Source of the DNA: a virus
Length of the DNA stretch: 64,000 bases
Virus record (IMG/VR): IMGVR_UViG_3300044591_002420
Location: 32,001 to 96,000 of that record
Strand: one strand, 5' to 3'
Made by a program: the position numbers and the translations under genes. This document shows positions 1 through 64,000 of the stretch, in pieces. The notes under the pieces are model-generated. The model did not search any database, had not been told where the DNA came from, and saw only the letters and a list, made by a program, of their open reading frames with translations. Numbering within the stretch: position 1 is the stretch's first letter; every line of letters begins with the position of its first letter.

Positions 1-54
1 CCACACTTCATCAAGAAGTATCTCAAAATTCAAGAACATCTAAAAACATTATGA
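1..54 (+). CDS. 3' end of an LRV-repeat family gene (truncated by window edge)
   Basis: Encodes the family C-terminal cap PHFIKKYLKIQEHLKTL*; nearly identical to 33947-34000. Confidence 0.8.
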   Translation, partial: PHFIKKYLKIQEHLKTL

Positions 55-455
55 ACAAACTTGAACAAGCTAGAGATCCAAACACATCACCCGAAATCCT
101 AGAACAACTAGCGACCGATGAAGATTCTATTGTTCGTTGTCGGGTAGCAAGACATCCTAACACTCTACCAACAACATTAGAACTTTTAGCTACTGATAAT
201 GATTATTGGGTTCTTTGGGATGTAACAGAACATCCAAACACTCCACCAAAAGTTTTAGAACAACTAGCGACCGATTATCGATATTGGGTTCGTTGGAACG
301 TAGCAGAACATCCAAACACTCCACCAAAAGCCCTAGAAATTCTAGCTACCGATGAGTATATTAGTGTTCGTCTTGAAGTGGCAAGAAATCCAAGCACACC
401 ACACTACATCAAGAAGTTCATTACCATTCAAGAACAGCTTAGGTCACTTCCATAA
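51..455 (+). CDS. LRV (leucine-rich variant)/HEAT-like repeat protein
   Basis: 26-aa repeats NPNTPPKxLExLATDxxxxVRxxVAx plus cap PHYIKKFITIQEQLRSLP. Confidence 0.9.
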   Translation: MNKLEQARDPNTSPEILEQLATDEDSIVRCRVARHPNTLPTTLELLATDNDYWVLWDVTEHPNTPPKVLEQLATDYRYWVRWNVAEHPNTPPKALEILATDEYISVRLEVARNPSTPHYIKKFITIQEQLRSLP

Positions 456-499
456 CTGTCACAATAACCACGGATAACACCATAGAAATCTGCTATAGT
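443..499 (+). promoter_or_regulatory. Representative palindromic motif + extended -10 promoter
   Basis: GTCACTT-ccat-AACTGTC at 443-460, TGcTATAGT at 491-499; ~35 similar copies in the window. Confidence 0.7.
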
Positions 500-521
500 T
501 TGTGATAATTACAAATTTCTC

Positions 522-1265
522 ATGTCCAACTATGTTTTTATTGGAGACGTACATTCACAATACTCTAATTTTTCTGCTGCTATTCGGTGGGTCCAGGAGA
601 ATGTAGAGGATTATCACATCATTCAAGGTGGTGATCTTTTTGATTCACGTACACAAGAATCCGATTCATTGGGTGTCTATAATCTAGTTCGCTCTCTTGG
701 AGATAAAATCACGGTTCTTCATTCCAATCATCATCTTAAACTCTATAAGTATCTCACCCAAGATAATAACAAAATGCAAAATATTGAGTCGCTTATGAGA
801 ACGGTGAATGATTTTGGATTTGATACTAACGAAGAACTTAGAGATGAAGTTATAGCATGGCTGTCATCTCTTTCGTATGGAGTTGCAATTAAGGATAATG
901 ATGGTCTTGAGTATAGAGCGTGTCATGCTTATTGGTTCTCACGTCTTTATGTACCACATGATTATGAAGGAATCTATAAGATCTTTGATGTATCTTCTAA
1001 GGCAAAGGGTCAGATGCTTTATGGTATCTCTCGTCGTGGAGTAGATGGTAATTCTGAACGAATTTTATGGTGGAATTCAACTGAACATAGGCAACACGAA
1101 ACTTTCGTAAGAGTTGCTTTCCATTATCATACTGTTTCAATTGATCTTCAAAATCGTTATCTGATTCTGGATGGATCTTGTGGAGATGATAATGGAACTT
1201 TAATTGCTTATGATGTGAACAATAAGCAATGTGTAGGTTTTCAAAGTGGCACAAGACTTTTCTAA
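522..1265 (+). CDS. Calcineurin-like metallophosphoesterase (ApaH/PrpE/Pnkp-phosphatase-like)
   Basis: Motifs GDVH, GGDLFD, SNHH, CHAY, FHYH, LDGSC. Confidence 0.8.
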   Translation: MSNYVFIGDVHSQYSNFSAAIRWVQENVEDYHIIQGGDLFDSRTQESDSLGVYNLVRSLGDKITVLHSNHHLKLYKYLTQDNNKMQNIESLMRTVNDFGFDTNEELRDEVIAWLSSLSYGVAIKDNDGLEYRACHAYWFSRLYVPHDYEGIYKIFDVSSKAKGQMLYGISRRGVDGNSERILWWNSTEHRQHETFVRVAFHYHTVSIDLQNRYLILDGSCGDDNGTLIAYDVNNKQCVGFQSGTRLF

Positions 1266-2061
1266 ACACTTTCTAAACATGTTATGGTACTTGAAAATTG
1301 GAGAACTCAATGGCTCTTGACGCATTTTTGACTCAACTTCTTCTTGATTTGGAAGATCTTGAGAATGACATCAAATATGATCTTCCGGGTGAAAGCGTTC
1401 CTGCATCTAAGCTCAGAGACATTATTGAAAACGTGGAAGATTATCAAGAAAATGAGGTATAAAGTTATCTTTCTTAAACCCAAAAAGAAGAGAGGCTTCT
1501 TTTCTATACAAGAAGCCACATTCTTTGATATTGAATCTGCATTCTTCTATCAAACAAAGATGGAACAGCTAGGTTCAAAAGATTTCAAAATCATTCCAAT
1601 TTGATGAGGCTTTAACAATGACTCAAACTCTAATCCGAACCGAAATGCCCCGAATTGTTGATGTTGAGCCTTATTTTGATAATAATTTTTGGTGGGCTCA
1701 GATTAGATACAGTGATGGTGGCGAGGATGTTCATGGACCTTTTGATTCTAAAGAAAAGGCTGAAGGAGTTATCTTTTGATGACTTTGAAAGCTCATTATA
1801 TCAGATCTCCGACGAGCAAGGATTTCTTTCTCCCGATCAGATGTTGATCATGGGAGTTAAAGTTCATGTTCATTTATTCGTTTCTGATTTTTTAGATCTA
1901 TTCATTTACTCAAGACTCAAACTATGAAACTCAAACCGCTTTATCCCGAACCGAAAACCGAAGAGTCATCCTCAGAAGAACGAATTATGGATTTGCTTTT
2001 AGAAGACGATGACGAACAGGAATATCCTGAATATGATGACGTTCCACCCGCAATCTGAATC

Positions 2062-2331
2062 ATGTCTGACATTCTTGAAATCATTCGTGTTGAAATTGAT
2101 TATCAACCAAAGACCTCTACTCTATGGATGAGAGTTCAGGCGCTTGTTGATAACATGGTTCTGGTTCATCATCAGACTCTATATGATCCAGAAGAATATG
2201 AACCCGCTGTATGTGTAACGGAACTGACTCTTGATGATAGTCATCCAGATGTAACTCTTAATGATGATGAAATAACAGTGATTTTGGAGGAATCTGGATG
2301 TACCTGGACCCTTTACGAAGGTGACACTTGA
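2062..2331 (+). CDS. Hypothetical protein
   Basis: ATG ORF co-oriented with neighbours; its stop lies within a palindromic motif copy. Confidence 0.7.
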   Translation: MSDILEIIRVEIDYQPKTSTLWMRVQALVDNMVLVHHQTLYDPEEYEPAVCVTELTLDDSHPDVTLNDDEITVILEESGCTWTLYEGDT

Positions 2332-2373
2332 AGAACTGCCACATAACCACTTGAAATTTGGAGAAAACGTGCT

Positions 2374-2781
2374 ATGGTCAATTTGTCGGGCGATCTATTA
2401 GATGAGGATAGTTTTCCTGAATTTCATCAGGAATTGCTAGACTCCGACACACTTAAAATTTTGGAAAATTACGAAATGGAATCTGTTATGAATTCTGTAG
2501 AAACACAACCCACTATGGGTCAACTGAATGTTGGTCCTAACAATACTTTTGAAGCCACTTTCGCTGAAGCAGGAAGTAGTGCTATTTCTTTTATGTCATA
2601 TATGAATGAACAACTTACGGTGAGATTCCGCAACTCCACACGAGAATATCAATATCTGGTTTCAGACTCAGCTCTGACTGAAATTATGGCTGAAGTTCGG
2701 GCCACTCTTGTTGATGCTGAAGGATCCGTTGGTACTCTTATTCAACGTATGACTCGTCAAAATATCATTCAACTTGTTTGA
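2374..2781 (+). CDS. KTSC-domain-like protein (true start probably downstream)
   Basis: SSAISFMSY..LTVRF...EYQY resembles the KTSC consensus SSxIxxxxY..LxVxF..xYxY. Confidence 0.5.
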   Translation: MVNLSGDLLDEDSFPEFHQELLDSDTLKILENYEMESVMNSVETQPTMGQLNVGPNNTFEATFAEAGSSAISFMSYMNEQLTVRFRNSTREYQYLVSDSALTEIMAEVRATLVDAEGSVGTLIQRMTRQNIIQLV

Positions 2782-2928
2782 GGAACTTATGTATCATAAA
2801 AAAATTGAAACACAGAAAGAAGCACTAGATTTTATCAGAAAGGGTGAAGTGGTAGATCTTCTTGATCGTCTTGATCGTCTTGTTGAGATGATTGGTGAAA
2901 AAGGAAGTGAAGAGTCCGAAGGAGAGAC

Positions 2929-3477
2929 TTGATGACTAAGTTCAAAAAAGGTGATATTGTTATCTCAAAAAATGGTAAATATCCAGCTAGAGTAACCGAG
3001 AATAATTCTTGGGGTGGTTATACTAATATTGTTTATTTACACAACAATTCATATAGCACTCTAGTAACAGACAATCTTATTCTTTATAATGAATCCGAAA
3101 ACATGACCACTGAAACTCAAATGCTTTATCAATTCAAAACCGAAGATGGTTCTACTGCCTACGGCACACACATTGGAACCAATTCTAAAAATCTTTGGTT
3201 AATGGAAGAAAAGGGCTCAGGTAGAGTTCTTACCATTGATCCGAAAGATGCCGAAGAGGTACTTCCTTATACCTTTAGTGTCAAAATGCGAGGTAATACT
3301 ACTCACTATATCGGTGAAGAGGGTATGGTTACCACCGGAGATGTTCTTCTATACACCGGAGGTGACCATCCTGAAATCGCTACTGTTACTGCCATTAACA
3401 CAAAAAATAAATCCGCTCGTGCCAAATTCACTGGTCGTAGAGTGGTCACCGAACAACTTACCCAAACTGCTGTATAA
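2929..3477 (+). CDS. Hypothetical protein
   Basis: 182-aa ORF in the + strand gene run. Confidence 0.7.
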   Translation: MMTKFKKGDIVISKNGKYPARVTENNSWGGYTNIVYLHNNSYSTLVTDNLILYNESENMTTETQMLYQFKTEDGSTAYGTHIGTNSKNLWLMEEKGSGRVLTIDPKDAEEVLPYTFSVKMRGNTTHYIGEEGMVTTGDVLLYTGGDHPEIATVTAINTKNKSARAKFTGRRVVTEQLTQTAV

Positions 3478-3707
3478 TTATGATTGAACAAATGACACAA
3501 ATGACAAGAGAAGAAGAAGTTTCTCTAATTTTAGATGACATTTTTGATGGTGATAATGATTCTCAAGATCGCTGTGTTCAGCAACTTGCAGAAATGCATG
3601 ATCTTGTTTACTCGGAAATGAGCAAAGAAGAAATTGAAGAACTGATTATTGAGAACGAAGATACTCTTTATTCTCTATCAATGGCTGCTTGATATAAGCA
3701 ACTTCCT

Positions 3708-3734
3708 GAGGAGTGTCTACGGATGCTCCTCTTT
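3708..3734 (+). terminator. Hairpin with cUACGg tetraloop, probable intrinsic terminator or processing stem
   Basis: GAGGAGTGTC-TACG-GATGCTCCTC followed by TTT, just after ORF 3480-3692. Confidence 0.55.
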
Positions 3735-3948
3735 AGTCCTTTTTGGTAATTCCTATGAAAAAAACTTATTCGCATCACACATGGCTACTATATGCTCCCA
3801 AAAAGGCCACTGAGATCTCAAATTTTTTGAATGAAAAACGTGAAGAAGGATTGATGTATGCTCCCAAAATTGTAGGAAAAAATAAATACTCGCTGGTAGA
3901 AGTTTTTGATTCTGAAGGTTATTCTTTGGGCTATTTGGGCTGATTGAT

Positions 3949-4245
3949 ATGGTTTATGATGTGGCAACTCTAGAACAACTAGAGACCGATAAGAACTCTT
4001 ATATTCGTGTGGGTGTATCAAAAAATCCAAACACACCACCAACAACATTAGAACAACTAGCGACCGATGATTATTGGTATGTTCGTTGGAATGTAGCACT
4101 ACATCCAAACACACCACCAAAAGCGCTAGAAATTCTAGTGAGCGATGAGGATCCATATGTTCGTATATGGCTAGCACAAAATCCAAACACTCCACAATAC
4201 ATCAAGAAGTATCTTAAACTTCAAGAACAACTATCTAGATTATGA
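3949..4245 (+). CDS. LRV-repeat protein
   Basis: Three 26-aa repeats plus cap PQYIKKYLKLQEQLSRL. Confidence 0.9.
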   Translation: MVYDVATLEQLETDKNSYIRVGVSKNPNTPPTTLEQLATDDYWYVRWNVALHPNTPPKALEILVSDEDPYVRIWLAQNPNTPQYIKKYLKLQEQLSRL

Positions 4246-4702
4246 AGCGTTATACCGTTAGAAGTCACACTGAATCATTTCAAACAGATTCTTTAGATGA
4301 AGCACATTCTGTAATGGAATCAATGGCATCTTATTATGGATGTGCATCTATTATTGATAATACAACAAATAAGATCATAGAGGAGTGGACGGTATGAAAA
4401 CTGTCCCTTTTCGTCCCTAACCACACCTTGTCTACCCTATAGTAATTCTAGTTAAATTGACTTCATGAACATCTTAAATGACAATCAGACCAAGCTTGTT
4501 GAAAATGCTCTCATGCGCCTCAAAGCGCATCACAATCAAGTTGTTTCACGACATTATCTTGATGTTGATGCGAACGAAACAGTGCAAGCGTCTGTTGAGA
4601 TCGTTAAAGAAATTGACATTCTTCTCTCTTGTTTTTCAAATCATTCACCTCTTTACATTCTAAACGAAGATACCGACGAAAAGATTTTGGCTGATATTTT
4701 TC

Positions 4703-5164
4703 ATGATCTATAAAAACGAGGAATTTATTGTTCCTTCGGTTTCTTTTTTGAAGAATAGAATCTTGGATCAAGTTATTGCTGTAGCTATGGCTAGCAACGG
4801 TCCCAAACGAATGGGTGCAATTTTACTTAAAAAAAACAAAGTCGTCGCTGCTGCTTGTAACAACTATGAAAAATCTGATGCCTTTCAATTCAGAATCTCT
4901 AACAGAGCATCCTTGGTCTACAACAAACCAGAATACTCTAAACGAGTTTTTGGACATGCTGAAACACTTGCCATCAAACAAATCAGAAATGGTGATGCCG
5001 ACACGATTGTTGTTTGTCGTCTTTCGGGGAAGTATTCTTCCAGAAAGTTGAGAATGGCAAGACCTTGTAGAATCTGCACTCATCTAATTTTGAATTTTTA
5101 TTCGTCCATTAGACACATTCATTATTCAACTGAAAACGGATTTCTTTACGAGTATTGGCAATGA
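4703..5164 (+). CDS. Zn-dependent cytidine/dCMP deaminase-fold protein
   Basis: HAE and PCxxC (RPCRIC) motifs, upstream GAIL. Confidence 0.8.
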   Translation: MIYKNEEFIVPSVSFLKNRILDQVIAVAMASNGPKRMGAILLKKNKVVAAACNNYEKSDAFQFRISNRASLVYNKPEYSKRVFGHAETLAIKQIRNGDADTIVVCRLSGKYSSRKLRMARPCRICTHLILNFYSSIRHIHYSTENGFLYEYWQ

Positions 5165-5423
5165 AAACGATTTCACTTCTTGAGGCATACCGATTACTGA
5201 AAAAGTATCGGCATGTTATTTTTGATGAAGACACATACCGAATGAATCTTGATCTTAATGATGAGGGCCTGATCATTAAATTGAAGAATAAAGGATCCGA
5301 AAATGTTATGTTGTTCCCTTATGAATTTAATGAGAGTGTTGAAGTGAATGAAAGTGTTATTACGTTTTATGATAGAATGAAATGGCGCCACGATTTTGAA
5401 CCTCTGATGAAGGTGGATTTATT

Positions 5424-5915
5424 GTGAATGTTATTGAAAAGCTCACTCTAGCACAAAATCCAAACACACCTCCAAAAGTTCTAGAACACCTAGCGACCGA
5501 TGAAGATTCTTATGTTCGTAGTAACGTAGCACTAAATCCAAACATACCACCAAAAGCACTAGGACAACTAGCGACTGATGGGAATTATGGTGTTCGTTAT
5601 AATGTAGCACAAAATCCAAACACACCACCAAAAGCCCTAGAAATTCTAGCAAATGATGTGGATTATTGGGTTCGTGAAGAAGTAGCAAATAATCCAAATA
5701 CTCCATCAAAAGTCTTAGAACTTCTAGCGACCGATGAGGATTATAATGTTCGTTGTGTAGTAGCAAATAATCTAAACACACCACCAAAAGCCCTAGAACA
5801 ACTAGCGACTGAGGAGAATTATTATGTTCGTTATTATGTAACAAAAAATCCAAACATCCCACATTATATCAAAAAGTATATTAAAATTCAAAAACATCTT
5901 AAGACACTTTCATAA
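5424..5915 (+). CDS. LRV-repeat protein
   Basis: Five repeats plus cap. Confidence 0.9.
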   Translation: MNVIEKLTLAQNPNTPPKVLEHLATDEDSYVRSNVALNPNIPPKALGQLATDGNYGVRYNVAQNPNTPPKALEILANDVDYWVREEVANNPNTPSKVLELLATDEDYNVRCVVANNLNTPPKALEQLATEENYYVRYYVTKNPNIPHYIKKYIKIQKHLKTLS

Positions 5916-5980
5916 CTGACCACCACTCCACCATAAATACGGTTGAGTGTGCTATTGTTTAGAAGTTGTTAAAGACACAT

Positions 5981-6054
5981 GGCCCAGTAGCTCAGCGGAT
6001 TAGAGTAGTCGGCTTCTACCCGATATGTCGCAGGTTCGAATCCTGCCTGGGTCG
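5981..6054 (+). tRNA. tRNA-Arg(UCU)
   Basis: Acceptor GGCCCAG/CTGGGTC, anticodon arm GTCGG-CTTCTAC-CCGAT, T loop TTCGAAT; CCA not encoded. Confidence 0.92.
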
Positions 6055-6078
6055 TTTAATTCGTTACCTTTATCATTT

Positions 6079-6498
6079 ATGGAAATCTCTGACCTTGAAG
6101 ATAAAATTTCAGATCTAGATAATAAAATTGACGAACTTCGTTTTGAGCTTAACCAGCAAGTAGGATTTATTATTGGTGCTATATCTGAATTATCAGAGGA
6201 TTACATAACAACCGCGATCGTCAATAACTTATTAGCACATTCAATCCAAGAATATATCATTGATAATTATAAGAAATTTAGCAAAAAAATTGTTTCTACA
6301 ATTCTAGAATCAGAATATTTTTATGCCAATAATCTTTTCCGATATAATTATCATTCAAACATAACACACGATTCTAAAATATTAGAAGAATATCAATATT
6401 TGGAATACGTTCTAGACAATCCCAACTTAAGTCCATATAATAAAAAAGAAATTAAAAAACGTATAGCGAAACATAAAAGAGATCTCAAAAAACAATGA
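6079..6498 (+). CDS. Hypothetical coiled-coil protein
   Basis: ATG at 6079 (the ORF-track start at 6025 overlaps the tRNA). Confidence 0.65.
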   Translation: MEISDLEDKISDLDNKIDELRFELNQQVGFIIGAISELSEDYITTAIVNNLLAHSIQEYIIDNYKKFSKKIVSTILESEYFYANNLFRYNYHSNITHDSKILEEYQYLEYVLDNPNLSPYNKKEIKKRIAKHKRDLKKQ

Positions 6499-7262
6499 CT
6501 GAAGATGAATTGGGTAATAAGCTAAAACAACTAGAACAACAAGAAGCCGGAAGAAAAGCCGATCCTTATCTTCCTCTTATGGCAAGACTTGATGGTAACT
6601 GTTTTAGTAACTTTACAAGATCACTTGAAAGACCTTTTGATAAAAGATTTTGTGATCTTATGCTAGAAACAACAAAATACCTTGTTGAAGAAAGCGAAGC
6701 ATTATTGGGTTATTGTCAATCCGATGAGATTACTCTTTATTGGTATTTGGATAAACAAAACTTTTCTAATAGAGAATTTTGGTTTGGTGGAAAGTTTTAT
6801 AAAATTGCATCTATTTTATCATCAAAAGCTAGTTCTTTCTTCTCTGGTAATCTAGCTAATTATCTACCTGAGAAAGTCGGGGTCTATCCTGCATTTGATG
6901 CAAGAGTCTGGAGTGTTCCTGATCTTCATTGGGTTTATGAGAATTACTTATGGAGATTTAAAGATGCGAGAAAGAATTCTGTTTCCATGTATGCAAGAAA
7001 TTTCTTTTCTCATTCTCAACTTCATAAAAAATCTGGAGAGAAGATGAAAGAGATGCTAAGAGAAAATGGCACACCTTGGGAAGAATTGCCTGAATTTTTT
7101 AAGAGTGGCTCTTATGTTAAAAGACAGAGAATTTTGTTATCACTGGATGATTCTAGATGGACTGATGTTCCACTGCAATATAGACCAACAAAACCAATAG
7201 TAAGAACAGTTGTATCTCATTGGATCCCAGAAGAAACAGTAAATCCTAGCTGGTTTATGTGA
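6495..7262 (+). CDS. tRNA(His) guanylyltransferase / Thg1-like 3'-5' polymerase
   Basis: RLDG..FS.FT, QSDEI, FDAR, WR..DA.KNS motifs. Confidence 0.9.
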   Translation: MTEDELGNKLKQLEQQEAGRKADPYLPLMARLDGNCFSNFTRSLERPFDKRFCDLMLETTKYLVEESEALLGYCQSDEITLYWYLDKQNFSNREFWFGGKFYKIASILSSKASSFFSGNLANYLPEKVGVYPAFDARVWSVPDLHWVYENYLWRFKDARKNSVSMYARNFFSHSQLHKKSGEKMKEMLRENGTPWEELPEFFKSGSYVKRQRILLSLDDSRWTDVPLQYRPTKPIVRTVVSHWIPEETVNPSWFM

Positions 7263-7711
7263 CGATTATCAAACTGTCACAGCTCAATCTTGTAGAGCCT
7301 TTGGTTGTGTTAGTATTAGTGAGTAAAACCGAAAAGATTATGATTCACTTTAAAGATTATGAAAAAGCTTCTCTTCTTTTTGTAAAAGAAGAACTTCCAC
7401 ACTTACCGCAAGTTGGTGATTATATTATATTTGATGAATTTCTTTTTATTGTAAAAGAACGGAGTTTTAATCTTACTCCGGGTGAAAATAATGTTATTAG
7501 CATCTTTATTAGTAGGTGTGAATCATGAAACCTTTTAACCCCACTTTTCATTTTTTTAAAGAAGAAGACCTTTCACACTCAACACAAGTTGGTGATTTTA
7601 TTGAATGTGATGGTGTCGTTTATAACATAGTAGATATTTTTGATTTGACACTTCACACTATTGACGATCAATCTAATAAAACCGTATCGTTCACTTTTAC
7701 TATAAACAAAA

Positions 7712-8326
7712 ATGATCTACACTGAAGACCAAGTAACAGAAATCGTCAAGCGAGTTATTAAAGAACTCCAGCCTGATATCTCGGGTTTATCGTCGAATGA
7801 AAAATATAAATTGGCTAGCGATCCTCAAACTTCAACAAAAGTTCTAGAACTTTTGGCAACAAATAATTGTATTCATTCTCGCTGTGGGGTAGCAGAAAAT
7901 CCAAACACACCTACAAAAACTCTAGAATCTCTTGCGATAGATAATCATTCTTGGGTTCGTTGGCGTGTAGCAAAAAATCTAAACACACCACCAAAAGCCC
8001 TAGAAATTCTAGCGACCGATAAGTATTCTCATGTTCGTTTGGGGGTAGCATATAATCCAAACACTCCACCAAAATCTCTAGAACTTCTAGTGACCGATAA
8101 TGAGTGGGATGTCCTTAAAGCTGTAGTACAAAATCCAAACGCAACACAAAAAACACTATTGATTTTGTCGGCAACAAATGATTACATGATTCAGCACTAT
8201 GTAGAAAAACATCCAAACTATGATCCACCCGAAACAATAACAATCACTAAAAAACAAAAACAAGCACTAAAAGATCTAATCATTTCCACACAAAATCCTA
8301 TTCTAAAGGATATTAATCTAGGTTAA
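7712..8326 (+). CDS. LRV-repeat protein, subfamily with alternative N- and C-caps
   Basis: Repeats plus tail HPNY...TKKQKQALKDLI shared with 15368, 26683, 51882. Confidence 0.88.
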   Translation: MIYTEDQVTEIVKRVIKELQPDISGLSSNEKYKLASDPQTSTKVLELLATNNCIHSRCGVAENPNTPTKTLESLAIDNHSWVRWRVAKNLNTPPKALEILATDKYSHVRLGVAYNPNTPPKSLELLVTDNEWDVLKAVVQNPNATQKTLLILSATNDYMIQHYVEKHPNYDPPETITITKKQKQALKDLIISTQNPILKDINLG

Positions 8327-8352
8327 TATTTCCCCAAATAACGAGTTCAATC

Positions 8353-8676
8353 ATGAAAAATTTCATTAAAAAATTCTTTGAAAAATGGAGAGCGAAATAT
8401 CTTGAGGAAAAAAGATTAGAAAATATTGATATTAATGCATGGCATACGTTACTATACCTAGAAGATAAGAACTCGGCTTTGGAAGTCATTAAAACAAATC
8501 ATACACCTTTTTATATTCTTGAAGTATATGCTAATGATAGTCTAGTGGAATTCCGAAAAGCTGTTGTAAACCATAATAATACCATCAAAGAAACACTTGA
8601 ACTCATGGTAAACGACGAAACTAATGAGATCAGTGAAATTGCTCAACACCGCCTTATAAATAAAATTTACCACTGA
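8353..8676 (+). CDS. Divergent LRV/HEAT-like protein
   Basis: TP..ILE..AND....RKAV..H.NT..ETLE repeat remnants. Confidence 0.55.
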   Translation: MKNFIKKFFEKWRAKYLEEKRLENIDINAWHTLLYLEDKNSALEVIKTNHTPFYILEVYANDSLVEFRKAVVNHNNTIKETLELMVNDETNEISEIAQHRLINKIYH

Positions 8677-8687
8677 ATTGTTATCCC

Positions 8688-8933
8688 ATGACACCAACAG
8701 AACCACAACAAACTGAAAATCTAAACACACCACCGAAAATCCTAGAACAACTAGCTTCCAAAAAGGATAATGGTATCCAGTGGAAGGTAGCACTGAATTC
8801 AAACACATCACCAAAAGCCCTAGAACTACTAGCAAATGATGAGGAATTTCTTCGTCAATTCATTGTATCAAAAATTGATCTCCCTATGATAAAAATTATT
8901 AAACTATCTCCTATTATTGAAAATCTCTATTAA
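8688..8933 (+). CDS. Short LRV-repeat protein
   Basis: NLNTPPKILEQLA..VALNSNTSPKALELLAND. Confidence 0.7.
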   Translation: MTPTEPQQTENLNTPPKILEQLASKKDNGIQWKVALNSNTSPKALELLANDEEFLRQFIVSKIDLPMIKIIKLSPIIENLY

Positions 8934-9282
8934 TATGACTGTTTATACAATGATACCCAAAGGAAGTTTTTGTGGTCAGGATTTTAGTTACTTTATTTGG
9001 CCCCGAAAAACAGATAATCCAAATCAGATCTTTAAGGGAACAAAAAATAAAACACTCTTCACATTAGTTGCAGATGGTTATGGCGAAAAAGGAAATTATG
9101 GAAATGGACCAATTATTGTTCACGAGTGGAACAATCAATGAAAGCTGAACTTAAAAGAAACGGTCATCTTCATCTTATTGTAGAAAGTGAGATTGAATAT
9201 TATGCTTTACAACGTTGGAGAGAAAATCAATATATCATTATTGAAGAAGTAAAACCACAAGAACATCCTGAACATTTTATCC

Positions 9283-9885
9283 ATGACGATCACTACAGAA
9301 CAAGTTAAGACTCTCAGAGAGAAAACCGGAGCCGGAATGATGCTCTGTAAAGAAGCACTCAAATCTTCTTCAGGAGATCAAGAAGGTGCAATACTTTGGC
9401 TCAGACAAAAAGGAATTACACTAGCCGATGGTAAGATCGGTAGATCTACTACCGAAGGTGCAATCGGAACTTATATTCATACTGGCAGCCGAGTTGGTGT
9501 GATGGTTGAGATTCTTTGTGAGACAGATTTTGTTGCAAAGACACCGGAATTTCAAGAACTGATTCGTAACATTGGAATGCAGATTGCGGCATGTCCTAAT
9601 GTTCAAGGTATCAGTCTAGATGATATTCCTCAGAGTTTTATTGATTCTGAAACTGCTCTTGAAATGAGTAAAGCTGATCTGGCCAATAAACCAGAAGCAA
9701 TTCGTCAAAAGATTGTAGAAGGAAGAGTTGGTAAGAAACTCAAAGAAGTTACGCTTATGAGCCAACCTTATGCTAAAGATTCTACCATTACAGTTGAAAC
9801 ATTAATCAAGAACTTTTCTGCTCAATTTGGTGAGAATATTGTTGTTAGACGCTTTGTGCGTTTTGTACTTGGTGAGGATCTATGA
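9283..9885 (+). CDS. tsf: Translation elongation factor Ts (short, cyanobacterial-type)
   Basis: VKTLREKTGAGMMLCKEAL, CETDFVA, RFVRFVLGE; 200 aa. Confidence 0.96.
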   Translation: MTITTEQVKTLREKTGAGMMLCKEALKSSSGDQEGAILWLRQKGITLADGKIGRSTTEGAIGTYIHTGSRVGVMVEILCETDFVAKTPEFQELIRNIGMQIAACPNVQGISLDDIPQSFIDSETALEMSKADLANKPEAIRQKIVEGRVGKKLKEVTLMSQPYAKDSTITVETLIKNFSAQFGENIVVRRFVRFVLGEDL

Positions 9886-10074
9886 TCATTATGGAACATG
9901 AACTTTTTACTATGTGTGAGAAACTTACTAATAAATTATGGGAATATTGCAATTGTCATCCGACACACGATACTGATTTATTAGTTAAAGAATCAAAAGA
10001 ATTAATGGTTTCTTATTATGAGAAACGCATTTCTGAATTAAAAAATGAAATTATTCGTATTTAAGGTATAAACT

Positions 10075-10473
10075 ATGGGAACTAGAGCTGATTTTTACGT
10101 TGGAGTTGGACCTAACGCCGAATGGTTAGGAAGTGTTGCATGGGATGGTTATGAATGGCAAGTAAAACCAGATTGCTCTTTAATGAAAGCGAAAACTGAA
10201 GAAGAATTTCGTAGTGCTGTTAAGTTAATTTCAGAAAAACGAGATGATTGGACATCAGTAGAACAAGGTTGGCCGTGGCCATGGAACGATAGTTTTACTA
10301 CTGATAGAACCTATGCATTTGTTGATGGAAAAACTCAAGACTATAATTGGGGCTGTTTGCCAGTGGATGACGAAGATGAAGACACTGTAAAAACTGTAGA
10401 GTGGCCAAATATGGAATCAAGAAAAAATGTCAATTATGGTAATCGTTCGGGACTTCTTATTTTTTCTGTGTGA
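10075..10473 (+). CDS. Hypothetical phage protein
   Basis: MGTRADFYVG... Trp-rich ORF. Confidence 0.7.
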   Translation: MGTRADFYVGVGPNAEWLGSVAWDGYEWQVKPDCSLMKAKTEEEFRSAVKLISEKRDDWTSVEQGWPWPWNDSFTTDRTYAFVDGKTQDYNWGCLPVDDEDEDTVKTVEWPNMESRKNVNYGNRSGLLIFSV

Positions 10474-10491
10474 TACTCTATCTTGTTTCCA

Positions 10492-10547
10492 GCCAATCCT
10501 GAAACCGTCCACTGCCTCTTGACAAACTAGCTCCTCCATGCTAGATT
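10492..10547 (+). promoter_or_regulatory. Sigma70-type promoter of the vWA/ncRNA operon, with upstream palindromic motif
   Basis: TTGACA 10519-10524, 17 bp, TG-c-TAGATT ending 10547; motif right arm AACCGTC at 10503-10509. Confidence 0.75.
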
Positions 10548-10558
10548 GAACAAGTTCA

Positions 10559-10622
10559 AAGATGAGACAGCAATTCCCTTCGCTCTTTCCTTTTAAGAAA
10601 ACCAAGCCAAAAAACTCATCTT
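10559..10622 (+). ncRNA. CAGCA-module hairpin H1 with tRNA-Lys(UUU)-like loop
   Basis: Stem AAGATGAG/CTCATCTT then ACAGCAA; inner TTTC-CTTTTAA-GAAA. Confidence 0.65.
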
Positions 10623-10643
10623 GTTTAATCACCCAAACTAATT

Positions 10644-10853
10644 ATGAATCCAACCCAATCACTAGAGCCTCATCAACAACGAATGATTGATGAGCATTCC
10701 GAACTTTCTCAACGTCTTTCTGATCTTCGCCGCTTTTTTGATAATCCTTATTTTAAAGATCTACCTGAAGCCGAACGAGTGCGCATGAAAGCTCAAGAGC
10801 TTTTTATGACTGGTTACGAAAACATCTTGAGCCAAAGAATCGCCGCTATCTGA
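10644..10853 (+). CDS. Small helical phage protein (crAss001_48-like family)
   Basis: HQQRMIDEHSEL..L..F...F..L...E...Q...M..Y..IL..RI pattern. Confidence 0.6.
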   Translation: MNPTQSLEPHQQRMIDEHSELSQRLSDLRRFFDNPYFKDLPEAERVRMKAQELFMTGYENILSQRIAAI

Positions 10854-10888
10854 ATTAAGTTAATTCCGCACCGATAACACACATTAAC

Positions 10889-12364
10889 TTGGAGAATACC
10901 ATGACTTTTATGAACGCTCTTTCTACCGAAATGAATAATACGATCACCGCAAATGGTGCAAAGGCATACGAATCAACTCAAAACGAATGTCTTGATCTCT
11001 ACGGTTCCATTGGTGCTTGTCGTAATAATCTCACTCTAGCAGAGCGTCTATTCTTTGCGGCATACGAACAACATCCAGAAACGGCAGTACGAATTCTGTT
11101 CTATTCTCGTGATATTCGCGGAGCAAGTCAAGGTGAACGCGCAGTCTTCCGAGCACTGATGCCTAAACTTGCTCATAAGAATCCAAGAATCGCAACACGT
11201 TTGGTGTCTTTGATTCCTTATTATGGTCGCTGGGATGATCTTCTGTGTCTAGAGAATACTCCAGTTTGGAATGAAGTCTTGAAAACCATTGAAACTCAAC
11301 TGAAGACGGATATGAGTAGCGATAAGACTTCGCTGCTTGCCAAATGGCTTCCTTCTATCAATGCATCATCTAAAGATAGTAAGCGACTGGGTAGGCTGAT
11401 CGCAGCTCATATGGGTTGGTCTGAACGTCAATATCGCAAAAATCTTTCTTCACTTCGGGCTAAGATCAAGATTGTTGAAACTCCGATGTGTGCGAAAGAA
11501 TGGAGTGTTATTGATTACGAGCATCTTCCTTCTCGTGCAGCATTCATGTATCGCAAGGCATTTAAGAAGCATGATGAGACTCGTTATTCAGATTATCTCT
11601 CACGAGTAGAGAAAGGTGAAGCTAAGATCAATGCGGGAACACTGTATCCTTATGATATTGTTAATAAGTATCTTTTTCAAGGTGCTCGTAATGATAAGAC
11701 TCTTGAACTTCAATGGAATGCCTTGCCCAATTACATGGAAGATCTAGAATTTAATGGTCTTGTTGTTGCCGATGTTTCTGGTTCTATGATGAATAATAGT
11801 GGTATGCCAATGGCAGTTTCCATCTCGCTTGCAATGTATATTGCTGAGCGTAATCCATCTAAGATCTGGAAGAATAAATTTCTGACTTTCTCTCAAGCTC
11901 CAAAACTTCAAACTATTCTAGGCAACAACATTGAAGAAAAAATTCGTTATCTACAAGGAGCTGAATGGGGTATGAATACTGATCTGATTGCAGTCTTTAA
12001 TACCATTCTGAAAGCTGCAACTGAGAATAATGTCGCTGCTAAAGACATGCCCCAAAAACTGATTATTGTTTCCGATATGCAATTTGATGTGGCATGTAGA
12101 TCCAATAAGCGTACTAACTTTGAGCAAATTCAAAAAATGTATCGGAAGTCTGGTTATGAGATGCCTCAGCTTATTTTCTGGAATGTAAACGCAAGTGCTA
12201 ATGTTCCGATTCAAGCTGATGACACTGGAACCGCATTAGTTTCTGGTTGTAGTCCTGCTATTCTGAAGTCTGTTCTGAGCGGTAAAATCGTATCTCCTGT
12301 GGATGTTATGATGGATAACCTTTATGTAGAACGTTATGCTCCGATTGGTGAAGTTTTTGCCTGA
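10889..12364 (+). CDS. Ro60/TROVE-like helical repeat + vWA protein (DUF2828-like)
   Basis: T.NGA..Y.ST, RDIRG..GER, YGRWDDL, LLAKWLPS, MIDAS DVSGSM, TFS, SDMQFD, IFWNV. Confidence 0.85.
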   Translation: MENTMTFMNALSTEMNNTITANGAKAYESTQNECLDLYGSIGACRNNLTLAERLFFAAYEQHPETAVRILFYSRDIRGASQGERAVFRALMPKLAHKNPRIATRLVSLIPYYGRWDDLLCLENTPVWNEVLKTIETQLKTDMSSDKTSLLAKWLPSINASSKDSKRLGRLIAAHMGWSERQYRKNLSSLRAKIKIVETPMCAKEWSVIDYEHLPSRAAFMYRKAFKKHDETRYSDYLSRVEKGEAKINAGTLYPYDIVNKYLFQGARNDKTLELQWNALPNYMEDLEFNGLVVADVSGSMMNNSGMPMAVSISLAMYIAERNPSKIWKNKFLTFSQAPKLQTILGNNIEEKIRYLQGAEWGMNTDLIAVFNTILKAATENNVAAKDMPQKLIIVSDMQFDVACRSNKRTNFEQIQKMYRKSGYEMPQLIFWNVNASANVPIQADDTGTALVSGCSPAILKSVLSGKIVSPVDVMMDNLYVERYAPIGEVFA

Positions 12365-12377
12365 TTGATAAATTCTT

Positions 12378-12427
12378 AAGATGGTTCAGCAATTCTCCTA
12401 TGTTTTGGGTACATAAAAGACCATCTT
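12378..12427 (+). ncRNA. CAGCA-module hairpin H2 with tRNA-Pro(UGG)-like loop
   Basis: Stem AAGATGGT/ACCATCTT, TCAGCAA; inner TATGT-TTTGGGT-ACATA. Confidence 0.7.
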
Positions 12428-12434
12428 GTTTAAC

Positions 12435-12550
12435 GGGCGGGTAGCTCAGTTGGTAGAGCAGTAGAGCACTTAAAACAAATCTAGTTTAGATTTTAACAGC
12501 ATTATAAATACAAAATCTCCGGGTCCTAGGTTCAAGTCCTAGTCCGCCCA
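12435..12550 (+). ncRNA. tRNA-like RNA T1 with permuted CAGCA module replacing the anticodon loop
   Basis: Acceptor GGGCGGG/TCCGCCC-A, D arm GCTC/GAGC, T arm CTAGG-TTCAAGT-CCTAG; ~50-nt anticodon region containing AAATCTA-GTT-TAGATTT-TAACAGCA. Confidence 0.75.
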
Positions 12551-12551
12551 T

Positions 12552-12598
12552 TAGATGATTCAGCAATTCTTTCTTTGCTAGGAACAAAAAATCATCTA
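12552..12598 (+). ncRNA. CAGCA-module hairpin H3
   Basis: Stem TAGATGATT/AATCATCTA, CAGCAA; inner TTCT-TTGCTA-GGAA. Confidence 0.7.
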
Positions 12599-12627
12599 GT
12601 CTTTTCATATTTTTATACTCAAACACA

Positions 12628-12681
12628 AAGATAGTTCAGCAAATTTAACACGAATGCCATCATGTTCATCACAACTATCTT
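12628..12681 (+). ncRNA. CAGCA-module hairpin H4
   Basis: Stem AAGATAGTT/AACTATCTT, CAGCAA; inner AACACGA-ATGCCA-TCATGTT. Confidence 0.7.
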
Positions 12682-12688
12682 GTTTACT

Positions 12689-12803
12689 GTCGTGTTCGTC
12701 TAACTTGATAGGACGCCTATAAAACAAATCTCGTTGAGATTTTAACAGCATTACAAATTTCCTTGTCCCGGAGGTAATCTAGGTTCAAATCCTAGACACG
12801 GCG
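12689..12803 (+). ncRNA. tRNA-Asp(GUC)-like RNA T2 interrupted by ~42-nt permuted CAGCA module
   Basis: Acceptor GTCGTGT/ACACGGC-G, T arm CTAGG-TTCAAAT-CCTAG; removing the insert restores CCTCC-TTGTCCC-GGAGG. Confidence 0.75.
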
Positions 12804-12804
12804 T

Positions 12805-12851
12805 TAGATGATTCAGCATTTATTTCTCTGCTAAGAAAACAAAATCATCTA
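12805..12851 (+). ncRNA. CAGCA-module hairpin H5 containing tRNA-Ser(GCU)-like loop sequence
   Basis: Stem TAGATGATT/AATCATCTA, CAGCAT; inner TTTCT-CTGCTA-AGAAA. Confidence 0.7.
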
Positions 12852-12878
12852 GTTAAACAACTCTTTCAACTCTCAAAA

Positions 12879-13124
12879 ATGTTCACTATCATCGTTGATT
12901 TACTCTCATCACTAATTGTATCAGTTATTCTTTTCTTTAGTGGCTTAAAATTGGGAGCTGATGCTATGAGGGACATGACTGTTATCTACTGTAATGAAAA
13001 TCCCACAATTTGTCAACAAGAATACAAGAATACGAAATCTCAGTATCCAAATCTTAATTTTACTGTAGAAGCTCCTTCTATTGGTCAAGAAAAACCCAAA
13101 GTGAACATTATTGATACAAAATAA
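12879..13124 (+). CDS. Small membrane-anchored hypothetical protein within the RNA array
   Basis: Hydrophobic N-terminal 25 aa. Confidence 0.65.
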   Translation: MFTIIVDLLSSLIVSVILFFSGLKLGADAMRDMTVIYCNENPTICQQEYKNTKSQYPNLNFTVEAPSIGQEKPKVNIIDTK

Positions 13125-13129
13125 CCAAC

Positions 13130-13203
13130 AGCGGGCGAGTGTAACGGTAGTCACGTCGGGCTCATAACCCGGAGGAATATGGGTTCAATTCCCAGGTCCG
13201 CCA
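13130..13203 (+). tRNA. tRNA-Met(CAU), initiator-type
   Basis: Anticodon arm TCGGG-CTCATAA-CCCGG (three G-C pairs), 1:72 mismatch (A/C), T loop TTCAATT. Confidence 0.88.
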
Positions 13204-13204
13204 T

Positions 13205-13261
13205 TAGATGATTCAGCAATTTCAAAACTTTCTTATTGGTTTAGAAAACAAAAATCATCTA
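13205..13261 (+). ncRNA. CAGCA-module hairpin H6
   Basis: Stem TAGATGATT/AATCATCTA, CAGCAA; inner TTTCT-TATTGGTTT-AGAAA. Confidence 0.7.
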
Positions 13262-13268
13262 GCTCATT

Positions 13269-13388
13269 AGAAGAGTAGCCCAATTGGTTGAGGCGAGCTT
13301 AGAAACAAAAAGCATCTTGTAAAAGATGATTCAGCATTAAAAATTCTAAGGAAAAGCTTTGATGTTGGTTCAAATCCAGCCTCTTCTA
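13269..13388 (+). ncRNA. tRNA-like RNA T3 with permuted CAGCA module in extended anticodon arm
   Basis: Acceptor AGAAGAG/CTCTTCT-A, D stem GCC/GGC, T arm GTTGG-TTCAAAT-CCAGC; arm CTTAGAA..CATCTT-GTAA-AAGATG-ATTCAGCA..TTCTAAG. Confidence 0.75.
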
Positions 13389-13463
13389 TCTGGATAAATA
13401 ATATCCAACAGACTTTAACACAACAAAAACGATCACTTAGTCTGTGTGATCTCAAGGAAACAA

Positions 13464-14183
13464 ATGATGTACTCAAATCAATTTGCCGCAACAATCAAGG
13501 TAAACAATAAAATTCTCCGGGAGTTTGGAGACACTGTTTATCTTCCCTTCGGTTCCGAATATCAAATTCGTCTTAAAAATCTCAATACAACAAGAGCCAA
13601 AGTAACAGTTGAAATTGACGGACAAAATGTTACTGATGGTGGTCTTGTTATTGATTCATTCCAAACTGTTGATCTAGAACGATTCATTCGTAATGGTAAT
13701 CTTTCCGAAGGAAATCGCTTTAAATTTATTGAACGAACTTCTAAAATTGAAGATCATCGTGGAATTAAACTAGAAGATGGTTTGATTACAATTCGTTATG
13801 AGTATGAGATGTCTTATGCTCCTTTATACGATTTTAAATATCCAAAAGCACAAAAAAATAATTTTATTAATGAATGTTCATATCGCAGTATGAACATCAA
13901 TTCGGGACCAACAGCTAAGTTAACCTCTCAGACTGAAACTGGAATTACTGTAGAGGGTTCCAAGAGTAATCAAAAATTTAATACTACTTCTTGGAGAGGA
14001 TCAATTGGTGGCTCTCATGTGATGGTTATTAAACTTTTGGGTGAAACAAAAGAGAACAAAAAAGTAAGAGAACCTGTTACCATCAAGACTAAACTAGAGT
14101 GTAAAACTTGCGGAACAACTAATCCTGTAACCTCAAAGTTCTGTTCTGAGTGTGGAACTTCTTTAGAGATTGTAGGTGGATAA
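13464..14183 (+). CDS. Beta-rich protein with C-terminal zinc ribbon
   Basis: LPFGSEYQIRLKN N-terminal domain; CKTCG...FCSECG; AAGGA upstream of ATG 13464. Confidence 0.75.
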   Translation: MMYSNQFAATIKVNNKILREFGDTVYLPFGSEYQIRLKNLNTTRAKVTVEIDGQNVTDGGLVIDSFQTVDLERFIRNGNLSEGNRFKFIERTSKIEDHRGIKLEDGLITIRYEYEMSYAPLYDFKYPKAQKNNFINECSYRSMNINSGPTAKLTSQTETGITVEGSKSNQKFNTTSWRGSIGGSHVMVIKLLGETKENKKVREPVTIKTKLECKTCGTTNPVTSKFCSECGTSLEIVGG

Positions 14184-14189
14184 GAAACC

Positions 14190-14215
14190 GGCACCCAGAA
14201 ATCATTCCGGGTGCC
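14190..14215 (+). terminator. GC-rich hairpin closing the vWA/ncRNA operon
   Basis: GGCACCCAGAA-ATCA-TTCCGGGTGCC; weak U tract. Confidence 0.4.
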
Positions 14216-14248
14216 CTATACTATTTTTAGACAACGAAGAATTTTATT

Positions 14249-14764
14249 ATGAATCAACAGCGCCAAGATTTTTACCACAAGCTCAACGAAAGTCTTGAAG
14301 AAGATAGAAAATATTTTCTTGACATTTTGACTAGAACCGATAATTCTGCTAAACTACTTCAATGGATTATTGATAATAATATCAATCCCTATGCAGTGCT
14401 TCCATTTTATCTCGCGGGATCTTATTATGGTTTTGAAGCTTTTATCAGTCTTTACACATCTCTCACTTATCATGAGAAACATGCAGAATTCACTTATCTT
14501 AATATCAAAAGAAAGAATCCAAATGGACACGAATTTGAACTTGGACCTAAAGTCGTTCTAAGACATCCATCCGATTCAGATTTTAAAGAAGGTGTTATAC
14601 GAGATCTAGATTTAAAAGAAGTAGATTCTTTTGATGGTGAAGTATTCGTTTATGAGTTTGAGATTCTTAAGAGTTTAGATGAATTTATTGAAACTTTTAT
14701 CCGAGTAGAAAAAGAATATCTAAATCTCTATGAAGAGATGGATCATATTATTGGACAATTTTAG
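14249..14764 (+). CDS. Hypothetical protein
   Basis: 171-aa ATG ORF. Confidence 0.7.
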   Translation: MNQQRQDFYHKLNESLEEDRKYFLDILTRTDNSAKLLQWIIDNNINPYAVLPFYLAGSYYGFEAFISLYTSLTYHEKHAEFTYLNIKRKNPNGHEFELGPKVVLRHPSDSDFKEGVIRDLDLKEVDSFDGEVFVYEFEILKSLDEFIETFIRVEKEYLNLYEEMDHIIGQF

Positions 14765-15383
14765 CATGAATCAAAAACCTTCATGGGCAGAATCTCCAGA
14801 CTGGGCTGTGTGTCTAGGATTCGCTTTTTCTGGTGATGATTACGACTTCTATAGTGAAATATACGGCGAAGAAAATGTAAAGGTAATGAAGCGGCGGTGG
14901 TGTTATTTTTCTTATCCGAATCCGATAGGCATTGTAAATCTTGAATATCGTCCAGAAGATAATATTATCAAAAAATATATGGTATGGTTATGGGCAATAG
15001 AAGGCATCGGAATTCTAATCCCCGTTGAATCTCCCCTTTCAAAGATAAAACTTCAAAATTATTATAATCTCTTAATTCCTTCATTAAAAAGAGTTGATGT
15101 TTACACAGAATCTCAATTCAAAGAACAAAAATTTTCTTGGTCAAAAAATACACCGGTAAAGGTAGAATACGCTGATTATAATTGTCTGACTGATAATCTT
15201 CAGAGACAATTTACCAAACTAACAAAAGAATATAATACTTTATCCAACAGACTTTCTAATCCTAATTTTGAAGAAAAAGCACCAAAAGATATCGTCTTAA
15301 AATGTCAAACTGATTATGAAAGAGTCAAAGCCGAACTAATCCTTATTGAAAGTAAATTAAAACTATCATGCAAATCTCACTAG
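14730..15383 (+). CDS. Hypothetical protein with C-terminal ValRS tRNA-binding-arm-like coiled coil
   Basis: LSNRLSNPNFEEKAPKDIV resembles the ValRS C-terminal KLxNxxFxxKAPxxVV. Confidence 0.6.
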   Translation: MKRWIILLDNFSMNQKPSWAESPDWAVCLGFAFSGDDYDFYSEIYGEENVKVMKRRWCYFSYPNPIGIVNLEYRPEDNIIKKYMVWLWAIEGIGILIPVESPLSKIKLQNYYNLLIPSLKRVDVYTESQFKEQKFSWSKNTPVKVEYADYNCLTDNLQRQFTKLTKEYNTLSNRLSNPNFEEKAPKDIVLKCQTDYERVKAELILIESKLKLSCKSH

Positions 15384-15820
15384 AAGAACTTCAAGAAATC
15401 TTTGATAAAGTTCTTACCGAAGTAAAAGTAAAAAAATGTTGCTCCGAATCAGATAAAATTTTACTATCCAAAGATCCCAAAACACCAGAAGAAACACTAC
15501 TAATCTTAGCGACCGATGTGAATCCTGATGTTCGTTATTTTGTAGCACAAAATCCCAATACTCCACCAAAAGCCCTTGAACAACTAGCCATAGATGAATA
15601 TCATGGTGTTCGTTGTTGTGTAGCAAATAATCCAAATACTCCACCAAAAGTCTTAGAAATTCTAGCGACCGATGAGGAATATTGTGTTCGTTGGAGAGTA
15701 GAACTAAATCCAAACCATAACCCAAAAGAGACTCTTGAAGTAACTAAACAACAAAAAGAAGCTCTTAAGAAATTGATTGATGCTAGCCAAGATGTATCAC
15801 TTAAATCTATCAATCTTTAA
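15368..15820 (+). CDS. LRV-repeat protein (alternative-cap subfamily)
   Basis: Repeats plus tail VTKQQKEALKKLIDASQ. Confidence 0.88.
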   Translation: MQISLEELQEIFDKVLTEVKVKKCCSESDKILLSKDPKTPEETLLILATDVNPDVRYFVAQNPNTPPKALEQLAIDEYHGVRCCVANNPNTPPKVLEILATDEEYCVRWRVELNPNHNPKETLEVTKQQKEALKKLIDASQDVSLKSINL

Positions 15821-16327
15821 TTCAGACGGTTGTTAAACTGTCACAACTGCCACCCAAATTCATCTCTGGGTGGTTTATGCTAGATATTGTTCAGATAACG
15901 ATTGATCTTTATTTTCGTTCACAATTTTGGAGACTTATTAAATGAGTGACACTTTTCGTTCTCTTTGTGTTGACCTAGTTGATGTACTGAAGCTTCATTG
16001 CAGAGACTGTGAGTTTTCTTGGGAAGTAATTGAACGCACTGAGAAACTACTATCTCAATCTGAGCCAGAATTTACGGCAGAGGAATTAGCACTACAAACA
16101 GAGAAAATTTCGGTCAGTGACATTTTAACTGCAGATGGCGTGTTTCTTGGGCAAGATGGTTTGGAGGGTCTTGCTAATGCAAACTCCTTCTGGGAATTAC
16201 AACCATATGGAACTCGCCTTTACTATGGAGATGGTATTATGGATTACTTACACCGCGATGTTCTAAAATCAGCTATTAGATTGTTAGTGAGTTGTAATCC
16301 CACTTCTTCTGTCCATGAGGAAACCCG

Positions 16328-16627
16328 ATGACCACACCCCTACCCCTCTCCCCCGATGCTCAGGCGGTGCTGGATGCTGTCGCTGATGGCGCTGCCTGGC
16401 CGTTTCACGTGATCGCCAGCCCAATGGCCGCCGCTGCCATCCGTGCGGCTGTGGATCGGGTGGTGCCAGAATCCGAGCCTCCACAACGAAACGACTTTAC
16501 AGATATATCAGTGTTTCAATGGGCTGTTGATTGTCACCATCAGGATGAGGCAACACGCGCCAAATTTCTTGCCATCGCCACCGAACTGGAAGGCAACACC
16601 ACCACCACTACACAGGAGAAAACATGA
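16328..16627 (+). CDS. Hypothetical protein, GC-rich relative to its context
   Basis: Visibly GC-rich codons, LSPDAQAVLDA, Ala-rich. Confidence 0.65.
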   Translation: MTTPLPLSPDAQAVLDAVADGAAWPFHVIASPMAAAAIRAAVDRVVPESEPPQRNDFTDISVFQWAVDCHHQDEATRAKFLAIATELEGNTTTTTQEKT

Positions 16628-16938
16628 GCGAATCACATCCTTATACCCGTCACATTTCCTACCGCTTTGAGGTACTCGGACAAGTGATTGAGATCCACAG
16701 CATCAACGGTGATGAAGCCATCGTTAGCGAAACCCGCTTCAACGGACAAGAAGACACTCATATGGTCTTGCCCATTGAGCGTGTGAAAGGAGTTTGGAAG
16801 TGGTGGGATGAAGATGACTATAATCCTTTTATTATCTATTTCAGTAGACAATTAGCAGATGCAATTCTGGAATACATTAATAAGCATGGTGTTCCAGAGG
16901 CAGAGAAAACCAATATCACAGAAAAGAGAAATTGAACG

Positions 16939-17280
16939 ATGTTTGATAACTTTATTAACGGCTTTCTTTTTGGCTCAATGAGCGTACTACTATTGTGGTA
17001 TGTTTTTGATTATCGCAAAATTTTACGAATTTTAGAAGACTTTGATCATCTAAGAGGATATAAACGACTTAACTTATTAATATCACCACCTCTTCTTAGA
17101 GATATGAGATATCTCCAAAATAAAACAGGTCTTTCGGATGATGAGATTTTCTACCGAGCGATGGCACTTTACAGAGTATCATATGAAACTAAGGAAGAGG
17201 GTGGAAGTGTTATTCTAAAAAATTCAGATGGTACTATCAGAGAAAATGTTGGTTTTGCGACACTTCCAGTCAATCGGTAA
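16939..17280 (+). CDS. Putative ribbon-helix-helix-like DNA-binding protein
   Basis: RLNL.I...L..L...G.S..EI..RA..LY......EG..V pattern shared with 61081-61362. Confidence 0.45.
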   Translation: MFDNFINGFLFGSMSVLLLWYVFDYRKILRILEDFDHLRGYKRLNLLISPPLLRDMRYLQNKTGLSDDEIFYRAMALYRVSYETKEEGGSVILKNSDGTIRENVGFATLPVNR

Positions 17281-17351
17281 ACTGGCACACCAATCACCCA
17301 AACGATCAGTTTGGATGCTACACTAATTTTATTCAACGAGGAACTCTTATT

Positions 17352-17678
17352 ATGAATCAAGAAGTTAAAACAAAATGGATCCAGGCTCTTAGATCTGGAA
17401 AGTACAAACAAGGTTTTGGTGTTCTTCGCAGTGAAGACTGTTATTGTTGTCTTGGCGTTTTATGTGATCTGAATGAAGATACGGATTGGGAAGTCCTTGA
17501 TAATCCAGTAAAAAATATTTATAAGCCATCTCCAGATGATTCCTATATATGTCTACCCAATAAAATATCTGAATGGGCAGAACTAACATCTCATCAAGAA
17601 GATGTATTAGCGACATTTAATGATACATCTAGGTACACTTTTGAACAAATTGCCGATTACATTGAGGAGAATCTTTGA
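17352..17678 (+). CDS. Conserved phage protein, paralog 1
   Basis: MNQEVKTKWIQALRSGKYKQG..CCLGVLCDL..FEQIADYIE. Confidence 0.8.
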   Translation: MNQEVKTKWIQALRSGKYKQGFGVLRSEDCYCCLGVLCDLNEDTDWEVLDNPVKNIYKPSPDDSYICLPNKISEWAELTSHQEDVLATFNDTSRYTFEQIADYIEENL

Positions 17679-18007
17679 TTATGAATCAAGAAGTTAAAAC
17701 AAAATGGATCCAGGCTCTTAGATCTGGAAAGTACAAACAAGGTCAAGCATATCTTCGTGAAGGTGAATATTATTGTTGTCTTGGTGTTTTATGTGATCTG
17801 AATGAATCAAGACAATGGACTCCTATTGATCGTCCATCTAAAAAGATTTATATTCCATTTCCCGATGAGGACTTTAAATATTTACCCGAAAATATCTCTC
17901 AGTGGGCGAATTTAACAGAATTTGAACAGGGCGAGCTAATAGAACTTAATGATACAGATAATTACACTTTTGAACAAATTGCCGATTACATTGAAGATAA
18001 TCTTTGA
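17675..18007 (+). CDS. Conserved phage protein, tandem paralog 2
   Basis: Same termini as the upstream paralog, divergent middle. Confidence 0.8.
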   Translation: MIMNQEVKTKWIQALRSGKYKQGQAYLREGEYYCCLGVLCDLNESRQWTPIDRPSKKIYIPFPDEDFKYLPENISQWANLTEFEQGELIELNDTDNYTFEQIADYIEDNL

Positions 18008-18453
18008 TTATGCAAGAACATTTCCAATTTGTTAAACATTATCAACGTTCAACTTTTGATAATATCAAAAAATATCTAAAAGAAGGTAATTATGTTGCCG
18101 CCATTAATTGTTGGCAACATTCATATTATCCTATTTCGGTAGAAAAATTTCTTGCTTGTAATGAAACTGAAACTAATCGTGAACTTTTGGATAGTATTAA
18201 AGATATTCTTTCTTCAGTTGAACATTCTGTAAATAAAATTGAAGAGCATCTTAGAGAAGAAAGTTCACTATGGCAAGAAATGATGGAAGCGGGAGCACAT
18301 CATAGTCATCCTCGCCATCAAATGGCCGACAAAATTTTATGTGTTAGAAATTGGATTGACAATCATTTCTCTGCTAGAAAAATTGATTCTGGTGCGGTAT
18401 TTGCTGCACTTACTAATCAAGCAAATAAATGTCGCAACTTTAAGCGTGATTAA
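18004..18453 (+). CDS. Hypothetical protein
   Basis: 149-aa ORF translationally coupled to the upstream gene. Confidence 0.65.
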   Translation: MIMQEHFQFVKHYQRSTFDNIKKYLKEGNYVAAINCWQHSYYPISVEKFLACNETETNRELLDSIKDILSSVEHSVNKIEEHLREESSLWQEMMEAGAHHSHPRHQMADKILCVRNWIDNHFSARKIDSGAVFAALTNQANKCRNFKRD

Positions 18454-18784
18454 TAAATGTTAAAAATCTTAGAATCCCAAGTTAAAATCGCCACAGAAGA
18501 AGCGATCAAAGAACTTACTAAACCTTTATGGGCCGAATTAAATCTATTATGACCAAGGAAGAACTTCTCCAATTTGTTAATCAGTATCAACGTTATTTTA
18601 ATGTTGATGATCTCCAAGATTTAGAACCATTGGAAATCTTGAAAAAATTTACTCATAGATGTTATGAGTATGGACATGAGAAAGGAGATAGAAGGGGCTA
18701 TAGAGAAGGTTTTGACGCAGGATACAAAGAATTAGAGTCTAGAGTATTAGATCTTTTTAATCATTAAACCATCTTTCTAACATC

Positions 18785-19132
18785 ATGACCCGACAAATTA
18801 AGGATTATTGGGTTAGTATTGAAGAAGCAAATAATCCAAACACACCACCAAAAGCCCTAGAACAACTAGCGACCGATGAGCATTATAGTGTTCGTTTGTG
18901 GGTAGCACGAAACCCAAACACGTCATTAGAAACTCTAGAAATTCTAGCGACCGATGAGAATTCTGGTGTTCGTTTGTGGGTAGCACATAATCCAAATACA
19001 CCACCAAAAATATTAGAACAACTAGCGACCGATGAGGCTTCTTATGTTCGTAGTGGTGTAGCAGATAATCCAAACACACCTCGCTACATCAAAAAGTATC
19101 TCAAAATTCAAGCACAACTGGCGACATTATGA
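18785..19132 (+). CDS. LRV-repeat protein
   Basis: Three repeats plus cap. Confidence 0.9.
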   Translation: MTRQIKDYWVSIEEANNPNTPPKALEQLATDEHYSVRLWVARNPNTSLETLEILATDENSGVRLWVAHNPNTPPKILEQLATDEASYVRSGVADNPNTPRYIKKYLKIQAQLATL

Positions 19133-19388
19133 ACAAACTTGAACAAGCTAAAGATCCATCCACACCAACAATCTTAGAACTTCTAGCGACCGATGAGAAA
19201 TATTGTGTTCGTTGGAGATAGAACAAAGACAAAAAGCTAAATTGCTCAAACAACAACGAAAAGAATATCACAAACTAAAAAATATTTTAAGCGATTCAAC
19301 ATTTAACGATAAGACTCCGACTCATGTAATAGAAAAGTATCACAATCGTCTTAATGTTCTTAAAGATATTCTCGTTGACGCTTTATGA
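19129..19388 (+). pseudogene. Frameshifted LRV / ValRS-arm-like fusion
   Basis: ORF 19129-19221 (one LRV unit) stops at AGA TAG; one extra G would continue into EQRQK...ILSDSTFNDKTPTHVIEK. Confidence 0.5.
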
Positions 19389-19812
19389 ACTGTCACACAG
19401 AAGAGCATTAAAACAGTTCAGATATGCAAGAATGATCAAGTTGGATGAAACATCGCTTATGGGCTGGCTTATTAAAGAGCTTAGAGATGATTTATTTTAT
19501 TATCTCGCCAAAACAAAATATACTCCACCAAAAGTCTTAAAACTTTTAGCATCCGATGATGATTGCTATATTCGTTATCGGGTAGCACTAAACCGAAACA
19601 CTCCACCAAAAGCACTAGAACAACTAGCGACCGATGAAGAATGGGATGTTCGTTGTAGTGTAGCAAGAAATCCAAACACCCCACCAAAAGCACTAGAACA
19701 ACTAGCGACCGATGAGAGTTATTTTGTTCGTTATCGGGTAACAAGAAATCCAAACACACCACAATACATCAAGAAATATATTAAAATTCAAGAACAGCTT
19801 ATCAAATTATGA
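19354..19812 (+). CDS. LRV-repeat protein (true start probably ~19432-19459)
   Basis: Three repeats plus cap; the promoter motif lies inside the ORF-track 5' extension. Confidence 0.85.
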   Translation: MFLKIFSLTLYELSHRRALKQFRYARMIKLDETSLMGWLIKELRDDLFYYLAKTKYTPPKVLKLLASDDDCYIRYRVALNRNTPPKALEQLATDEEWDVRCSVARNPNTPPKALEQLATDESYFVRYRVTRNPNTPQYIKKYIKIQEQLIKL

Positions 19813-21248
19813 GTAACAATCAACAATATCTCAATTTAATAAATTAATTATGGACAAACGTACAACATCAATGATCGTAATGACCACAGGATCGTTACTC
19901 ACTATTATTGGATTATTGCCCAATGGACTCGTGTTTCTTTGGGTGGGGGGATTTATGTTTGGAACTGGTATTACTAAATGGAGTAATCATGAAGAAAATT
20001 AGTAGAATTACGATCCATGAAGAGCAAATAATTGATTTGGATGGTGATATTGATTCGGCTATATCCCAACTACAATCATACAAAGAAAAAGGTTGGGATA
20101 GAGTACGCTGCACCACAATATCTTATCAATATGATGCTGGTAAATACCCTGTAATATTAGTCTATAGAAATAGAATGGAAACAGATGAAGAATATGAGAA
20201 GAGAATAGCGAAAGAAAAACAATTAAAAATCAAACAACAAGAATTAGATCTTAAAGAATACAGCAGACTCAAAAAGTTATTTGAAAACCAATGAATGCAA
20301 AAGTCTATAAAATCATCCTACAAGTTATTGATTTTGGGGATTATCAATCAGATGAAGAAATTCGTTATAGAATAGAAGACATGAAAGATCTTTATCCCAC
20401 TGTAATCACCATGGAATCAAGAGATCTTGGTGAGTGGTATGATGATCACCCATTAAACAAAAAAGAAACTTATTTAGCGGAATTTGAGAGGATATTTAAT
20501 GAGCAAGCTTAATTTGACTGAATTATCTTATGAAGAACTATTGAATATACAAAAAGACATTGAAAAAGAGATGTCTAATAGATCAGAATTTATGAGAGTA
20601 TATAAGATTAGTTTTTATGTTGGCTTCAGCCCAACTAAACATCAACATGATGACTTGTTAACGGAAGATGATTTTGGTGATTATATTCATGATATGTTTG
20701 CTGGTGTGGTAGCTATGAGAATTATGGATGATTTTGGCCTTATTGATCCCGAAGATGTATCTGGTTATAATGTAATAGAACTGAAACCAGATCAGTTTCC
20801 AGATATGTTTAAAACAACTTAAGAAGAGAATAATTATGAAAGAATGGCGACAATCACAACTTCCAGATTAGATTCAGATGGAAAAGTGGTACAGTTGGGA
20901 AAGAAAGTATTTCGGAGATTAGGAAAATAAGTGGACACATCAAAAACTGTCACACTGGGATCTGATCACTCCTCACGATACACTATGATGTACCAGTAAA
21001 TGAGAATCTTATGGACTGTGAAACCTTTCTTCAAAAACTTGTTGAACGTGGAGATATTTTGAGATATAAGCGAAAAGAAATAACAGAGACTGATCGTTGG
21101 GGTAAAAGGAAAAAAGATGTTAGACATTTATTGCCAACACCCGATAGCGAAGAGTGTACACTGGTTTTCCCCTCGGGTTCATCTCTAATTATCAAATCTC
21201 ATTCTTTATATGATTCTCATCTTGTTTTTGAATTAACCGAATAATAAC

Positions 21249-21650
21249 ATGGACATTCTCAAAAAACTCGTTGATAATGGCGATATTGTTTCGTATAAAA
21301 ACTTATATGAAAATGTAGAAGACGATTATGACGAATGGAAAGAAGAATATTTTATATTAACTTTTAAATCAGGAATTTCTCTTCGTGTTAAGTCTGGAGC
21401 AGTAGACGAAGAAAATTGCATTAGAAACCTTGACATTTATGAGATGGATGAACTAGAAAAAACGATTCATGATTACGATTCTTCTTTTCCTTATGTGGAG
21501 TTAGCAATGTATCTTCACAATAATAAAGAAAAATGTCGCAGACATCATGATCTCACTCGTCTGATTTATGGTTTTATCTGCGATTACAGTACCAATCCTT
21601 TGAGTGATTCTTGGAATCTCGCTGATCGTATTCTTTATTTGGATCTATGA
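21249..21650 (+). CDS. Hypothetical protein; N-terminus similar to 21011-21244
   Basis: L.KLV..GDI..YK and F.SG.SL..KS shared. Confidence 0.65.
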   Translation: MDILKKLVDNGDIVSYKNLYENVEDDYDEWKEEYFILTFKSGISLRVKSGAVDEENCIRNLDIYEMDELEKTIHDYDSSFPYVELAMYLHNNKEKCRRHHDLTRLIYGFICDYSTNPLSDSWNLADRILYLDL

Positions 21651-22180
21651 AAGTTCAAGTTTTTCATTATCAGATTCTTCAAGAAGCTCCACTTTCAGAT
21701 TTAGTCAATTTCAAGGAACATCGTCGTCTAAGAGTCTTTTATCATAAAGGAGCAAAGTGTGTAACTTGTGATAAATTGGGAACTAGATTAATTCTCGGTA
21801 AAGATGGTGGTGGAACTACACATTGGGATCTTTATACTGAAGATTTATATCCCTTAACTGTAGATCACATTGTTCCGAAATCTCTTGGTGGATCTTCTGA
21901 AATTGATAATCTTCAGCCTATGTGTTCTGGATGTAATACAATCAAAGGAAATGGTTGCGAACAACAAAAACACATTAAACCTCCTCTAGTAAAAGTATCT
22001 AACTCAGGATTATCAGAAAGTGATCTGATTGGTAGAAGAGTGTGGAAGAAAAGAAGTAATAATCCTATCGGGACAGTATCATCAATCACGATTAATCCAC
22101 ATACTAAATTATCATCAGCTCTAGTGGATGGTAATCAGCATTCGTTTTATGATCTACACACATTATATCTTGAACAATGA
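21647..22180 (+). CDS. HNH endonuclease domain protein
   Basis: CVTC, TVDHIVPKSLGG, NLQPMCSGCN..KG. Confidence 0.85.
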   Translation: MKVQVFHYQILQEAPLSDLVNFKEHRRLRVFYHKGAKCVTCDKLGTRLILGKDGGGTTHWDLYTEDLYPLTVDHIVPKSLGGSSEIDNLQPMCSGCNTIKGNGCEQQKHIKPPLVKVSNSGLSESDLIGRRVWKKRSNNPIGTVSSITINPHTKLSSALVDGNQHSFYDLHTLYLEQ

Positions 22181-22668
22181 AAACGTTCCTGGGATTTAAT
22201 GATCTTCCACTAGAAGATTTTATCAAAAAACAACCACCGGATCCGATGCAACAATACATTAAGATCTTAATGTTGGAGCATCTTTCTAAAAATTATAATG
22301 TAAAACTACCCATCTTTACATCATCAGAACTTTTAGAATTTTGGCCACAACACGAGGCACTACACTTTCTTACTGGTTTAGATAACTCACCTTATTCCGA
22401 AAGAAAGATTGTCTGGTATGAAAGCATCTATAATGTTGGATTCAAAGAGCGCAGTGGATATATAACCTATTTGGTGGAAGATAACCCAACAGTTAAAATT
22501 GATAGAGAAAATCTATTAGAAATAGCCGACGTTATTAGAGAATACCATCTGAATAATTTTCAAAACCATGATTCTGGTGAATATCGTATATCAATACCAG
22601 GTCAATTCGTTAAGGATCTTCTGAGCCAATCATAAAACTGTCCACTCTTCCACACAAATCCCCATAAG

Positions 22669-23130
22669 ATGTGCTATTCTACTAAAGTCTCCAATCAAAA
22701 ACCAATGAATTACACTTTCGCAAATGCAGCCGAGGTTATTGCCGTTTATGGTGAACCTGTTCTTGCAAAACGCAAGACACTTGTAAACATTCGTACACCA
22801 AAAGGAACCGAAGTGTTTGCACGAGATTATGGTGATCTCACTGCGGTAGAAGGAATTGATTATGTTATGGTACCTCTTGATGGTAGTGACTCTTATCCTT
22901 GTAAGATTGACATCTTTTATAAATCATGGAGTGAAACTGAAACCTCTGGTGTTTATGAACGAAAAGCTCTCTCACGACTTGTTCAAGTACCAGTTGGTGA
23001 TATTGTTACGTTGAAAACTCTTGAAGGTGATATCACTGTTGAACATCCTACTTATATTGTTCTTGGTGTGGATGACGAAGTTTACAGTAACACAGAAGAG
23101 TTTACCAACAAAAATCTTATTTTCATTTGA
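22669..23130 (+). CDS. Hypothetical protein with internal two-fold repeat (PGDYG-like)
   Basis: GDLTAVEGIDYV..YPCKIDIF and TLEGDI..YIV.GV..EVY. Confidence 0.5.
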   Translation: MCYSTKVSNQKPMNYTFANAAEVIAVYGEPVLAKRKTLVNIRTPKGTEVFARDYGDLTAVEGIDYVMVPLDGSDSYPCKIDIFYKSWSETETSGVYERKALSRLVQVPVGDIVTLKTLEGDITVEHPTYIVLGVDDEVYSNTEEFTNKNLIFI

Positions 23131-23200
23131 AGAACTGTATTATCAACACTGCCTCAACAAAAAGAAAAATTATCCTCAAGAATCACGTTAAAGTTTAATT

Positions 23201-23532
23201 ATGGAATTTACACTAACAGAAAATCACCTAAAGCTTCTACAAAAAATGTGGGTGGGTTGGTCAACGTGTGAGTTTGGAGCACCCGAAATTGATCCAAAAC
23301 GACCTTATGGTAACAGTGATGTTATCGGAGATATTCATGAAATTTTAACAGACACTTATTCTTCTCGGGAATACATTTCAGAAGAAATGGAAAAAAATAT
23401 AATAAACTACATAAGGAAACTGAAACCGCACTTCAAATTGCTCTAAGCACACAATCCTTCGTGTCTGGACGATATAGAAAAATTGACCCTTACGGTAAAG
23501 ATTGGGAACTTATTGAAGATTGTGTAAACTAA
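23201..23532 (+). CDS. Phage protein apparently split by a frameshift in an A7 run
   Basis: IDPKRPYGNSDV; -1 shift at 23391-23397 continues KYNKLHKETETALQIAL...DCVN*. Confidence 0.55.
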
Positions 23533-23544
23533 ATAACATTTCAA

Positions 23545-23616
23545 CTGGATGTAAGTCAGTGGTAGACGGCACCGTTTGGGGCGGTGAAGACGTTGGTTCA
23601 AATCCAACCATCCAGA
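23545..23616 (+). tRNA. tRNA-Pro(UGG)
   Basis: Acceptor CTGGATG/CATCCAG-A, anticodon arm CACCG-TTTGGGG-CGGTG, T loop TTCAAAT. Confidence 0.92.
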
Positions 23617-23637
23617 CTAACAATGAACTTCTTAATT

Positions 23638-24687
23638 ATGAAAAAATACGATGCCGTCGTCTTTATCGGACGATTTCAACCTTTCCATAATGCTCATTTG
23701 GAGATTGTAAAAACCGCCTATGAGTACACCGATGATGTTATTCTCATTAGAGGATCACAATTCAAGCCAGTAACATACAAGAATCCTTTTCAATCGGACG
23801 ATTTTCAATACGAATCTTCCTATTTTAAAGATGCGATTGTAGATTCTGTTAAAGACATTATTGATCAAATCAGTCAGAATCAAGAAGAACAACGAAAGAG
23901 TTTTAGTATTATTCCAGTAAGAGATAATCCAGATGATAATGTTTGGGCACAGAATGTCTCACGAAAAGTAGACGAAGCAACGATTTATTCTAAAAATGTT
24001 GCTCTCATCGGATGTAAGAAAGATGATACTTCTTTTTATCTTGATATGTTTCCTCAATGGGAATTTATTGAGCTTCCACTTAAACATAATTTAAGCGCAA
24101 CACAGATTAGAGAACTCTACTTCGTAGAAAATCCCAATCTTGATTTTTTGAAAGCTGTTGTTCCGAAACCAGTTTTCAATTTTCTTGATAACATGAAGAA
24201 TAGTTCTTGGCATCAACATGTAGTTAATGAGCGTAGATGCGAAGAAAAATATAAACAAGTATATGTGAATTTACCATTTCCGCCCACGTTTATTACCGTT
24301 GATCCTGTTGTCTTTTGTTCGGGTCATGTTCTTATGATTCGGCGAGGTGCCTATCCCGGTAAAGGATTACTCGCTCTTCCGGGGGGATTTCTGGATGCAA
24401 ATACCGATCCGAGTCTAGAATATGCGATGTTCCGAGAGCTGAAAGAAGAAACAGGACTCTCTCCTGAAAATTTTGTTATCAAATCAACTCGCTACTTTGA
24501 TTCTCCTAAACGTAGCACCAGAGGTCGCACAGTAACACACGCATTCAATATTGTTCTATCTGATAAAATTCCACCTGAAGTTCAAGGTGCATCAGATGCA
24601 ACAGAAGCACTATGGATTCCTTTAGATCAGTTAAAAACACAAAAATGTTTTGAAGACCACTACTACATTATTCAATCTTTTCTTTGA
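23638..24687 (+). CDS. nadM: Bifunctional NMN adenylyltransferase / ADP-ribose pyrophosphatase (NadM-Nudix)
   Basis: FIGRFQPFHNAH, SATQIR, Nudix box GG......REL.EETGL, FEDHY.II. Confidence 0.92.
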   Translation: MKKYDAVVFIGRFQPFHNAHLEIVKTAYEYTDDVILIRGSQFKPVTYKNPFQSDDFQYESSYFKDAIVDSVKDIIDQISQNQEEQRKSFSIIPVRDNPDDNVWAQNVSRKVDEATIYSKNVALIGCKKDDTSFYLDMFPQWEFIELPLKHNLSATQIRELYFVENPNLDFLKAVVPKPVFNFLDNMKNSSWHQHVVNERRCEEKYKQVYVNLPFPPTFITVDPVVFCSGHVLMIRRGAYPGKGLLALPGGFLDANTDPSLEYAMFRELKEETGLSPENFVIKSTRYFDSPKRSTRGRTVTHAFNIVLSDKIPPEVQGASDATEALWIPLDQLKTQKCFEDHYYIIQSFL

Positions 24688-24688
24688 T

Positions 24689-25204
24689 ATGAAAAATCTA
24701 GACTACAATCTAATTCAAAAATACAACAACTTCCATTTCTTCTATAATGGATATCTGTCTAATTGGGCTGATACGCCTTTTGTAGATCTTTCTGATGGTA
24801 ATTCTTATAATTGTTCCGAGCAATATATGATGTACCATAAGGCTCTTACCTTTGGTGATCATGAAACATCCATTAAAATTATGGAAGCTAGACATCCCGG
24901 AGATCAAAAAGCTCTCGGTAGAAAAGTTAAAAACTTCAATCCCGATCAATGGAATAAAGTAGCTAAAAATATTGTTTATCGTGGATGCTTCTACAAGTTT
25001 ACTCAAAATGTGGAAGTTTATCAACAACTACTGTCCACCGATGGTTCACTTTTAGTTGAGGCTTCACCAACTGATATTGTTTGGGGAATTGGATTGGGTG
25101 GATATGATGATTTACGACATGATCCACAAAATTGGAGAGGATCTAATTGGTTGGGAGAAGTTCTTACTAAGCTACGTGAAAATCTTATGTTGAATCCGTA
25201 CTAA
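24689..25204 (+). CDS. NADAR family protein (YbiA-like)
   Basis: LSNW, EQYMM.HKA..FGD, KALGR.V, KFTQN, VEASP.D.VWGIG, G.N.LG..L..LR. Confidence 0.92.
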   Translation: MKNLDYNLIQKYNNFHFFYNGYLSNWADTPFVDLSDGNSYNCSEQYMMYHKALTFGDHETSIKIMEARHPGDQKALGRKVKNFNPDQWNKVAKNIVYRGCFYKFTQNVEVYQQLLSTDGSLLVEASPTDIVWGIGLGGYDDLRHDPQNWRGSNWLGEVLTKLRENLMLNPY

Positions 25205-25211
25205 ATTTATT

Positions 25212-25709
25212 ATGATTACTTTACGACCTATTACTATCAATTTCCATCATACCGAATCTTTTACTATTGAAGAGTATCTTGAATATTGTGAAGATCAGGA
25301 TATAACCCCAACACAAAAACACTATACCAGTTGGGCTATTGAAAATATGGAATCGGGTCTATGTGATGGTATTGATACCGATAAGTTTGTGATAACAACA
25401 GATCTTCCAAGAGAAGTTGATTTTGAAATAAATGAGACAGTGGAAACCGAAGAATTAAAACCATTATGTTGTGAAGAATGTGTTAGTGATTTAACGGAGG
25501 ATGAAATCAAGAACTTTCATAATCTATTACATCCAGATAGTCTTATTGTGGATAAGACAGAAAATAATATAATCATTTTGCAAAATTCGGATAATGACAT
25601 CTTAAAATATGGAGTTATTGTTGACGATCAAGGACACATTTTAATCATCAAAAAGAGTGTTGATAGTTTTTGTCTCCTGATGCTCCTAAAAGAATTATTG
25701 GTAAATTAA
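25212..25709 (+). CDS. Hypothetical acidic protein
   Basis: 165-aa ORF. Confidence 0.65.
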   Translation: MITLRPITINFHHTESFTIEEYLEYCEDQDITPTQKHYTSWAIENMESGLCDGIDTDKFVITTDLPREVDFEINETVETEELKPLCCEECVSDLTEDEIKNFHNLLHPDSLIVDKTENNIIILQNSDNDILKYGVIVDDQGHILIIKKSVDSFCLLMLLKELLVN

Positions 25710-25723
25710 AATAGGTTCAATAA

Positions 25724-26605
25724 ATGCAAATTAAAAAACCAATGCTCGCTGGAAATTATGATCCAGCGAAAGCTTTATTTCCTTATATCGCTACTCCAAA
25801 GATTGATGGTATTCGTTTTGTGATGGTGAACGGTGTTGCACTTTCACGTTCATTTAAACCTCTTCGCAATAAGTACATTCAATCTCTTCTTTCTTTGGCT
25901 CTTCCCGATGGAATGGATGGAGAACTAACATCGGGAGATACCTTTCAATCGTCAACTTCAGCTATTATGAAGATTGAAGGACAGCCAGAGTTTACTGTCT
26001 GGCTTTTTGATTATGTTGATTCTTCTTTAGATAAAATTCTTTCTTATTCTGCGAGAATGAAGCAACTCTCTCAGTTTAATCTAGAACAAGAATATCCTTT
26101 CACTCTTCATAAGCTTCTCGGTAAACCAGTTCTTTCACAAGAAGAGCTTGAAATCTTAGACGATTACCATCTTGATTCTGGTTTTGAAGGTACGATGTTA
26201 CGATCACCGTCAGGAACTTATAAATTTGGTCGTTCTACGGTAAGAGATAACATTCTTTTAAAAGTCAAACGATTCACTGATGACGAAGGTTTGCTTATTG
26301 ATGTTCACGAAAAAATGAGCAATCAAAATGATGCTGAAATTGATGAATTAGGACACACTAAACGTTCATCGGCCTTAGATGGAATGATTCCGATGAATAC
26401 TGCCGGAAGTCTAGTCGTTTCTGGATCTTATGGTGAAGTCAAGGTTGGTAGTGGACTTGATGATAAAATGAGAGAATATATCTGGAAAAACAGAGATTCT
26501 CTTATCGGTAAGAGTTATGTGAAATACAAGTTCTTTCCGCAAGGTGTTAAAGATCTACCTAGACATCCAGTTTTTATTGGATTTCGGGATTCGGATGATA
26601 TGTGA
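25724..26605 (+). CDS. lig: ATP-dependent DNA ligase (minimal type)
   Basis: KIDGIR, DGEL, FD, EG.MLR, LLKVK, VGSG, RHPVF. Confidence 0.93.
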   Translation: MQIKKPMLAGNYDPAKALFPYIATPKIDGIRFVMVNGVALSRSFKPLRNKYIQSLLSLALPDGMDGELTSGDTFQSSTSAIMKIEGQPEFTVWLFDYVDSSLDKILSYSARMKQLSQFNLEQEYPFTLHKLLGKPVLSQEELEILDDYHLDSGFEGTMLRSPSGTYKFGRSTVRDNILLKVKRFTDDEGLLIDVHEKMSNQNDAEIDELGHTKRSSALDGMIPMNTAGSLVVSGSYGEVKVGSGLDDKMREYIWKNRDSLIGKSYVKYKFFPQGVKDLPRHPVFIGFRDSDDM

Positions 26606-26682
26606 CGGTACTAAAACTGTCTACTGACTCAACTTTGATCCTTCTGTTCATGCTATCGTATTGAAAATTATGGAGAACTGCC

Positions 26683-27270
26683 ATGCTTATTGATGTTTAC
26701 AACCTGCCCGCAAATCTTAGAGCTGAAATCATTACACATATTATTGATCCTTGTGTTTTAGTAAATCTGGCGACCGATGAGGATCCTGAGGTTCGTTGGA
26801 GGGTAGCATGTAATCAAAACACACCACCAAAAGTTCTAGAACAACTAGCGACCGATAAGAATGATAATGTTCGTTATTGGGTAGCAGAAAATCCAAACAC
26901 ACCACCGGAAACACTAAAAATCCTATCGACCGATATGGATTGGGTTGTTCGTTGTAGAGTAGCAAAACAGCCAAATACTCCACCAGAAATCCTAGAAGTT
27001 CTAGCGAGCGATGTATGCTTTACTGTTCTTAAAGGAGTAGCGGAAAATCCAAAAACACCTTCAGCCGCTTTAGAAAAAATTATCAATAAAAATTTTAGTA
27101 CCTACATAGGGCTTATTGAATTTGATAAAAACGCACTGATCAAAACGGCTAAAGAACATCCAAACTATAAAAAATCGGTCAATCTTGATCTTTCACAATC
27201 ACAACTAACTGCTCTCAAAAATCTTATTGCTGCATCAAGCGATCCATATCTTCGGGAACTTTTTAACTGA
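26683..27270 (+). CDS. LRV-repeat protein (alternative-cap subfamily)
   Basis: Four repeats plus tail HPNY..LSQSQLTALKNLI. Confidence 0.88.
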   Translation: MLIDVYNLPANLRAEIITHIIDPCVLVNLATDEDPEVRWRVACNQNTPPKVLEQLATDKNDNVRYWVAENPNTPPETLKILSTDMDWVVRCRVAKQPNTPPEILEVLASDVCFTVLKGVAENPKTPSAALEKIINKNFSTYIGLIEFDKNALIKTAKEHPNYKKSVNLDLSQSQLTALKNLIAASSDPYLRELFN

Positions 27271-27278
27271 ACATCCCT

Positions 27279-27641
27279 ATGAAACCTTATCTGCACAGTA
27301 GAATTCACGTAAAAAAATATGGAGGACTTCCTTCTGACTATTCTGATATTGATGATTTTATTGATAGCAGTAAGGCAACCGTTCCCGATATGAGACATCG
27401 GGCGATATTACATTCTGCCTTTGGATGTTTTATTGTTGAACAAGTCTTCGGAAGAGAACGAAAAAATTCAGATGGAATCACATTTTCGCCACGAGATGTA
27501 GCCGAAGATCATATTATTCAAGATCTTGGGTTTATTCCTACAGTTGAAGCTTATCTAAAACACATGGAGCTTCAACCATGGATGAGTGGAACACATAAGT
27601 CCACACAAAAAACTACAAAATTTTTACCACTTGGAGATTAA
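27279..27641 (+). CDS. Conserved His-rich phage protein (DUF6915-like)
   Basis: PYLHS..KYGG, D.SK, RHRA.LHS.FG, AEDHI.QD.G. Confidence 0.6.
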   Translation: MKPYLHSRIHVKKYGGLPSDYSDIDDFIDSSKATVPDMRHRAILHSAFGCFIVEQVFGRERKNSDGITFSPRDVAEDHIIQDLGFIPTVEAYLKHMELQPWMSGTHKSTQKTTKFLPLGD

Positions 27642-27644
27642 ATC

Positions 27645-28109
27645 ATGTCTATTAAAGAACTATCACAACAATTTATTGGATCTTATGAGATTATTATTGA
27701 GGGAGTTAGACAACAAGGACGAGAAGCATTAAACAAAGTTTTTAGGATTTTTTGGGATAATAATCCCGAAGTCAATGTTATTGTCTGGAAACAATATGCT
27801 CCACATTTTAATGATGGTGATCCCTGTATTTTTTCTGTGCATGACCTAACTTTCTCTAATCTGACAGATCAAACAGAATATCCTCTTTTGGATTATGGGG
27901 AATATGAAGGAGAAGATGAAAATGTTTGGGCTGTAGGTTGTTTTTCTAAAAATAATAAGCACCTGAATATACAACAAGCAAGTGAATTAGAACATTTCTT
28001 ACATTCTAGTGCGATGACAAATGTAATGAAAACAATCTTTGGTGAAGAATCTCGGGTAGTTGCGACTCGTGAAGGATTCACCTCTGAATATTGCGAAGCA
28101 CCCTATTAA
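27645..28109 (+). CDS. Hypothetical phage protein
   Basis: W.QY.P.FNDGDPC.F motif. Confidence 0.7.
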   Translation: MSIKELSQQFIGSYEIIIEGVRQQGREALNKVFRIFWDNNPEVNVIVWKQYAPHFNDGDPCIFSVHDLTFSNLTDQTEYPLLDYGEYEGEDENVWAVGCFSKNNKHLNIQQASELEHFLHSSAMTNVMKTIFGEESRVVATREGFTSEYCEAPY

Positions 28110-28318
28110 ATCACAACTAGCTACTCTTAAAACCTTATTCAAGAACTTTTTAATGGAATTTCCTAACAACTTTAGAATTAAAGAGAAAGAAGGCTTTTTT
28201 ATTCCACAAGAAAAGTTTCTCTTCTTTTGGAATAATATTTTTGTTGACAAATTCACTTCTAGGATAGAAGCCACCAAAAAACTTAATCATTATATTGATC
28301 TCGTTTCACTTCGTAATC

Positions 28319-29050
28319 ATGAATAAGGCAACACTTCTTTCACAGAATTCAGCTATTAAAACCGAATCCATTACATCTTTTTACTCACTACCAGGAGTAG
28401 ATCCTGATGTTATTAAACTGCAAGTAGAGAAAAGAACAACATCTGTTGGTAATAATGAGCCAACAATAACTTATAATCATTCTCTTTGGATTGATGAGTC
28501 TACAAGAAAATTTTATGGTCGGCCGACTTTTGTGAAACCAGGATTCTTTGAAGTTGATAAAAAATATAGCATTTTTCGTGAGTATTATGACGATGGTAGT
28601 CATGTTCGCCCATTTGATGAATTTATTGTAAATCTAAATTCCACTGACATTGATCCTTCTTGGGAACTTATCTTTATTGATGTTAGTTCTCACCGTCTTT
28701 GGACACATGACTTTAAACCACTTCCTACATTAATCCGTATTAATTTTGCCGATAAAGATATTGAACTCAACGATTCATTTTTAAACTATCTACAAACTCA
28801 TCCTTGGATGGTTGAAATGGGAGAAGTTGAGTACCATCAATATTATGATGCTGAACCATATGATGATATTTGGGTTGATTTCTTACCCGATCCCGAATCA
28901 TATCAAAAGATTTTTGAAGAAGCATATCCTGAAGGTTATAATAAAAAATATGAAGACATTAAACCTTTTATCTATAGTAAAATTCTTTACGATAAGAACG
29001 CATCTGATTGGTTAGGTGTTAGACAGTTTCTTAATAATCCACCAAAATAA
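28319..29050 (+). CDS. Hypothetical protein
   Basis: Long ORF, ATG at 28319. Confidence 0.65.
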   Translation: MNKATLLSQNSAIKTESITSFYSLPGVDPDVIKLQVEKRTTSVGNNEPTITYNHSLWIDESTRKFYGRPTFVKPGFFEVDKKYSIFREYYDDGSHVRPFDEFIVNLNSTDIDPSWELIFIDVSSHRLWTHDFKPLPTLIRINFADKDIELNDSFLNYLQTHPWMVEMGEVEYHQYYDAEPYDDIWVDFLPDPESYQKIFEEAYPEGYNKKYEDIKPFIYSKILYDKNASDWLGVRQFLNNPPK

Positions 29051-29555
29051 CATTTCTTTAAATCTTATTATTGTGGACAAATTTGAACAAGCTAGAGATC
29101 CAAACGCTCCAACGAATGTACTAGAACAACTAGCGACCGATGTGGATCCTGATGTTCGTTGGTATGTAGCACAAAATCCAAACACACCACCAAAAGTTCT
29201 AGAACAACTAGCGACCGATGAGGATTCTGATGTTTGTTATCGGGTAGCAGAAAACCCAAACACTCCACCAAAAGTCCTAGAACAACTAGCGACTGATGGG
29301 AATTCTGATGTTCGTTCGTGTGCAGCACGAAATTCAAACACACCACCAAAAGTTCTAGAACAATTAGCGACCGATAAGTATTCTAGTGTTCGTTATGACG
29401 TAGCAAATAATCCAAACACACCACCAAAAGTACTAAAGCTTCTAGCGACCGATGAGTATTATGGTGTTCGTTATTGTGTAGCAAAAAATCCAAACACTCC
29501 ACATTACATCAAGAGGTATCTTAAAATTCAAGAACAACTTAGGACACTTCTTTAA
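29016..29555 (+). CDS. LRV-repeat protein (true start probably GTG ~29073)
   Basis: Five repeats plus cap. Confidence 0.9.
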   Translation: MLDSFLIIHQNNISLNLIIVDKFEQARDPNAPTNVLEQLATDVDPDVRWYVAQNPNTPPKVLEQLATDEDSDVCYRVAENPNTPPKVLEQLATDGNSDVRSCAARNSNTPPKVLEQLATDKYSSVRYDVANNPNTPPKVLKLLATDEYYGVRYCVAKNPNTPHYIKRYLKIQEQLRTLL

Positions 29556-29608
29556 CTGTCACAACAAAATACCCAGACCATCCAAAAACCCACTACCATA
29601 AAAAGACA

Positions 29609-29920
29609 ATGAGTTACGAACACTATGTGAAACAACTTAAACCATGTTCTGAATGTGGTGAACCCCATGATCTTCGTTGGTGTGGCATCAGTGTCAGACC
29701 TTATTGTGGAAATTGTAAAAATTGGGGAGCCGTTAATTATAAAGCCGCCGAGGATGCAATTGCTTCTTGGAATGCATCTTATGAGCGAGCAGAAAAACGG
29801 TGGCGAAATGAGGACCAAATTCGGAATCTTGAAAAGTATTCAAGGCAAATCGGTATTGATCTATCCATTCAAGATCTTATTGATTTCCATCGCGCCCATT
29901 CTTCACATCTATTTTCTTAG
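29609..29920 (+). CDS. Zinc-ribbon protein, Lar (restriction alleviation)-like
   Basis: LKPCSECG...CGNC...AIASWN. Confidence 0.55.
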   Translation: MSYEHYVKQLKPCSECGEPHDLRWCGISVRPYCGNCKNWGAVNYKAAEDAIASWNASYERAEKRWRNEDQIRNLEKYSRQIGIDLSIQDLIDFHRAHSSHLFS

Positions 29921-30158
29921 GAGGTTTTATTATGAAAAATGTTGACGTTGAATTGTCTATTTTTCTTATTGGAGTGTTTCTTTGTGTTATTGTTGCAATC
30001 ATTGGGGATTATTATAATGATTTGATGACCAAAAAACAATATACAAATAATCTCGAAATCGTTATTAACTGCCGTAAGTCTCATGCACCTAATATTCTGG
30101 TTGCAGATCGGATTTGTGGTCCTGTTCCTCAATGGGCAACTCATAACAGGGAGGCCGA

Positions 30159-30557
30159 ATGATGAAACCATTTGATTATTACTCAAACAACACTGAAGTT
30201 TATCCAGAAAGACGGGAATATACAGGAGTCTTTGTTTATGATAAAGGCAAATTAATCTGGCAAGGAAGTTTAAATGTTTATAGTCAGGTATTAGAATCTC
30301 TTAAACGAAATCACCCCAATTATGTAATTCAAAAATTTGTTCATGAGGATGCTTACAAAGAGCAGAGAACAAAATGGAATATTGAAAATACTCGGCTCTA
30401 TAATGAATTTAAAAGGGATCTCTTTGAAGAGTTTGGAGTTGAAAATCACCCTAAACGAGAAAAAGTTTTTGAGATGGCATGGGAACGTGCGCACTCTTCA
30501 GGATACTATGAAGTTTACTTAGCCTTTGAAGATCTTGTTGAACTTATTAAGGATTAA
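30159..30557 (+). CDS. Hypothetical phage protein
   Basis: FK.DL.EE.G...HPK.EK.F..AWE..HS.G..EV. Confidence 0.7.
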   Translation: MMKPFDYYSNNTEVYPERREYTGVFVYDKGKLIWQGSLNVYSQVLESLKRNHPNYVIQKFVHEDAYKEQRTKWNIENTRLYNEFKRDLFEEFGVENHPKREKVFEMAWERAHSSGYYEVYLAFEDLVELIKD

Positions 30558-30843
30558 TTATGACAAATCTCTTTGAATACCCGAATAGTTGGAATTCTCC
30601 AAGATTTTTCTTTCAGAAGAATATTGGGGATATCATCAATGAGCTATCTTTGGCTCACGGATTGGATCTAAAAACATTCACCGAAAATAGAGGTTTCTTT
30701 AATAGATCTGGAACCTTTACTGTTGTAGGTGAGTTTTCCGATGTTCGCGCCTTTGGTGAATTTCTGGAATCTACCTATAACAACTATCTCACCCACAATA
30801 ATACTGACTGGGATCTCTACCAAAATTACGATTACACAGAACA

Positions 30844-31485
30844 ATGATTTTTGAATCTCTTCTTTCTCTGGCTCTGATTCACAATCAACCAGTTGTTACA
30901 CCTCGTCTATATACTCCTCCGATTATTTTGGCGGCTCGGAGTAATAGGGGTTATCGTCCATCCACTTCAATTCGCCCAACTTCTTCATCACCGTCTATTA
31001 GTCGGCCTATTCGTTCTTCTGGTGGTAATATTGTTATTAATCAACAAAGGGGATTTAAGCCTTCTAATACTCCCTTGAACGTAACTCGGTCTTCCGCTGG
31101 TAATGTTGTTATTAATCGACAACGAACTTCTCCACCAGTTATTCGCACAGCTCCCGTTATTCGTTCTACGCCTTCGTCTAGCACAGCTCCCGTTATTCGT
31201 TCTCCACGAGTTTATACATCTCGTCCCATCGTGAGAGAGAGGATTATTGAACGGGAATCCGGTGGCGGTTTTCTCGGTAATCCATTCTTTTGGCTTTATA
31301 TGAGTCAACAAAACAATAATTCTCAACCACGACAGGTTATTGTTCAGACACCTTCACAACCACAAAATACAACAGTTCAACCGATTATCCAAAAAAATGA
31401 TTATAATCCTGGACGAGAATTTGCTACATTCGCTCTAGGTTCCGGTCTTACTGTTCTGGCTATGCGTTCTCTCGCTCGTTCTTGA
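30844..31485 (+). CDS. Putative secreted/membrane low-complexity S/P/R-rich protein
   Basis: Hydrophobic N-terminus, repeated SSGGNIVIN / APVIRS, NPFFWLY, C-terminal hydrophobic segment. Confidence 0.65.
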   Translation: MIFESLLSLALIHNQPVVTPRLYTPPIILAARSNRGYRPSTSIRPTSSSPSISRPIRSSGGNIVINQQRGFKPSNTPLNVTRSSAGNVVINRQRTSPPVIRTAPVIRSTPSSSTAPVIRSPRVYTSRPIVRERIIERESGGGFLGNPFFWLYMSQQNNNSQPRQVIVQTPSQPQNTTVQPIIQKNDYNPGREFATFALGSGLTVLAMRSLARS

Positions 31486-31730
31486 ATTATGGCATTCACT
31501 TTTGAAGGCACAATTGATATTCCCCTGAAGAGTTTTTATTCTTGGGCAGAGGCTAATTATGGTCTCGGTGGAGGTTATGAGCGCTGTTATGGTGTTCCCA
31601 CAGTCAACAAAGACAATCATACAATAGAAATTAGTGTTGCCGGCTCTGATGTATCTAATCCTACAGAATGGCGAGAAAAACCAAAAGCTGTTTTAGAATG
31701 GAAAGAAAAGGGTATCCCTAATTATTAAAT

Positions 31731-32093
31731 TTGATTATGTGTCATTATCTCCAATCATGGAATCCAAACACACCACCAAAAACACTGGAACAACTAGCAA
31801 CCGATGAATATTATTTGGTTCGTTGGAACGTAGCAAATAATCCAAACACACCACCAAAAACACTGGAACAACTAGCAACCGATGAATATTATTTGGTTCG
31901 TTGGAACGTAGCAAATAATCCAAACACACCACCAAAAGTTCTAGAAATTCTAGCGACCGATAAGGAGTATCGGGTTCGTTATGGGGTAGCAATAAATCCA
32001 AACACTCCACACTACATCAAAAAGTATCTTAAAATTCAAGAACATCTTAGGACACTCCACAAACTGTCACATCCTCAACACCATACCACCTAA
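31731..32093 (+). CDS. LRV-repeat protein with two identical 78-bp units
   Basis: 31761-31838 equals 31839-31916. Confidence 0.9.
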   Translation: MIMCHYLQSWNPNTPPKTLEQLATDEYYLVRWNVANNPNTPPKTLEQLATDEYYLVRWNVANNPNTPPKVLEILATDKEYRVRYGVAINPNTPHYIKKYLKIQEHLRTLHKLSHPQHHTT

Positions 32094-32135
32094 ATTCTCG
32101 CTATTCTAGTTTTGTTAACCAAGGAGGATTCAACC

Positions 32136-32429
32136 ATGTCCGCTCAAGTTATTGATCGCCCCGTTATTCAAGATGCTGGTGTAGAAAAGAAGCCTTCACC
32201 TCGGTATCGGGTGCTTCTCCATAACGATGAATTTAATATCCCTCAAAATGTAGTAAGGTGGTTGATGGAAGTTGTGCAACTCGGTGAACAAACTGCGACT
32301 GATATTATGTTGAATGCTCATTATAGAGGAGTAGGCCTTGTTAAAGTGTGTGACATTGAAATGGCCGAGTTCTATGTGGAACAACTGAAATCAAAGGGTC
32401 TCACTATGAGTATGGAACCTGAGGAGTGA
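32136..32429 (+). CDS. clpS: ATP-dependent Clp protease adaptor ClpS
   Basis: PRYRVLLHNDEFN, IML.AH..G..LV..C..E.AEFY; AAGGAGG RBS before ATG 32136. Confidence 0.9.
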   Translation: MSAQVIDRPVIQDAGVEKKPSPRYRVLLHNDEFNIPQNVVRWLMEVVQLGEQTATDIMLNAHYRGVGLVKVCDIEMAEFYVEQLKSKGLTMSMEPEE

Positions 32430-32463
32430 ATTCATATTATCAATTTTACCAAGAGGAATTAAC

Positions 32464-33054
32464 ATGATTAATTTGGAAGATTATGTAGATCAGGAAGTGA
32501 TTATTATTAATAGTGAAAGACTATCACGATTTAACTATCATTCTATCTGCTATAAGGTAGGGAAAGTCACCAGAAAACATCATGATTCTACCAGTATTAA
32601 TCATTTTATTATCGGTAAAGACTCTTACACAAAAGAGGGTCGTCTTTTTGGGGGCGAGGGTGTGCAGAAGATTATATATATTCACCGCATTGTTCCGAAA
32701 CTTATTGGTTTGGCTCAGAAGGCACCCAATATTGAACTGGAGCAATTTGTGGGTAAGAAAGTTCTTGTTAAGTATAATGATAACACCGTTTATATTGGTA
32801 GAGTAGAAAAAAATGACAATGGAATTCTCTGCAGTTTTAATATCGGTAGTACTTCCTTCACTCATAAGGGATGTGTATATGGATGCTCTGATCCAAAATC
32901 TATTCTAGAAATTTATGAAGAAGGCGCATATCAACTCTTCACTTCATCTATTCCCGAACCTGAAAATAAAAAGATGAATGAATTAGCTGAACAGATTAAG
33001 GAACTCAATGAAACAGAACTAGTGGAATTGTTTAAGATTATTAAGGAACCTTGA
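32464..33054 (+). CDS. Hypothetical protein with internal duplication
   Basis: INLEDYV.Q.V and IELEQFVGKKV halves, F.IG..S.T..G twice. Confidence 0.65.
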   Translation: MINLEDYVDQEVIIINSERLSRFNYHSICYKVGKVTRKHHDSTSINHFIIGKDSYTKEGRLFGGEGVQKIIYIHRIVPKLIGLAQKAPNIELEQFVGKKVLVKYNDNTVYIGRVEKNDNGILCSFNIGSTSFTHKGCVYGCSDPKSILEIYEEGAYQLFTSSIPEPENKKMNELAEQIKELNETELVELFKIIKEP

Positions 33055-33602
33055 TGGATTTGTCTATTGATTCCTATGTTTCACCAGAAGTTCTTGCTGA
33101 TCTCGCGGGGAACGATAGCCGTAAGATTCGGTGTGATGTGGCGTGTCATCCCAACACGCCATTGGAAGCCTTAGAACTTCTAGCTACTGATTGTGATCCT
33201 GATGTTCGTTATTACGTAGCATTAAATGATAATACCCCATCGGGTACACTAGAACAATTAGCTAAAGATACAGATTTTGATGTTCGCTGTGAAGTAGCAT
33301 GTCATCTAAACACACCGACAGAAATCCTAGAACAACTAGCGACCGATAAAGTGTCTCCTGTTCGTTGGGGAGTAGCAAGAAATCCAAACACACCACCAAA
33401 AGCCCTAGAACAACTAGCGACCGATGAGAATCATAATGTTCGTTGTGGGGTGGCAGAAAATCCAAACACTCCACCAAAAGCCCTAGAGCTTCTAGCGACC
33501 GATAAGAACTCTGATGTTCGTTATTGGGTAGCAAGAAATCCAAACACTCCACACTACATCAAAAAGTATCTTAAAATTCAAGAACATTTAGCTAGATTAT
33601 GA
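33051..33602 (+). CDS. LRV-repeat protein
   Basis: Six repeats plus cap. Confidence 0.9.
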   Translation: MMDLSIDSYVSPEVLADLAGNDSRKIRCDVACHPNTPLEALELLATDCDPDVRYYVALNDNTPSGTLEQLAKDTDFDVRCEVACHLNTPTEILEQLATDKVSPVRWGVARNPNTPPKALEQLATDENHNVRCGVAENPNTPPKALELLATDKNSDVRYWVARNPNTPHYIKKYLKIQEHLARL

Positions 33603-34000
33603 ACAAATTTAGAACATCAAAAAGCCGACGTACTTCACCAAAAGTCTTAGAAATTCTAGTGACCGATGAGGATCGTAATGTTCGTTCCAAAGTAGCACGA
33701 AATCCAAACACACCACCAGAAGTCCTAGAACAACTGGCAACAGATCAGGATTATGTTGTTCGTTATGCTGTAGCAACACATCTAAACACTCCACCGAAAG
33801 TTCTAGAACAACTATCGACCGATGATATATTGGATGTTCGTTGGGATATTGCAGAAAATCCAAACACTCCACCAAAAGCTCTAGAACAACTAGCGAGCGA
33901 TGAGGATTTTTCTGTTCGTTGTAGCGTAGCAGAAAATCCAAACACACCACACTTCATCAAGAAGTATCTTAAACTTCAAGAACATCTAAAAACATTATGA
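33599..34000 (+). CDS. LRV-repeat protein
   Basis: Four repeats plus cap. Confidence 0.9.
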   Translation: MNKFRTSKSRRTSPKVLEILVTDEDRNVRSKVARNPNTPPEVLEQLATDQDYVVRYAVATHLNTPPKVLEQLSTDDILDVRWDIAENPNTPPKALEQLASDEDFSVRCSVAENPNTPHFIKKYLKLQEHLKTL

Positions 34001-34482
34001 AATACTTAATGCTCTCGGGAATCCCAACTAGCGGAAAATCCACTTATGTAAATAAGCTCCGGGAAAATCCTTATTGGCAATCTGCAGTAATCTTATCTAC
34101 CGATAATTATATTACTAAGATAGCAGAAGAGTCCGATACCACTTATGATGATGTTTTTGAAGAACATATTACTGAAGCAACAAGACAGCTACACTTAGAT
34201 TTACAAGAAGCAATCAAACACAATAAACCAATTATTCATGATCAGACTAATCTAACAATCAAAACTAGAGCAAAAAAACTTAGCAATATTCCTGAACGTT
34301 ATCAGAAGATTGTTGTTCATTTTGAAGTTCCGCTAGAAGAAGCACTGAGAAGAAATAAATGTCGTCCAGGAAAGTTTATTTCTGAAGATATTATCAAAAG
34401 AATGTTTTATACTTTTGAACCACCGACTTCAGACGAAGGATTCAATCTAGTCTTGAGGTCAGATCAAGAACTACTAATTTGA
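33997..34482 (+). CDS. P-loop kinase, polynucleotide kinase-like (AAA_33)
   Basis: GIPTSGKST, STD, DQTNL...R, RRN..R. Confidence 0.85.
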   Translation: MKYLMLSGIPTSGKSTYVNKLRENPYWQSAVILSTDNYITKIAEESDTTYDDVFEEHITEATRQLHLDLQEAIKHNKPIIHDQTNLTIKTRAKKLSNIPERYQKIVVHFEVPLEEALRRNKCRPGKFISEDIIKRMFYTFEPPTSDEGFNLVLRSDQELLI

Positions 34483-34488
34483 AATTTT

Positions 34489-35952
34489 ATGGAAACCCGA
34501 GAATCACGTTTAAATAAAATCAATAACATAAATTGTCCATATGCTGTTAAATTTAATCCTAGCAGTAGAGTGATTTATTTACAAGAAAACCATAAACACT
34601 TGGCACCCGGAGCCGAATGTCAAACAGAAGTTAGTATAGCGGGGAGAGTTATATCAAAAAGAGTTTTTGGTAAACTAGCCTTTTTTACATTATTGGACGA
34701 AACAGGAACAATTCAAGCTTATATTGATAAAGGTTACCTAGACAGTTTTAATAATTTATATTTTTCTGAATTAACAACATTGGTTGATATCGGTGACTGG
34801 ATTGGCCTTAGCGGACATCTTAAAGGAACCGAAAAAGGAGAATTATCAGTAAAGGTTAGAACTTGGCAGATGCTTTCTAAGGCACTTCAATCTTTACCTG
34901 ATAAATGGCATGGATTAATTGACGTTGAAAAACGTTACAGACAAAGATATCTTGATTTAATTAGTAATCCGAAAAATAAAGAAATCTTTTATAAGAGATC
35001 TAAAATCATAAAGACTATCCGAAATTTTTTAGATGAACAGAATTTCTTAGAAGTAGAAACTCCTATTCTTCAAACTGAAACGGGTGGAGCAGATGCTAGA
35101 CCCTTTCTGACGCATCATAACACTTTAGATATCCCTCTTAATTTGAGGATTGCGACGGAACTTCACCTGAAAATGATGATTGTTGGGGGATTTGAAAGAA
35201 TTTATGAAATTGGTAGAATTTTTAGAAATGAAGGAATAAGTACAAAACACAATCCAGAATTCACCTCTATTGAAATTTATAGTGCTTTTTCTGATTATTA
35301 CGACATGATGGATTTAGTACAAAAACTTATCTCTGAATGTTGTAAACAAGTATGTGATTCTGAGATTATTGAATATCAAGGCAACTTAATAGATTTTTCC
35401 TTTGGATTTCGTCGTGTTTCAATGCATGAAATTGTAGAGGAAAAAACAGGTTTAAATTTTAATAATTTCAATACTTGCCAAGAAGCTATTATTGAATTGA
35501 ATAAAATGGGAATTGAACCTAGATCAAGTGATTCTTTGGGGCGACTTCTTAATGATGTTTTTGAGCAAAAAGTGGAAAATGAATTAATTCAACCGACAAT
35601 TGTTATGGATTATCCGATAGAGATATCTCCTCTTGCCCGGCCTCATAGAAGCAAATCTGGTTTGGTTGAAAGATTTGAACTTTTTGTTGCAGGAAGAGAA
35701 TTGGCGAATGCATTTAGTGAATTGATTGATCCGATAGACCAAAGAGCCAGATTTGAAGAACAACAACAAAGAAAAATAAATGGAGATTTAGAGGCACAAA
35801 ATATAAATGAATTATTCTTAGAAGCACTTGAGGTAGGAATGCCGCCAACTGGAGGACTAGGTATAGGAATCGATAGATTAGTTATGTTACTAACTGATAG
35901 TGCATCAATTCGTGAAGTTATCGCTTTCCCTTTATTGAAACCCACCAATTGA
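34489..35952 (+). CDS. lysS: Lysyl-tRNA synthetase (class II)
   Basis: [24 protein letters not shown]...[27 protein letters not shown]. Confidence 0.97.
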
Positions 35953-36166
35953 GGACAGATCAAGAACTGTCCATCTGACAAGCATTCCCACATCATAAAA
36001 GAGTAGACTTAAAACCCTATGTCCAAAAATAAATCAAATGGTGAGTTTTTATTAAACTATATGAAGACGAGAAGGTGAAAATTATTACTAAGGGAGAAAA
36101 AGGAAAAGATCCATCTAGTTTTGCTTCTACCACTGTTATACTTAAAGATACCAAAGATTCTGAAAA

Positions 36167-36958
36167 ATGAAAATTAAACTATTATCGGATCTACATCTAG
36201 ATCAGGCGAAAGATCTTTCAATAATTGATTATTACACCGAAACGATTCTTGCGTCCGGTGATCTTCTCATATTGGCCGGTGATATTTTATCATCCAAACA
36301 TCTTTCTTCTGATGGATTTCTGAAGAACATTTATATCTCTTTCTTCCGAGAATGCTCTAAACGGTACGATAAGATTATCTATGTAATGGGTAATCATGAG
36401 CATTTTGGATATAATTGTAGTCGTACAAAAAATAAGATACAAGAATTTCTGCCGAATAACTTCTATCTGCTAGAGAATCAAACTCTTCAAATTGATAATT
36501 GGAATTTCATTGGTTTTACCTTATGGACTGATTTCAATAGAGCAAATCCGTTAGATATGATAAATGCATCGTCTTATATGAATGATTATAAGACAATTAG
36601 AATTACTGAGCGTTATCGTAAACTCAGACCCGAAGACTCACTCGCATTTCATCGCGGAAGTTTGCACTTTCTAAAAGAGCAACTCAATTTGATGAGCGAT
36701 AATGTTTTCGTGATCAGTCATCATACTCCGAGTTATCGTTCGGTTCCACCTAAATTTATCAGCAATCTTCATAATTCGGCTTATTGTACTTCACTAGATG
36801 AGCTTATTATGGATTCTCCACAGATTAAGTATTGGGCTCACGGTCATACACATTGGCAACAAGATTATTATATTGAACAATGTAGAGTATTATGTAATCC
36901 TCATGGTTATTATGGAGAAACTACTGGATTCAATCCTAATTTTGAATTGGAAATCTAA
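36167..36958 (+). CDS. Calcineurin-like metallophosphoesterase
   Basis: SDLH, AGD, GNHE, SHH.P, HGHTH, NP.GY. Confidence 0.9.
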   Translation: MKIKLLSDLHLDQAKDLSIIDYYTETILASGDLLILAGDILSSKHLSSDGFLKNIYISFFRECSKRYDKIIYVMGNHEHFGYNCSRTKNKIQEFLPNNFYLLENQTLQIDNWNFIGFTLWTDFNRANPLDMINASSYMNDYKTIRITERYRKLRPEDSLAFHRGSLHFLKEQLNLMSDNVFVISHHTPSYRSVPPKFISNLHNSAYCTSLDELIMDSPQIKYWAHGHTHWQQDYYIEQCRVLCNPHGYYGETTGFNPNFELEI

Positions 36959-37050
36959 TTAAAATGTCGTGCCACTCACACAACTGTCCACCGAAATCCA
37001 CTTCTTCTTTCACCATCTGCTAAACTGAATTCACAAACAACGGAGTAATT

Positions 37051-37404
37051 ATGGGCTATCTCACGACCTTTACTGTCTATAATGATTTTGCACATGATAT
37101 CAAAAAGGATCCCAAGCAATTTGGTGAAAAAGTTTATGAACATATCTGTGAAATGGAGACTGGCGATGTTAGTCTGGAAATCGGCAATTATTGCGCGACG
37201 GTTGCTATTGGTCAACATTCTCGTCATGCCGATGATCTCACAATCTATGTTCACATGGGAAATTGTGTGACCGAAGTGAATCCATATTCGCGCTCTTTTC
37301 AGGAATTAGTCAATAAAAATCCTCAGTTTGCAGATAAATTGATTAATTTTATTGAGGCAGAATTGGAGGAATTGAAAAAATTCAAACAAACAAAAAATAA
37401 TTGA
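37051..37404 (+). CDS. Hypothetical protein
   Basis: ATG ORF after a promoter motif. Confidence 0.65.
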   Translation: MGYLTTFTVYNDFAHDIKKDPKQFGEKVYEHICEMETGDVSLEIGNYCATVAIGQHSRHADDLTIYVHMGNCVTEVNPYSRSFQELVNKNPQFADKLINFIEAELEELKKFKQTKNN

Positions 37405-37413
37405 GGTATTATC

Positions 37414-38262
37414 ATGGGCTGCTGGAACAAAACTTGTGGATTTTCGGGTCTTTCTATTATGGTGGGAGACCCGGTTTATGTCTTTGTTTTGAAGAAAAGC
37501 GATTATTATGATCCATGCTCTTCAACTTCAGAATATACACCATTTCTTGCACCATTTGAGAGTTTTTATAATGATTATGGAAGTGGTGAAAATTCTAGAG
37601 GAGTCTGGCTACCATATATTATGGAAGCTCTTAAGAAGAAACTTATTGAAATGGAGGTCGGGGAAAATAAATGTCATGACATTGCAGTAAAACGCGATGA
37701 TTTTGATGTGGATCTTTTCTTCTCGGCAATTAAAGAAGATCGGTTGTTTATTAATAAACATCAACCGAGTAATGCTATTCGTTTTACGATGATGCATAAA
37801 AGTATCATTGATAAAATGTTAGAAGAATTTGAGTTCCGCCATTATGATTTTTTTAGGGAAATGGGGAAATGGGATTATAAATTTGCCGATATTATCACAA
37901 GAGTTGAAAATTATTGGAATAATATTAAATCATTTTATAACATCCATCAATTAATTGATTTTAATTATGATTCAATCATTGGGTCTTATATTTTCCATTA
38001 TATGTCAACCATCAATTTTATACCGATAAGAGAAGTTATCGGCGAATGCCTACAAAATAACACCGAAGATGAAGTTGCTATTAATCTCATTAAAGAATAT
38101 CTCAAAGGATTACACGTTGAGATAATGATGAATCATCTTCGCAAAACTTGGCTACCTGGAGGATTTGAAGGTTCACAGGATTGTGAGTATGATGCATATA
38201 AACTATTAGTCAATATTACACTAGAACATATTAAAGAAAAAGAAGAAGAATTGGATTATTAA
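37414..38262 (+). CDS. Hypothetical phage protein
   Basis: MGCWNKTC..S.L.I, YNDYG, GSQ. Confidence 0.7.
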   Translation: MGCWNKTCGFSGLSIMVGDPVYVFVLKKSDYYDPCSSTSEYTPFLAPFESFYNDYGSGENSRGVWLPYIMEALKKKLIEMEVGENKCHDIAVKRDDFDVDLFFSAIKEDRLFINKHQPSNAIRFTMMHKSIIDKMLEEFEFRHYDFFREMGKWDYKFADIITRVENYWNNIKSFYNIHQLIDFNYDSIIGSYIFHYMSTINFIPIREVIGECLQNNTEDEVAINLIKEYLKGLHVEIMMNHLRKTWLPGGFEGSQDCEYDAYKLLVNITLEHIKEKEEELDY

Positions 38263-38458
38263 ATGTCAAGAACACACCGAAGACAACCAGAAGAAAAGAC
38301 TTGGTTTAAGCGCAATTATCGCCGACCGAGAACCTTTAATGAGAAAAAACAAATTGAAGATCTTATTCACGATGAAGATGTGAAACTAAGCAATCGTGAA
38401 AAATCAAAACTCAATAATCTTCCAACCGCCTGGGATGACATCCGTAAAAGTTCCACTT

Positions 38459-39142
38459 ATGAACAAGATTACCATTAAGTATCCAAGAACATTACATCTT
38501 CCATGGTCGGAAGGAATAACCTCAGATGATAAGAAAATAAAAACATTGAATAATTTTCATGGTAGAAGTGTCATTATAACAGAAAAGATGGATGGTGAAA
38601 ACACTACAATGTATAGGAATAATATACATGCGCGTTCATTAGACAGTCGCGGAGGAGAAGACCGCGCATGGATAAAGAATTTTTGGTCAACTTTTTCATA
38701 TAAAATTCCAGAAAACTATAGAATTTGTGGTGAAAATCTTTGGGCTAAACATAGCATTTATTATCAACATTTGAAGTCTTATTTTTACGGATTTAGTGTC
38801 TGGAATGGAAATCTCTGTCTTAGTTGGGAAGAGACTAAACTGTTCTTTGAAGATCTAGGAATTTATTCTGTTCCGATTCTTTATGAGGGAATCTGGAATG
38901 AAGATCTGATTCGTAATCTACAGAATACTATTAATTTACAAGAAGTTGAAGGGTATGTTGTAAGATTAGCAGATGAATTCTCTTGTGAAAATTTTGATTG
39001 CAGTGTTGCTAAATTTGTAAGAACCAATCATGTCCAAACGAATAATCATTGGCGCAGTGATAATTTCATACCAAATCGGCTATCAAATGATATTTCTCAA
39101 GAAGAATCTCTCATTACAACAATAGGAGAAAACGCAAAATGA
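38459..39142 (+). CDS. ATP-dependent RNA ligase family protein
   Basis: KYPRTLHLPWS, EKMDGEN, GENL, EGYVVR, AKFVR. Confidence 0.9.
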   Translation: MNKITIKYPRTLHLPWSEGITSDDKKIKTLNNFHGRSVIITEKMDGENTTMYRNNIHARSLDSRGGEDRAWIKNFWSTFSYKIPENYRICGENLWAKHSIYYQHLKSYFYGFSVWNGNLCLSWEETKLFFEDLGIYSVPILYEGIWNEDLIRNLQNTINLQEVEGYVVRLADEFSCENFDCSVAKFVRTNHVQTNNHWRSDNFIPNRLSNDISQEESLITTIGENAK

Positions 39143-39491
39143 AGATTGAAGACATGGTTCAAGATATTGTCAGGGAAGGAATTCCAGTGACAATTAAATA
39201 TAATAAAGAGACAGATGAAATTCGTTATTATATTCCGGGATTTTATAAGTCCGATGGATCAGTTTATTTGGTAGAGGAAGAGGGTTGTAGAATTTTCTGC
39301 TATCAAAGATATGGCGAAAAAACAGAATTGTACGATAATAACTTTATGGACAGTCTTGTTGGTGTGAATTATTATTGGTGGTCGGTAACAAAAGAAAGAA
39401 ATCCAGGTTCCACAATTCTTCCAGATGATTATTGGAAAGAACATCTAATAAAATCTGGACGTATTAAAGTTGTAACTAAAACTGAATACGT

Positions 39492-40022
39492 GTGAATAAA
39501 GAACTTATTGATCATCTAAAATCAAGACATCTAAATTTAGAACTTCATCGTCCAATTCTTGATGAAGAACTTTCAATAGCAACCTTTCTTTTTTATAATC
39601 TATCAGAACAACTTGTTGGTTATCAACAATACAATCCCAATGGTGATAAAAAGATCTTCAACTCAAAATTAGGTGGTCGTTATTACACTTATCGTAAACA
39701 ACCAACAATTGCTATTTGGGGCCTAGAATCATATTACATTTCAGATGGACCAATTTTTATCACTGAGGGTATTTTTGACGCAGCAAGATTTACTGAAAGA
39801 AATCAGACTGCATTTGCTGTTTGTAGTAATGATCCACCGAAGGATTATAAAAATTGGTTTGATACATTACCGAGAAAAGTTATTGCGATTTGTGATAATG
39901 ATCCTGCCGGTGAAGAACTGGCTAAGTTTGGAGATTATTATGAAATTGTTCCCGACAACAAAGATGTAGGAGAATCTTCTGAAGAATATGTTCGTTATCT
40001 TATTGAGAAATACACAAAATGA
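39492..40022 (+). CDS. Stand-alone TOPRIM (primase-like) protein
   Basis: ITEGIFDA, CDND.AG, KDVGE. Confidence 0.8.
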   Translation: MNKELIDHLKSRHLNLELHRPILDEELSIATFLFYNLSEQLVGYQQYNPNGDKKIFNSKLGGRYYTYRKQPTIAIWGLESYYISDGPIFITEGIFDAARFTERNQTAFAVCSNDPPKDYKNWFDTLPRKVIAICDNDPAGEELAKFGDYYEIVPDNKDVGESSEEYVRYLIEKYTK

Positions 40023-41794
40023 CTATTATTAAAAACTATCGCACTCATAATTGCGGTCAATTGACATCTAAAAATGTTAATGAGATCGTGACACTTTCTG
40101 GATGGATTGATCGTAGACGCGATCATGGTAAATTGATTTTTATTGATCTTCGTGATAGCAGCGGAGTGATTCAATTAGTTTTATCTAATGAAAATTCTGA
40201 ACGTCTGAGAGTTGAGACTGTTATTCTGATTACAGGTAATGTTATTTCCAGACCGATTGAGAATATCAATAATGAAATTTCAACAGGAGAGATAGAAGTA
40301 GAAGTGAGCGATTTAATTATTCTAAACGAGGTTAAACACGTTCTACCATTTTCTGTTTCAAGAAATGAAAGAACTGTTGTGAATGAAGAGTTACGTTTAC
40401 AGAATCGTTATCTTGATCTTAGAAGTAAACGCATGAGTGATAATATACGAATGCGCCATAAAGTAACAAGATCCATTCGTAATTTCTTAGAATCGGAAAA
40501 TTTTATTGAAGTTGAAACACCTATTCTTAATCGTTCAACTCCAGAAGGTGCAAGAGAATACTTGGTACCAAGTAGAATCTATAAAGGAGAATGGTTCTCT
40601 CTTTCTCAATCACCACAACTGTTTAAACAGATGCTGATGGTGGGTGGAATTGAAAGATATTATCAAATTGCACGATGCTTCAGAGATGAATCTTTAAGAG
40701 TTGATCGACAACCAGAATTTACACAAATTGATTTAGAGATGAGCTTCATGTCTCAAGATGAAATTCTTTCTCTTAGTGAGAGAATGATTTCTACTATCTG
40801 GAAAGAAGCAAAAGGAGAAGAATTGTCCATTCCTTTTTCTAGAATGAGTTGGAAAGAATCAATGGAGAGATATGGAACAGATCGGCCAGATATTCGCTAT
40901 GGATTAGAATTATCCGATGTTTCAAAGATCTTTTCTGATTGTGGTTTTAAGGTATTTTCCAATGTGATTAAAAGTGGTGGAGTTGTTAAATGTATTACCA
41001 TCAATTCTAACAACGAATCAATTACAAAATCTCGTCTTAAAATTGGAGGAGATTTAAATGATTTGGCGATAAATTTGGGTTCCGGTGGACTCGCATATAT
41101 CAAAATAAATGACGACCATGAATTTGATTGTATCAATGCCATTAAAGACAATTTAACAGAATTCCAAAAAACTGAACTGTTAGAAATAACAGAAGCTACA
41201 TCTGGAAGCTTGATTATATTTTGCGCTGGTACTTCTGATGTCGTCAATAAAACACTAGGCAAAATTCGTCAAGTTCTCGCAGAGGAATTGAATCTCATTA
41301 CGAATATGAATTCCTTTTTGTGGATTGTTGATTTTCCTATGTTTGAATATAATCCAATTGAGAATAAATTGTGTTCACTCCATCATCCTTTTTGTGCTCC
41401 AAATGAAGACGATTTAGGAACCGAACCCGATTTATGGTCTGAGCGAATTGTTCACTGCCGAGCACAATCTTATGATTTGGTTCTCAATGGATACGAATTG
41501 GGTGGTGGATCATTACGAATTCATGATTCCGAATTACAGAGAAAAGTTTTACAGATTCTCGGTCTTTCTGAAGAAAAGATTGATGATCAATTTGGATTTC
41601 TTTTAAATGCATTGGATTCTGGCGCTCCTCCTCATGGCGGATTGGCTTTTGGTTTAGATAGAATTGTTATGCTTCTTTTGAATGAAGAATCCATTCGTGA
41701 TGTTATTGCCTTTCCGAAAAGCTCACAAACTAGATGTCTACTAACGGGTGCTCCTTCAACTGTTTCAGATAATCAACTTCTTGAATTTGAATAG
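40019..41794 (+). CDS. aspS: Aspartyl-tRNA synthetase
   Basis: RTHNCG, RRDHG.LIFIDLRD, STPEGAR, QSPQLFKQ, FRDE..R.DRQPEFTQ, HHPF, GAPPHGG.AFGLDR. Confidence 0.97.
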   Translation: MTIIKNYRTHNCGQLTSKNVNEIVTLSGWIDRRRDHGKLIFIDLRDSSGVIQLVLSNENSERLRVETVILITGNVISRPIENINNEISTGEIEVEVSDLIILNEVKHVLPFSVSRNERTVVNEELRLQNRYLDLRSKRMSDNIRMRHKVTRSIRNFLESENFIEVETPILNRSTPEGAREYLVPSRIYKGEWFSLSQSPQLFKQMLMVGGIERYYQIARCFRDESLRVDRQPEFTQIDLEMSFMSQDEILSLSERMISTIWKEAKGEELSIPFSRMSWKESMERYGTDRPDIRYGLELSDVSKIFSDCGFKVFSNVIKSGGVVKCITINSNNESITKSRLKIGGDLNDLAINLGSGGLAYIKINDDHEFDCINAIKDNLTEFQKTELLEITEATSGSLIIFCAGTSDVVNKTLGKIRQVLAEELNLITNMNSFLWIVDFPMFEYNPIENKLCSLHHPFCAPNEDDLGTEPDLWSERIVHCRAQSYDLVLNGYELGGGSLRIHDSELQRKVLQILGLSEEKIDDQFGFLLNALDSGAPPHGGLAFGLDRIVMLLLNEESIRDVIAFPKSSQTRCLLTGAPSTVSDNQLLEFE

Positions 41795-41959
41795 AGTTTA
41801 TGGATAACAAAAAAGGACAGTCTAAAATCCGTCCACCTCCGGCTCCACACTCTCCGATCTATGCTATGTTGATTAGGTCGGTGAGAGATCAATAATCCAC
41901 CAACCATCCACAACCACGTTCACTCCTGTTAGTATTCACACTGTCGTACTGAACCAACC

Positions 41960-43210
41960 ATGACCAAAGAAGCAACTTTTGAGACTGCCGATTTCTTTAT
42001 TGTTCCCGAAGAAGTTTCTTACTTCTCTACTCCAAACTTTACCTCATACTATAATAACATGCGTACAGATTATGAGGCAAAAGAACATACTTTCAAAAAA
42101 GCAGTCATTGCTGGAGCTGTTATTCTGGCTGCTTCAAAGGCACAACGTCTTCATACAGTTTGGCCCGATATTCCTAATGACTATTTTCGGAATTATTGGC
42201 CTCTTCTTGAACTTCCGATTGAGCTTGAACTACTTAATGATGAGCTGGTCGCCAACTGGTTTCGGGAGAACATGAGCTATCGTACATTTTTCAATATGAT
42301 TTATCGTCATGCTCGTCGTTATGGAAAGGCTCTTTATCAAGAAGATGAGATTCCAAATAAATTGACCGAGATTAACTTTGATGATATTCTTAAATCTGGT
42401 ACAGGTACAGTAGAAAGTATTTTGGATCAGTTGGCACTCAAAGAAGAAGCGATTTATGATAATTATATTAATGGAAATATGGAAGATTCTGATTCAAATC
42501 AAGAATCTTTCCGTGCAATCAGCATTCTTTATCATATCGCGGGACATCCTAACACTTCCTCTGAGACATTGGCGCGGTTGGCATCCAATGACGATTATCC
42601 ATCATATGTGTATCGGCAGGTTGTATTGAATCCGAACACACCAGAAGATATTCGGCTCAGTCTTATTATTGAACGGGGTGTTGAAGATGTGAATTCTCAG
42701 CTCAAAGATACACTTAGTCAGCTCCAAAAAATGCTAAAAGCTGGCGATACCATTGTTCCAGAAACTCGTAAAGATGATGGAACAATTAAGAAGTGGCGTT
42801 GGCGTCTTATTGATTTTCACGATAACATCAGCTATCTTTATCTGATGCGAGAGATTAAAAATGTTGAGTTTACCAACAATACCATCAAAAATCAGTATCA
42901 AGAAGGCTCCTGGAATGTATATCAACCCAAAGATAGCGTGGCTCTAGCAATGTGGGCACAAAAAGTCAAGAATTGTATTCGTTCACGAGAAGATAATGTT
43001 CACAGTGGGGATTCAGAAATCGTATTCATTGAGCGTAATGGTGTTCCCGCTTATACTGTTGAAGTTCGTCCGGGAGCACCTAAACGTCGCAATCTCTCAG
43101 AACTTAATATCAAAGAGATTCAGGCATTTGGTGCTCGCACCGGCACCACTCGTGACAATCAAGGAGAGATCTTGAATATGATTAAGCGTGCGATGGAAGC
43201 AAATGTATGA
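41960..43210 (+). CDS. PcfJ-like domain protein with an embedded LRV-like unit
   Basis: C-terminal FHD, L..W...V.NCI, YTVEV; internal HPNTSSETLARLA..VVLNPNTP. Confidence 0.5.
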   Translation: MTKEATFETADFFIVPEEVSYFSTPNFTSYYNNMRTDYEAKEHTFKKAVIAGAVILAASKAQRLHTVWPDIPNDYFRNYWPLLELPIELELLNDELVANWFRENMSYRTFFNMIYRHARRYGKALYQEDEIPNKLTEINFDDILKSGTGTVESILDQLALKEEAIYDNYINGNMEDSDSNQESFRAISILYHIAGHPNTSSETLARLASNDDYPSYVYRQVVLNPNTPEDIRLSLIIERGVEDVNSQLKDTLSQLQKMLKAGDTIVPETRKDDGTIKKWRWRLIDFHDNISYLYLMREIKNVEFTNNTIKNQYQEGSWNVYQPKDSVALAMWAQKVKNCIRSREDNVHSGDSEIVFIERNGVPAYTVEVRPGAPKRRNLSELNIKEIQAFGARTGTTRDNQGEILNMIKRAMEANV

Positions 43211-43425
43211 ACTACAAGCTACTGCTTTATTTTCTACTCTTTGAGATTGGAGAGTTCACCGCATTTTGGCTGATCGCCGATTACATTCCACTAGCATTTA
43301 CACAACTACAGATCTTTATTGGTCTTATTGTTATTGATGTGGTAGTAACCGAAATCGTATTTCCTGGTGCATTTGTGACTCTTTACCGGAACATCTTTAA
43401 CAAACACTAATTGGAAATTTCTTAA

Positions 43426-43845
43426 ATGACAAAAAATGACGATTCGGTAATTTTTACTTTTTTCGCCTGGTGTGGATTGATTCTCGGCATTATCATTCTC
43501 GTTTTAGCGATCTTCGGTCCCTATTATTCTGTATGGCAACAGGGACTTGAGGGTAAATCAGAATTGATGAAAGCTGAATACACTAGACAGATCGCTGTTC
43601 TTGAATCCAAGGCTAAATTTGAAAGCGCAAAAGCACTAGCACAAGCTGAAGTAGAACGTGCAAAAGGAGTTTCACAAGCGAATCAGATTATCGCCAGCTC
43701 ATTGAAAGATAATCCCGAATATCTTTCTTATCTTTGGATCACTGGACTTCAAGAAGGGGCTGATCATGGTAACAAAACCATTTACATGATCCCTTCACAG
43801 ACAGCCATTCCCGCGCCAGTTTTTAATCTAGACAAAACCGCATGA
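43426..43845 (+). CDS. Membrane-anchored coiled-coil protein (SPFH/band-7 C-terminal-like)
   Basis: N-terminal TM, AEVERAKGV..AN.II..SL...YL.YLWI. Confidence 0.6.
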   Translation: MTKNDDSVIFTFFAWCGLILGIIILVLAIFGPYYSVWQQGLEGKSELMKAEYTRQIAVLESKAKFESAKALAQAEVERAKGVSQANQIIASSLKDNPEYLSYLWITGLQEGADHGNKTIYMIPSQTAIPAPVFNLDKTA

Positions 43846-43855
43846 TCCAATTTGG

Positions 43856-44128
43856 GTGCCTTTAATGGCGCCCATTCTTATTATGAGCAAACTTGACCGG
43901 GCAAGAAATCCGAACACCCCACCAAAAGCACTAGAACAACTAGCATCCGATGAGCATTATCTTGTTCGGTATTATGTAGCAGAAAACCCAAATACTCCAC
44001 CAAAAGCCCTAGAAATTCTAGCAAATGATGTGGATTATTGGATTCGTCGTTGGGTAGCAATAAACCCGAACACACCTCACTATCTCAAAAAGTATCTTAA
44101 AATTCAAGAACAGCTTATCAAATTATGA
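43856..44128 (+). CDS. LRV-repeat protein
   Basis: Two repeats plus cap. Confidence 0.9.
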   Translation: MPLMAPILIMSKLDRARNPNTPPKALEQLASDEHYLVRYYVAENPNTPPKALEILANDVDYWIRRWVAINPNTPHYLKKYLKIQEQLIKL

Positions 44129-44574
44129 GAATTCTATCTATTTCATTAAATGCCATTATATTAGTCATTGACATTATCATTGTTTTGATTATCAATATCT
44201 TTGAGTTTGTCATTGCATTCTTAGCTATTTTATTGTTCAATAATCCAGACTATGAACCACTGATCAGTCAAGAAAGGCGGCTTAATTTCATAGATCAAAT
44301 GAATGATTCTTATCTAAAACTAAGTGAATTTAAACCTGAGAATTTTAAAACCGAGAATGATGCATTGGATTTCATAAATCAATATCTGAAAGACGCCAAC
44401 CGACTGTACTGGACAATGATCCTAGGTGACTCCTGAGAGACCCTAGAAGGCGGCTCTAGTCCGTTTGCCGTGCTCCAGATCAAAGGACAATTCTTCAACT
44501 GTCCATTTTTGTACCCTTTCTTCGGATATGTGCTCTAGCATGGAGAGGTCAACAACACCCACAATAATGGAGAA

Positions 44575-45087
44575 ATGACATCACCTTCCATCGAAAATCT
44601 TTCCATTGAAGAAATTAATGCTCTTCTTCCACAACTTCAACGAGCACTAGAAGTTGCTGAGCGACCACCCATTGATGAGTTGGTTAGTAAAAAATTTGAG
44701 GATGAGTGGGAAATTATTGAGCTTAGTCTAAATCAAGCACACGAAGATGATTTGGAGCGAACCAAAGAACACCTTTTTCTCTTTACTTCACTTGAAGCCG
44801 TTCTGACTTCATCCATTGGAGAAGAAAACACTAAGCTTTTTCTTAATATCGCCAATAAATGTGTTCAAGAAAATTCTTTTCGGAATACATTCTCGTTTTA
44901 TAATAAAGTTAGTGATTCCACTATTCGCACAATTGCCCGCCTATCTTTCTGTGTTCTTCAACTCAAATTGGGTACACGCAAATCTTACGACATTAAATCA
45001 AAAGTCAACGAATGTTTACTGAATTGCCCAGAATTGGTTCAAAAAACCTTTGACATCTATCAACAACTCGGTCTCATCTCTCTTTGA
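44575..45087 (+). CDS. Hypothetical protein, paralog of the downstream gene
   Basis: I.E.....F...W.IIE, LE..L...I, L.CP shared with 45097-45645. Confidence 0.65.
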   Translation: MTSPSIENLSIEEINALLPQLQRALEVAERPPIDELVSKKFEDEWEIIELSLNQAHEDDLERTKEHLFLFTSLEAVLTSSIGEENTKLFLNIANKCVQENSFRNTFSFYNKVSDSTIRTIARLSFCVLQLKLGTRKSYDIKSKVNECLLNCPELVQKTFDIYQQLGLISL

Positions 45088-45096
45088 TTATACATT

Positions 45097-45645
45097 ATGA
45101 TTAATCTTGAAAATCCACAAAAACTGAAGAATACGATTGAAATGCTTCTTGCTCGTAGACAAGAGCTTGAAAACACCCGAAGTATTTCTGACATTATTAA
45201 TGACACATTCACACAACGATGGAGTGTTATTGAAGAAACTAAACAGTCGGAGTTTTCCAAAAAGGTAACAAAAGCCCGTTTGGTTGTCCGACTTGAAGTG
45301 GCACTCGTTAATGCAATTTCTGATTATGTTTCACCTGAGTTTATTGAAGAACTTAATGTAGGTCTGGCAAGAGTTAGAATGACCGAGGATCTAAAATCTC
45401 TTAAGGGTGTCTACCATAAGTACCGAGATGATGTAAAACATCGCCAAGTTATTAAGCTGATTAGTAGCATTTATCGCTATAACATTCTTCTTAGTGAAGA
45501 TAACAAAAGCTGTTATTTTTACGCTACTAGGATCAATTTGAAATCGGTAATTCGTTATGCGACTCTTTGTCCTCATTGTGGTGAAATTGCAAAACAGATT
45601 CTTCAAAATATTCAGCGGACTAAAGTAGTGGAGCTTCCAGAATGA
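45097..45645 (+). CDS. Hypothetical protein, paralog of the upstream gene
   Basis: Same motifs as 44575-45087. Confidence 0.65.
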   Translation: MINLENPQKLKNTIEMLLARRQELENTRSISDIINDTFTQRWSVIEETKQSEFSKKVTKARLVVRLEVALVNAISDYVSPEFIEELNVGLARVRMTEDLKSLKGVYHKYRDDVKHRQVIKLISSIYRYNILLSEDNKSCYFYATRINLKSVIRYATLCPHCGEIAKQILQNIQRTKVVELPE

Positions 45646-45723
45646 CCACTTTCTGAACTGTCCACTAAGACCTCTTAGCTCTCTAGAGATATGTTATTCT
45701 TTAGATGAGCTAGGAGGTTTTTC

Positions 45724-45990
45724 TTGACCACAACACTCTACCACGCAACAACACCAAAAAAGGTACAAAAATACCATCAAACTGGTCACATTATCAAACC
45801 AGTTCGTGGATTTACAACTCTTGAAGCAGCCATGGCATGGGCAATGAAAACTCAACGATCGGTAATTCTTGAAATCTCAGGGAATGATTGTCATAAACTT
45901 CCAGATCATCACAATAAATTCGGAGAAGCGTGGTGGTTTGATGAAAATATCTCCACTTGGAAATGTATTGTTTCACCAGGAAAAGTTTAA
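45724..45990 (+). CDS. Small protein with LYHxT start (possible ART-like fold)
   Basis: TLYHATT...G.I...F.T..AA..WA; weak resemblance only. Confidence 0.4.
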   Translation: MTTTLYHATTPKKVQKYHQTGHIIKPVRGFTTLEAAMAWAMKTQRSVILEISGNDCHKLPDHHNKFGEAWWFDENISTWKCIVSPGKV

Positions 45991-46440
45991 TTGATTATGA
46001 AATACTGTTATTTTTTGTATGCTAGATCAAACAAAACTTTTACATTTAATCAAATTTCAACATTAGACCATGAAATTTCTGCTACGGACATTAGGGAATG
46101 GGAAAAATATCTTGATACAGAACACCCCGAAAGAGGTGAGTGGATGGTTGTTTCAATAACTCTTCTGTCAAAAACGAATGAGAATTCAGACGAGACGAAT
46201 CCTTATGTTGTTCATAATGTCTCGCGTAATGAGAAAACATATTTTCCTTTCCGAAGTGATGCTGAAGCTTATTTTGATCTTCTTAAGGATGAATTGGGTT
46301 CTGGTTGTGAAATTGAGATGTGTATGATTATTAAGAAGCATGTCCCACCAGAAAGATTGTGACGGTTTTTGATCTGACACACATCTTGATCCCTGTCGCC
46401 GTTCTATCCATTATTCTTGATTAGTTATTGGAGAAAAACC

Positions 46441-46950
46441 ATGAACATTTTTGCAACTTCATCTTGCCCCGAACAATCAGCAATCGTTCTTCCTGATAAG
46501 CACATCAATAAGATGCCAACTGAATGTTGTCAGATGTTGGCATATGCCGCATCATCTTCTTACAATAACTACGGAACAATTCCAAAAATCAACGGTGAAC
46601 CATATAAGACCACAAATATCGCTCATCTTAAGCATCCATGTACAAAATGGGCAGCAGAATCAATTCATAATGCTTCCTGGTTGATTTATCATGCGTTTAT
46701 GTTGTGTGAAGAATTTGAGCGCCGATTTGGTCATAAACATGGAACTTATAATACTCTCATGGCAGCTTATGTGTTGTTTCCAGAAGGTCAATTTTCGTTG
46801 ATAACTCCATTTGTTCGCTCAATGGATGAAGTTTTTAAGTTTGATACTACCATTGATACGTTTATGGCATATAAGCTCTATCTTGCGAGTAAGCCATGGA
46901 TTCAGGATAATTATATTCGTTTGCCCGAAAGGAAGCCGGAATGGATTTAA
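46441..46950 (+). CDS. Pyrimidine-dimer DNA glycosylase (DenV)-like family protein
   Basis: MNIF...P..SA..L.DKH..KM..E..QML, H..HPC..W, E...R.G..H. Confidence 0.7.
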   Translation: MNIFATSSCPEQSAIVLPDKHINKMPTECCQMLAYAASSSYNNYGTIPKINGEPYKTTNIAHLKHPCTKWAAESIHNASWLIYHAFMLCEEFERRFGHKHGTYNTLMAAYVLFPEGQFSLITPFVRSMDEVFKFDTTIDTFMAYKLYLASKPWIQDNYIRLPERKPEWI

Positions 46951-47354
46951 ATTCTAAAATAATACAATCTAATAACCCAAACACTTCACCCGAAATCCTA
47001 GATCAACTAGCAGCAGATCCGAGATATTGTGTTCGTATGGGTGTAGCAGAAAATCCAAACACATCGCCAGAAGTCTTAGAACAACTAGCGACCGATGATG
47101 ATCTTTGGGTTCGTCGTGGTGTAGCACGAAATCCAAACACATCACCACATATTCTGGAATTATTGGCGACCGATAATTATTATATTGTTCTTTGGAACGT
47201 AGCACTACATCCAAACACCTCACCAAAAGCACTAGAAATTCTAGCGACCGATATGGATTATTCTATCTGCCATAAAGTAACAGAAAATCCAAACACTCCA
47301 CAATACATTAAGAATTATATTAAAATTCAAGAACAGCTTAAGACACTTTCATAA
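46941..47354 (+). CDS. LRV-repeat protein
   Basis: Four repeats plus cap. Confidence 0.9.
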   Translation: MDLNSKIIQSNNPNTSPEILDQLAADPRYCVRMGVAENPNTSPEVLEQLATDDDLWVRRGVARNPNTSPHILELLATDNYYIVLWNVALHPNTSPKALEILATDMDYSICHKVTENPNTPQYIKNYIKIQEQLKTLS

Positions 47355-47419
47355 CTGTCACAATAACCACCCATTTCCACAATCCATCCGTTAAACCACA
47401 AACTGTATCTGAGATTACC

Positions 47420-48100
47420 ATGAATTCTTCTGAAATCACAACCGCTGTTAGTGAAGCGCTTCAACGACATATCCCTCTTATTGTTGAAGAAGTAACAACA
47501 AAGCTAATCAAGAAAGAAAAATGGGAAGATTATAGTGTTGAGAAACTATCTGCGATGGCAGTGAGTGAAGATTACAAGCAAAGATGTTCTGCCGCAGCAC
47601 ATCCAAGAACACCCATGGAAATCATTTATAAGCTGCTTGAGGATCCGAATCATAATGTTAGGTTAGCAGTAGGACGAAATCCTAATATTCCACTCATCAC
47701 TCTTAGCTCACTTTCATTATATCCATCTTTAATCAAAAGACTTAAAACTGAGGGGAATTTAAATCAAATTATGGAGTTTTTTGATGAAGCTAAAGCCAAT
47801 AAAAGCACCCGACGAAGCTTTAGAATGTTGATTGAAGAAAGAATTATGAATGGTGATTTTGATGACGAGCTTAACAACGGTGTTGACGGATCGCGTGGAA
47901 TTTTTAACTTGAATACACCAGCCAAATCACTTATTAATTGGACTAAAAATACTTCAGATTTTTATTATGATTTTAGATTTTTATGTAAACTCATGATTAA
48001 ATATCGGTTCAAAAGATTCCTCCAAACTGCAACGCCAGACGAAAAAGAGTTATTGATCCATCTTATGCCAACATTAGCAAGTTTTATGACCACTCCATAA
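47420..48100 (+). CDS. Protein with divergent LRV repeats and unknown C-terminal domain
   Basis: AAAHPRTP..LLED...VRLAVGRNPNIP. Confidence 0.7.
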   Translation: MNSSEITTAVSEALQRHIPLIVEEVTTKLIKKEKWEDYSVEKLSAMAVSEDYKQRCSAAAHPRTPMEIIYKLLEDPNHNVRLAVGRNPNIPLITLSSLSLYPSLIKRLKTEGNLNQIMEFFDEAKANKSTRRSFRMLIEERIMNGDFDDELNNGVDGSRGIFNLNTPAKSLINWTKNTSDFYYDFRFLCKLMIKYRFKRFLQTATPDEKELLIHLMPTLASFMTTP

Positions 48101-49999
48101 ACTGTCACACCACAAACAGAAGATCAGCGTTTCCTGACTTACACTGTATGAGTCTTCAACCAGCTTCGTATGACCTTCTCAGAATTCCGCCGAAACGCAA
48201 AAAACTCTGCAATCCATAATCCTTCGCGTTCTTATGGGCAAGCTATTATGGATTATCTTTGTGGTGTTTCGCCTAATCTTTATGATCAAATTCCCGATGA
48301 GGCAAATCCCACTCAAGATGATTCACGATCTGATGCCTTTTTTGATTTTGTTAAGGACAATTGGGGTCAAGATCTGAGTTAAAGTAAATTCATTCAATTT
48401 CACGGTATTTGATTATGTACAATGTAACATCGCGCCAAGTAACAACCAAAGTTATTAATCTTTCTCTTGATGGTGAACTAGCAAGAAATTTGGCTAGACT
48501 TATTGAAACTCATTTTGATTTCGTTAAGGATTTGGGATTTGATCCTAAAATACGTCTTGAACTTGAAAATCTCGCTAATTCTCTCAAGGGACATCTTTAA
48601 TCATGAATCTCTCTGGCTACATGATCTTTAATGATTATAACATGCTCGTACAACCAGAGCGATGTTATCTCGTGAAAGCTTCTGATATTATTGATGAAGG
48701 GCCTTGTTCTCCCGGAATCAATGAAGCCAAACAAAAAGGCATTAAACTATCCACACTTTTTGATCTTCTTCCCAACATTCAACAATGATTCAAACTACCG
48801 TACAAAAAACAGAATACTGGATTCTTGGAGCAATTCAACGTTTTAAATTTCTTGGTATTATCAAGGGCACCTTTTTTGACAATAAACTGTCTACACTACC
48901 AGAAGATCTTGACTGGTGGGAACTTGATGGTACACGAGAGGAATGGTGTGATTCAGATATCCTCAAAAGAAAAATGAATGAGTTTTTTAATGAGCTTTAT
49001 CCGATAGAAAAGGTTATTATGATTAATAATTTGGGTTATTTCTTTATTGGTGGGGAAGTAAGAACTCAATTTATGAGATCTGCATTTTCTAATCTTTATG
49101 ATGGTAAATCATGAGCACAACATTTTTAAAAAGTAATCAAATCACGATCGGTTCAAAATGGAAGCGTGTTGATGGTTCTAAACAAATTGTAACAATTGAC
49201 AATATTAAGAATTATCCAGCTTCCGATCACGAATTAAGCAATTGGTGTTATGTTTATTATTCCTGGGAAGAAAATGAACAGACTATGAGTGATCATAGAG
49301 ATCATCTCAGTTTTCAATGTCGCTATTGTCCATTATGACCCAAGCACAATATAGGCGTTTCTGTTATTAAAGCCCGTTCTTTCGTTAATAATCTTCTCAA
49401 AAAGTATCATCAACAACGTATTGATTTAGAGATTGTTAAAGTCTGGTGTTATCGGAAACATCATCCGAGACATAAGACTTTTTATGCCTGTTATCCCGAT
49501 GAACCGAACAGATGGATCAAGTGTGACGGTTATTGAACTGTCCACTCACCCATCAGTTTTTCTCTGTTCCCCGTTAGTATATTACTAATTCCACGAAACC
49601 ACCATGAACCCGATCACAGCAAAGGAGCCAACCATGAACCCGATCACCGCAGAAGAAGCACGATCCTTGGCAGAGGATGTTGTTGAGACACTAGACAAAA
49701 TTTATGATCATATTCGTGAATACGCCAAAAAACATGATAACACTGGTTATTTTGTAAAATGTTTTCAAGCTAAACGGATTAAAGCTGAATTAGAAAGAAA
49801 TGGTTACTACGTTAGTGCATCAGAGAAGCAAACAGAATGTGATGGCCGTATGATTTATTTGTATATTAGCTGGGATAAAGAAACATGAAAAAACAAGATC
49901 TCATTGAAATTCTAAGCCGACTTCCTGACGATTTGGAATAATGGAAAATCTACTTTTTGTAGTGATCTCAACATCACCCTCATTGAATTCACCAAACCA

Positions 50000-50476
50000 A
50001 TGAACCAAAAACAACAACTGATTCAACAAATCCAATCTCTTGAAGAACAACTGAAGACTACAAAAGAGCAACTGAAGAATCTCAAAGTCAAACCAGAAGA
50101 CGCTGATATTGGTGACGTACTAGAAGACGGTTCAATCGTTTTTCTACGAGGTGATAATTTTATTATCGTTATGGCTAATCCAGAATTTGACTTATTTTGT
50201 CAATATGACGACTCAATGGCGAATTATTTTGCATCTAAAGTGTGGAATGATCGTTCCATCGCCGAATGGTTTCTTCCTGATGTCAATCTTATGAAACGGG
50301 CGATGCTTGTGCTACCAAATATGTTTAAAAACGAATATTATTGGACATCAAGTAAAGGTAAAGTGGATTTTAATCGTCAAAAGATTTTATGGTGCAATGG
50401 AGTTGTTCGGGGTTCAGAATCTACCGCTGGGGCTGATCTTTTTTATATGCGAGCCTTCAGGGTAATTCATTTTTGA
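50000..50476 (+). CDS. Hypothetical protein (coiled coil plus a domain with YWTSS/RAFR motifs)
   Basis: WFLP, YWTSS and terminal RAFR, reminiscent of DUF1566-like folds. Confidence 0.55.
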   Translation: MNQKQQLIQQIQSLEEQLKTTKEQLKNLKVKPEDADIGDVLEDGSIVFLRGDNFIIVMANPEFDLFCQYDDSMANYFASKVWNDRSIAEWFLPDVNLMKRAMLVLPNMFKNEYYWTSSKGKVDFNRQKILWCNGVVRGSESTAGADLFYMRAFRVIHF

Positions 50477-50480
50477 TAAC

Positions 50481-51521
50481 ATGGCTAAGAGTGATCAGCT
50501 TATTCCAAAAATTCCCGAAGAAGCGTCTTCTGCGATTGATCTAGCCAAGAAAACAACAGACAGAGCTGTTCTTATCGCTCTTTCAAAACATAGTAATAAT
50601 GATGTAAGATTCTTTGTTGCTGAAAATCGTTACACTCCTATTGAGGTTCTCAGAGAACTTTCAAAGGATTGTTATTTTACTGTTCGGCTTAAAGTTGCGG
50701 GAAATCCTTCAACTCCTTCGGATGTTTTAGAGAATATTATGGAAAATGATATTTCTCTTAAGGCAGCAGTGGAAAATAATCTTTCTTATAAAAGTAAAGA
50801 TAAAGAAGAAGTTCAGGCTTTTCTTAAGAACATTAGTATAACTGATGCCAAAAATTTAGCGGAAAATATTAATACTCCTCCTGAGACACTTATTAAACTT
50901 GCCGGGCATAAAAATTCATATGTTACTCTTCTGCTATCTCGTAATCCCAATACTCCAGCAGAAGCTCTTAAAATTCTTGCAACCCTTGATGACCGTATTG
51001 TAAGAAATTATGTGTTTGATCATAATAATTCGTCAGCAGAAACCTTAGCTATTATTGATTGTATAGACGGTTTTACTACAGGAGAATATAGGATTCTTTA
51101 CGATAAACAGGCCCGTATTATTGAAAAATACAAAAGAGAAGAAACACAAAGAGTTACACAACGAGAACAAGAACAGAAACAACTAAAAGAAAAAGAAGAA
51201 AAACTCCAGAGTGAATTAGAACATAGGCAAGAATCTCAAAGAATTCTCGCAATTATTAGTAATCCCGAAACACCTATTGAAGAATTATTAAAATACAGCT
51301 ATCGTGAAGAAATCATTAACAACCCAACCTATAGGAGATACCTAAATCTCAATAAGACAGACCCAACTGATTTAGAAATTCTAGATTTTTTAGATTGGGT
51401 CTATAATGCAGACACAGAAAAACTAGAAGCCTTTGCTGCACTAGATTTATCTAAGAAATTATCATTGTGGGAAAAACTAATTCTGTTCTTTAAAAATCTC
51501 TTTAACGGAAAAACATTATGA
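50481..51521 (+). CDS. Divergent LRV-repeat protein with coiled coil
   Basis: Several VR..VA.N..TP...L units, E/K/Q-rich segment. Confidence 0.8.
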   Translation: MAKSDQLIPKIPEEASSAIDLAKKTTDRAVLIALSKHSNNDVRFFVAENRYTPIEVLRELSKDCYFTVRLKVAGNPSTPSDVLENIMENDISLKAAVENNLSYKSKDKEEVQAFLKNISITDAKNLAENINTPPETLIKLAGHKNSYVTLLLSRNPNTPAEALKILATLDDRIVRNYVFDHNNSSAETLAIIDCIDGFTTGEYRILYDKQARIIEKYKREETQRVTQREQEQKQLKEKEEKLQSELEHRQESQRILAIISNPETPIEELLKYSYREEIINNPTYRRYLNLNKTDPTDLEILDFLDWVYNADTEKLEAFAALDLSKKLSLWEKLILFFKNLFNGKTL

Positions 51522-51881
51522 ATCGTTTTGAAAATCTTCTACTTGGTTTAGGTATTGCTGCTTTTATAGGATTGATTATTGCGATGGTCGTTCTCAACTA
51601 TAATTTCGAAAAGAATTATGTTGCAACGAATGATTGCCATCTCACCGGAAATACTAAAACCGAAGAATACTCATATTGGGTTACTACAGATGTAGATACC
51701 GGAGCTGGTTTTGTTGATTATGGCGAATACTCCACTTATGAGTATTATTGTAATGTCACCGGAAGCAATAAATGGTTTATGTATCGGTTTGACGACTGAT
51801 GCCACTTTGAAAGCTGTCCACCACTGAGTTCTCAGCCACGTTATTGGTGCTATAGTACATTCTACCAACAAGGAGTTTTTA

Positions 51882-52286
51882 ATGTCAATCACAACTGAAC
51901 AACTAAAAGAGATTTTCAATAAAGTTCTTTCGGAAATTGAAAATCTAAATGTTGCGAACCTTTCTTATTTTGAAAAGAAATCGCTAGCTTGTGATCCCAA
52001 AACCTCACCGGAAATCTTAGCAGTTCTGGCTACCGATGAGGATTCTCTTGTTCGTTATTTGGTAGCAAGAAATCCAAACACACCACCAAAAGTCCTAGAA
52101 CAACTAGCGACCGATGTGGAATATTGGATTCGTTGTTGTGTAGCAAAACATCCAAACTATGAAAAAGCTACTGTAAGGGTTCCAGATCTATCTGTGGCTG
52201 AATATAATGCCCTAAAAGAACTACTCAAAAATACACAAAATCAAAGTCTAAAATCTCTTTCCATCAAACTAGGAGTCATTCAATGA
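51882..52286 (+). CDS. LRV-repeat protein (alternative-cap subfamily)
   Basis: N-terminal I...L.EIF.KVL.E like 15368; HPNY tail. Confidence 0.88.
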   Translation: MSITTEQLKEIFNKVLSEIENLNVANLSYFEKKSLACDPKTSPEILAVLATDEDSLVRYLVARNPNTPPKVLEQLATDVEYWIRCCVAKHPNYEKATVRVPDLSVAEYNALKELLKNTQNQSLKSLSIKLGVIQ

Positions 52287-52543
52287 TCAAACGAATTATT
52301 GCAATTTCAATCTGTGCTCTGCTTCTTACTTCATGCACACAGCTCGACCGAACAACTCGCATTCTGGAAGATCAAGGTTATTCAAATATTCAGACACACA
52401 GTTTCGGATTTATGCAACTGTTTCAGTGTTCTGAAGATGACACTTTTAGAACACCCTTTACTGCTGAATCATCCACAGGTCGGCAAGTTACCGGAGTTGT
52501 CTGTTCCGGTATTCTTAAAGGTGCCACCGTTCGTTTTGGTTGA
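52283..52543 (+). CDS. Putative lipoprotein
   Basis: Basic N-terminus, hydrophobic stretch, LLTSC lipobox. Confidence 0.65.
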   Translation: MIKRIIAISICALLLTSCTQLDRTTRILEDQGYSNIQTHSFGFMQLFQCSEDDTFRTPFTAESSTGRQVTGVVCSGILKGATVRFG

Positions 52544-53234
52544 GGAACTATTATGAACATCACTGAGCACATTCAAAAAGCAAACGAAAACTTTATCAAA
52601 CAAAGAGAAGCCTATTATCAGGAGATGAGAGTTATTGCTGAAGAATACACAAAAGAAGTTATTACTCCTTTCTGTGAACGTTATAATTTGACTTATGATT
52701 TTTCCGATCATCCTTTCGCAGCAGAACGAGGATTTTGGTATAATGGTGGTGCTAAGAATTATTACGTCAATAGAAAAGAGTACGCTCTAGAACGATATCC
52801 TAAAATCTTCTCAGGGTTTCCTGATTCATTTTGGGATGAATTGCATCAGATTTATGATACGACTTATTCGGGATGTCCAGACCGAGGAAGTGATACTATT
52901 TTTGATAATTTTTGCTCTTCTGTTTCAAAATGATAATCCCTCTAGGATCAAACCAAAACGAAAAAATTCTATCCAACGGCAATAAGATTCTCTTTTCTTA
53001 TTCAAAACCTGTTGCCGCTTTTGTTGTTGGAGAAGGCTATGTGAGAACTTATGATCCATGTTCTTATACAACGAATTCTCACATCAATAAATGGACAGAA
53101 AACAATGCCTGTGCTCTCGTACCACAAAAACGGATTGACGAGATCCTACATGCCGGTTCATAAACTGTCACATCTATCAGTCAAACATAATCATTCATAG
53201 TCTACAATAAAAACATCCATTCCACTATTCGGAA

Positions 53235-53849
53235 ATGAAACCTCAATTCTTCTCTGCTCAAATTCCATTTATGGGATTTTATGCTTCCATTCATTCTGAT
53301 GCTATTGATCACGAAGAAGAACAACTGTTCACTTCTGATACAGGAAAATTCTATGATGCACTTTATGATGACTTTTTTCTTCATGTGAATTGGGAACAAG
53401 TTTATCAGAAGTATGCAACAGTTTATTGCGATGAATTCGCTAAGACTTTTGGTATCACTCTTGATTTTGAAGAGTTAGTTTCTCCGAGAGAATATAACTT
53501 CCAAACCGATCGGATTTTCGCAAAGATCTCAAGGAATGATCTTGCAAAGATTCTTAAAAAAGTTCGCGGGGAGAAACTGAAGAATACAACCAATAAGCTC
53601 TTTTCTTCTCGGTCTGGTTTCGTTTCTTATTATTCCAATAACATCAGAGATTGGGGTAAAATTTCTACTTGGGACCACAATCAAATCTATGCAATTTTAG
53701 TTGCGTTCACTGAATCTTCTTTCTCGGAAGATGAGATCTTGTCTAGTATTTTTGAAAACAATAATGTTGGTGATTGGATTTATGAATCCGCAGATTATAA
53801 AGGTAAACTGGCCATAAAATTTGCCGATATTATGAGGAGAGTTTATTGA
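53235..53849 (+). CDS. Hypothetical phage protein
   Basis: PF.GFY, SPREYNF.TDRI, SRSGF.SYYSN. Confidence 0.7.
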   Translation: MKPQFFSAQIPFMGFYASIHSDAIDHEEEQLFTSDTGKFYDALYDDFFLHVNWEQVYQKYATVYCDEFAKTFGITLDFEELVSPREYNFQTDRIFAKISRNDLAKILKKVRGEKLKNTTNKLFSSRSGFVSYYSNNIRDWGKISTWDHNQIYAILVAFTESSFSEDEILSSIFENNNVGDWIYESADYKGKLAIKFADIMRRVY

Positions 53850-54193
53850 TGGTCTACCTAAAAACAACAGAATCAAGAGAATCTGCTGCACGAAATCCAA
53901 ACACACCGCCAAAAACTCTAGAGCAACTAGCGACCGATGATGATTGGAATGTTCGTTGGAACGTAGCAGAAAATCCAAACACACCACCAAAAGCCCTAGA
54001 GATTCTAGCGAGCGATGAGAATTCTCTTGTTCGTTGGAAGGTAGCAAGAAATCCAAACACCCCACCAAAAGTCTTAGAACAACTAGCGTCTGATGAGGAT
54101 TGGATGGTTCGTTATCGTGTAAAACATAATCCAAACACACCACACTACATCAAAAAGTATCTTAAAATTCAAGAACAACTAGCTAGATTATGA
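53846..54193 (+). CDS. LRV-repeat protein
   Basis: Three repeats plus cap. Confidence 0.9.
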   Translation: MMVYLKTTESRESAARNPNTPPKTLEQLATDDDWNVRWNVAENPNTPPKALEILASDENSLVRWKVARNPNTPPKVLEQLASDEDWMVRYRVKHNPNTPHYIKKYLKIQEQLARL

Positions 54194-54360
54194 ACAAATA
54201 TTACCTTGCTATAGACCCAAACACTTCAACAGAAATCCTAGAACAACTGGCAACCGATGAGAGTCCTTCCGTTCGCTGTAATGTAGCAGAAAATCCAAAC
54301 ACTCAACATTACATCAAGAGGTATCTTAAAATTCAAGAACATCTTAGGACACTTCCATAA
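54190..54360 (+). CDS. Single-unit LRV protein (56 aa, not in the ORF track)
   Basis: MNKYYLAIDPNTSTEILEQLATDESPSVRCNVAENPNTQHYIKRYLKIQEHLRTLP*. Confidence 0.8.
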   Translation: MNKYYLAIDPNTSTEILEQLATDESPSVRCNVAENPNTQHYIKRYLKIQEHLRTLP

Positions 54361-54950
54361 CTGACCACCAACCCGCATCTGCTCCACAATATTTCTGCTA
54401 TTATGATAAAGCCAACGGAGATTTTCAATGAATTCTTCTGAACTGATTCAAGGACAAATTGAAGCACTAATGCCATCTTATCTTCGTGCCAAAGAAGATG
54501 CGATTAAAACAGGTAAAGCCGAAGAAAAAATCGGTTCAGATTCACTTAATTTTTATCTCAATTAAACCAAAATTAAAATGGAAAACTACATTCAAGACAA
54601 TCAATTAGGATTCAATGTACCACGAAAAAGTTGGGTTGAAGGGCCATTCTCTATCCTCGTTAATACAATAAAAGAAAAATTAGGAGAAGAAACACTAGAT
54701 TTTTCCAATGACTTCTTTAGTCTTAGAAGTTATCATTGGGGTGATGACGAGGATATATTGGGGGAACCCAATTTTGAAATTCCGAGTGAGAATTTTAAAC
54801 TAGACTGGTACAAATATCCGTTTAGATGTTCCTATTCATCAGAAAAACTTACACCCAAACGTTGGAACGATCTCATCCAAAAATGTATTAAAAGTCTTGG
54901 CGAGGACAATCAGTAAACTGGAACAGTAACCCACTGCTGATCCAGACTCT

Positions 54951-55460
54951 TTGATATATTATGATAGTTCGCAATCATTTCTCATGCACATCTTTGAATT
55001 CGGTGTCACCACCTTTATTGGTTGGCGAAATGTTGAAACTGTTTATGTGAAAGCAGCATCTTCATCTGATGCAATAAAATTCATGCGCACTCTGGCAGAT
55101 GAAGATGATGAGACGAAACCTTATGCTGATTTCAGGTTTCGTACTTCGGTTCCTGAATGTTGTCTTCCTGTAGATCCAGAAATTTTGGATGCAACAGAAT
55201 CTCCATCTTTTGTGCTTGTTATCAGTGAAGAGAAACAAGAATTTGAATGGTTGGAATGGTATTCTGTTCGTATGGACAATAAAATTATTGGTGACATTGG
55301 CCGAAACCAAAATGTCCAAGAAAATTATTACTTTAGCGCATACGAAAGTTCTTATTGTGATCGTGCAAGACTTGATCTGGATTTTAGCGGATCTTTTGAT
55401 ACATTGGAAGAAGCCAAAACTAGAGCTTATGAGTATGCGGAATATCTCAATTTTTCGTGA
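54951..55460 (+). CDS. Hypothetical protein
   Basis: ORF following a promoter motif. Confidence 0.6.
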   Translation: MIYYDSSQSFLMHIFEFGVTTFIGWRNVETVYVKAASSSDAIKFMRTLADEDDETKPYADFRFRTSVPECCLPVDPEILDATESPSFVLVISEEKQEFEWLEWYSVRMDNKIIGDIGRNQNVQENYYFSAYESSYCDRARLDLDFSGSFDTLEEAKTRAYEYAEYLNFS

Positions 55461-55818
55461 TAATCTGCGCCTTATTCCAACACTCAAAAAATTCTAAAAT
55501 CATGACACAACTCAATCTCACATCTGGACAAATTCTTGATATTATTGCTTCTCTACGTTGTAGTCGGCAATGGGCACATAAAAATCGTGAACAGTATGGA
55601 CACTTGGCTGTTTATTATGACAACATGATTAAACAATTTGAGGATGTTTATGATAAGTTACAGGAGCTTCCTGGTGAAAAGAGAGAAGCTCATCTGATTC
55701 TGGCGATGAATTAGGACGGTTCATAAGGTGGCACAATAACTCAGCGCGACCGGCAAGAAGGCGTTATCTTATAAAAGTCAACCGACAACAACCACAACAC
55801 ACCGGAGGAAACACAATC

Positions 55819-56094
55819 ATGGCTCGTAAATCTGTTACTACCGATTCCAGCGTTCAATCTTTCGCAACCGCCGAAGATCTGAAAGGTTATCTTCAGACTC
55901 TGGAAGATTCCACCACTAAAGCTGCCACGGAATCGGCCCAGAAAATGGAGACTACCGTAACCATCAACGGTAGGCCCGTTCGCTGCACCGTCACTCCGCC
56001 CGCTAAGGCCGGCCGCAAGCCCTACACGCTCTTTTATGTGGGCGATAAGCGTCAGGCCAAAAAGACCATTCCCACTGCTATTCTGGTGGTCTGA
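55819..56094 (+). CDS. Small protein with basic C-terminus, GC-richer codons, strong RBS
   Basis: GGAGG upstream; own promoter motif and downstream terminator. Confidence 0.75.
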   Translation: MARKSVTTDSSVQSFATAEDLKGYLQTLEDSTTKAATESAQKMETTVTINGRPVRCTVTPPAKAGRKPYTLFYVGDKRQAKKTIPTAILVV

Positions 56095-56113
56095 ACGGCG
56101 AAGTGGCACAGTC

Positions 56114-56149
56114 AATATCGGGGAGAAAACAAGACTCCCCGATATTTTT
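56114..56149 (+). terminator. Intrinsic terminator-like hairpin
   Basis: AATATCGGGGAG-AAAACAAGA-CTCCCCGATATT-TTT. Confidence 0.6.
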
Positions 56150-56877
56150 CATTCATCTAAAAATTCCCAAAATGTCTGAAAAAGAAGCAGCAACACGTGC
56201 CGATAGTCTTGCTAAAATTCCATTGCCGAAGATTAATAACACCACTAGACCCGATCTAAGTCGGTCATTTAATCATCAAAATACCGCTCCAGATTCTTCA
56301 AAAGAAAGATCTCGCCGATGGAATAATAAGAAACCTTTGTATGAATTTTTTAACACGCTCAGACAAGTTCCATGAAAATCCTAATCTATTTGATGGTCGC
56401 GCTAGGTGTTTATGCTGGTTTCGTTGATGCTGGCGCCAAACAAGATGTATCTCTCAACAACGCAATATTTTGGCCAGTATCACTTCCTTATATGATAACC
56501 AAGGACTATCTACAACACAACAAATGAGGAAAACCCATGCTTTTTTCTAATGATGCTTTTAGTGGAGAAGGAGAATATAGTGGAACATTTCTTCATCATT
56601 TTCTGATTGAATGTGCAGCAAAACATGGCGAAACAAATCCAGGTTTTATTGAACGAATCGCGGAAAAAGAACAAACTGATGTCACATTGACTATTGATGG
56701 AGAAGAAGTTGATATAAGCGAAACTCTTCAATTTTTCTGGTCACAAATGGATAACATGATTAAAGAGCGAGCATGCAAACTAATGCGCGACAAATTTGTT
56801 GATATTAGTGATAATTTACAGATTATTGAAAATGAAGTTCTTCATAAGATGAAGGATGAACTCGGGTTTGATTATTA

Positions 56878-57246
56878 ATGATTATGTCAAAGAATGAAGA
56901 TATTACGAAGCTAACACTTAATGAAAAATGTAATCAAGCTAGAGATCCAAACACTCCACCAAAAACTCTAGTACAACTAGCTACCGATGAGGAATGGTAT
57001 GTTCGTTATTGGGTAGCACTAAACCCAAACACTCCACTAAAAGTTCTAGAACATCTAGCAGCCGATGAAAATTATTGGGTTCGTGATGAAGTAGCAAATA
57101 ATCTAAACACACCAATAAAAACACTAGAACAACTAGCGAGCGATGAGTATATTAGTGTTCGTCTTGAAGTGGCAAGAAATCCAAACACACCACACTACAT
57201 CAAGAAGTTCATTACCATTCAAGAACAGCTTAGGTCACTTCCATAA
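56878..57246 (+). CDS. LRV-repeat protein
   Basis: Three repeats plus cap identical to that of 51-455. Confidence 0.9.
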   Translation: MIMSKNEDITKLTLNEKCNQARDPNTPPKTLVQLATDEEWYVRYWVALNPNTPLKVLEHLAADENYWVRDEVANNLNTPIKTLEQLASDEYISVRLEVARNPNTPHYIKKFITIQEQLRSLP

Positions 57247-57286
57247 CTGTCACAATAACCACCAATAACACCATAGAAATCTGCTA
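57142..57286 (+). repeat. 145-bp near-identical copy of 351-495
   Basis: Covers last LRV half-repeat, cap, palindromic motif and promoter; about 3 mismatches by eye. Confidence 0.9.
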
Positions 57287-57312
57287 GTATTCAACTACAA
57301 ACCGATCTTCTC

Positions 57313-57576
57313 ATGTCAACACGAATTATTACCCACTACAATCCACCACCACATCGCCGTTCTTTTGGTGGATTTATTCGCTTTCTTCGTAGCGTTATTA
57401 ATATTTTGTTGTTGTTAATTGGCTTTATCATCGCATTTTATCTCGCAGTCGCTATTTTGTCATTTTTTGTGGTTTCAATAATTAAAGGAAATGTTATTGG
57501 AATTATTGGCAGTATTGTAATCGCACTCATCGTAATCATCGTCACTTATCTAGTGGAAGCATATAAAAACTACTAA
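57313..57576 (+). CDS. Small two-TM membrane protein
   Basis: Two long hydrophobic stretches. Confidence 0.65.
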   Translation: MSTRIITHYNPPPHRRSFGGFIRFLRSVINILLLLIGFIIAFYLAVAILSFFVVSIIKGNVIGIIGSIVIALIVIIVTYLVEAYKNY

Positions 57577-58021
57577 TTTATGATAAGTCTAGTAATTTAT
57601 GTCATTTCGTTTCTTCTACTGACCCTCTTATATTGTGCAGGATCATTAATGATTTTTTTGATTATTGAAATCCTAAATGAATGATGTGTCAGTTGAGCTA
57701 GTGTCCACTCCGACAGTGGTTATTCTGTTGAAGGAGTTATACTTAAAAAGTCTTCAAATCTTCAGTGAAACTCATGTTTGGCAACACGCTCATAATCTAC
57801 ATGAAAAGTGGCAACAAAATTGTGTTGCCCTTTATTTCCGAATATGCCTTTAGAGCAGATGGTGAATCTATCACTTATATTAAAATCACGAGAATTTGGT
57901 GGCTTGAATGGTTGTCACGTCAAAAGTTAATCGTTGAAACAATCAATCTGTCTCAGATTGAAGCGGTCTGTGTAAAATAATAATTATCAAACTGATTAAA
58001 CACTCCACCCCTTTACCATCC

Positions 58022-58867
58022 ATGAAACTTCAAGAAATCATTGCCCATCTGAACACCAAAGAAGAACCCTATTCCGGTGAAGATCTTCAAAGGAAACTTG
58101 GTCACCAAAATCCAGTGGATCTTTCAATCCATGGATTCTCTTTACGTGTGATCCAGAAATATAGCACATCCGTAAGAGCTGCTTATCATCTCATTTACCA
58201 TAATGGTGTTCCAATTTGTATTGCTCATTTTTATCAATCATTTCAATATTTATTGGCTGAATACTGTTGGATCAGTGAAGAAATCTATTGGAATATCCTG
58301 AAAATTATTAAAAATATTCACTCTCAAGATATTCGTCTTATTGTTCAAAATGAAGAATGGGATCCCGTTGATATTGAACTGAAACCAATTAGTGAAATTA
58401 TTCTGTCCGAAAAACAGAAACTTGAACTGGCAAAAAATCCAGATACTTCTTCTGGATTGTTGGAGTTTCTTGCATCCGATGAGAATGAAGAGGTTCGTCG
58501 TCGTGTAGCAGAAAATATAAACACTCCACCAGAAATTCTTGAACAACTAGCGACCGATAAGGATCCTTATGTTCGTTGGTTTGTAGCACGAAATCCAAAC
58601 ACACAATCAGAAGCCTTAGAACTTCTAGCAATCAATAATGATTTTGGTGAGTATCATTGGGGAATTCACTGTGGAGTGGCAAATAATCCAAACACTCCAT
58701 TAAAAACTTTAGAACTTTTTGTGACCCATAATAATGGCGCAGTTCGTTATTGTGTGGCAGGAAATCCAAACACACCAACAAAAATTCTAGAAGTGTTGGT
58801 TAATGATGAGTTTCCTAATGTTCGGGAACGAGCGGCAGAAAATCTTAAATCAAGGACGGTTGCTTAA
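58022..58867 (+). CDS. Unknown N-terminal domain fused to LRV repeats
   Basis: Five C-terminal repeats. Confidence 0.85.
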   Translation: MKLQEIIAHLNTKEEPYSGEDLQRKLGHQNPVDLSIHGFSLRVIQKYSTSVRAAYHLIYHNGVPICIAHFYQSFQYLLAEYCWISEEIYWNILKIIKNIHSQDIRLIVQNEEWDPVDIELKPISEIILSEKQKLELAKNPDTSSGLLEFLASDENEEVRRRVAENINTPPEILEQLATDKDPYVRWFVARNPNTQSEALELLAINNDFGEYHWGIHCGVANNPNTPLKTLELFVTHNNGAVRYCVAGNPNTPTKILEVLVNDEFPNVRERAAENLKSRTVA

Positions 58868-58934
58868 CTGTCCACTGATGCCACCAGTGACTCGGTAACC
58901 ATCTTATATTGATTCTGTTCCCAGAGAATTTCTC

Positions 58935-59309
58935 ATGTCACTCACACCAGAAGAGATGGAAACGTTGGATCTTCGTTCGCCACGATGGCTTGAAGATCCT
59001 ATTTCTTTCGTTGATAAGTATCATACGGATAATGAGATTGTTGATCTCTTGATGAGTGATAGAGGAGTTCTTAAGAATTTTCTTTCTACACTCGGTTGTA
59101 GTCTGTCTAATCGTCAAGTAAGAGAAAGTGCTAATTCCGCTACAAGATGGATTAATGATCTCAACTCTTGTGAAGAGAAAGAAGGACTTACCGATGATAT
59201 GAAACTATGGAGAATGGGCCACAAGGCTATGCTGGCATGGTTGCATTCTCATAGAGCCAAGCGATCAACTTATAGCACAACAAATCCGAATCAATATCGC
59301 AGACAATAA
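58935..59309 (+). CDS. Hypothetical protein
   Basis: ATG ORF after a promoter motif. Confidence 0.65.
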   Translation: MSLTPEEMETLDLRSPRWLEDPISFVDKYHTDNEIVDLLMSDRGVLKNFLSTLGCSLSNRQVRESANSATRWINDLNSCEEKEGLTDDMKLWRMGHKAMLAWLHSHRAKRSTYSTTNPNQYRRQ

Positions 59310-59986
59310 TAACATCAATTTCATTCATTTTTCAACAAAATCATGATCTTCACACAAGAGGATGTTTTCAAACTCACTAATCTTCTTAATGAAAAATTGG
59401 GAGACTTTGGGTATTTTAAAGTTTCCTACACTGCTCTAGGTGGTGCAGATCGGGCATCACTGTTTGTTCATTCTTCAAGACAAAAACAAAAAGAATGGCT
59501 CTATGGCATTTATCATAACAGTGATTATGCGATCTTTTGTCTGGATTATCTTGGTAAAATGGAGATCATCAGCAGACATCATCAGATGCCAAAGATGCGC
59601 AAATGTAACATCAAATCTCTTGAAGATGCCGCCGATAGAATTGCCAAATATCTTCTTAGTGTCTCATAATAACATCATGTATCTTTATACAGTTGAAATT
59701 CATTTCCGATATAACGACGAGATTATACAACTTGTTTGTATTAACGATGCTTTGTCTTATCTTATATACACCTTTGATAAATCAGAAGATATTCTTGAAT
59801 ATACAATTAGTTGTGGCGCAAATACGTTATTGACCAAAGAATTTTTTAGTTTTCCTTGCGACAAACTTGTAACAGAATTTCATTTTGAAGATCCTTATGC
59901 AGTGTGACACTTAAACAACTGACACATAACCACTACCATTCCGTCAGAAGAACGGTTATTGTTCATTTATTCCCGACTTTCACACC

Positions 59987-60622
59987 ATGAAGTATCGGCT
60001 CCAAATTAAAGAACATGAAGAATATGGTAATCTCGGTGCAATCATTTTAGGGCCACGATCACGTTCTTATCATGATCCATTTTCGGGTCTGACAATAGCT
60101 CATGATATTTTGGAGCATCCGACTAAAATTCATCCAGATCCCTTTATTGATGAATTGTTGGCGCTTGGTGGAATAATTGCTGGACGGCGTTGGAATACTT
60201 ATACCGTGAACCAAGAATCATTAAAAGGTGTTCTTCGTGATTTGATGGAACAAACACCCGTAGCTTTTATGATGAATAGTTCTTTTTCTAATAACAAAAC
60301 TCTTAAGAATCAAGATCAGTTTGAGGAAATTCGGACTATTGTAGCGAATGCTGGAACAGAATTGTATAGAGATCATTATTCAGATGAAATTTGTCCCGTT
60401 TTTAATGAGCCTCTTATCGTTTCCTGGATCTGCGAAGGTTATTCAAGATTCAAGAAAAGATTTAGGCGTTACGATCTTTATGACATTTCAAATCACATGT
60501 TTGACTCAATAAAATACAAGGTAGATCGGTGGATTGAACAAGCCGAGATAGGAGATACTGCCGATTTATATGTGAATTTTAATCGTTGTGGTGTATATTT
60601 GATTCCATCTCATCAAAGGTAA
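59987..60622 (+). CDS. Hypothetical phage protein
   Basis: IAHDILEH, DEL.ALG motifs. Confidence 0.65.
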   Translation: MKYRLQIKEHEEYGNLGAIILGPRSRSYHDPFSGLTIAHDILEHPTKIHPDPFIDELLALGGIIAGRRWNTYTVNQESLKGVLRDLMEQTPVAFMMNSSFSNNKTLKNQDQFEEIRTIVANAGTELYRDHYSDEICPVFNEPLIVSWICEGYSRFKKRFRRYDLYDISNHMFDSIKYKVDRWIEQAEIGDTADLYVNFNRCGVYLIPSHQR

Positions 60623-60809
60623 CCAAATCATGACCCATAAGGATCCTTGGAATAGGAGAAAGGTGAAAATGCACCCTAATTATAAGACTTCTCGTTGGAA
60701 TTTTTTCAAATTTCTGTTCGGGTGAATGGACGGTTCAAGAAGTGGCACAGTCCGAACGTTGCTGACCCATAAGAGTTGCTATATTGATTCTGTTCCCAAA
60801 GGAGATTCC

Positions 60810-61094
60810 ATGTCACTCTCACCAGAATGGACTAATGTTCTTGAGGCTCATTGCAAAAGAGTTGTAAACGAAATGAGTATTGATGAACTGAAGGCTTATG
60901 CCCGACAAATGATGTGTTCTTCGCTTTTTGGTGGTGGTCGTGATTTTCTGGATACTCGGGAAGATCTTGTAGAAGATATTGTAGAACATTGTTATGCACA
61001 GGAAGAAAATGGTGTTTTGGTAGCTAGAAAATTTATTATCGGTTGTGGTGTTTCTGAAGTAGATGCCGATTATGCCTTGATTGATTATAATTAA
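60810..61094 (+). CDS. Hypothetical protein
   Basis: AAGGAG RBS then ATG 60810 (the ORF-track 5' extension spans the promoter). Confidence 0.65.
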   Translation: MSLSPEWTNVLEAHCKRVVNEMSIDELKAYARQMMCSSLFGGGRDFLDTREDLVEDIVEHCYAQEENGVLVARKFIIGCGVSEVDADYALIDYN

Positions 61095-61362
61095 TCTTAC
61101 ATCACTAATTCCTTTCTTTTTCTTTACCAACATGGACACGAAGAGTTTTGAGAGCCTTGATCTAAGGATATATCAACCACTACTTAATGGAATCACAGAA
61201 ATTGCTGATGCTGAGGGTAGATCCGTTGAAGAGGTAATAAGAAGGGCTCTGGGTCTTTATGATCTTTGTCGAAAAGAAGAGGCCGAAGGTAGAACGATTG
61301 TGATTGCAAATCTTGATAATGGTATAGTTGTCGAAGCAGTAAAGGGCATTAGACTTAATTAA
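61081..61362 (+). CDS. Putative ribbon-helix-helix-like protein
   Basis: IA..EGRS..EVIRRAL.LY......EG..I. Confidence 0.5.
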   Translation: MIIINLTSLIPFFFFTNMDTKSFESLDLRIYQPLLNGITEIADAEGRSVEEVIRRALGLYDLCRKEEAEGRTIVIANLDNGIVVEAVKGIRLN

Positions 61363-61541
61363 TCCACCACATTTCTTAAATCCATGACCGGATACACCAA
61401 AATCACCGAACAAAAATTCTATGAAGTTGGTGGTTTCTCAAATCCTCGCTGTGTGAGAGTGGAGCGAGGAGGCTGCTGGGCTTACTTTTATGAAAACTCA
61501 CTGTAACGATAATTAATCCACCACGTTTCTTAAATCCATGA
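61357..61541 (+). repeat. 31-bp direct repeats flanking a 40-codon ORF
   Basis: AATTAATCCACCAC(A/G)TTTCTTAAATCCATGA at 61357 and 61511. Confidence 0.8.
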
Positions 61542-62600
61542 AAATCGCAAAAGTTGCTCACGTCACCAAAAATCAGATCTATCAAATCCCCGGAGAGATT
61601 TATGATGAAGATCGCCCCGAATTTGATTGTTATATGCCAGAATATACGGGACATTTCTGGATTGTTGATTGTTTGATCTGCGATAAAAATGGAAATCTCC
61701 ATCCCGACATTCAAAAAGGAGTTCCCGTTTACACCGAACACATGAAGCGAGTCTGAATTTAATCATGAACATCACCACCGATGGTTACACCAAACTTTAT
61801 TTGTCATCTAGCGAAACAAATGAATTCCTTTCCGATCTTCGACATCTTCCTTCGAGATTGAGCGTATCCACAACCTTTTATCTTGAACATCTTAAAGATG
61901 CTTCCCGAAAAAATGGAGGAAGTGAAATAATGATGAGTGGTAAACACTGCATCAGCGAACTTCTAGCTGATCTTTATAGACTTCAGAAATTGAAAATTAA
62001 ACTTAGGCCAATAACTAAACTTATTATTCATCACTTGGAATATATCTCACCATATTATTGATCACTTTTTTAATTTTCATCATGAGCAAAAATTACACAA
62101 ATTCTCAACTGAGAGATCCTTGGGTAGCAGGAGAAGACAAAATTCCACGGCCACTGAGAACAGAAGATGGAAGACTAGAACAATTCATGTTTCGGAATTA
62201 TCAGCTTTCCGGGCAGAGTTTTTATTGTGAGTGTGGATGTAATGTATTTCATAGGCCCGTTCACAAGAATCTAGATTTATATCAATGTAATTGTTGTGAG
62301 CGACAATTTGAGGCTTATGACTAATCCCCTGATCGCTCTGGCGGAGGCTCAGAGAGCCCTAAGTTTGGCCGCTGATAGAATTCACAGCCACGAAGGCTGC
62401 AGCTCAGCCTGGCGCGATGCCACAAACGCTTCTGATCGCGCTCGTGATCTTCTGGTGATAAAATTTTGGTGTGCGATGATGAATACACATTGTATTCATA
62501 CTATAACGATATTGGTGCGGCACTTCAGGCTAAATTGGATTATCTTGAAGGGTTCTGTCTTAATCTCAATCGACGATGCTAATGATGCGATTTTCAATAA

Positions 62601-62629
62601 GATCCTCCTCTAATCCAGGAGGATTTTTT
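62601..62629 (+). terminator. Intrinsic terminator at the end of the + strand gene run
   Basis: ATCCTCCT-CTAATCC-AGGAGGAT-TTTTT between convergent genes. Confidence 0.75.
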
Positions 62630-62649
62630 ATTGTCCAAAAATGTAAAAA

Positions 62650-63156
62650 TCACCCATTCTCCATCTGATAAAGAATCTTTCTTAGACCACGAGTGTTGAT
62701 ATAATTTTCCATGGCCTCTTTTAGAAATTGATTCAAAAACTCTGTAGAAGTAGGAACAGAATAACCTTTCAGTTTAACCGCCTTGTAGAGCATTTTGAAA
62801 TCTTTTATTATCTTTTTATCCATCAATAAGATTTCGTCTTTTTTAGCTTTCTCCCATGTAACATTATTAACAGAACAATCCATTCTGTCTTTACTTTTAT
62901 ACTTGATTCTTTTTGAATTGGAAATGTTAGGAAGAAATGCTTTTGCAACTAAATTACCAACAAGAATACATCTTCTACGGTGAGTTTTATCATAAATCCA
63001 GACAGCCTTATTTGTCTTTACTCTTCCATCTTTTAGTTTAATGAGAGTGTTATTTCTTTTCATTGACCATATTTCACCAGAGTCAGAGACGAAATACCCC
63101 TCAAAGTCCTCGTAGCCGGAAATGCTATTTATTGCCGTCAAATTGGTTGGTATCAC
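62650..63156 (-). CDS. NUMOD4 + degenerate HNH domain protein
   Basis: I.GYE...Y.VSD.G.I.S (NUMOD4); LVA.AFL.N ... NNVTW, but catalytic His residues are absent. Confidence 0.7.
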   Translation of the reverse strand: MIPTNLTAINSISGYEDFEGYFVSDSGEIWSMKRNNTLIKLKDGRVKTNKAVWIYDKTHRRRCILVGNLVAKAFLPNISNSKRIKYKSKDRMDCSVNNVTWEKAKKDEILLMDKKIIKDFKMLYKAVKLKGYSVPTSTEFLNQFLKEAMENYINTRGLRKILYQMENG

Positions 63157-63244
63157 TGGGCTTATTTGGACAGAGATAATTATTTAAGCATTCTGTATGA
63201 AAGTTAGTATTTTTTAAGGGTTTTCTTGTCATAGTATAGGAATC

Positions 63245-63790
63245 GTGAATTGATAATGATTGTTATTGATTAGAATTCGTATCGTTTATTGTTGTTATTG
63301 ATGTGGTTTGTTATTGTGTTTGATCTGGTTATTGTGGTTATTGTAATTCGTATCGTTTATTGTGTTTGAGACCCTTATTGATAATAATTCGTATCGTTTA
63401 TTGTTATTATTGTGGTTAGGGCTCTTATTGTGTTTGAAACTCTTATTGTGTTTATTGTGGTTATCGTGTTTGATCTGGTTATTGTTGTTATTGTGTTTGA
63501 GACCCTTATTGATAATAATTCGTATCGGTTGTTGTTATTGTGTTTGAAACTCTTATTGTGTTTATTGTGGTTATCGTGTTTGATCTGGTTATTGTTGTTA
63601 TTGTGTTTGAGACCCTTATTATTCTTAGTAATCTCGGGCTTCCTGTGATAACAACACCACTAACAAAAGAAACAACACCAACCAACAACAATAACAAAAG
63701 AGACACCAATAACCAATACGAATTAATATCAATAACAAACCACATCAATAACAATAACCGATACGAATTATTATCAACATAACCCATAAG
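63245..63790. repeat. Non-coding direct + inverted repeat block (candidate origin/terminus)
   Basis: 86-bp exact repeat 63425-63510 = 63535-63620; AATTCGTATCG at 63274, 63345, 63386, 63517; inverted copy of 63274-63316 at 63730-63769. Confidence 0.8.
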
Positions 63791-64000
63791 AGATCCTAAT
63801 ACCCCAACCATTGACAAGGATCCTCACAACCGCCTATATTACTCATGTATCCCAGAGGTTCTCCAATGCCCATCACCAAAACAATCACTCTCTATAAGTT
63901 TGATGAATTGAGCGAAGAAGCCCAGAAGTTTGCAATCTCCAATCTGTACGATTGGTGCTGCACAAACCACATAAATGCAGATCACGATTGGTCGGATCCC

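Follow-up and report, generated by a model that had tools for sequence, protein, structure and literature searches.

Dispersed, recombining LRV-repeat genes with hypervariable codons in a freshwater T4-like cyanomyovirus

Organization of the LRV genes

The DNA originates from a 125-kb fragment (G000) of a T4-like cyanomyovirus from lake water, and the window, i.e., the whole 64-kb stretch that was analysed, lies within this fragment. Approximately one seventh of the window is taken up by some 25 small helical-repeat (LRV) genes (Table 1). The first-pass annotation had named 26 coordinates, and an open frame of the family was found at each of them, the entry at position 1 being the 3'-terminal 54 bases of a gene with its start upstream. 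The products of 22 of these 26 genes are canonical Pfam LRV proteins with 1–6 units of 26 aa each, the unit number being as stated in the annotation. Its library was correct for the window but incomplete, since the record contains five additional family genes upstream of the window; the canonical LRV genes of the whole record number 26 (G01–G26). Using an HMM trained on 76 units, 95 units were identified in the record at i-E < 0.01, all on the + strand, and 72 of them (summed from the HMM listing) were spread over 23 frames within positions 1–58867 of the window. Tandem Repeats Finder reported period-78 arrays at 14 loci (16 rows), in agreement with the 78-bp unit noticed before.

Table 1. LRV-family genes and related frames, in window coordinates.
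Gene	Position	Strand	Features
G05 3' end	1..54	+	5 units, cap A; gene begins 449 bases upstream of window
G06	51..455	+	4 units; cap A ends RSLP; start overlaps G05 stop (ATGA)
G07	3949..4245	+	3 units, first degenerate; cap A
G08	5424..5915	+	5 units; cap A; structure model pLDDT 96.3
G09	7712..8326	+	N-terminal leader; 4-5 units; cap B
Divergent member	8353..8676	+	no Pfam match; BLASTP link only
G10	8688..8933	+	2 units; degenerate C-terminus; possibly a decaying copy
G11	15368..15820	+	leader, 3 units, cap B; units 2 and 3 differ from sister-phage positional ortholog
G12	18785..19132	+	3 units; cap A
G13	19129..19221	+	30-aa truncated piece of LRV gene
G14	19354..19812	+	N-terminal part of ~60 aa, then 3 units, cap A
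G15	26683..27270	+	4 units; long tail, cap-B-like
G16	29016..29555	+	5 units; cap A; GTG 29073 likely start
G17	31731..32093	+	3 units, two identical (31761-31916); cap stop lost, 11 extra residues
G18	33051..33602	+	6 units; cap A
G19	33599..34000	+	4 units; cap A; ATGA overlap at both ends
Divergent 416-aa protein	41960..43210	+	one weak LRV unit; C-terminal part unrelated
G20	43856..44128	+	2 units; cap A; ATG 43883 likely start
G21	46941..47354	+	4 units; cap A ends KTLS
Divergent member	47420..48100	+	Pfam LRV 21.6 bits, equal to cut-off
Divergent 346-aa member	50481..51521	+	Pfam LRV 56 bits
G22	51882..52286	+	leader; 2 units; cap B
G23	53846..54193	+	3 units; cap A
G24	54190..54360	+	1 unit; cap A
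G25	56878..57246	+	3 units; cap A; 3' end near-identical to G06
G26	58022..58867	+	fusion of an unrelated 150-aa N-terminal domain with 5 LRV units; cap absent

The Pfam LRV profile (PF01816) matched 71 units over the entire record. In a profile scan of 10 genes, seven scored 56–128 bits (cut-off 21.6), the divergent genes at 47420 and 41960 scored at the cut-off and just under it (20.1 bits), respectively, and no Pfam LRV match was obtained for the gene at 8353, which is joined to the family solely via BLASTP single linkage. The HEAT family PF02985 reached 27.7–39.2 bits in five of the ten (cut-off 23.5), and PF13646 exceeded its own cut-off in three of them. These HEAT scores, together with the relationship of the phage to cyanomyoviruses, would fit mimicry of or interference with host photosynthetic HEAT-type proteins (phycobilisome lyase, NblB-like), with variation that tracks host antenna variants; host-like photosynthesis genes are common in cyanophages. 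Nevertheless, we consider this highly improbable, because the phycobilisome-lyase HEAT family was unmatched in the Pfam tables, the nearest named cellular homologs belong to Melainabacteria, Obscuribacterales, and Betaproteobacteria, none of them phototrophs, and 25–50 fast-changing paralogs fit poorly with a conserved target. On balance, the genes are better regarded as a multigene family that is lineage-specific and encodes small, cytoplasmic alpha-solenoids (Pfam LRV, HEAT-like). No published account of this phage LRV family was found in the literature.

The canonical proteins are small (56–204 aa), and the two C-terminal caps seen before were confirmed: of the canonical genes in the record, 26 in total, 19 end in cap A and 4 in cap B (three cap-B genes assigned by regex, G09 by eye), and 23 retain an intact frame with a cap. 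In most cap-A genes, the stop codon and the start codon of the gene that follows overlap (ATGA), so the LRV genes appear to ride within existing operons. The cap carries the ATGA junction or a promoter-like motif, which lets a cassette slot between genes. Modular shuffling of the PeSL type has reportedly been described in T4-type phages by Arbiol et al. in 2010. The LRV family is similar in that small genes are inserted among conserved T4-like genes and move by recombination via short common sequences, although here the common sequence is the coding repeat plus the cap (ATGA junction or AACTGTCACA motif) and not a promoter-stem-loop pair. B3, the closest isolated relative phage, has zero LRV units, and thus the family is dispensable for this phage type. 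Decay is seen in a few copies (G10, G13, and, through loss of its stop, G17), so some copies are possibly non-functional.

The cap-B genes at 7712, 15368, and 51882 have a common N-terminal leader of ~20 residues ending in [LI]-x-E (L-T-E, I-K-E, or L-S-E), and the same leader occurs in the ortholog of 15368 in the sister phage G001 and in the metagenomic protein P0001. T4 internal proteins have an N-terminal capsid-targeting sequence, and the prohead protease cuts after [LI]-x-E; we take the cap-B leader to resemble this sequence and cleavage site. The cap-B subclass may therefore be virion cargo, packaged in the head and injected together with the DNA, like T4 internal proteins, and the other members might be adhesins decorating the particle, which would fit the position of G01–G03 next to baseplate and tail genes. 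This explanation is unlikely, however, as the leader is missing from the cap-A majority (19 of 26), internal-protein and prohead protease genes were not identified in the 125-kb fragment, a signal peptide is absent, and most loci have no link to fibre genes.

Repeat unit and its variable positions

The computed DNA consensus of the unit, aATCCAAACAC.CCACCAaAAgt.cTAGAAcaaCTAGCgACcGATgAg.ATt.T..tGTTCGTtgt.g.GTAGCA.aA, agrees with the framework quoted in the first-pass annotation, and outside the variable sites it is fixed, in part down to codon choice. The scaffold of the 26-residue unit would consist of NPNTP, L9, L12, A13, D15, V20, R21, V24, and A25. Entropy was 2.5–3.7 bits at unit positions 16–19, 22, 23, and 26, and did not exceed 2.1 at all others. 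The variable sites had been described as rich in W/Y/C/R/D/N; this holds for W (6.2x), C (4.3x), and Y (3.1x), whereas the enrichment is only mild for D (1.7x), R (1.5x), and N (1.2x). Furthermore, E was enriched 2.0x, and T, A, V, F, and I were depleted. The statement that these positions vary almost freely was too strong, because each site draws on a restricted alphabet. In many variable codons, the third base is constantly T, and TGG, TTG, and GAG are also frequent at these sites.

Near-identical units whose variable residues occupy i, i+1, i+4, and i+5 on a single helix, and which recombine and vary in number, are also what would be expected of programmable nucleic-acid readers (TALE/PUF/PPR style), in which the hypervariable residues of each unit specify a base; the aromatic and polar residues could stack on bases or pair with base edges. 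On the other hand, the proteins lack basic character (median pI 5.9, net charge −12 to +9), acidic residues (132 of 574) outnumber basic ones (65 of 574) at the variable sites, each site has far more than four residue classes, and profile scans gave no match to nucleic-acid-binding families. A reader function is thus very unlikely.

Predicted structure and related repeat proteins

The AF2 model of G08 places helix A at unit positions 6–12 and helix B at 18–26, so that helices of 7 and 9 residues alternate. On this model, the variable sites do not scatter but cluster in the loop ahead of helix B (16–17) and on one helix-B face (18, 19, 22, 23, and 26). The units are thus probably helix-loop-helix elements whose variable positions are predicted to line up as an uninterrupted, exposed stripe over the length of the solenoid. 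The HEAT-like solenoid proposed earlier was borne out at the level of the model, which has an LRV/HEAT-like fold similar to that of engineered alphaRep binders. The best Foldseek match was 1LRV (E 5.4e-5, TMq 0.67), which is also the sole solved sequence relative (E 8e-10). This leucine-rich repeat variant protein of Azotobacter vinelandii (PF01816, LRV_2 PF25591) has the motif P..L..L..D....VR..VA in common with the phage units, which differ in their 26-residue length with an NPNTP turn and show a 2-residue gap per unit when aligned. The phage proteins also differ in being small, with dedicated caps and dozens of paralogs. The 1LRV prototype has an N-terminal Fe-S cluster domain, which does not belong to the Pfam repeat, and this domain is missing from the phage proteins: in the canonical phage genes, no second domain was found and no N-terminal Cys cluster was visible. 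The D....VR..VA core is also alignable with the HEAT repeats of PP2A PR65/A, with significant fold matches, but PR65 has 39-residue repeats in one long scaffold protein and is neither hypervariable nor multigene.

The alphaRep binders matched the model with TM 0.71 and rmsd 2.8–2.9. According to PMC3754942, the randomised alphaRep positions are 18, 19, 22, 23, 26, and 30, complexes form via the variable-position surfaces, and the library coding scheme avoids cysteine. The phage units follow the same pattern, with the variable residues of the second helix at i, i+1, i+4, i+5, and i+8. Thus, alphaRep proteins (3LTJ, 4JW2, 6GWC) are like the phage family in the solenoid, the variable pattern 18/19/22/23/26, the variable repeat number, and the N-/C-caps. 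However, they are man-made with 31-residue units, while the phage proteins are natural, have 26-residue units, are Cys/Trp-rich, and are only putative binders.

Exchange between paralogs and selection

The mosaic exchange suspected in the first-pass annotation was clear, both among paralogs and among loci. Exact matches of 40–77 nt across hypervariable codons join distant paralogs. The last 107 nt of G25 differ from G06 by one base and the preceding 40 nt are ~72% alike, and this border is sharp, as the observed run was reached in 0 of 20000 permutations. The two identical adjacent units within G17, also noticed before, form a 99-nt exact direct repeat.

At the variable stripe, replacement changes were in excess. 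In pairwise NG86 comparison of 2850 unit pairs, pN was 0.555 at hypervariable sites vs. a framework pS of 0.333, and tree-based counting with 177 unique units gave dN/dS of 1.96 for the hypervariable sites and 0.45 for the framework, values that are approximate for such short, recombining repeats. Sites 18, 19, and 26 were significant in this counting (p < 0.001), and the scaffold sites 3, 4, 9, 12, and 13 were under strong purifying selection (dN/dS 0.02–0.13). Silent changes per site were about equal (20.9 in hypervariable vs. 23.1 in framework positions). The variation might also be ascribed to targeted hypermutation, e.g., by a diversity-generating retroelement (DGR), as it is limited to a few codons inside conserved DNA and many third bases stay T. 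However, no RVT_1 match was obtained in G000 (125 kb) or G001 (179.5 kb), which jointly cover ~240 kb of the ~244-kb genome by synteny. With a reverse transcriptase found in neither record, a DGR is unlikely; given also the equal silent rates, the common TGG, TTG, and GAG codons that conflict with the adenine-only rule, and ~95 targets over 30 genes, which resembles no DGR, it can practically be dismissed. On inspection of the exact-match pairs, no adenine-only template/variable repeat pair stood out.

Comparison with the sister phage G001 showed a median identity of 96.1% over 57 core orthologs (pS 0.118, pN 0.019). In 14 positional LRV unit pairs, pN was 0.367 at hypervariable and 0.094 at framework sites. 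Matching slots in G001 have other gene numbers, unit numbers, and surface residues, and some of the units occupy different loci there: window position 15629 corresponds to G001 118822 (95%) and window position −89 to 115471 (94%). The silent divergence of LRV units between the two phages (pS 0.23–0.29) was ~2x that of the core genes, and therefore much of the inter-phage change is replacement of whole segments and not selected point substitution. The family is thus diversified by three processes: tandem gain and loss of units and whole genes, swapping of segments between paralogs at separate loci by homologous recombination via near-identical framework DNA, and amino-acid replacement in the stripe that exceeds silent change.

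Copies that are gained, lost, and resized between sister phages, the broken copies (G10, G13, and G17), a cap whose ATGA junction or promoter-like motif fits between genes, and their absence from B3 could likewise describe a selfish DNA cassette, spread by recombination with little or no protein-level use. Such a cassette is very improbable, as most canonical frames (23 of 26) are intact and capped, the scaffold sites are strongly purified, the structure model has very high confidence, and the replacement excess is limited to one helix face rather than spread.

Possible function of the LRV proteins

A fixed scaffold with a fast-changing, reshuffled helix face makes these genes look like a natural library of candidate binding proteins. 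The shuffled natural binder repertoire of the first-pass annotation is therefore partly supported: the constant-framework solenoids, the hypervariable stripe, and the mosaic exchange stand. As binding modules, the LRV proteins would make up a repertoire that is hard-wired and presents a paratope-like surface rich in W, Y, and C; its putative targets may be variable host or competitor proteins during infection. The likeliest use would be host take-over or counter-defence; that they act as inhibitors of host defence proteins, as the annotation suggested, is plausible by analogy as one among several readings. Cysteines on the surface are atypical of binders and count against a binder function. 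In its fullest form, we suggest only tentatively, and consider rather unlikely, that ~50 ready-made putative binders per genome, through recombination among ~140 swappable units, track polymorphic host immunity proteins or rival phages, with the cap-B subclass, whose leader looks cleavable, packed into the head, injected, and acting ahead of all phage gene expression.

If true, this would be an antibody-like germline repertoire that parallels the engineered alphaRep libraries in nature, and its members would form a new modular class of anti-defence proteins. To our knowledge, phage counter-defence proteins to date are mostly single, unrelated, and small, and the repertoire strategy is otherwise seen in the immune receptors of vertebrates, in fungal NLRs, and in large eukaryotic viruses with their ankyrin families. 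One scaffold in dozens of copies, with the surface alone changing, would show this strategy in bacterial viruses too. Ankyrin families occur in poxviruses and giant viruses, and the WD40/ANK/TPR repeats of fungal NLRs show concerted evolution and positively selected positions. Like the phage family, these repertoires have many paralogs, near-identical repeat DNA, inter-locus unit shuffling, and few selected surface positions. They differ in fold and host, and in fungi and animals the repeats belong to receptors that carry signalling domains, whereas the phage LRV proteins mostly consist of the repeat array alone. Who can infect whom should be decided by the molecules that the fastest-changing members target, and the sister-phage comparison would offer a handle on host factors that differ between lake populations. 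Moreover, the short framework, the high predicted fold confidence, and the tolerance of W/Y/C-rich surfaces make the unit a potential natural scaffold for binder engineering.

Architecture of the LRV gene family

The LRV genes of this phage combine a constant scaffold with a variable surface stripe that carries an excess of amino-acid replacements, and they turn over by recombination. Each of the 26 gene coordinates listed in the first-pass annotation was found to carry an open frame of this family, which is built from a helix-loop-helix unit of 26 aa (78 bp). Pfam LRV scored 56–128 bits in 7 of the 10 genes scanned, with a cut-off of 21.6. Of the divergent members, which are named by their start in the window, 47420 reached the cut-off, 41960 fell slightly below it, and 8353 gave no match and is tied to the family solely by BLASTP. 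A regular expression returned 77 units in the record, one of which was removed as a false match (genome position 33736), and the HMM built from the remaining 76 retrieved 95 units at i-E < 0.01, all on the + strand, with 72 of them in 23 frames of window positions 1–58867. TRF detected period-78 arrays at 14 loci (16 rows), and the pair of identical adjacent units at 31761–31916 proved to be real by exact matches and TRF. The share of sequence occupied by canonical LRV genes is 8.6% in the record and 13.5% in the window.

The two alternative C-terminal ends described earlier were recovered as cap A (NPNTP-[HRQC]-[YF]-IKKYLKIQEQL...) in 19 and cap B in 4 of the 26 canonical genes of the record, the latter by regular expression in three cases and by eye in G09. 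An N-terminal leader is present in three of the cap-B genes (G09, G11, and G22). Furthermore, G10 is degenerate, and G26 is a fusion with an unrelated domain of 150 residues. Antisense open frames of up to 148 aa traverse LRV genes on the – strand (window 5443–5862, 33609–33950, 53697–54143, and others), probably as a by-product of the codon make-up of the repeat. One antisense frame, at 3818–4195, was chosen by a greedy ORF caller over the true gene G07.

Constant framework, variable stripe, and predicted fold

Of the first description of the unit, the fixed framework and the variable stripe stood, with an entropy of 2.5–3.7 bits at unit positions 16–19, 22, 23, and 26 and no more than 2.1 bits at the other positions. 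Every one of the 76 units has L9 and L12. AAT predominates at Asn1 (49 units, against 6 with AAC) and AAC at Asn3 (64, against 6 with AAT); Ala25 is encoded by GCA in 63 units and Ala13 by a mixture of GCG, GCT, and GCA. Given these codon choices, codon bias alone is insufficient to account for the fixity of the framework, and the pattern points to shared descent or homogenisation at the DNA level.

In the AF2 model of a 5-unit protein (pLDDT 96.3), helix A runs from unit position 6 to 12 and helix B from 18 to 26, which would place 18, 19, 22, 23, and 26 (i, i+1, i+4, i+5, i+8) on one face. Positions 16–17 are predicted to form the loop into helix B, and V20, R21, V24, and A25 the packed face opposite the stripe. 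Over-represented residues of the stripe are W (6.2x), C (4.3x), Y (3.1x), and E (2.0x); T, A, V, F, and I are under-represented there. The top fold match was 1LRV, and the next matches were binders of the artificial HEAT-like library alphaRep (TM 0.71, rmsd 2.8–2.9); the HEAT repeats of PR65 align to the phage unit on the common core D....VR..VA. According to passages of PMC3754942, alphaRep units are randomised at positions 18, 19, 22, 23, 26, and 30, and the solved complexes make contact via the surfaces of the variable positions.

Selection at the stripe

Over 2850 unit pairs, pS and pN were 0.333 and 0.156 in the framework, and 0.379 and 0.555 at the seven variable sites. A Suzuki-Gojobori-type count on a FastTree tree of 177 unique units, pooled from this phage and the sister phage G001, agreed with the hypervariability first noticed by inspection, giving a dN/dS of 1.96 at the variable sites and of 0.45 in the framework, both values being approximate for such short, recombining units. 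The p value was below 0.001 (p < 0.001) for sites 18, 19, and 26 and about 0.03 for 17 and 22, and dN/dS at framework sites 3, 4, 9, 12, and 13 was 0.02–0.13. The number of silent changes per silent site was similar at variable and framework sites (20.9 vs 23.1); faster mutation alone is therefore no explanation for the variable codons.

A diversity-generating retroelement (DGR) or another form of targeted mutagenesis was rejected on account of these equal silent rates at the variable codons and because no reverse transcriptase was found in either the 125-kb record or the sister record G001. Judged by synteny, both records jointly account for about 240 of the genome's roughly 244 kb.

Recombination within the genome and between sister phages

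Mosaicism between paralogs, which had been proposed from the sequence, was confirmed by exact matches of 40–77 nt that run over variable codons and link genes tens of kilobases apart. Tracts were detected as maximal exact matches in place of self-blastn, which is misleading for recent conversion tracts since its HSPs run on through the diverged repeats. Two units share 71% identity on average, and 90% is attained in just 8 of the 2850 pairs. The final 107 nt of G06 and G25 are the same but for one base, and the preceding 40 nt are about 72% alike; none of 20000 mismatch permutations gave so long a run, a test that ignores uneven conservation, although the runs span hypervariable codons. In the X1–X4 alignment the flanks are identical, contigs break at every LRV gene, and the depth at LRV genes is 3–14x that of the flank. 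The 40 differences listed are without exception located in LRV genes; as paralogous units cross-map, these differences and the joints may reflect either alleles or paralogs.

The sister phage G001 (179.5 kb) contains 63 Pfam LRV unit matches and 97 strict HMM units. In blastn of L005–L008 the matches were confined to repeats, and the close kinship became evident only by tblastn of all ORFs, in which 104 of the 218 ORFs of the record matched G001. The core genes are syntenic at 93–100% identity, and across 57 gapless core orthologs the median identity is 96.1%, with a pS of 0.118 and a pN of 0.019. LRV genes at equivalent slots, on the other hand, are strongly different. Three genes of 1, 5, and 6 units stand opposite a single 8-unit gene, 5+4 units opposite 7+4, 5 units opposite 3, and one LRV gene opposite two. 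The otherwise syntenic G001 lacks a piece of about 2.6 kb (window 6584–9167), which contains most of Thg1 (its 3' part) together with two small ORFs, G09, 8353, and G10. Surfaces differ between the phages even at equal unit numbers. In G11, the leader retains 94% DNA identity to G001 and the cap is similarly conserved, while units 2 and 3 are at about 79%. Over 14 positional unit pairs, pN was 0.367 at the variable sites, about 19x the pN and 3x the pS of core genes, and 0.094 in the framework. Silent divergence in the LRV units (0.23–0.29) is about twice that of core genes, and thus segment replacement, not only point change, drives the difference. Moreover, the window units at 15629 and –89 have their best G001 counterparts at other loci (118822, 95%, and 115471, 94%), an identity at the level of the flanks.

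Possible function and distribution

We infer from the fold, the design logic of alphaRep, and the paratope-like composition of the stripe that the LRV proteins bind proteins. A nucleic-acid code of the TALE or PUF type would be another use of such repeats, and the charge of the proteins speaks against it: with a median pI of 5.9 they are not basic, and among 574 stripe residues the acidic ones outnumber the basic ones by 132 to 65. A putative anti-defence or take-over role would fit how fast the family changes between near-identical phages. The final residues of the cap-B leader read [LI]-x-E, which we take to resemble the capsid-targeting sequence of T4, and we hypothesize that it may act as a T4-like signal of this kind.

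In a tblastn search of 50,697 phage records with an LRV gene, the only match was a weak one to Moorella phage MTATph1 (33% identity), and PHROGs gave just a weak match to phrog_20647 (function unnamed). B3, the closest isolated relative, has no LRV unit. Full-text literature searches gave no account of LRV families in phages, and a metagenome-contig scan with G15 yielded 394 pattern matches, of which none was confirmed. The family matched 146 metagenome proteins, the few named ones being from Melainabacteria, Obscuribacterales, Betaproteobacteria, Cloacimonetes, and Azoarcus; relatives occur on at least 7 IMG/VR contigs, and several short metagenomic matches that have a related cap come from contigs as long as 244 kb.

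Gene junctions and a candidate promoter

Most cap-A genes end in TTATGA, so that the stop codon overlaps the ATG of the next gene, be it an LRV neighbour or otherwise. In the remaining cap-A genes, the TAA stop lies inside the motif AACTGTCACA-N30-TANNNT, which was observed 9 times in the window (0.15 expected) and in four cases stands directly 3' of an LRV gene. By eye, about half of the copies have GT-N10-AC followed 22 nt on by the TANNNT box, which is the layout of NtcA/CRP-type activated promoters. The motif resembles a promoter equipped with an activator site and is a candidate phage promoter class. G17 has lost the stop codon of its cap, and its frame continues for 11 codons within the downstream motif (32062–32093); G13 (19129–19221) is an LRV gene reduced to a stump of 30 codons. 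Both are signs of birth and death within the family.

Positions of selected genes and motif copies in the window
Feature	Window position	Strand	Remark
tRNA-Arg	5980		
Thg1	6495–7262		
TROVE/Ro-like	10889–12364		DUF2828/DUF7788
tRNA-Met	13130		
tRNA-Pro	23545		
Class-II aminoacyl-tRNA synthetase	34489–35952		
Class-II aminoacyl-tRNA synthetase	40019–41794		
AACTGTCACA-N30-TANNNT	454, 15836, 19388, 29554, 32062, 48100, 53163, 57245, 59917	+	Mostly right after a stop codon

Phage identity and further gene content

The window spans bases 32001–96000 of a 125,003-base IMG/VR virus record, which is estimated by CheckV to be about 51% complete and carries nearly all of its genes on the + strand. T4-type proteins of the baseplate and tail are encoded in the record, as are helicase proteins of this type. 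In the gp6 baseplate wedge it shares 64% identity with Synechococcus phages B3 and B23 and 53–55% with marine cyanomyoviruses. B3 and B23 are described in PMC7171214 as myoviruses of roughly 244 kb from a subarctic lake. Megablast of 10 kb of the window matched nothing among 50,697 phage records. The stretch is contained in 20 public sequencing runs, all of them lake-water or unspecified metagenomes available as contigs, with no RNA run among those listed. The window also encodes a ligase, a NUDIX-cytidylyltransferase, Thg1, a TROVE/Ro-like protein, and two class-II synthetases, one of which is AspRS-like with a GAD domain; used as bait for relatives in IMG/VR, the AspRS returned a single locus at 38% identity.

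At window 17349–18012, a tandem pair of paralogous genes (period 329 nt, 77% alike) encodes Cys-rich proteins of about 110 aa. Window 63284–63716 is dense in tandem repeats of 9, 18, 22, 27, and 31 nt of the TTATTGTGG type, with an exact direct repeat of 86 nt inside, and could be an iteron-like or regulatory region.

Follow-up and report, generated by a model that had tools for sequence, protein, structure and literature searches.

Does a phage gene of the DUF2828/DUF7788 type encode the protein half of a Ro60/Y-RNA-like ribonucleoprotein, and do the structured repeats around it supply the RNA half? The question is raised by a cyanophage locus at 10519–14215 on the + strand of the window, that is, the whole 64,000-nt stretch of viral DNA analysed here. 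This locus contains a promoter, the DUF2828/DUF7788 gene, six hairpin units (H1–H6), a leader unit (Hx), three tRNA-like units (T1–T3), and a tRNA-Met gene. We consider it probable that the protein and the RNAs form a Ro60/Y-RNA-like ribonucleoprotein in which recognition relies on a motif of its own and the RNAs come in three architectures.

The central gene (10901–12364, + strand; ATG 10901) encodes a protein of 487 amino acids. Its reading frame is open from TTG 10889, and the resulting 491-aa ORF matched the Pfam families DUF7788 (2e-52) and DUF2828 (1.1e-35), of which the latter is the helical part and the former the vWA domain with an intact MIDAS motif. The protein was assigned to phrog_850 (1.1e-144); its homologues are 483–499 aa long. 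Residues D291, S293, S295, T360, and D392 (MIDAS) as well as several Arg/Lys residues are invariant across 61 sequences. A Foldseek search of pdb with the AF2 model (pLDDT 92.8, pTM 0.91) gave 13 matches at E ≤ 0.001, and the 12 listed were all Ro60/TROVE proteins, most with TM values of 0.52–0.60. They include 1yvr (E 1e-7, TMq 0.58), 2i91 (0.60), and the Ro60 of phage phiLo (9kop, 9l5y). Beyond the Ro60/TROVE entries, the search retrieved isolated vWA domains only; Ro60 alone matched over the whole length. In the model, the 487 residues form a ring of HEAT repeats plus a vWA/MIDAS domain, the Ro60 arrangement, in agreement with the Ro60-like identity proposed in the initial annotation. By sequence, no TROVE membership was detected: Pfam yielded only DUF2828 and DUF7788, and a profile search against PDB sequences reached TROVE at E 1.4. 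The protein family carries the existing annotation 'Ro-like RNA-binding protein'.

The sigma-70-type promoter with an extended -10 TG at 10519–10547 (TTGACA-17-TAGATT, 10 of 12) was the best + strand match in a promoter scan of the region, as initially annotated, while promoter-like sites in the region overall were not above chance (13 found vs 12.5 expected). Transcription would start a few nucleotides 5' of H1. A similar promoter is located 5' of the hairpin array of phage B3. Three further ORFs lie on the same strand: a crAss001_48-like ORF of 69 aa (10644–10853; PF21825, Pfam 1.3e-18), an 81-aa TM ORF with a hydrophobic N-terminus (12879–13124, from the ORF list), and a 245-aa ORF with a C-terminal zinc ribbon identified by domain search (13446–14183), oriented like the rest of the unit. 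The 69-aa ORF was found outside the window only in the 95%-identical relative L121, one of 17 cyanophage loci searched; the 81-aa ORF has no family match and was found elsewhere in L121 only; and the zinc-ribbon ORF was found elsewhere only in L121 and L122. To judge from this distribution, the 69-aa, TM, and zinc-ribbon ORFs are not conserved parts of the system. A G+C-rich hairpin at 14190–14215 (GGCACCCAGAAATCATTCCGGGTGCC), read from the sequence on the + strand and scored on the − strand, probably marks where the transcription unit ends; on the + strand, its T run is weak. The only tRNA called by ARAGORN at 10519–14215 was tRNA-Met(CAU) (13130–13203, + strand; Rfam tRNA 38.7 bits), which is initiator-like, with an A1/C72 mismatch and three G-C pairs adjoining the anticodon loop as read from the sequence. 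The window also contains a Thg1-like gene, 3.6 kb upstream.

All RNAs of the locus except tRNA-Met share one module, a covarying helix of 7–11 bp (P1) adjoining C(A/C)GCA(A/U). The 64-kb window contains AGATNNNNCAGCA seven times, exclusively on the + strand at 10560–13336, against 0.50 expected; none of 100 shuffles reached this number. With a 5-nt spacer allowed, T1 and T2 also match, and a looser regular expression gave 15 matches in the whole 125,003-bp contig, nine of them inside the window at 10560–13324. The initial annotation had listed nine units sharing the module, all of which were recovered, but had missed a tenth, degenerate one (CCGCA, 10855–10892). It had placed CAGCA on the 3' side of the helix; the pentamer is indeed unpaired beside the helix, but lies 3' of the AGAT-bearing strand. 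This strand forms the 5' arm of H units and, in T units, the 3' arm of a capped hairpin. The junction strand reads (U/A)C(A/U)GCAA(U)U, and the opposite strand has an A-rich junction (AAAAC-like). The sequence of P1 varies freely while pairing is always kept, with 125 different 5' arms among 146 distinct units near the genes. The stem covariation noted earlier was confirmed in 17 cyanophage units, where P1 is 96.1% paired vs 77.9% in shuffles (0 of 500 reach 96.1%), five of nine pairs change on both sides, and slid registers are 28–46% paired. The module occurs in three architectures, namely a hairpin with P1, a tRNA-like body with capped P1, and, in phages other than this one, an open P1 around a permuted YrlA-like tRNA domain. 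Rfam 15 contains no family for it, consistent with the earlier failure to recognise it as a named RNA.

In the H units, all on the + strand, the RNA's own 5' and 3' ends close P1 and enclose a small variable hairpin. H1 (10559–10622; model R1 58.5 bits, E 2.7e-9) lies at the 5' end of the predicted transcript, its P1 (AAGATGAG/CTCATCTT) followed by A-CAGCAA. Downstream of the gene are H2 (12377–12428; TAAGATGGTT/GACCATCTTG; 53.6 bits, z −2.97), H3 (12551–12600; 63.9 bits, E 2.1e-10, z −3.05), H4 (12628–12681; AAGATAGTT/AACTATCTT; 40.8 bits), H5 with the variant CAGCAT (12804–12853; 59.8 bits), and H6 (13204–13262; 60.0 bits, z −4.09). H3 directly follows the discriminator of T1, H5 the 3' end of T2, and H6 the discriminator of tRNA-Met; these contacts had been described with a constant one-base spacer, but the spacing is 0–1 nt. 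R1, a cyanophage model that fails to reach distant members (only two weak matches outside cyanophages, E 0.026 and 0.53), detected exactly H1–H6 in the window (E ≤ 1.2e-5) and nothing else. The proposed helix formed in the MFE folds of all six hairpins (z −1.0 to −4.1). The degenerate leader unit Hx (10855–10892, + strand; TTAAGTTAAT-T-CCGCA...ATTAACTTGG) runs with its 3' arm into the GGAG Shine-Dalgarno (SD) sequence of the Ro-like gene and is orthologous to the second upstream unit in relatives L123–L127 (2944–3002), which carries CAGCAA. The stability of leader units was not above that of shuffles (z +0.84, −0.26 for Hx, and +1.60).

A loop of 3–4 nt caps P1 in the T units, where this helix projects from a tRNA-like body at the position of the anticodon arm. 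T1 (12435–12550, + strand) has acceptor, D, and T arms and matches the Rfam tRNA model with 44.1 bits and a 52-nt insert; the capped module AAATCTA-GTT-TAGATTT plus TAACAGCA replaces the anticodon loop. T3 (13269–13388, + strand; 36.0 bits) displays an extended stem, AGCUU/AAGCU, an internal loop (ACAAAAAG / AUUCAGCAUUAAAAA), and the capped P1 CATCTT-GTAA-AAGATG; the extended stem covaries with that in L122 (AGCGU/ACGCU). Both exceed the Rfam tRNA gathering score of 29 bits and possess about 50 nt in place of an anticodon loop. T2 (12689–12803, + strand), whose D arm is degenerate, had no match among the Rfam families at E ≤ 10; it aligns with other T units, and its fold contains an acceptor stem and a T arm. 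Here, AAATCTC-GTT-GAGATTT plus TAACAGCA splits the stem CCU^CC/GGAGG, which carries the loop UUGUCCC (GUC, atypical C37). RNAalifold analysis of nine T units revealed acceptor, D, capped-module, and T helices, with compensatory changes in 16 of 22 pairs.

An anticodon-like loop is kept in about 60% of 106 distinct T types. U33 and R37 occur together in 64 of these types vs 8–46 in shifted registers, and 54 such loops comprise 24 different triplets. Retention of this loop would suit a new protein-dependent intervening sequence in phage tRNA genes, in which the module marks a piece that is cut out, the ends are rejoined (e.g., by RtcB or an RNA ligase) to give ordinary tRNAs, and the free H units are excised-like or decoy copies. 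The perfect 5-bp stem ACG^GC/GCCGU split by the insert in cyanophage examples points the same way, as do genes for an RtcB-type 'tRNA splicing ligase' or an RNA ligase near some homologues (AG20 and GAP32). The split-stem parse, however, is valid in only 28 of the 106 T types, and there is no anticodon loop that could be restored in T1, T3, or the open YrlA-like forms. Certain T-type anticodons are also present in an ordinary tRNA of the same locus (Pro-UGG in L125, for example). The system has no conserved endonuclease, no bulge-helix-bulge geometry can be read from the sequences, and, to our knowledge, the Ro fold has no catalytic role. We regard tRNA interruption as quite improbable.

The module flanks homologous genes in cyanophages, in phages of Listeria, Bacillus, Staphylococcus, Enterococcus, Campylobacter, and Mycobacterium, and also in Felix-like phages, KVP40, Aeh1, and GAP32. 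Since the descriptors require pairing, the numbers of helices can be interpreted only in comparison with strand, shuffle, and background controls; the real background of the hairpin descriptor is 1.36 matches per 10 kb of strand. Within 700-nt flanks at 75 distinct IMG/VR loci (protein identity 38–83%), hairpin-type matches numbered 118 on the gene strand vs 8 on the opposite one (shuffles: mean 5.8, maximum 11), T-type matches 68 vs 0 (background: 1 in 1.03 Mb × 2 strands), and CAGCAA hexamers 223 vs 26. At least one hairpin-type match was present at 53 of the 75 loci and one or both unit types at 63. The remaining 12 had no canonical unit, and four of five such loci inspected carry the variant CUGCAA.

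Many near-identical copies packed into a short stretch, together with the A+T-richness of the units, could also indicate a DNA-level feature (mobile-element remnants, recombination sites, or chance repeats) with no RNA function. This explanation is already disfavoured by the strict strand specificity of the hairpin- and T-type counts, by compensatory helix changes alongside a conserved single-stranded motif, and by persistence of the module in phages from five or more host phyla, with no more than 35–45% identity between their proteins; we consider it extremely improbable.

Units were present in all 10 named distant phages examined: beside the gene in AG20, Lumos, wV8, Bc136, NCTC12673, 6ec, and EA1, and, for KVP40, Aeh1, and GAP32, far away in tRNA clusters on the same strand as the gene. 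The 75.6 kb of Lumos contain only two ACAGCAAW sites, both beside the gene. In the reverse direction, 117 loci were chosen solely by the pattern ACAGCAA-N24-44-T-loop; the gene was found in 34 of them, always on the motif strand. Eight further records with the RNA pattern were searched whole, and the gene was located elsewhere in six and absent from two, one of which is rated complete. Most of the loci selected on the RNA pattern alone encode the gene. The co-occurrence with DUF2828-type genes, which the initial annotation proposed to look for, is strong and reciprocal across distant phages.

Nearly all of these loci are tRNA-rich, and the units lie between tRNAs and abut their ends. This is what would be seen if the modules acted in cis in phage tRNA operons, as elements for processing, stability, or punctuation that are bound by some host RNase or other factor and not by the DUF2828 protein, with the gene a frequent resident of tRNA clusters; the units distant from the gene in KVP40, GAP32, and Aeh1 fit as well. 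Yet the tRNA-bearing phages T4, T5, rV5, Bxz1, and S-PM2, which have no DUF2828 homologue, gave one pattern match altogether, and units directly adjoin the gene in Lumos, 6ec, AG20, and EA1. Modules inside tRNA-like bodies and YrlA-like domains would be left unexplained. A purely cis-acting role thus seems unlikely to us. An association with tRNA clusters is common to the gene and the RNAs and could inflate their linkage; the five control phages speak against this, but they are few.

The recurrence of the gene–RNA pairing in many unrelated phages suggests a family of Y-RNA-like partners in phages that has yet to be described. In a Ro60/Y-RNA-like ribonucleoprotein of this kind, a single early transcript from the promoter at 10519 would carry the gene and ten RNAs; a search for RNA sequencing runs that contain this DNA listed none. 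Because the RNAs abut tRNA or tRNA-like ends, they might be released by tRNA end-processing, that is, by RNase P and 3' trimming. The protein would bind P1 and the CAGCAA junction, and the variable part (hairpin or tRNA-like body) may be the adaptor through which the ring reaches tRNA-handling or RNA-decay/repair enzymes or a factor of host defence. The leader units H1 and SD-abutting Hx could allow the protein to repress its own translation; such autoregulation is only weakly supported, because the SD-abutting unit was seen in cyanophages and KVP40 only.

The label of a 'new RNP system' given initially needs tempering with regard to the protein, whose family is already annotated as Ro-like, and in view of a 2024 preprint. 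According to the accessible text of that source, Bas63 gp130 has a Ro60 fold, is encoded upstream of tRNA genes, and counters Ppl defence, a function attributed to the protein alone; the authors of this PhageMaP study guessed that the 'tRNA genes' near gp130 may be Y RNAs (10.1101/2024.10.10.617714). From Felixounavirus synteny with wV8 we infer that gp130 is a homologue of the present family. No RNA motif, structure, or distribution is defined in that text of the preprint.

The phage protein resembles Ro60 (TROVE2) and bacterial Rsr in its helical-repeat ring and vWA/MIDAS domain but, unlike these, lacks TROVE membership by sequence. As with YrlA (RF02553), the putative partner RNAs are encoded beside the gene on the same strand, and many phage units contain a tRNA-like domain. 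The proposed Y-RNA and tRNA mimicry is reflected in the inner domains of Lumos and EA1 units, which match YrlA with 36–48 bits (E 2e-4 to 4e-9); over its stem, the YrlA model is unmatched in them, the scores of phage units are below the gathering threshold, and the window yields no match. The stem–internal loop–stem arrangement with a short purine-rich single-stranded motif recalls Y RNAs and phiLo Yrl1/Yrl2, but the phage motif is C(A/U)GCAA, in contrast to GNCGAAN0-1G/CGAA in YrlA and phiLo Yrl RNAs, and the minimal hairpin forms are only about 50 nt long. Like tRNA (RF00005), T1 and T3 pass the gathering score, and acceptor, D, and T arms covary; unlike tRNA, the T units have 45–55 or so extra nucleotides bearing the module at the anticodon arm, are not called by ARAGORN, and in T1 and T3 are devoid of an anticodon. 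Embedding of the units in tRNA arrays is shared with phage tRNA clusters, and the presence of RNA-repair genes nearby, in some phages, is shared with Ro60/Y-RNA systems. Different from the latter are the number of units in each genome, which is high and reaches ten here, and, compared to YrlA, a second topology, in which a tRNA-like body has its own 5'/3' acceptor ends, the module forms a capped extra arm, and many representatives keep an anticodon-like loop.

The window derives from a 125-kb viral contig, which among named phages is closest to the freshwater Synechococcus phages B3 and B23 (Kyanoviridae; 245 kb; 65% protein identity). The locus lies on the plus strand and begins with a strong sigma-70-type promoter (10519–10547), followed by the hairpin-type RNA unit H1, a crAss001_48-like ORF of 69 aa, a degenerate leader unit, Hx (10855–10892), and the Ro-like gene (10901–12364; 487 aa). 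The 3' arm of Hx enters the GGAG ahead of the ATG at 10901. The region 3' of the gene contains, in this order, H2, T1, H3, H4, T2, and H5 (H, hairpin-type; T, tRNA-like), an 81-aa ORF (TM ORF), tRNA-Met(CAU), H6, T3, a zinc-ribbon ORF, and, as the last element, a G+C-rich hairpin (14190–14215). The 5' ends of H3, H5, and H6 fall 0–1 nt past a discriminator base. The crAss001_48-like, TM, and zinc-ribbon ORFs were rejected as parts of the system because they are limited to the closest one or two relatives.

The motif AGATN4CAGCA occurs in seven copies, all on the plus strand and all in this locus, against 0.5 expected, so that the array recognized in the initial annotation stands. The whole contig contains 15 loose matches, nine of them here if the copies with a 5-nt spacer in T1 and T2 are counted. 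The nine units originally described are real, but Hx adds a tenth; CAGCA is indeed present beside the helix, but H and T units place it differently with respect to the arms.

Several further plus-strand ORFs were identified around this locus. These include a 255-aa ORF (6495–7262) matching Thg1, the tRNA-His guanylyltransferase (PF04446, 1.3e-24), an EF-Ts homologue (9283–9885; PF00889, 2.9e-30), and a protein of 217 aa (14730–15383) in which the tRNA-binding arm of valyl-tRNA synthetase was recognized (PF10458, 8e-9). Two ORFs with leucine-rich-repeat-variant (LRV) repeats (7712–8326 and 15368–15820; PF01816, 1.8e-18 and 1.2e-15) flank the locus. Thg1-like proteins repair tRNA 5' ends, and the Thg1-like ORF fits a theme of tRNA maintenance around the Ro-like locus.

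In H units, the two ends of the unit pair into a helix of 7–11 bp, P1. The order of elements is the 5' arm, (U)UCAGCA(A/U)UU, a small variable hairpin, an A-rich strand (AAAACAA-like), and the 3' arm. T units are a circular permutation of these parts, namely the A-rich strand, P1 capped by GUU or GUAA, and then UAACAGCAUU, with a tRNA-like body in place of the inner hairpin. Across 17 cyanophage units, 96.1% of P1 cells are paired, compared with 77.9% in shuffles (none of 500 reached this value); both sides change in five of nine pairs, and slid registers pair in 28–46%. P1 therefore covaries. In nine T units, RNAalifold recovered acceptor, D, T, and capped-module helices, and 16 of 22 pairs show compensatory changes. 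One module, with the conserved motif (A)C(A/U)GCAA(U), is common to three architectures: minimal hairpins, open units enclosing a permuted, YrlA-like tRNA domain, and capped units projecting from a tRNA-like body that is otherwise ordinary. In its U variant, CUGCAA(U/A), the motif resembles the anticodon loop of tRNA-Cys(GCA), while the commoner CAGCAA lacks U33. One T unit of phage B3 (locus L001, 5869–5978) is annotated as 'tRNA-Pseudo-GCA' in the B3 record.

The Ro-like protein contains DUF7788 (2e-52) and DUF2828 (1.1e-35) and no other Pfam family; in PHROGs it belongs to phrog_850, 'RNA-binding protein'. The AlphaFold (AF2) model, built from a 61-sequence alignment, has a pLDDT of 92.8. 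Foldseek retrieved 13 matches at E ≤ 0.001; the 12 listed are all Ro60/TROVE proteins, aligned over the whole length. Full-length matches (1yvr, 2i91, 2nvo, 9kop, and 9l5y) have E-values of 1e-7 to 3e-6 and TMq of 0.39–0.60, and the targets include Xenopus Ro60 (E 1e-7, TM 0.58–0.60), Deinococcus Rsr, human Ro60, and Ro60 of Thermus phage phiLo. Matches below the Ro60/TROVE entries are isolated vWA domains only. The MIDAS motif (D291-x-S293-x-S295, T360, and D392) is invariant in the 61-sequence alignment. The predicted structure thus corresponds to the Ro60/TROVE fold, in which a MIDAS-containing vWA domain closes a ring of HEAT-like helical repeats; this agrees with the initial designation of this gene product as a Ro-like vWA protein. 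Ro60/TROVE proteins contact Y RNA at a conserved helix or bulge and accommodate the ends of misfolded RNAs in the central hole. A phmmer search against PDB sequences gave no match, a profile search against the same sequences scored TROVE chains at E 1.4 only, and the Pfam TROVE domain was not matched; a sequence-level tie to TROVE was therefore dropped. Accordingly, on the evidence of the model, the protein is classified as a structural homologue and not as a Pfam TROVE member.

Homologues of the Ro-like protein occur in 696 of 50,697 phage records. At least 7,413 proteins were found at E ≤ 1e-10 among 8,000 candidates scored, and clustering at 50% identity gave 6,903 clusters with E ≤ 0.001. 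One homologue, in an 86-kb complete viral record (G003:C1:73014-74420, the record behind locus L229), has six in-frame TGA codons and no other stops, which suggests that this phage reads TGA as sense.

The same pairing of gene and RNA units was detected in all nine cyanophage loci, with two units before the gene and three to eight after it, all on the gene strand. The helix sequences vary (AGATCAG, AGTTAAT, AGGTCTC, AGGTGGT, and others). We consider the presence of the module in far more distant phages, where the helix is followed by 1–3 nt and then by ACAGCAAUUAC, to be the decisive result. Three units each are located between a promoter and the Ro-like gene in Listeria phage AG20, just 3' of the gene in Mycobacterium phage Lumos, 3' of the gene in Staphylococcus phage 6ec, and 5' of it in Enterococcus phage EA1. 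Campylobacter phage NCTC12673 has two units 5' of the gene, and the Felix-like phage wV8 has four among tRNAs 3' of it. Bacillus phage vB_BcoS-136 has seven units in its locus, ahead of the gene and among tRNAs; a motif scan of the whole record found two more sites immediately 5' of these, for a total of nine in 2.9 kb. The 75.6 kb of Lumos contain only two ACAGCAAW sites, both in units beside the gene. As is typical of Y RNAs, the units are within a few kb of the Ro-like gene and on the same strand, with the exception of KVP40, Aeh1, and GAP32, in which little is found beside the gene and T-type and open units occur on the gene's strand in remote tRNA clusters.

Other structured RNAs were also noted in these regions. 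A cyanobacterial-type permuted tmRNA (RF01851, 116 bits; ARAGORN tag ANKIVAFSRQTALV) in a related cyanophage contig (L125, 2537–2788; L143 is the same contig) adjoins, just upstream, two leader units of the Ro-like gene. A ROOL-like RNA (RF03087, 90.1 bits, just below the gathering score of 99.1) is located in AG20 among tRNAs, ~1 kb upstream of the Ro-like gene (L131, 1461–2012). Two viral loci, L031 (3702–3759, minus strand) and L091 (5666–5722, minus strand), have one strong cyanophage-type H unit each (59 bits), with no Ro-like gene inside the 8–13 kb stretches covered.

The covariance model R1 covers the cyanophage units only; units of distant phages were counted using purpose-made descriptors with controls. 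The linkage was assessed in 80 IMG/VR loci from a protein profile search, of which 75 were distinct. The hairpin descriptor (CAGCAA; a helix of ≥ 7 bp with no more than one G-U; 0–4 nt from arm to motif; partner within 260 nt) was matched in the 700-nt flanks of these 75 loci 118 times on the gene strand and 8 times on the other strand; 50 dinucleotide shuffles gave a mean of 5.8 and a maximum of 11. At least one hairpin-type unit was present in 53 of the 75 loci. For comparison, 115 viral loci lacking the gene yielded 1.36 matches per 10 kb of strand, roughly one-eighth of the density beside the gene. The T-type descriptor (a capped hairpin of ≥ 6 bp, followed by C[AU]GCA[AU] and, within 90 nt, a T-loop) gave 68 matches on the gene strand, none on the other, and one in a background of 1.03 Mb x 2 strands. 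Either unit type was found in 63 of the 75 loci, and four of five remaining loci inspected have the CUGCAA variant 3' of the gene. By both descriptors, the module is enriched next to homologous genes, as the initial annotation had anticipated.

The reverse search, from RNA to gene, used 117 loci chosen solely by the pattern ACAGCAA-N24-44-GGTTCRANTCC. The gene was present in 34 of these, in all 34 on the motif's strand, and six of eight other records with the pattern, searched whole, have the gene elsewhere. The phages T4, T5, rV5, Bxz1, and S-PM2, which served as controls lacking the Ro-like gene (Bxz1 carries a true TROVE Ro), contain one pattern match in all. Linkage of the module is therefore with the gene rather than with tRNA clusters alone, the control being limited to these five genomes.

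T types often have an anticodon hairpin between the module and the T arm. Among 106 distinct T types, parsed blind to loop identity, U33 is present in 70, a purine at position 37 in 92, and both in 64, compared with 8–46 for both in shifted registers; the loops have the consensus A-U-N-N-N-A-A, with 24 different triplets among 54. Several cyanophage T types have a perfect stem, ACG^GC/GCCGU, that is interrupted by the module, with the loops AUUGUAA, AUUGGGG, AUUCUAA, and AUGUUAA. T2 has the stem CCU^CC/GGAGG and the loop UUGUCCC with C37, while T1 and T3 have no such loop. Some T-type anticodons duplicate those of ordinary tRNAs in the same locus. T types may decode, be spliced, or serve as decoys. 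The anticodon-like loops lend some weight to an improbable alternative explanation of T types, in which the module marks an intervening sequence to be excised from phage tRNA genes. They also feed a different reading, which we regard as rather improbable: T types may be 'handle-tagged' tRNAs, tRNA bodies often provided with a genuine anticodon loop, in which an extra arm would clamp the Ro-like ring next to the anticodon stem and the RNP would act at the anticodon. Such an RNP could engage anticodon nucleases and further host defences that target tRNAs, as a decoy or trap; alternatively, it could escort damaged tRNAs, of the phage or of the host, to repair enzymes (Thg1-like proteins, RtcB, RNA ligases). 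The T and H RNAs in a genome would then serve as adaptors that can replace one another. If true, this would be a counter-defence principle used by phages across hundreds of genera.

For the system as a whole, a Ro-type RNP with putative RNA binding is the best-supported reading. The ring protein is predicted to recognize P1 and the CAGCAA junction. The RNAs would arise from the same early transcript as the gene and be freed by tRNA end-processing, since H3, H5, and H6 abut discriminators and units elsewhere are located between tRNAs; the variable domain would act as an adaptor. Among the 24 sequencing runs listed as containing this DNA, none is recorded as RNA. Pointers to the function of the particle are the RtcB or RNA-ligase genes adjoining some homologues, and the Thg1-like gene, EF-Ts, and ValRS-arm-like protein encoded in the window. 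The homologue from phage LeBron is described as toxic when overexpressed. For gp130 of phage Bas63, a Ro60-fold protein encoded upstream of the tRNA block of this Felix-like phage, a role in countering the Ppl defence is described (10.1101/2024.10.10.617714). Autoregulation via leader units is retained as a secondary proposal of no general scope; it may operate in cyanophages and KVP40, in which the 3' arm of the leader unit reaches the SD or AUG, and leader-unit thermodynamics gave no support for it.

Animals and bacteria are known to have Ro60/Y RNA particles, as are a few phages, there with true TROVE proteins; the role of the particles in bacteria is only partly understood. The Ro fold has a second and far more widespread branch in phages, and the units described here are the likely RNA partners of that branch, with a motif that is simple and searchable and with three architectures. 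The Ro-like nature of the protein family is already present in annotations, and the Ro60 fold of a phage protein, with nearby 'tRNAs' as possible Y RNAs, has been voiced in a preprint (10.1101/2024.10.10.617714). No description of the module, its three architectures, their distribution, or the anticodon-bearing forms was found in Rfam 15 or in the literature searched, which covered few subscription papers and no supplements (the supplementary tables of Chen 2014 and of the PhageMaP preprint may bear on this). The system is present in tractable phages, including Felix O1-like coliphages, KVP40 and nt-1, Bacillus subtilis phages, and cluster L mycobacteriophages of M. smegmatis; the role of a Ro-like RNP in infection, including the reported link to counter-defence, is therefore directly testable.

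The Rfam 15 survey of the window yielded tRNA matches only, even at E ≤ 10, so the module corresponds to no named family there, as initially supposed; YrlA (RF02553) gave no match in 10400–13500 at this threshold. T1 and T3 pass the gathering score of the tRNA family (RF00005) and have no anticodon loop. Units of 21 related loci were matched only by tRNA and, below threshold, by YrlA; the other matches in these loci (ROOL-like RNA and tmRNA) lie outside units. Many phage annotations of 'tRNA-OTHER' or pseudo-tRNAs are probably members of this RNA family. The units differ from YrlA in that none reaches its gathering score of 69 bits (35.8–47.8 bits overall; 39 bits in Lumos and 36–48 bits in EA1). 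They also carry the motif C(A/U)GCAA, as opposed to the Ro-binding motif GNCGAAN0-1G (CGAA) located near the 5' end of YrlA in its protein-binding stem (Chen 2014); the Ro-binding RNA motif given in the phiLo paper is CGAA. In Lumos and EA1, the YrlA model aligns to the interior of open units, at the T arm, an acceptor-like hairpin, and the D arm, and its protein-binding stem is mismatched. T1–T3 and the units of EA1 and Lumos share with Y RNA/YrlA a tRNA-like domain with T and D arms.

What the first reader, a model, noticed from the sequence alone, without database searches (positions are those of the whole stretch)
10559..13261. Six scaffolded hairpins display different anticodon-loop mimics: possible decoys for anticodon nucleases
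Seen: the variable interiors of the constant scaffolds form short stem-loops. H1 is TTTC-CTTTTAA-GAAA, the exact tRNA-Lys(UUU) loop CU-UUU-AA. H2 is TATGT-TTTGGGT-ACATA, UU-UGG-G as in the tRNA-Pro at 23575. H5 contains CTGCTAA (the tRNA-Ser(GCU) loop) and H3 contains TTGCTAG. H4 has ATGCCA (U-GCC-A, Gly). H6 has ATTGGTT and is ambiguous. Only H1 and H2 are clean 7-nt loops; H3-H5 fold best as 6-nt loops. Established: anti-phage anticodon nucleases (PrrC, PARIS AriB on tRNA-Lys; retron PtuAB) cut specific anticodon loops, and phages counter them with tRNAs and repair enzymes. Inference: this is a constant-handle/variable-loop array supplying decoy or bait anticodon arms, or replacement parts for tRNA repair.
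Basis: partly seen in the sequence, partly recalled or inferred. Interest (0 to 1): 0.88.

Follow-up and report, generated by a model that had tools for sequence, protein, structure and literature searches.

The report
Ro60-like phage protein's tRNA-mimic RNAs
The six hairpins are small RNAs with one conserved "handle" that travels with a phage protein shaped like the RNA-surveillance protein Ro60, and across related phages their variable part is often a look-alike of a tRNA anticodon arm, so they may be baits for proteins that read or cut tRNA, a role nobody has tested.

Summary
The six hairpins are real. A covariance model built on related elements finds exactly six matches in the 125-kb record, all beside the gene at 10901-12364. 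That protein (DUF2828+DUF7788) models as a Ro60 ring (Z 23.3 to Xenopus Ro60).

The constant handle is a covarying helix, then unpaired CAGCAA, then an invariant G after the 3' strand. With the model, 185 of 185 matches lie on the gene's strand, in 73 of 82 loci holding this gene. Three neighbouring tRNA-shaped genes carry the handle circularly permuted in place of the anticodon loop.

Among 86 dereplicated relatives, 31 inner loops are 7 nt and 17 fit YU-NNN-R, against about 5 and 0.4 in shuffles.

In this window only H1 and H2 offer such an arm. In H1's orthologs, U at the "U33" place holds in 5 of 17.

Best reading: Y-RNA-like partner RNAs of a phage Ro60-like protein that display tRNA parts. 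A decoy role against anticodon nucleases is possible but unshown.

The handle resembles Dictyostelium Class I RNAs but stays below Rfam's threshold. I found no paper describing it. This scan noted the same system earlier on other DNA.

The parts
10519..10547 (+). sigma-70-like promoter TTGACA-17-TAGATT, 12 nt before H1
   Evidence: 10 of 12 matches with TG before the second hexamer. It is the only + strand site at that score in 9800-14300. This is a consensus match only; the total number of sites is not above the shuffles.
10557..10625 (+). H1: handle helix AAGAUGAG (10559-10566) / CUCAUCUU (10615-10622), CAGCAA 10568-10573, G 10623. Inner arm UUUC-CUUUUAA-GAAA at 10586-10600. It lies in the 5' leader of the operon.
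   Evidence: R1 37.8 bits, E 4.6e-6, not in the seed. Fold. Across 17 orthologs the inner stem is 100% paired with 3 of 5 pairs compensatory.
10644..10853 (+). small ORF (69 aa), crAss001_48 family; context only
   Evidence: Pfam PF21825, E 1.3e-18. A homolog sits in only 3 of 82 related loci, so it is not a conserved partner.
10901..12364 (+). Ro60-like protein (487 aa): DUF2828 + DUF7788, an alpha-solenoid ring plus a vWA domain with a MIDAS motif
   Evidence: Pfam. AlphaFold2 model pLDDT 89.9, pTM 0.89. Of Foldseek's 12 matches with E up to 0.001, the 11 listed are all Ro60 chains. VIA-align Z 23.3, rmsd 3.8-4.0 over 407-417 residues to Xenopus Ro60; Z 13.7-14.7 to Thermus phage phiLo Ro60. 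D291, S293, S295, T360 and D392 are invariant in 46 homologs.
12376..12430 (+). H2: helix 12377-12386 / 12420-12427, CAGCAA 12387-12392, G 12428. Possible arm UAUGU-UUUGGGU-ACAUA at 12399-12415. It ends 4 nt before tRNA-like A.
   Evidence: R1 45.3 bits. The minimum-energy fold uses CCUA/UGGG instead. The arm is the minimum-energy fold in L003, L021 and L023.
12435..12550 (+). tRNA-like A: acceptor, D and T arms, with the permuted handle (AUCUAG-UU-UAGAU-UUUAACAGCAUU, CAGCAU 12497-12502) in place of the anticodon loop
   Evidence: Rfam tRNA 44.1 bits with a 52-nt insert. Fold. Relatives. The helix of the permuted module covaries.
12550..12601 (+). H3: helix AGAUGAUU 12553-12560 / AAUCAUCU 12590-12597, CAGCAA 12561-12566, G 12599. 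It begins right after the discriminator of A.
   Evidence: R1 46.6 bits; no 7-nt loop; UUGCU pairs with AGCAA in the fold.
12626..12684 (+). H4: helix 12629-12636 / 12673-12680, CAGCAA 12637-12642, G 12682
   Evidence: R1 39.9 bits. The inner fold is weak: z -0.54 for the whole element.
12689..12803 (+). tRNA-like B: 7-bp acceptor GUCGUGU/ACACGGC, T arm CUAGG-UUCAAAU-CCUAG, long variable region, permuted handle (CAGCAU 12746-12751)
   Evidence: Read by eye and from the fold. It is NOT called by Rfam tRNA, even at E up to 10, nor by ARAGORN. Its insert is 92% identical to that of A (D8).
12803..12854 (+). H5: helix 12806-12813 / 12843-12850, CAGCAU 12814-12819, G 12852. It begins right after the discriminator of B.
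   Evidence: R1 46.6 bits; no 7-nt loop. By eye, CUGCUAA sits in an 8-nt loop on a 4-bp stem.
13130..13203 (+). ordinary tRNA-Met (CAU)
   Evidence: ARAGORN; Rfam 38.7 bits.
13203..13264 (+). H6: helix 13206-13213 / 13253-13260, CAGCAA 13214-13219, G 13262. It begins right after the discriminator of tRNA-Met.
   Evidence: R1 54.2 bits. Fold with an 8-nt loop, z -3.9.
13269..13388 (+). tRNA-like C: a 5-bp stem CUUAG/CUAAG leads to the permuted handle with the full-length helix (GCAUCUUG-UAA-AAGAUGAUUCAGCAUU, CAGCAU 13332-13337)
   Evidence: Rfam tRNA 36.0 bits with a 57-nt insert. Motif match.

Best explanation
The hairpins are small non-coding RNAs built from a constant handle and a variable cargo. 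The handle is a 7-9 bp helix closed by the RNA's two ends, unpaired (U/A)CAGCAA just after the 5' strand, an A-rich run before the 3' strand and an invariant G after it. The handle is most likely the docking site for the Ro60-like ring protein encoded in the same operon, as the conserved stem of a Y RNA is for Ro60.

The RNAs are probably made from one transcript that starts at the promoter before H1. They would be cut out by the tRNA-processing enzymes, because three of them start right after a tRNA discriminator and three end 4-6 nt before a tRNA-like 5' end.

The cargo is a piece of tRNA. In this window it is an anticodon-arm-like hairpin (H1, possibly H2) or a poorly structured remnant (H3-H6). 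In relatives it is a T arm or a whole tRNA body. In the three tRNA-like genes the arrangement is turned inside out, with a tRNA body carrying the handle where the anticodon loop should be.

I infer that the particle presents tRNA parts to proteins that read tRNA (nucleases, modification enzymes, synthetases), or brings the ring to them.

Shown: the RNA family, its covariation, its linkage to the gene, the protein's fold, and the excess of anticodon-like loops. Inferred: binding, processing, and any function.
For: Protein:
- Ro60 fold: of Foldseek's 12 matches with E up to 0.001, the 11 listed are all Ro60 chains.
- Z 23.3 to Xenopus Ro60, against 10.7 for the best vWA-only chain.
- The MIDAS residues are invariant.

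RNA family:
- 185 of 185 R1 matches (E up to 0.01) lie on the gene's strand, in 73 of 82 loci, at protein identities from 95% down to about 40%.
- CAGC and the 3' G are present in 150 of 150 aligned matches.
- The helix covaries.
- CAGCAA on the + strand is flanked by an 8-bp helix in 159 of 507 cases, against 15 of 256 on the - strand and 1-9% for control hexamers.

Linkage in whole records:
- 6 of 6 matches in the own 125-kb record lie within 2.7 kb around the gene.
- 12 of 16 matches in five other records lie within 5 kb of the gene.

tRNA parts:
- A T-loop motif occurs in 19 of 162 unique elements; example sequences are.
- A permuted tRNA-like element sits in Shigella phage Sf13.
- tRNA-embedded copies occur in 31 of 82 sources (sequences).

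Anticodon-like arms:
- 51 of 144 inner loops are 7 nt (shuffles 7.5-8.2) and 27 fit YU-NNN-R (shuffles 0.6-0.7).
- After dereplication the numbers are 31 and 17, against about 5 and 0.4.
- No shuffle reaches the observed values.
- The stem is 5 bp in 28 of the 51.

Precedent:
- Thermus phage phiLo Ro60 binds two phage-encoded Y-like RNAs (PMC12135203).
- YrlA Y RNAs mimic tRNA (PMC4201824).
- The Ro60-like gp130 of phage Bas63 sits before its tRNA genes and counters a defence system (PMC11482910).
Against: - No binding, expression or processing data exist for this element; no RNA run was listed.
- The protein has no sequence-level match to Ro60: phmmer and a profile search of PDB sequences found nothing relevant, and Pfam TROVE did not appear at E up to 0.01.
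- The Y-RNA motifs (GNCGAA, CGAA) are absent.
- No Rfam family other than tRNA matches the elements in the window at E up to 10.
- 9 of 82 loci with the gene have no R1 match.
- 4 of 16 matches in whole records lie far from the gene.
- The elements used for the covariation and loop statistics were picked by scans that required the outer helix, and many are orthologs. The counts are therefore not independent events, though dereplication keeps the effect.
- In this window only H1 has the arm in its minimum-energy fold.
Confidence: 0.65

Rival explanations
1. One reading: the variable hairpins are decoys (competitive baits) or spare parts for host anticodon nucleases such as PrrC, RloC, PARIS AriB or retron PtuAB (names recalled, from no call). 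That would be their main function, with or without the Ro60-like protein.
For: Anticodon-like 7-nt loops on 5-bp stems are strongly enriched in the family. The triplets seen in the 27 YU-NNN-R loops are GUA 5, GCU 3, UGA 3, CUU 3, UGG 3, UUC 2, UUG 2, GCA 2, and UUU, GUU, UCC, AAU once each. Several of these are anticodons of tRNAs that I recall as nuclease targets (Lys, Glu, Gln, Tyr, Asn). H1 carries CUUUUAA. The window is rich in tRNA-related genes: LysRS, AspRS, a Thg1-like protein and EF-Ts. A Ro60-like protein counters a defence system in Bas63 (PMC11482910).
Against: No nuclease, cleavage or protection was tested. In H1's 17 orthologs the U33-like position is U in 5, G in 6, C in 4 and A in 2, and overall it is U in only 29 of 51 seven-nt loops. 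Four of this window's six hairpins show no such arm. Many family members carry T arms or whole tRNA bodies instead, which a pure anticodon decoy does not explain. The defence countered in Bas63 (ppl) is described there as an ATPase-PHP protein, not as an anticodon nuclease.
Confidence: 0.15
2. The hairpins are only cis-acting processing or stability punctuation of a tRNA-type operon: sites for an endoribonuclease, or 3' protective stems, with no function of their own once cut out.
For: H3, H5 and H6 begin right after a tRNA discriminator. H2, H4 and H6 end 4-6 nt before a tRNA-like 5' end. In L055 a whole tRNA (Rfam 60.8 bits) lies inside one handle. The loci are full of tRNA genes.
Against: The invariant unpaired letters (CAGC and the 3' G in 150 of 150) go beyond what a stem needs. 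Stand-alone copies sit directly before the protein gene with no tRNA beside them (H1, and elements starting between positions 2400 and 3000 of many loci, just before the gene at about 3001). The same module is built into the anticodon arm of tRNA-like genes. The family tracks the Ro60-like gene across records.
Confidence: 0.1
3. H1 alone is a cis-regulatory operator in the 5' leader. The Ro60-like protein, or an anticodon-reading protein such as the phage LysRS, would bind it to control the operon, as the anticodon-arm mimic in the E. coli thrS leader binds ThrRS (that example is recalled, from no call). This does not exclude the main reading.
For: H1 starts 12 nt after the promoter-like site and ends 19 nt before the first ORF. 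An element in this position, just before the gene, is the most widely kept one. The window encodes a LysRS.
Against: The LysRS gene lies 24 kb away. The element has the same handle as the free-standing copies. No test was possible.
Confidence: 0.07
4. The repeats act as DNA (recombination sites, a mobile miniature element, or protein-binding operators) rather than as RNA.
For: They are short, repeated and palindrome-like.
Against: All 185 matches are on one strand. Pairing is kept by compensatory changes while the sequence drifts. The asymmetric unpaired motif is conserved. The copies fit tRNA processing sites to the nucleotide.
Confidence: 0.03

Closest known systems
Ro60 (Rsr) with Y RNAs: bacterial and phage YrlA/YrlB (Chen et al. 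2014, PMC4201824) and Thermus phage phiLo Ro60 with Yrl1/Yrl2 (PMC12135203)
   Same: A ring-shaped solenoid+vWA protein is encoded next to several small RNAs. The two ends of each RNA form a stem, with a short conserved purine-rich motif on the 5' strand at the stem/loop junction. Part of the RNA mimics tRNA. There is a phage-encoded precedent with shown binding.
   Different: The protein belongs to another sequence family (DUF2828/DUF7788; no TROVE hit in Pfam, no PDB sequence hit). The motif is CAGCAA plus a 3' G rather than GNCGAA or CGAA. No Rfam Y-RNA model matches. The cargo can be an isolated anticodon-arm look-alike. The handle also occurs permuted inside tRNA-shaped genes whose ends lie at the acceptor stem, whereas in YrlA the RNA ends lie in the Ro-binding stem.
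Dictyostelium Class I RNAs (Rfam RF01414; Kjellin et al. 2021, PMC7919456)
   Same: Same design, feature by feature: about 60 nt; an AAG start; a short covarying stem made by the two ends; the motif ..UUACAGCAA(U) directly after the 5' strand; a variable middle; an A-rich run; and a C-U-(N)-G end (Rfam consensus; passages). The best sub-threshold RF01414 matches in phage records fall on these elements.
   Different: No phage element reaches the gathering score: the best is 25.7 bits against 41.5, and the window's copies give no match at E up to 10. They are eukaryotic RNAs with their own promoter. The only binding protein named in the passages I read is an RRM protein (Rnp1A). The paper reports finding none outside Dictyostelia. 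Whether dictyostelids have a DUF2828 protein could not be checked here.
tRNA anticodon stem-loop and its known mimics (for example the thrS leader operator; recalled, from no call)
   Same: 5-bp stem, 7-nt loop, pyrimidine at position 1, purine (mostly A) at position 6. H2's loop matches 6 of 7 letters of the window's tRNA-Pro loop.
   Different: U at position 2 is not conserved (29 of 51 overall; 5 of 17 in H1 orthologs). H1's stem is 4 bp. The stems are not copies of the phage's own tRNA arms (H2 UAUGU/ACAUA against tRNA-Pro CACCG/CGGUG). The arm sits on a handle, not in a tRNA.
Phage answers to tRNA-cutting defences: T4 Pnkp/Rnl1 repair, and nuclease-resistant phage tRNAs (recalled, from no call)
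   Same: A phage investment centred on tRNA, encoded in or beside tRNA gene arrays.
   Different: Those are enzymes or full-length functional tRNAs. Here there are non-tRNA small RNAs plus an RNA-binding ring. No repair ligase or kinase was found among the 16 ORFs of the window that I scanned with Pfam.

Membership tests
Y RNA / Ro60 ribonucleoprotein | Partner protein is a Ro60 (TROVE ring + vWA) | tested here: met
   Met by fold only: Z 23.3 over 407-417 residues to Xenopus Ro60 and Z 13.7-14.7 to phage phiLo Ro60. Of Foldseek's 12 matches with E up to 0.001, the 11 listed are all Ro60. By sequence there is no TROVE or PDB match.
Y RNA / Ro60 ribonucleoprotein | The RNA's 5' and 3' ends form a stem, with a conserved protein-binding motif on the 5' strand | tested here: inconclusive
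   The stem and a conserved 5'-strand motif are present. The motif is CAGCAA, however, not GNCGAA/CGAA (PMC4201824; PMC12135203).
Y RNA / Ro60 ribonucleoprotein | Match to a curated Y-RNA covariance model | tested here: not met
   In window 10400-13500 at E up to 10, only tRNA and three chance-level families appear. In 20 related loci at gathering score, 182 matches were found; the 150 listed are all tRNA or tmRNA, and the 32 lowest were not shown.
Y RNA / Ro60 ribonucleoprotein | The RNA is bound by the protein | not testable with these tools
   This needs RIP/CLIP or gel shifts.
Dictyostelium Class I RNA (RF01414) | Score at or above Rfam's gathering score (41.5 bits) | tested here: not met
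   Window: no match at E up to 10. Relatives: best 25.7 bits. Control genomes also give matches at E up to 1 in 7 of 14, none over the cut-off.
Dictyostelium Class I RNA (RF01414) | AAG start, stem made by the two ends, 11-nt motif after the 5' strand, variable rest, CUGU end, about 60 nt | tested here: inconclusive
   The design matches in the 150 aligned elements: A 136 and G 145 at the start, CAGCAA, C 145 and U 137 near the end, then G 150. The motif is shorter in the window (UUCAGCAAU). Resemblance by design does not show common descent.
tRNA anticodon arm (as mimic) | 5-bp stem with a 7-nt loop | tested here: inconclusive
   H1: 4 bp + 7 nt, in the minimum-energy fold and kept in orthologs. 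H2: 5 bp + 7 nt is possible but is not the window's minimum-energy fold. H3-H6: not met. Family-wide, 51 of 144 loops are 7 nt and 28 of those sit on 5-bp stems.
tRNA anticodon arm (as mimic) | Y32, invariant U33, purine 37 | tested here: inconclusive
   Position 1 is Y in 45 of 51, position 2 is U in 29 of 51, and position 6 is R in 44 of 51. In H1 orthologs, U at position 2 occurs in 5 of 17. The signature is enriched, but U33 is not invariant.
tRNA (for tRNA-like A, B, C) | Cloverleaf with a readable anticodon loop | tested here: not met
   A and C pass Rfam tRNA (44.1 and 36.0 bits) only with 52- and 57-nt inserts at the anticodon loop. B passes no tool. ARAGORN calls A and C only in intron mode, with forced anticodons.

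The most novel reading that the evidence does not exclude
The Ro60-like ring and its CAGCAA-handle RNAs form a modular bait platform in the fight over tRNA. Interchangeable cargoes (anticodon arms with changing 'anticodons', T arms, whole tRNA bodies) are presented on one handle to capture or mislead host proteins that read or cut tRNA. The tRNA bodies that lack an anticodon loop and the free anticodon arms may be two halves that meet on the same (possibly dimeric) protein. If the resemblance to Dictyostelium Class I RNAs reflects common descent, it would also give those unexplained RNAs a partner-protein family.
Probability: 0.15. Interest if true: 0.9.

Novelty: new variant of a known kind. 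Interest (0 to 1): 0.72.

Why it matters
DUF2828 proteins are common. Relatives appear in 696 of 50,697 phage records, including Escherichia, Salmonella, Mycobacterium, Listeria, Staphylococcus, Vibrio and Bacillus phages, and in 6,904 cluster representatives at E up to 0.001. Yet my searches found no described RNA partner for them.

A defined handle (helix, CAGCAA, 3' G) makes that partner predictable from sequence. It can be tested directly in cultivable phages: Shigella phage Sf13 has four unannotated copies among its tRNA genes.

The excess of anticodon-arm look-alikes gives a concrete hypothesis for how phages with tRNA arrays deal with tRNA-directed host defences or enzymes.

The design match to Dictyostelium Class I RNAs, reported as unique to social amoebae (PMC7919456), is a lead on a class of RNAs whose partner and mechanism are not settled.

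Tried and rejected
- Known RNA families: Rfam at gathering score on the window gave only five tRNA matches. At E up to 10 on 10400-13500 it gave tRNA plus three chance-level families.
- RF01414 as a home for the elements is rejected for membership because all matches are sub-threshold.
- Sequence search of PDB with the protein and with a 46-sequence profile found nothing relevant. NCBIfam gave no family for the protein.
- The idea that the UUGCU in H3 (and the UGCU in H5) is a conserved partner of the AGCAA of the handle is rejected: TTGCT occurs in 5 of 162 interiors against 4.2 expected.
- The idea that the small crAss001_48-like ORF is a conserved third component is rejected: it is present in 3 of 82 loci.
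- The idea that A, B and C are intron-containing working tRNAs is not supported. No canonical anticodon loop remains after removing the module, and ARAGORN's intron-mode calls (Val aac, Ile gat) take letters of the handle as the anticodon.
- Expression: no RNA holder was listed among 24 runs.
- The protein atlas returned only DUF2828 clusters, mostly viral. It gave no information on Dictyostelium.
- Pfam was run on only 16 of the window's 124 ORFs of 90 aa or more. The absence of RtcB or Pnkp holds for those 16 only.
- Papers. 'DUF2828': 5 papers, none about RNA (listing). 'Ro-like'+'phage': 8, genome announcements and screens (listing). 'YrlA'+'phage': 6 (listing). 'Ro60'+'bacteriophage'+'Y RNA'+'tRNA': 11 held, 10 listed. 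'TROVE'+'vWA'+'phage'+'RNA repair': 2. Within this library I found no description of CAGCAA-handle RNAs with DUF2828.
Supplemental Table S2 of PMC4201824 (its list of phages with YrlA) might show whether any DUF2828 phage was covered, and I could not see it.
- Avesson et al. 2011 and Aspegren et al. 2004 are not held, so the identity of the four Class I RNA-binding proteins is unknown to me.

Full report
**What is in the sequence**

Between 10519 and 13388 all features lie on the + strand. In order they are:
- a promoter-like site TTGACA-17-TAGATT;
- hairpin H1;
- a 69-aa ORF of the crAss001_48 family, then a 487-aa ORF (10901-12364) carrying Pfam DUF2828 and DUF7788;
- H2, tRNA-like A, H3, H4, tRNA-like B, H5;
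- an 81-aa ORF with no Pfam hit;
- tRNA-Met, H6, tRNA-like C.

The exact word AGAT-N4-CAGCA occurs seven times in the 64-kb window. All seven are in this stretch: six hairpins plus the insert of tRNA-like C.

Each hairpin has three constant features:
- an outer helix, (U/A)AGAUnnn with nnnAUCU(A/U)G, whose middle letters differ compensatorily between copies;
- CAGCA(A/U) one or two letters after the 5' strand;
- an A-rich run before the 3' strand.

**The hairpins form a family and are more than chance**

I fetched 80 viral loci that encode relatives of the 487-aa protein, at 95% down to about 40% identity. I added Synechococcus phage B3 and Shigella phage Sf13.
- On the gene's strand of the 80 viral loci, CAGCAA is flanked by an 8-bp helix in 159 of 507 occurrences. 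The figure is 15 of 256 on the other strand and 1-9% for control hexamers.
- Forty-four elements align well. All 8 helix pairs change on both sides, and the covariation score is 0.706, against 0.217 in shuffles and at most 0.10 when the partners are slid. These elements were chosen by a scan that required a helix, so the percentage paired is circular. The diversity of the pairs is not.
- A covariance model built from them (R1) finds six matches in the window. H1 was not in the seed. No other match reaches E 0.01.
- R1 finds the same six and no more in the whole 125-kb record.
- Over the 82 loci (574 kb, both strands) R1 gives 185 matches at E up to 0.01. All 185 are on the gene's strand, in 73 of 82 loci. 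L063, L064, L066 and L069-L074 have none.
- In five whole records (87-365 kb), 12 of 16 matches lie within 5 kb of the gene. Three matches in one record and one in another lie far away.
- In the 150 aligned matches, CAGC and a G just after the 3' strand are invariant.

**The protein**

There is no sequence match to any solved structure. An AlphaFold2 model built from 46 homologs (pLDDT 89.9, pTM 0.89) is nevertheless a Ro60.
- Of Foldseek's 12 matches with E up to 0.001, the 11 listed are all Ro60 chains.
- VIA-align gives Z 23.3 (rmsd 3.8-4.0 over 407-417 residues) to Xenopus Ro60, 22.2 to human Ro60 and 13.7-14.7 to the Ro60 of Thermus phage phiLo. The best unrelated rows are vWA domains alone, at Z 10.7.
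- The MIDAS residues of the vWA domain are invariant.

Relatives are annotated 'Ro-like RNA binding protein' in some mycobacteriophages.

**The tRNA-shaped genes carry the same handle turned inside out**

A and C pass the Rfam tRNA model only with 52- and 57-nt inserts at the anticodon loop. B is recognisable only by eye and by its fold.

The inserts read A-rich, AUCU(A/C/U)G, a 2-3 nt loop, (U/G/A)AGAU, (U)UAACAGCAUU. That is the 3' end of a hairpin-type element joined to its 5' end, with the tRNA body where the variable part would be.

My scan finds such embedded copies in 31 of 82 sources. Thirty unique copies are listed. Their helix covaries: 6 of 6 pairs change on both sides, with the same selection caveat as above. 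Many of the 112-123 nt 'long tRNA' matches in the related loci are of this type.

**What the variable parts are**

In relatives the cargo is often a recognisable tRNA part.
- A T-loop motif occurs in 19 of 162 unique elements (example sequences).
- Shigella phage Sf13 has a T arm, then an acceptor-like hairpin, then a D arm (L082 4881-5000). This is the permuted order described for YrlA (PMC4201824, passages).
- L055 holds a whole tRNA (Rfam 60.8 bits) inside one handle.

I folded the interiors and found 144 hairpin loops on stems of 3 bp or more.
- 51 of the 144 loops are 7 nt, and 27 fit YU-NNN-R.
- Dinucleotide shuffles give 8.2 ± 2.6 and 0.73 ± 0.89.
- Shuffles that keep the U-rich-to-A-rich polarity give 7.5-7.8 and 0.6-0.7.
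- After dereplication to 86 interiors the numbers are 31 and 17, against about 5 and 0.4.
- No shuffle of 100 reaches the observed values in any control.
- In the 51 loops, position 1 is a pyrimidine in 45, position 2 is U in 29, position 6 is a purine in 44, and the stem is 5 bp in 28.

The loops are therefore clearly not random with respect to the anticodon-loop consensus, but the hallmark U33 is far from invariant.

**This window's six hairpins, one by one**

- **H1.** UUUC-CUUUUAA-GAAA is part of the minimum-energy fold. In 17 orthologs the stem is 100% paired, with compensatory changes at 3 of 5 pairs. The loop consensus is C-N-N-U-U-A-A. Position 2 is U in 5, G in 6, C in 4 and A in 2. 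The match to a tRNA-Lys loop therefore holds for this copy but is not what is conserved.
- **H2.** The arm UAUGU-UUUGGGU-ACAUA exists, and its loop matches 6 of 7 letters of the tRNA-Pro loop. The window's own best fold pairs CCUA with UGGG instead. In L003, L021 and L023, where CCUA is changed, the arm is the best fold. One relative (L020) lacks the arm altogether.
- **H3, H4, H5, H6.** No 7-nt loop appears in any fold. By eye, relatives of H5 (L009 3578, L078 2703) do carry a 5-bp stem with CUGCUAA.

**How it most likely works**

Shown: a strand-specific, covarying RNA family with invariant unpaired letters; its tight linkage to a Ro60-fold protein gene; and cargoes made of tRNA parts.

Inferred from established knowledge of Ro60 and Y RNAs: the handle binds the ring. 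Three papers give the precedent.
- PMC4201824: Y RNAs sit next to Ro60 genes, carry a conserved 5'-strand motif and mimic tRNA.
- PMC12135203: a phage Ro60 binds two phage-encoded Y-like RNAs and the host PNPase.
- PMC11482910 (preprint): the Ro60-like gp130 of Bas63 counters the ppl defence, and its authors guess that some neighbouring 'tRNA genes' are Y RNAs.

Inferred from position: the RNAs are released by RNase Z and RNase P, since H3, H5 and H6 start right after a discriminator and H2, H4 and H6 end 4-6 nt before a tRNA-like 5' end.

The purpose of the particle remains open. It could act as a bait for anticodon nucleases, as an adaptor to tRNA enzymes, or in quality control of the phage's own tRNA-type transcripts. 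I give the strict decoy reading about 0.15.

**Comparison with what is known**

The closest system is Ro60 with Y RNAs. Membership fails on the curated RNA models and on the binding motif, and the protein is a Ro60 by fold only.

The closest RNA design is the Dictyostelium Class I RNA. Rfam's consensus (GaUcuCCUUACAGCAAUua...AAAAA...GagAuCUG) and the paper's description match the phage elements point by point: an AAG start, a stem made by the two ends, an 11-nt motif next to the 5' strand, a variable rest and a CUGU end. The best sub-threshold RF01414 matches fall on the elements. No score reaches the gathering threshold, however; the window's copies give nothing at E up to 10; and control genomes also give weak matches. 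I treat this as a resemblance in design, not as membership.

**Novelty and earlier notes**

In the paper library I found no description of these RNAs or of an RNA partner for DUF2828. The searches are listed under Tried and rejected, and supplements could not be read.

Notes of this same scan describe the same system and the same anticodon-arm idea on other DNA, in at least 119-167 genomes by their own count, and on this very stretch. I read them only after my own analysis up. They agree with it and are not independent evidence.

Noticed in passing
window 34489-35952, 40019-41794, 9283-9885, 6495-7262, 23584-24687: The window encodes a lysyl-tRNA synthetase and an aspartyl-tRNA synthetase (both above the NCBIfam cut-offs), an EF-Ts, a Thg1-like protein and a cytidylyltransferase-NUDIX fusion. 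Yet the 125-kb record (about half complete by CheckV) has only three ordinary tRNA genes (Arg tct, Met cat, Pro tgg) and no tRNA-Lys.
   Followed up: partly
L082 (Shigella phage Sf13, NC_042017.1) 4150-4212, 4313-4371, 4793-4860, 4881-5000: Four unannotated CAGCAA-handle elements lie between the annotated tRNA genes, just after the DUF2828 gene of a cultivable Felix-O1-like phage. The last one holds a T arm, an acceptor-like hairpin and a D arm in permuted order.
   Followed up: partly
L055 2648-2746: A whole tRNA (Rfam 60.8 bits at 2667-2738) lies inside one handle. Read by eye, its anticodon loop is CUUCAAA (UCA), which would read UGA: a possible suppressor tRNA carried on the handle.
   Followed up: no
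L006 2528-2779: A cyanobacterial-type tmRNA gene (116 bits) sits directly upstream of the Ro60-like gene in a related viral contig.
   Followed up: no
record G002 (behind L040), about 267159, 280607, 287077: Three R1 matches lie more than 129 kb from the Ro60-like gene in a 365-kb viral record. They may mark a second cluster of such RNAs.
   Followed up: no
window 41960-43210, 50481-51521, 58022-58867: Three ORFs carry leucine-rich-repeat-variant / HEAT repeats.
   Followed up: no
window 12879-13124: An 81-aa ORF with no Pfam family sits between H5 and tRNA-Met, inside the RNA array.
   Followed up: no
alignment A5 columns 28-30 with 53-55 (H1 orthologs): In most H1 orthologs a further 3-bp stem (UGC...GCA) brackets the inner arm, followed by ACC(A/C/G). 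It is 76% paired, and one of its three pairs changes on both sides.
   Followed up: partly
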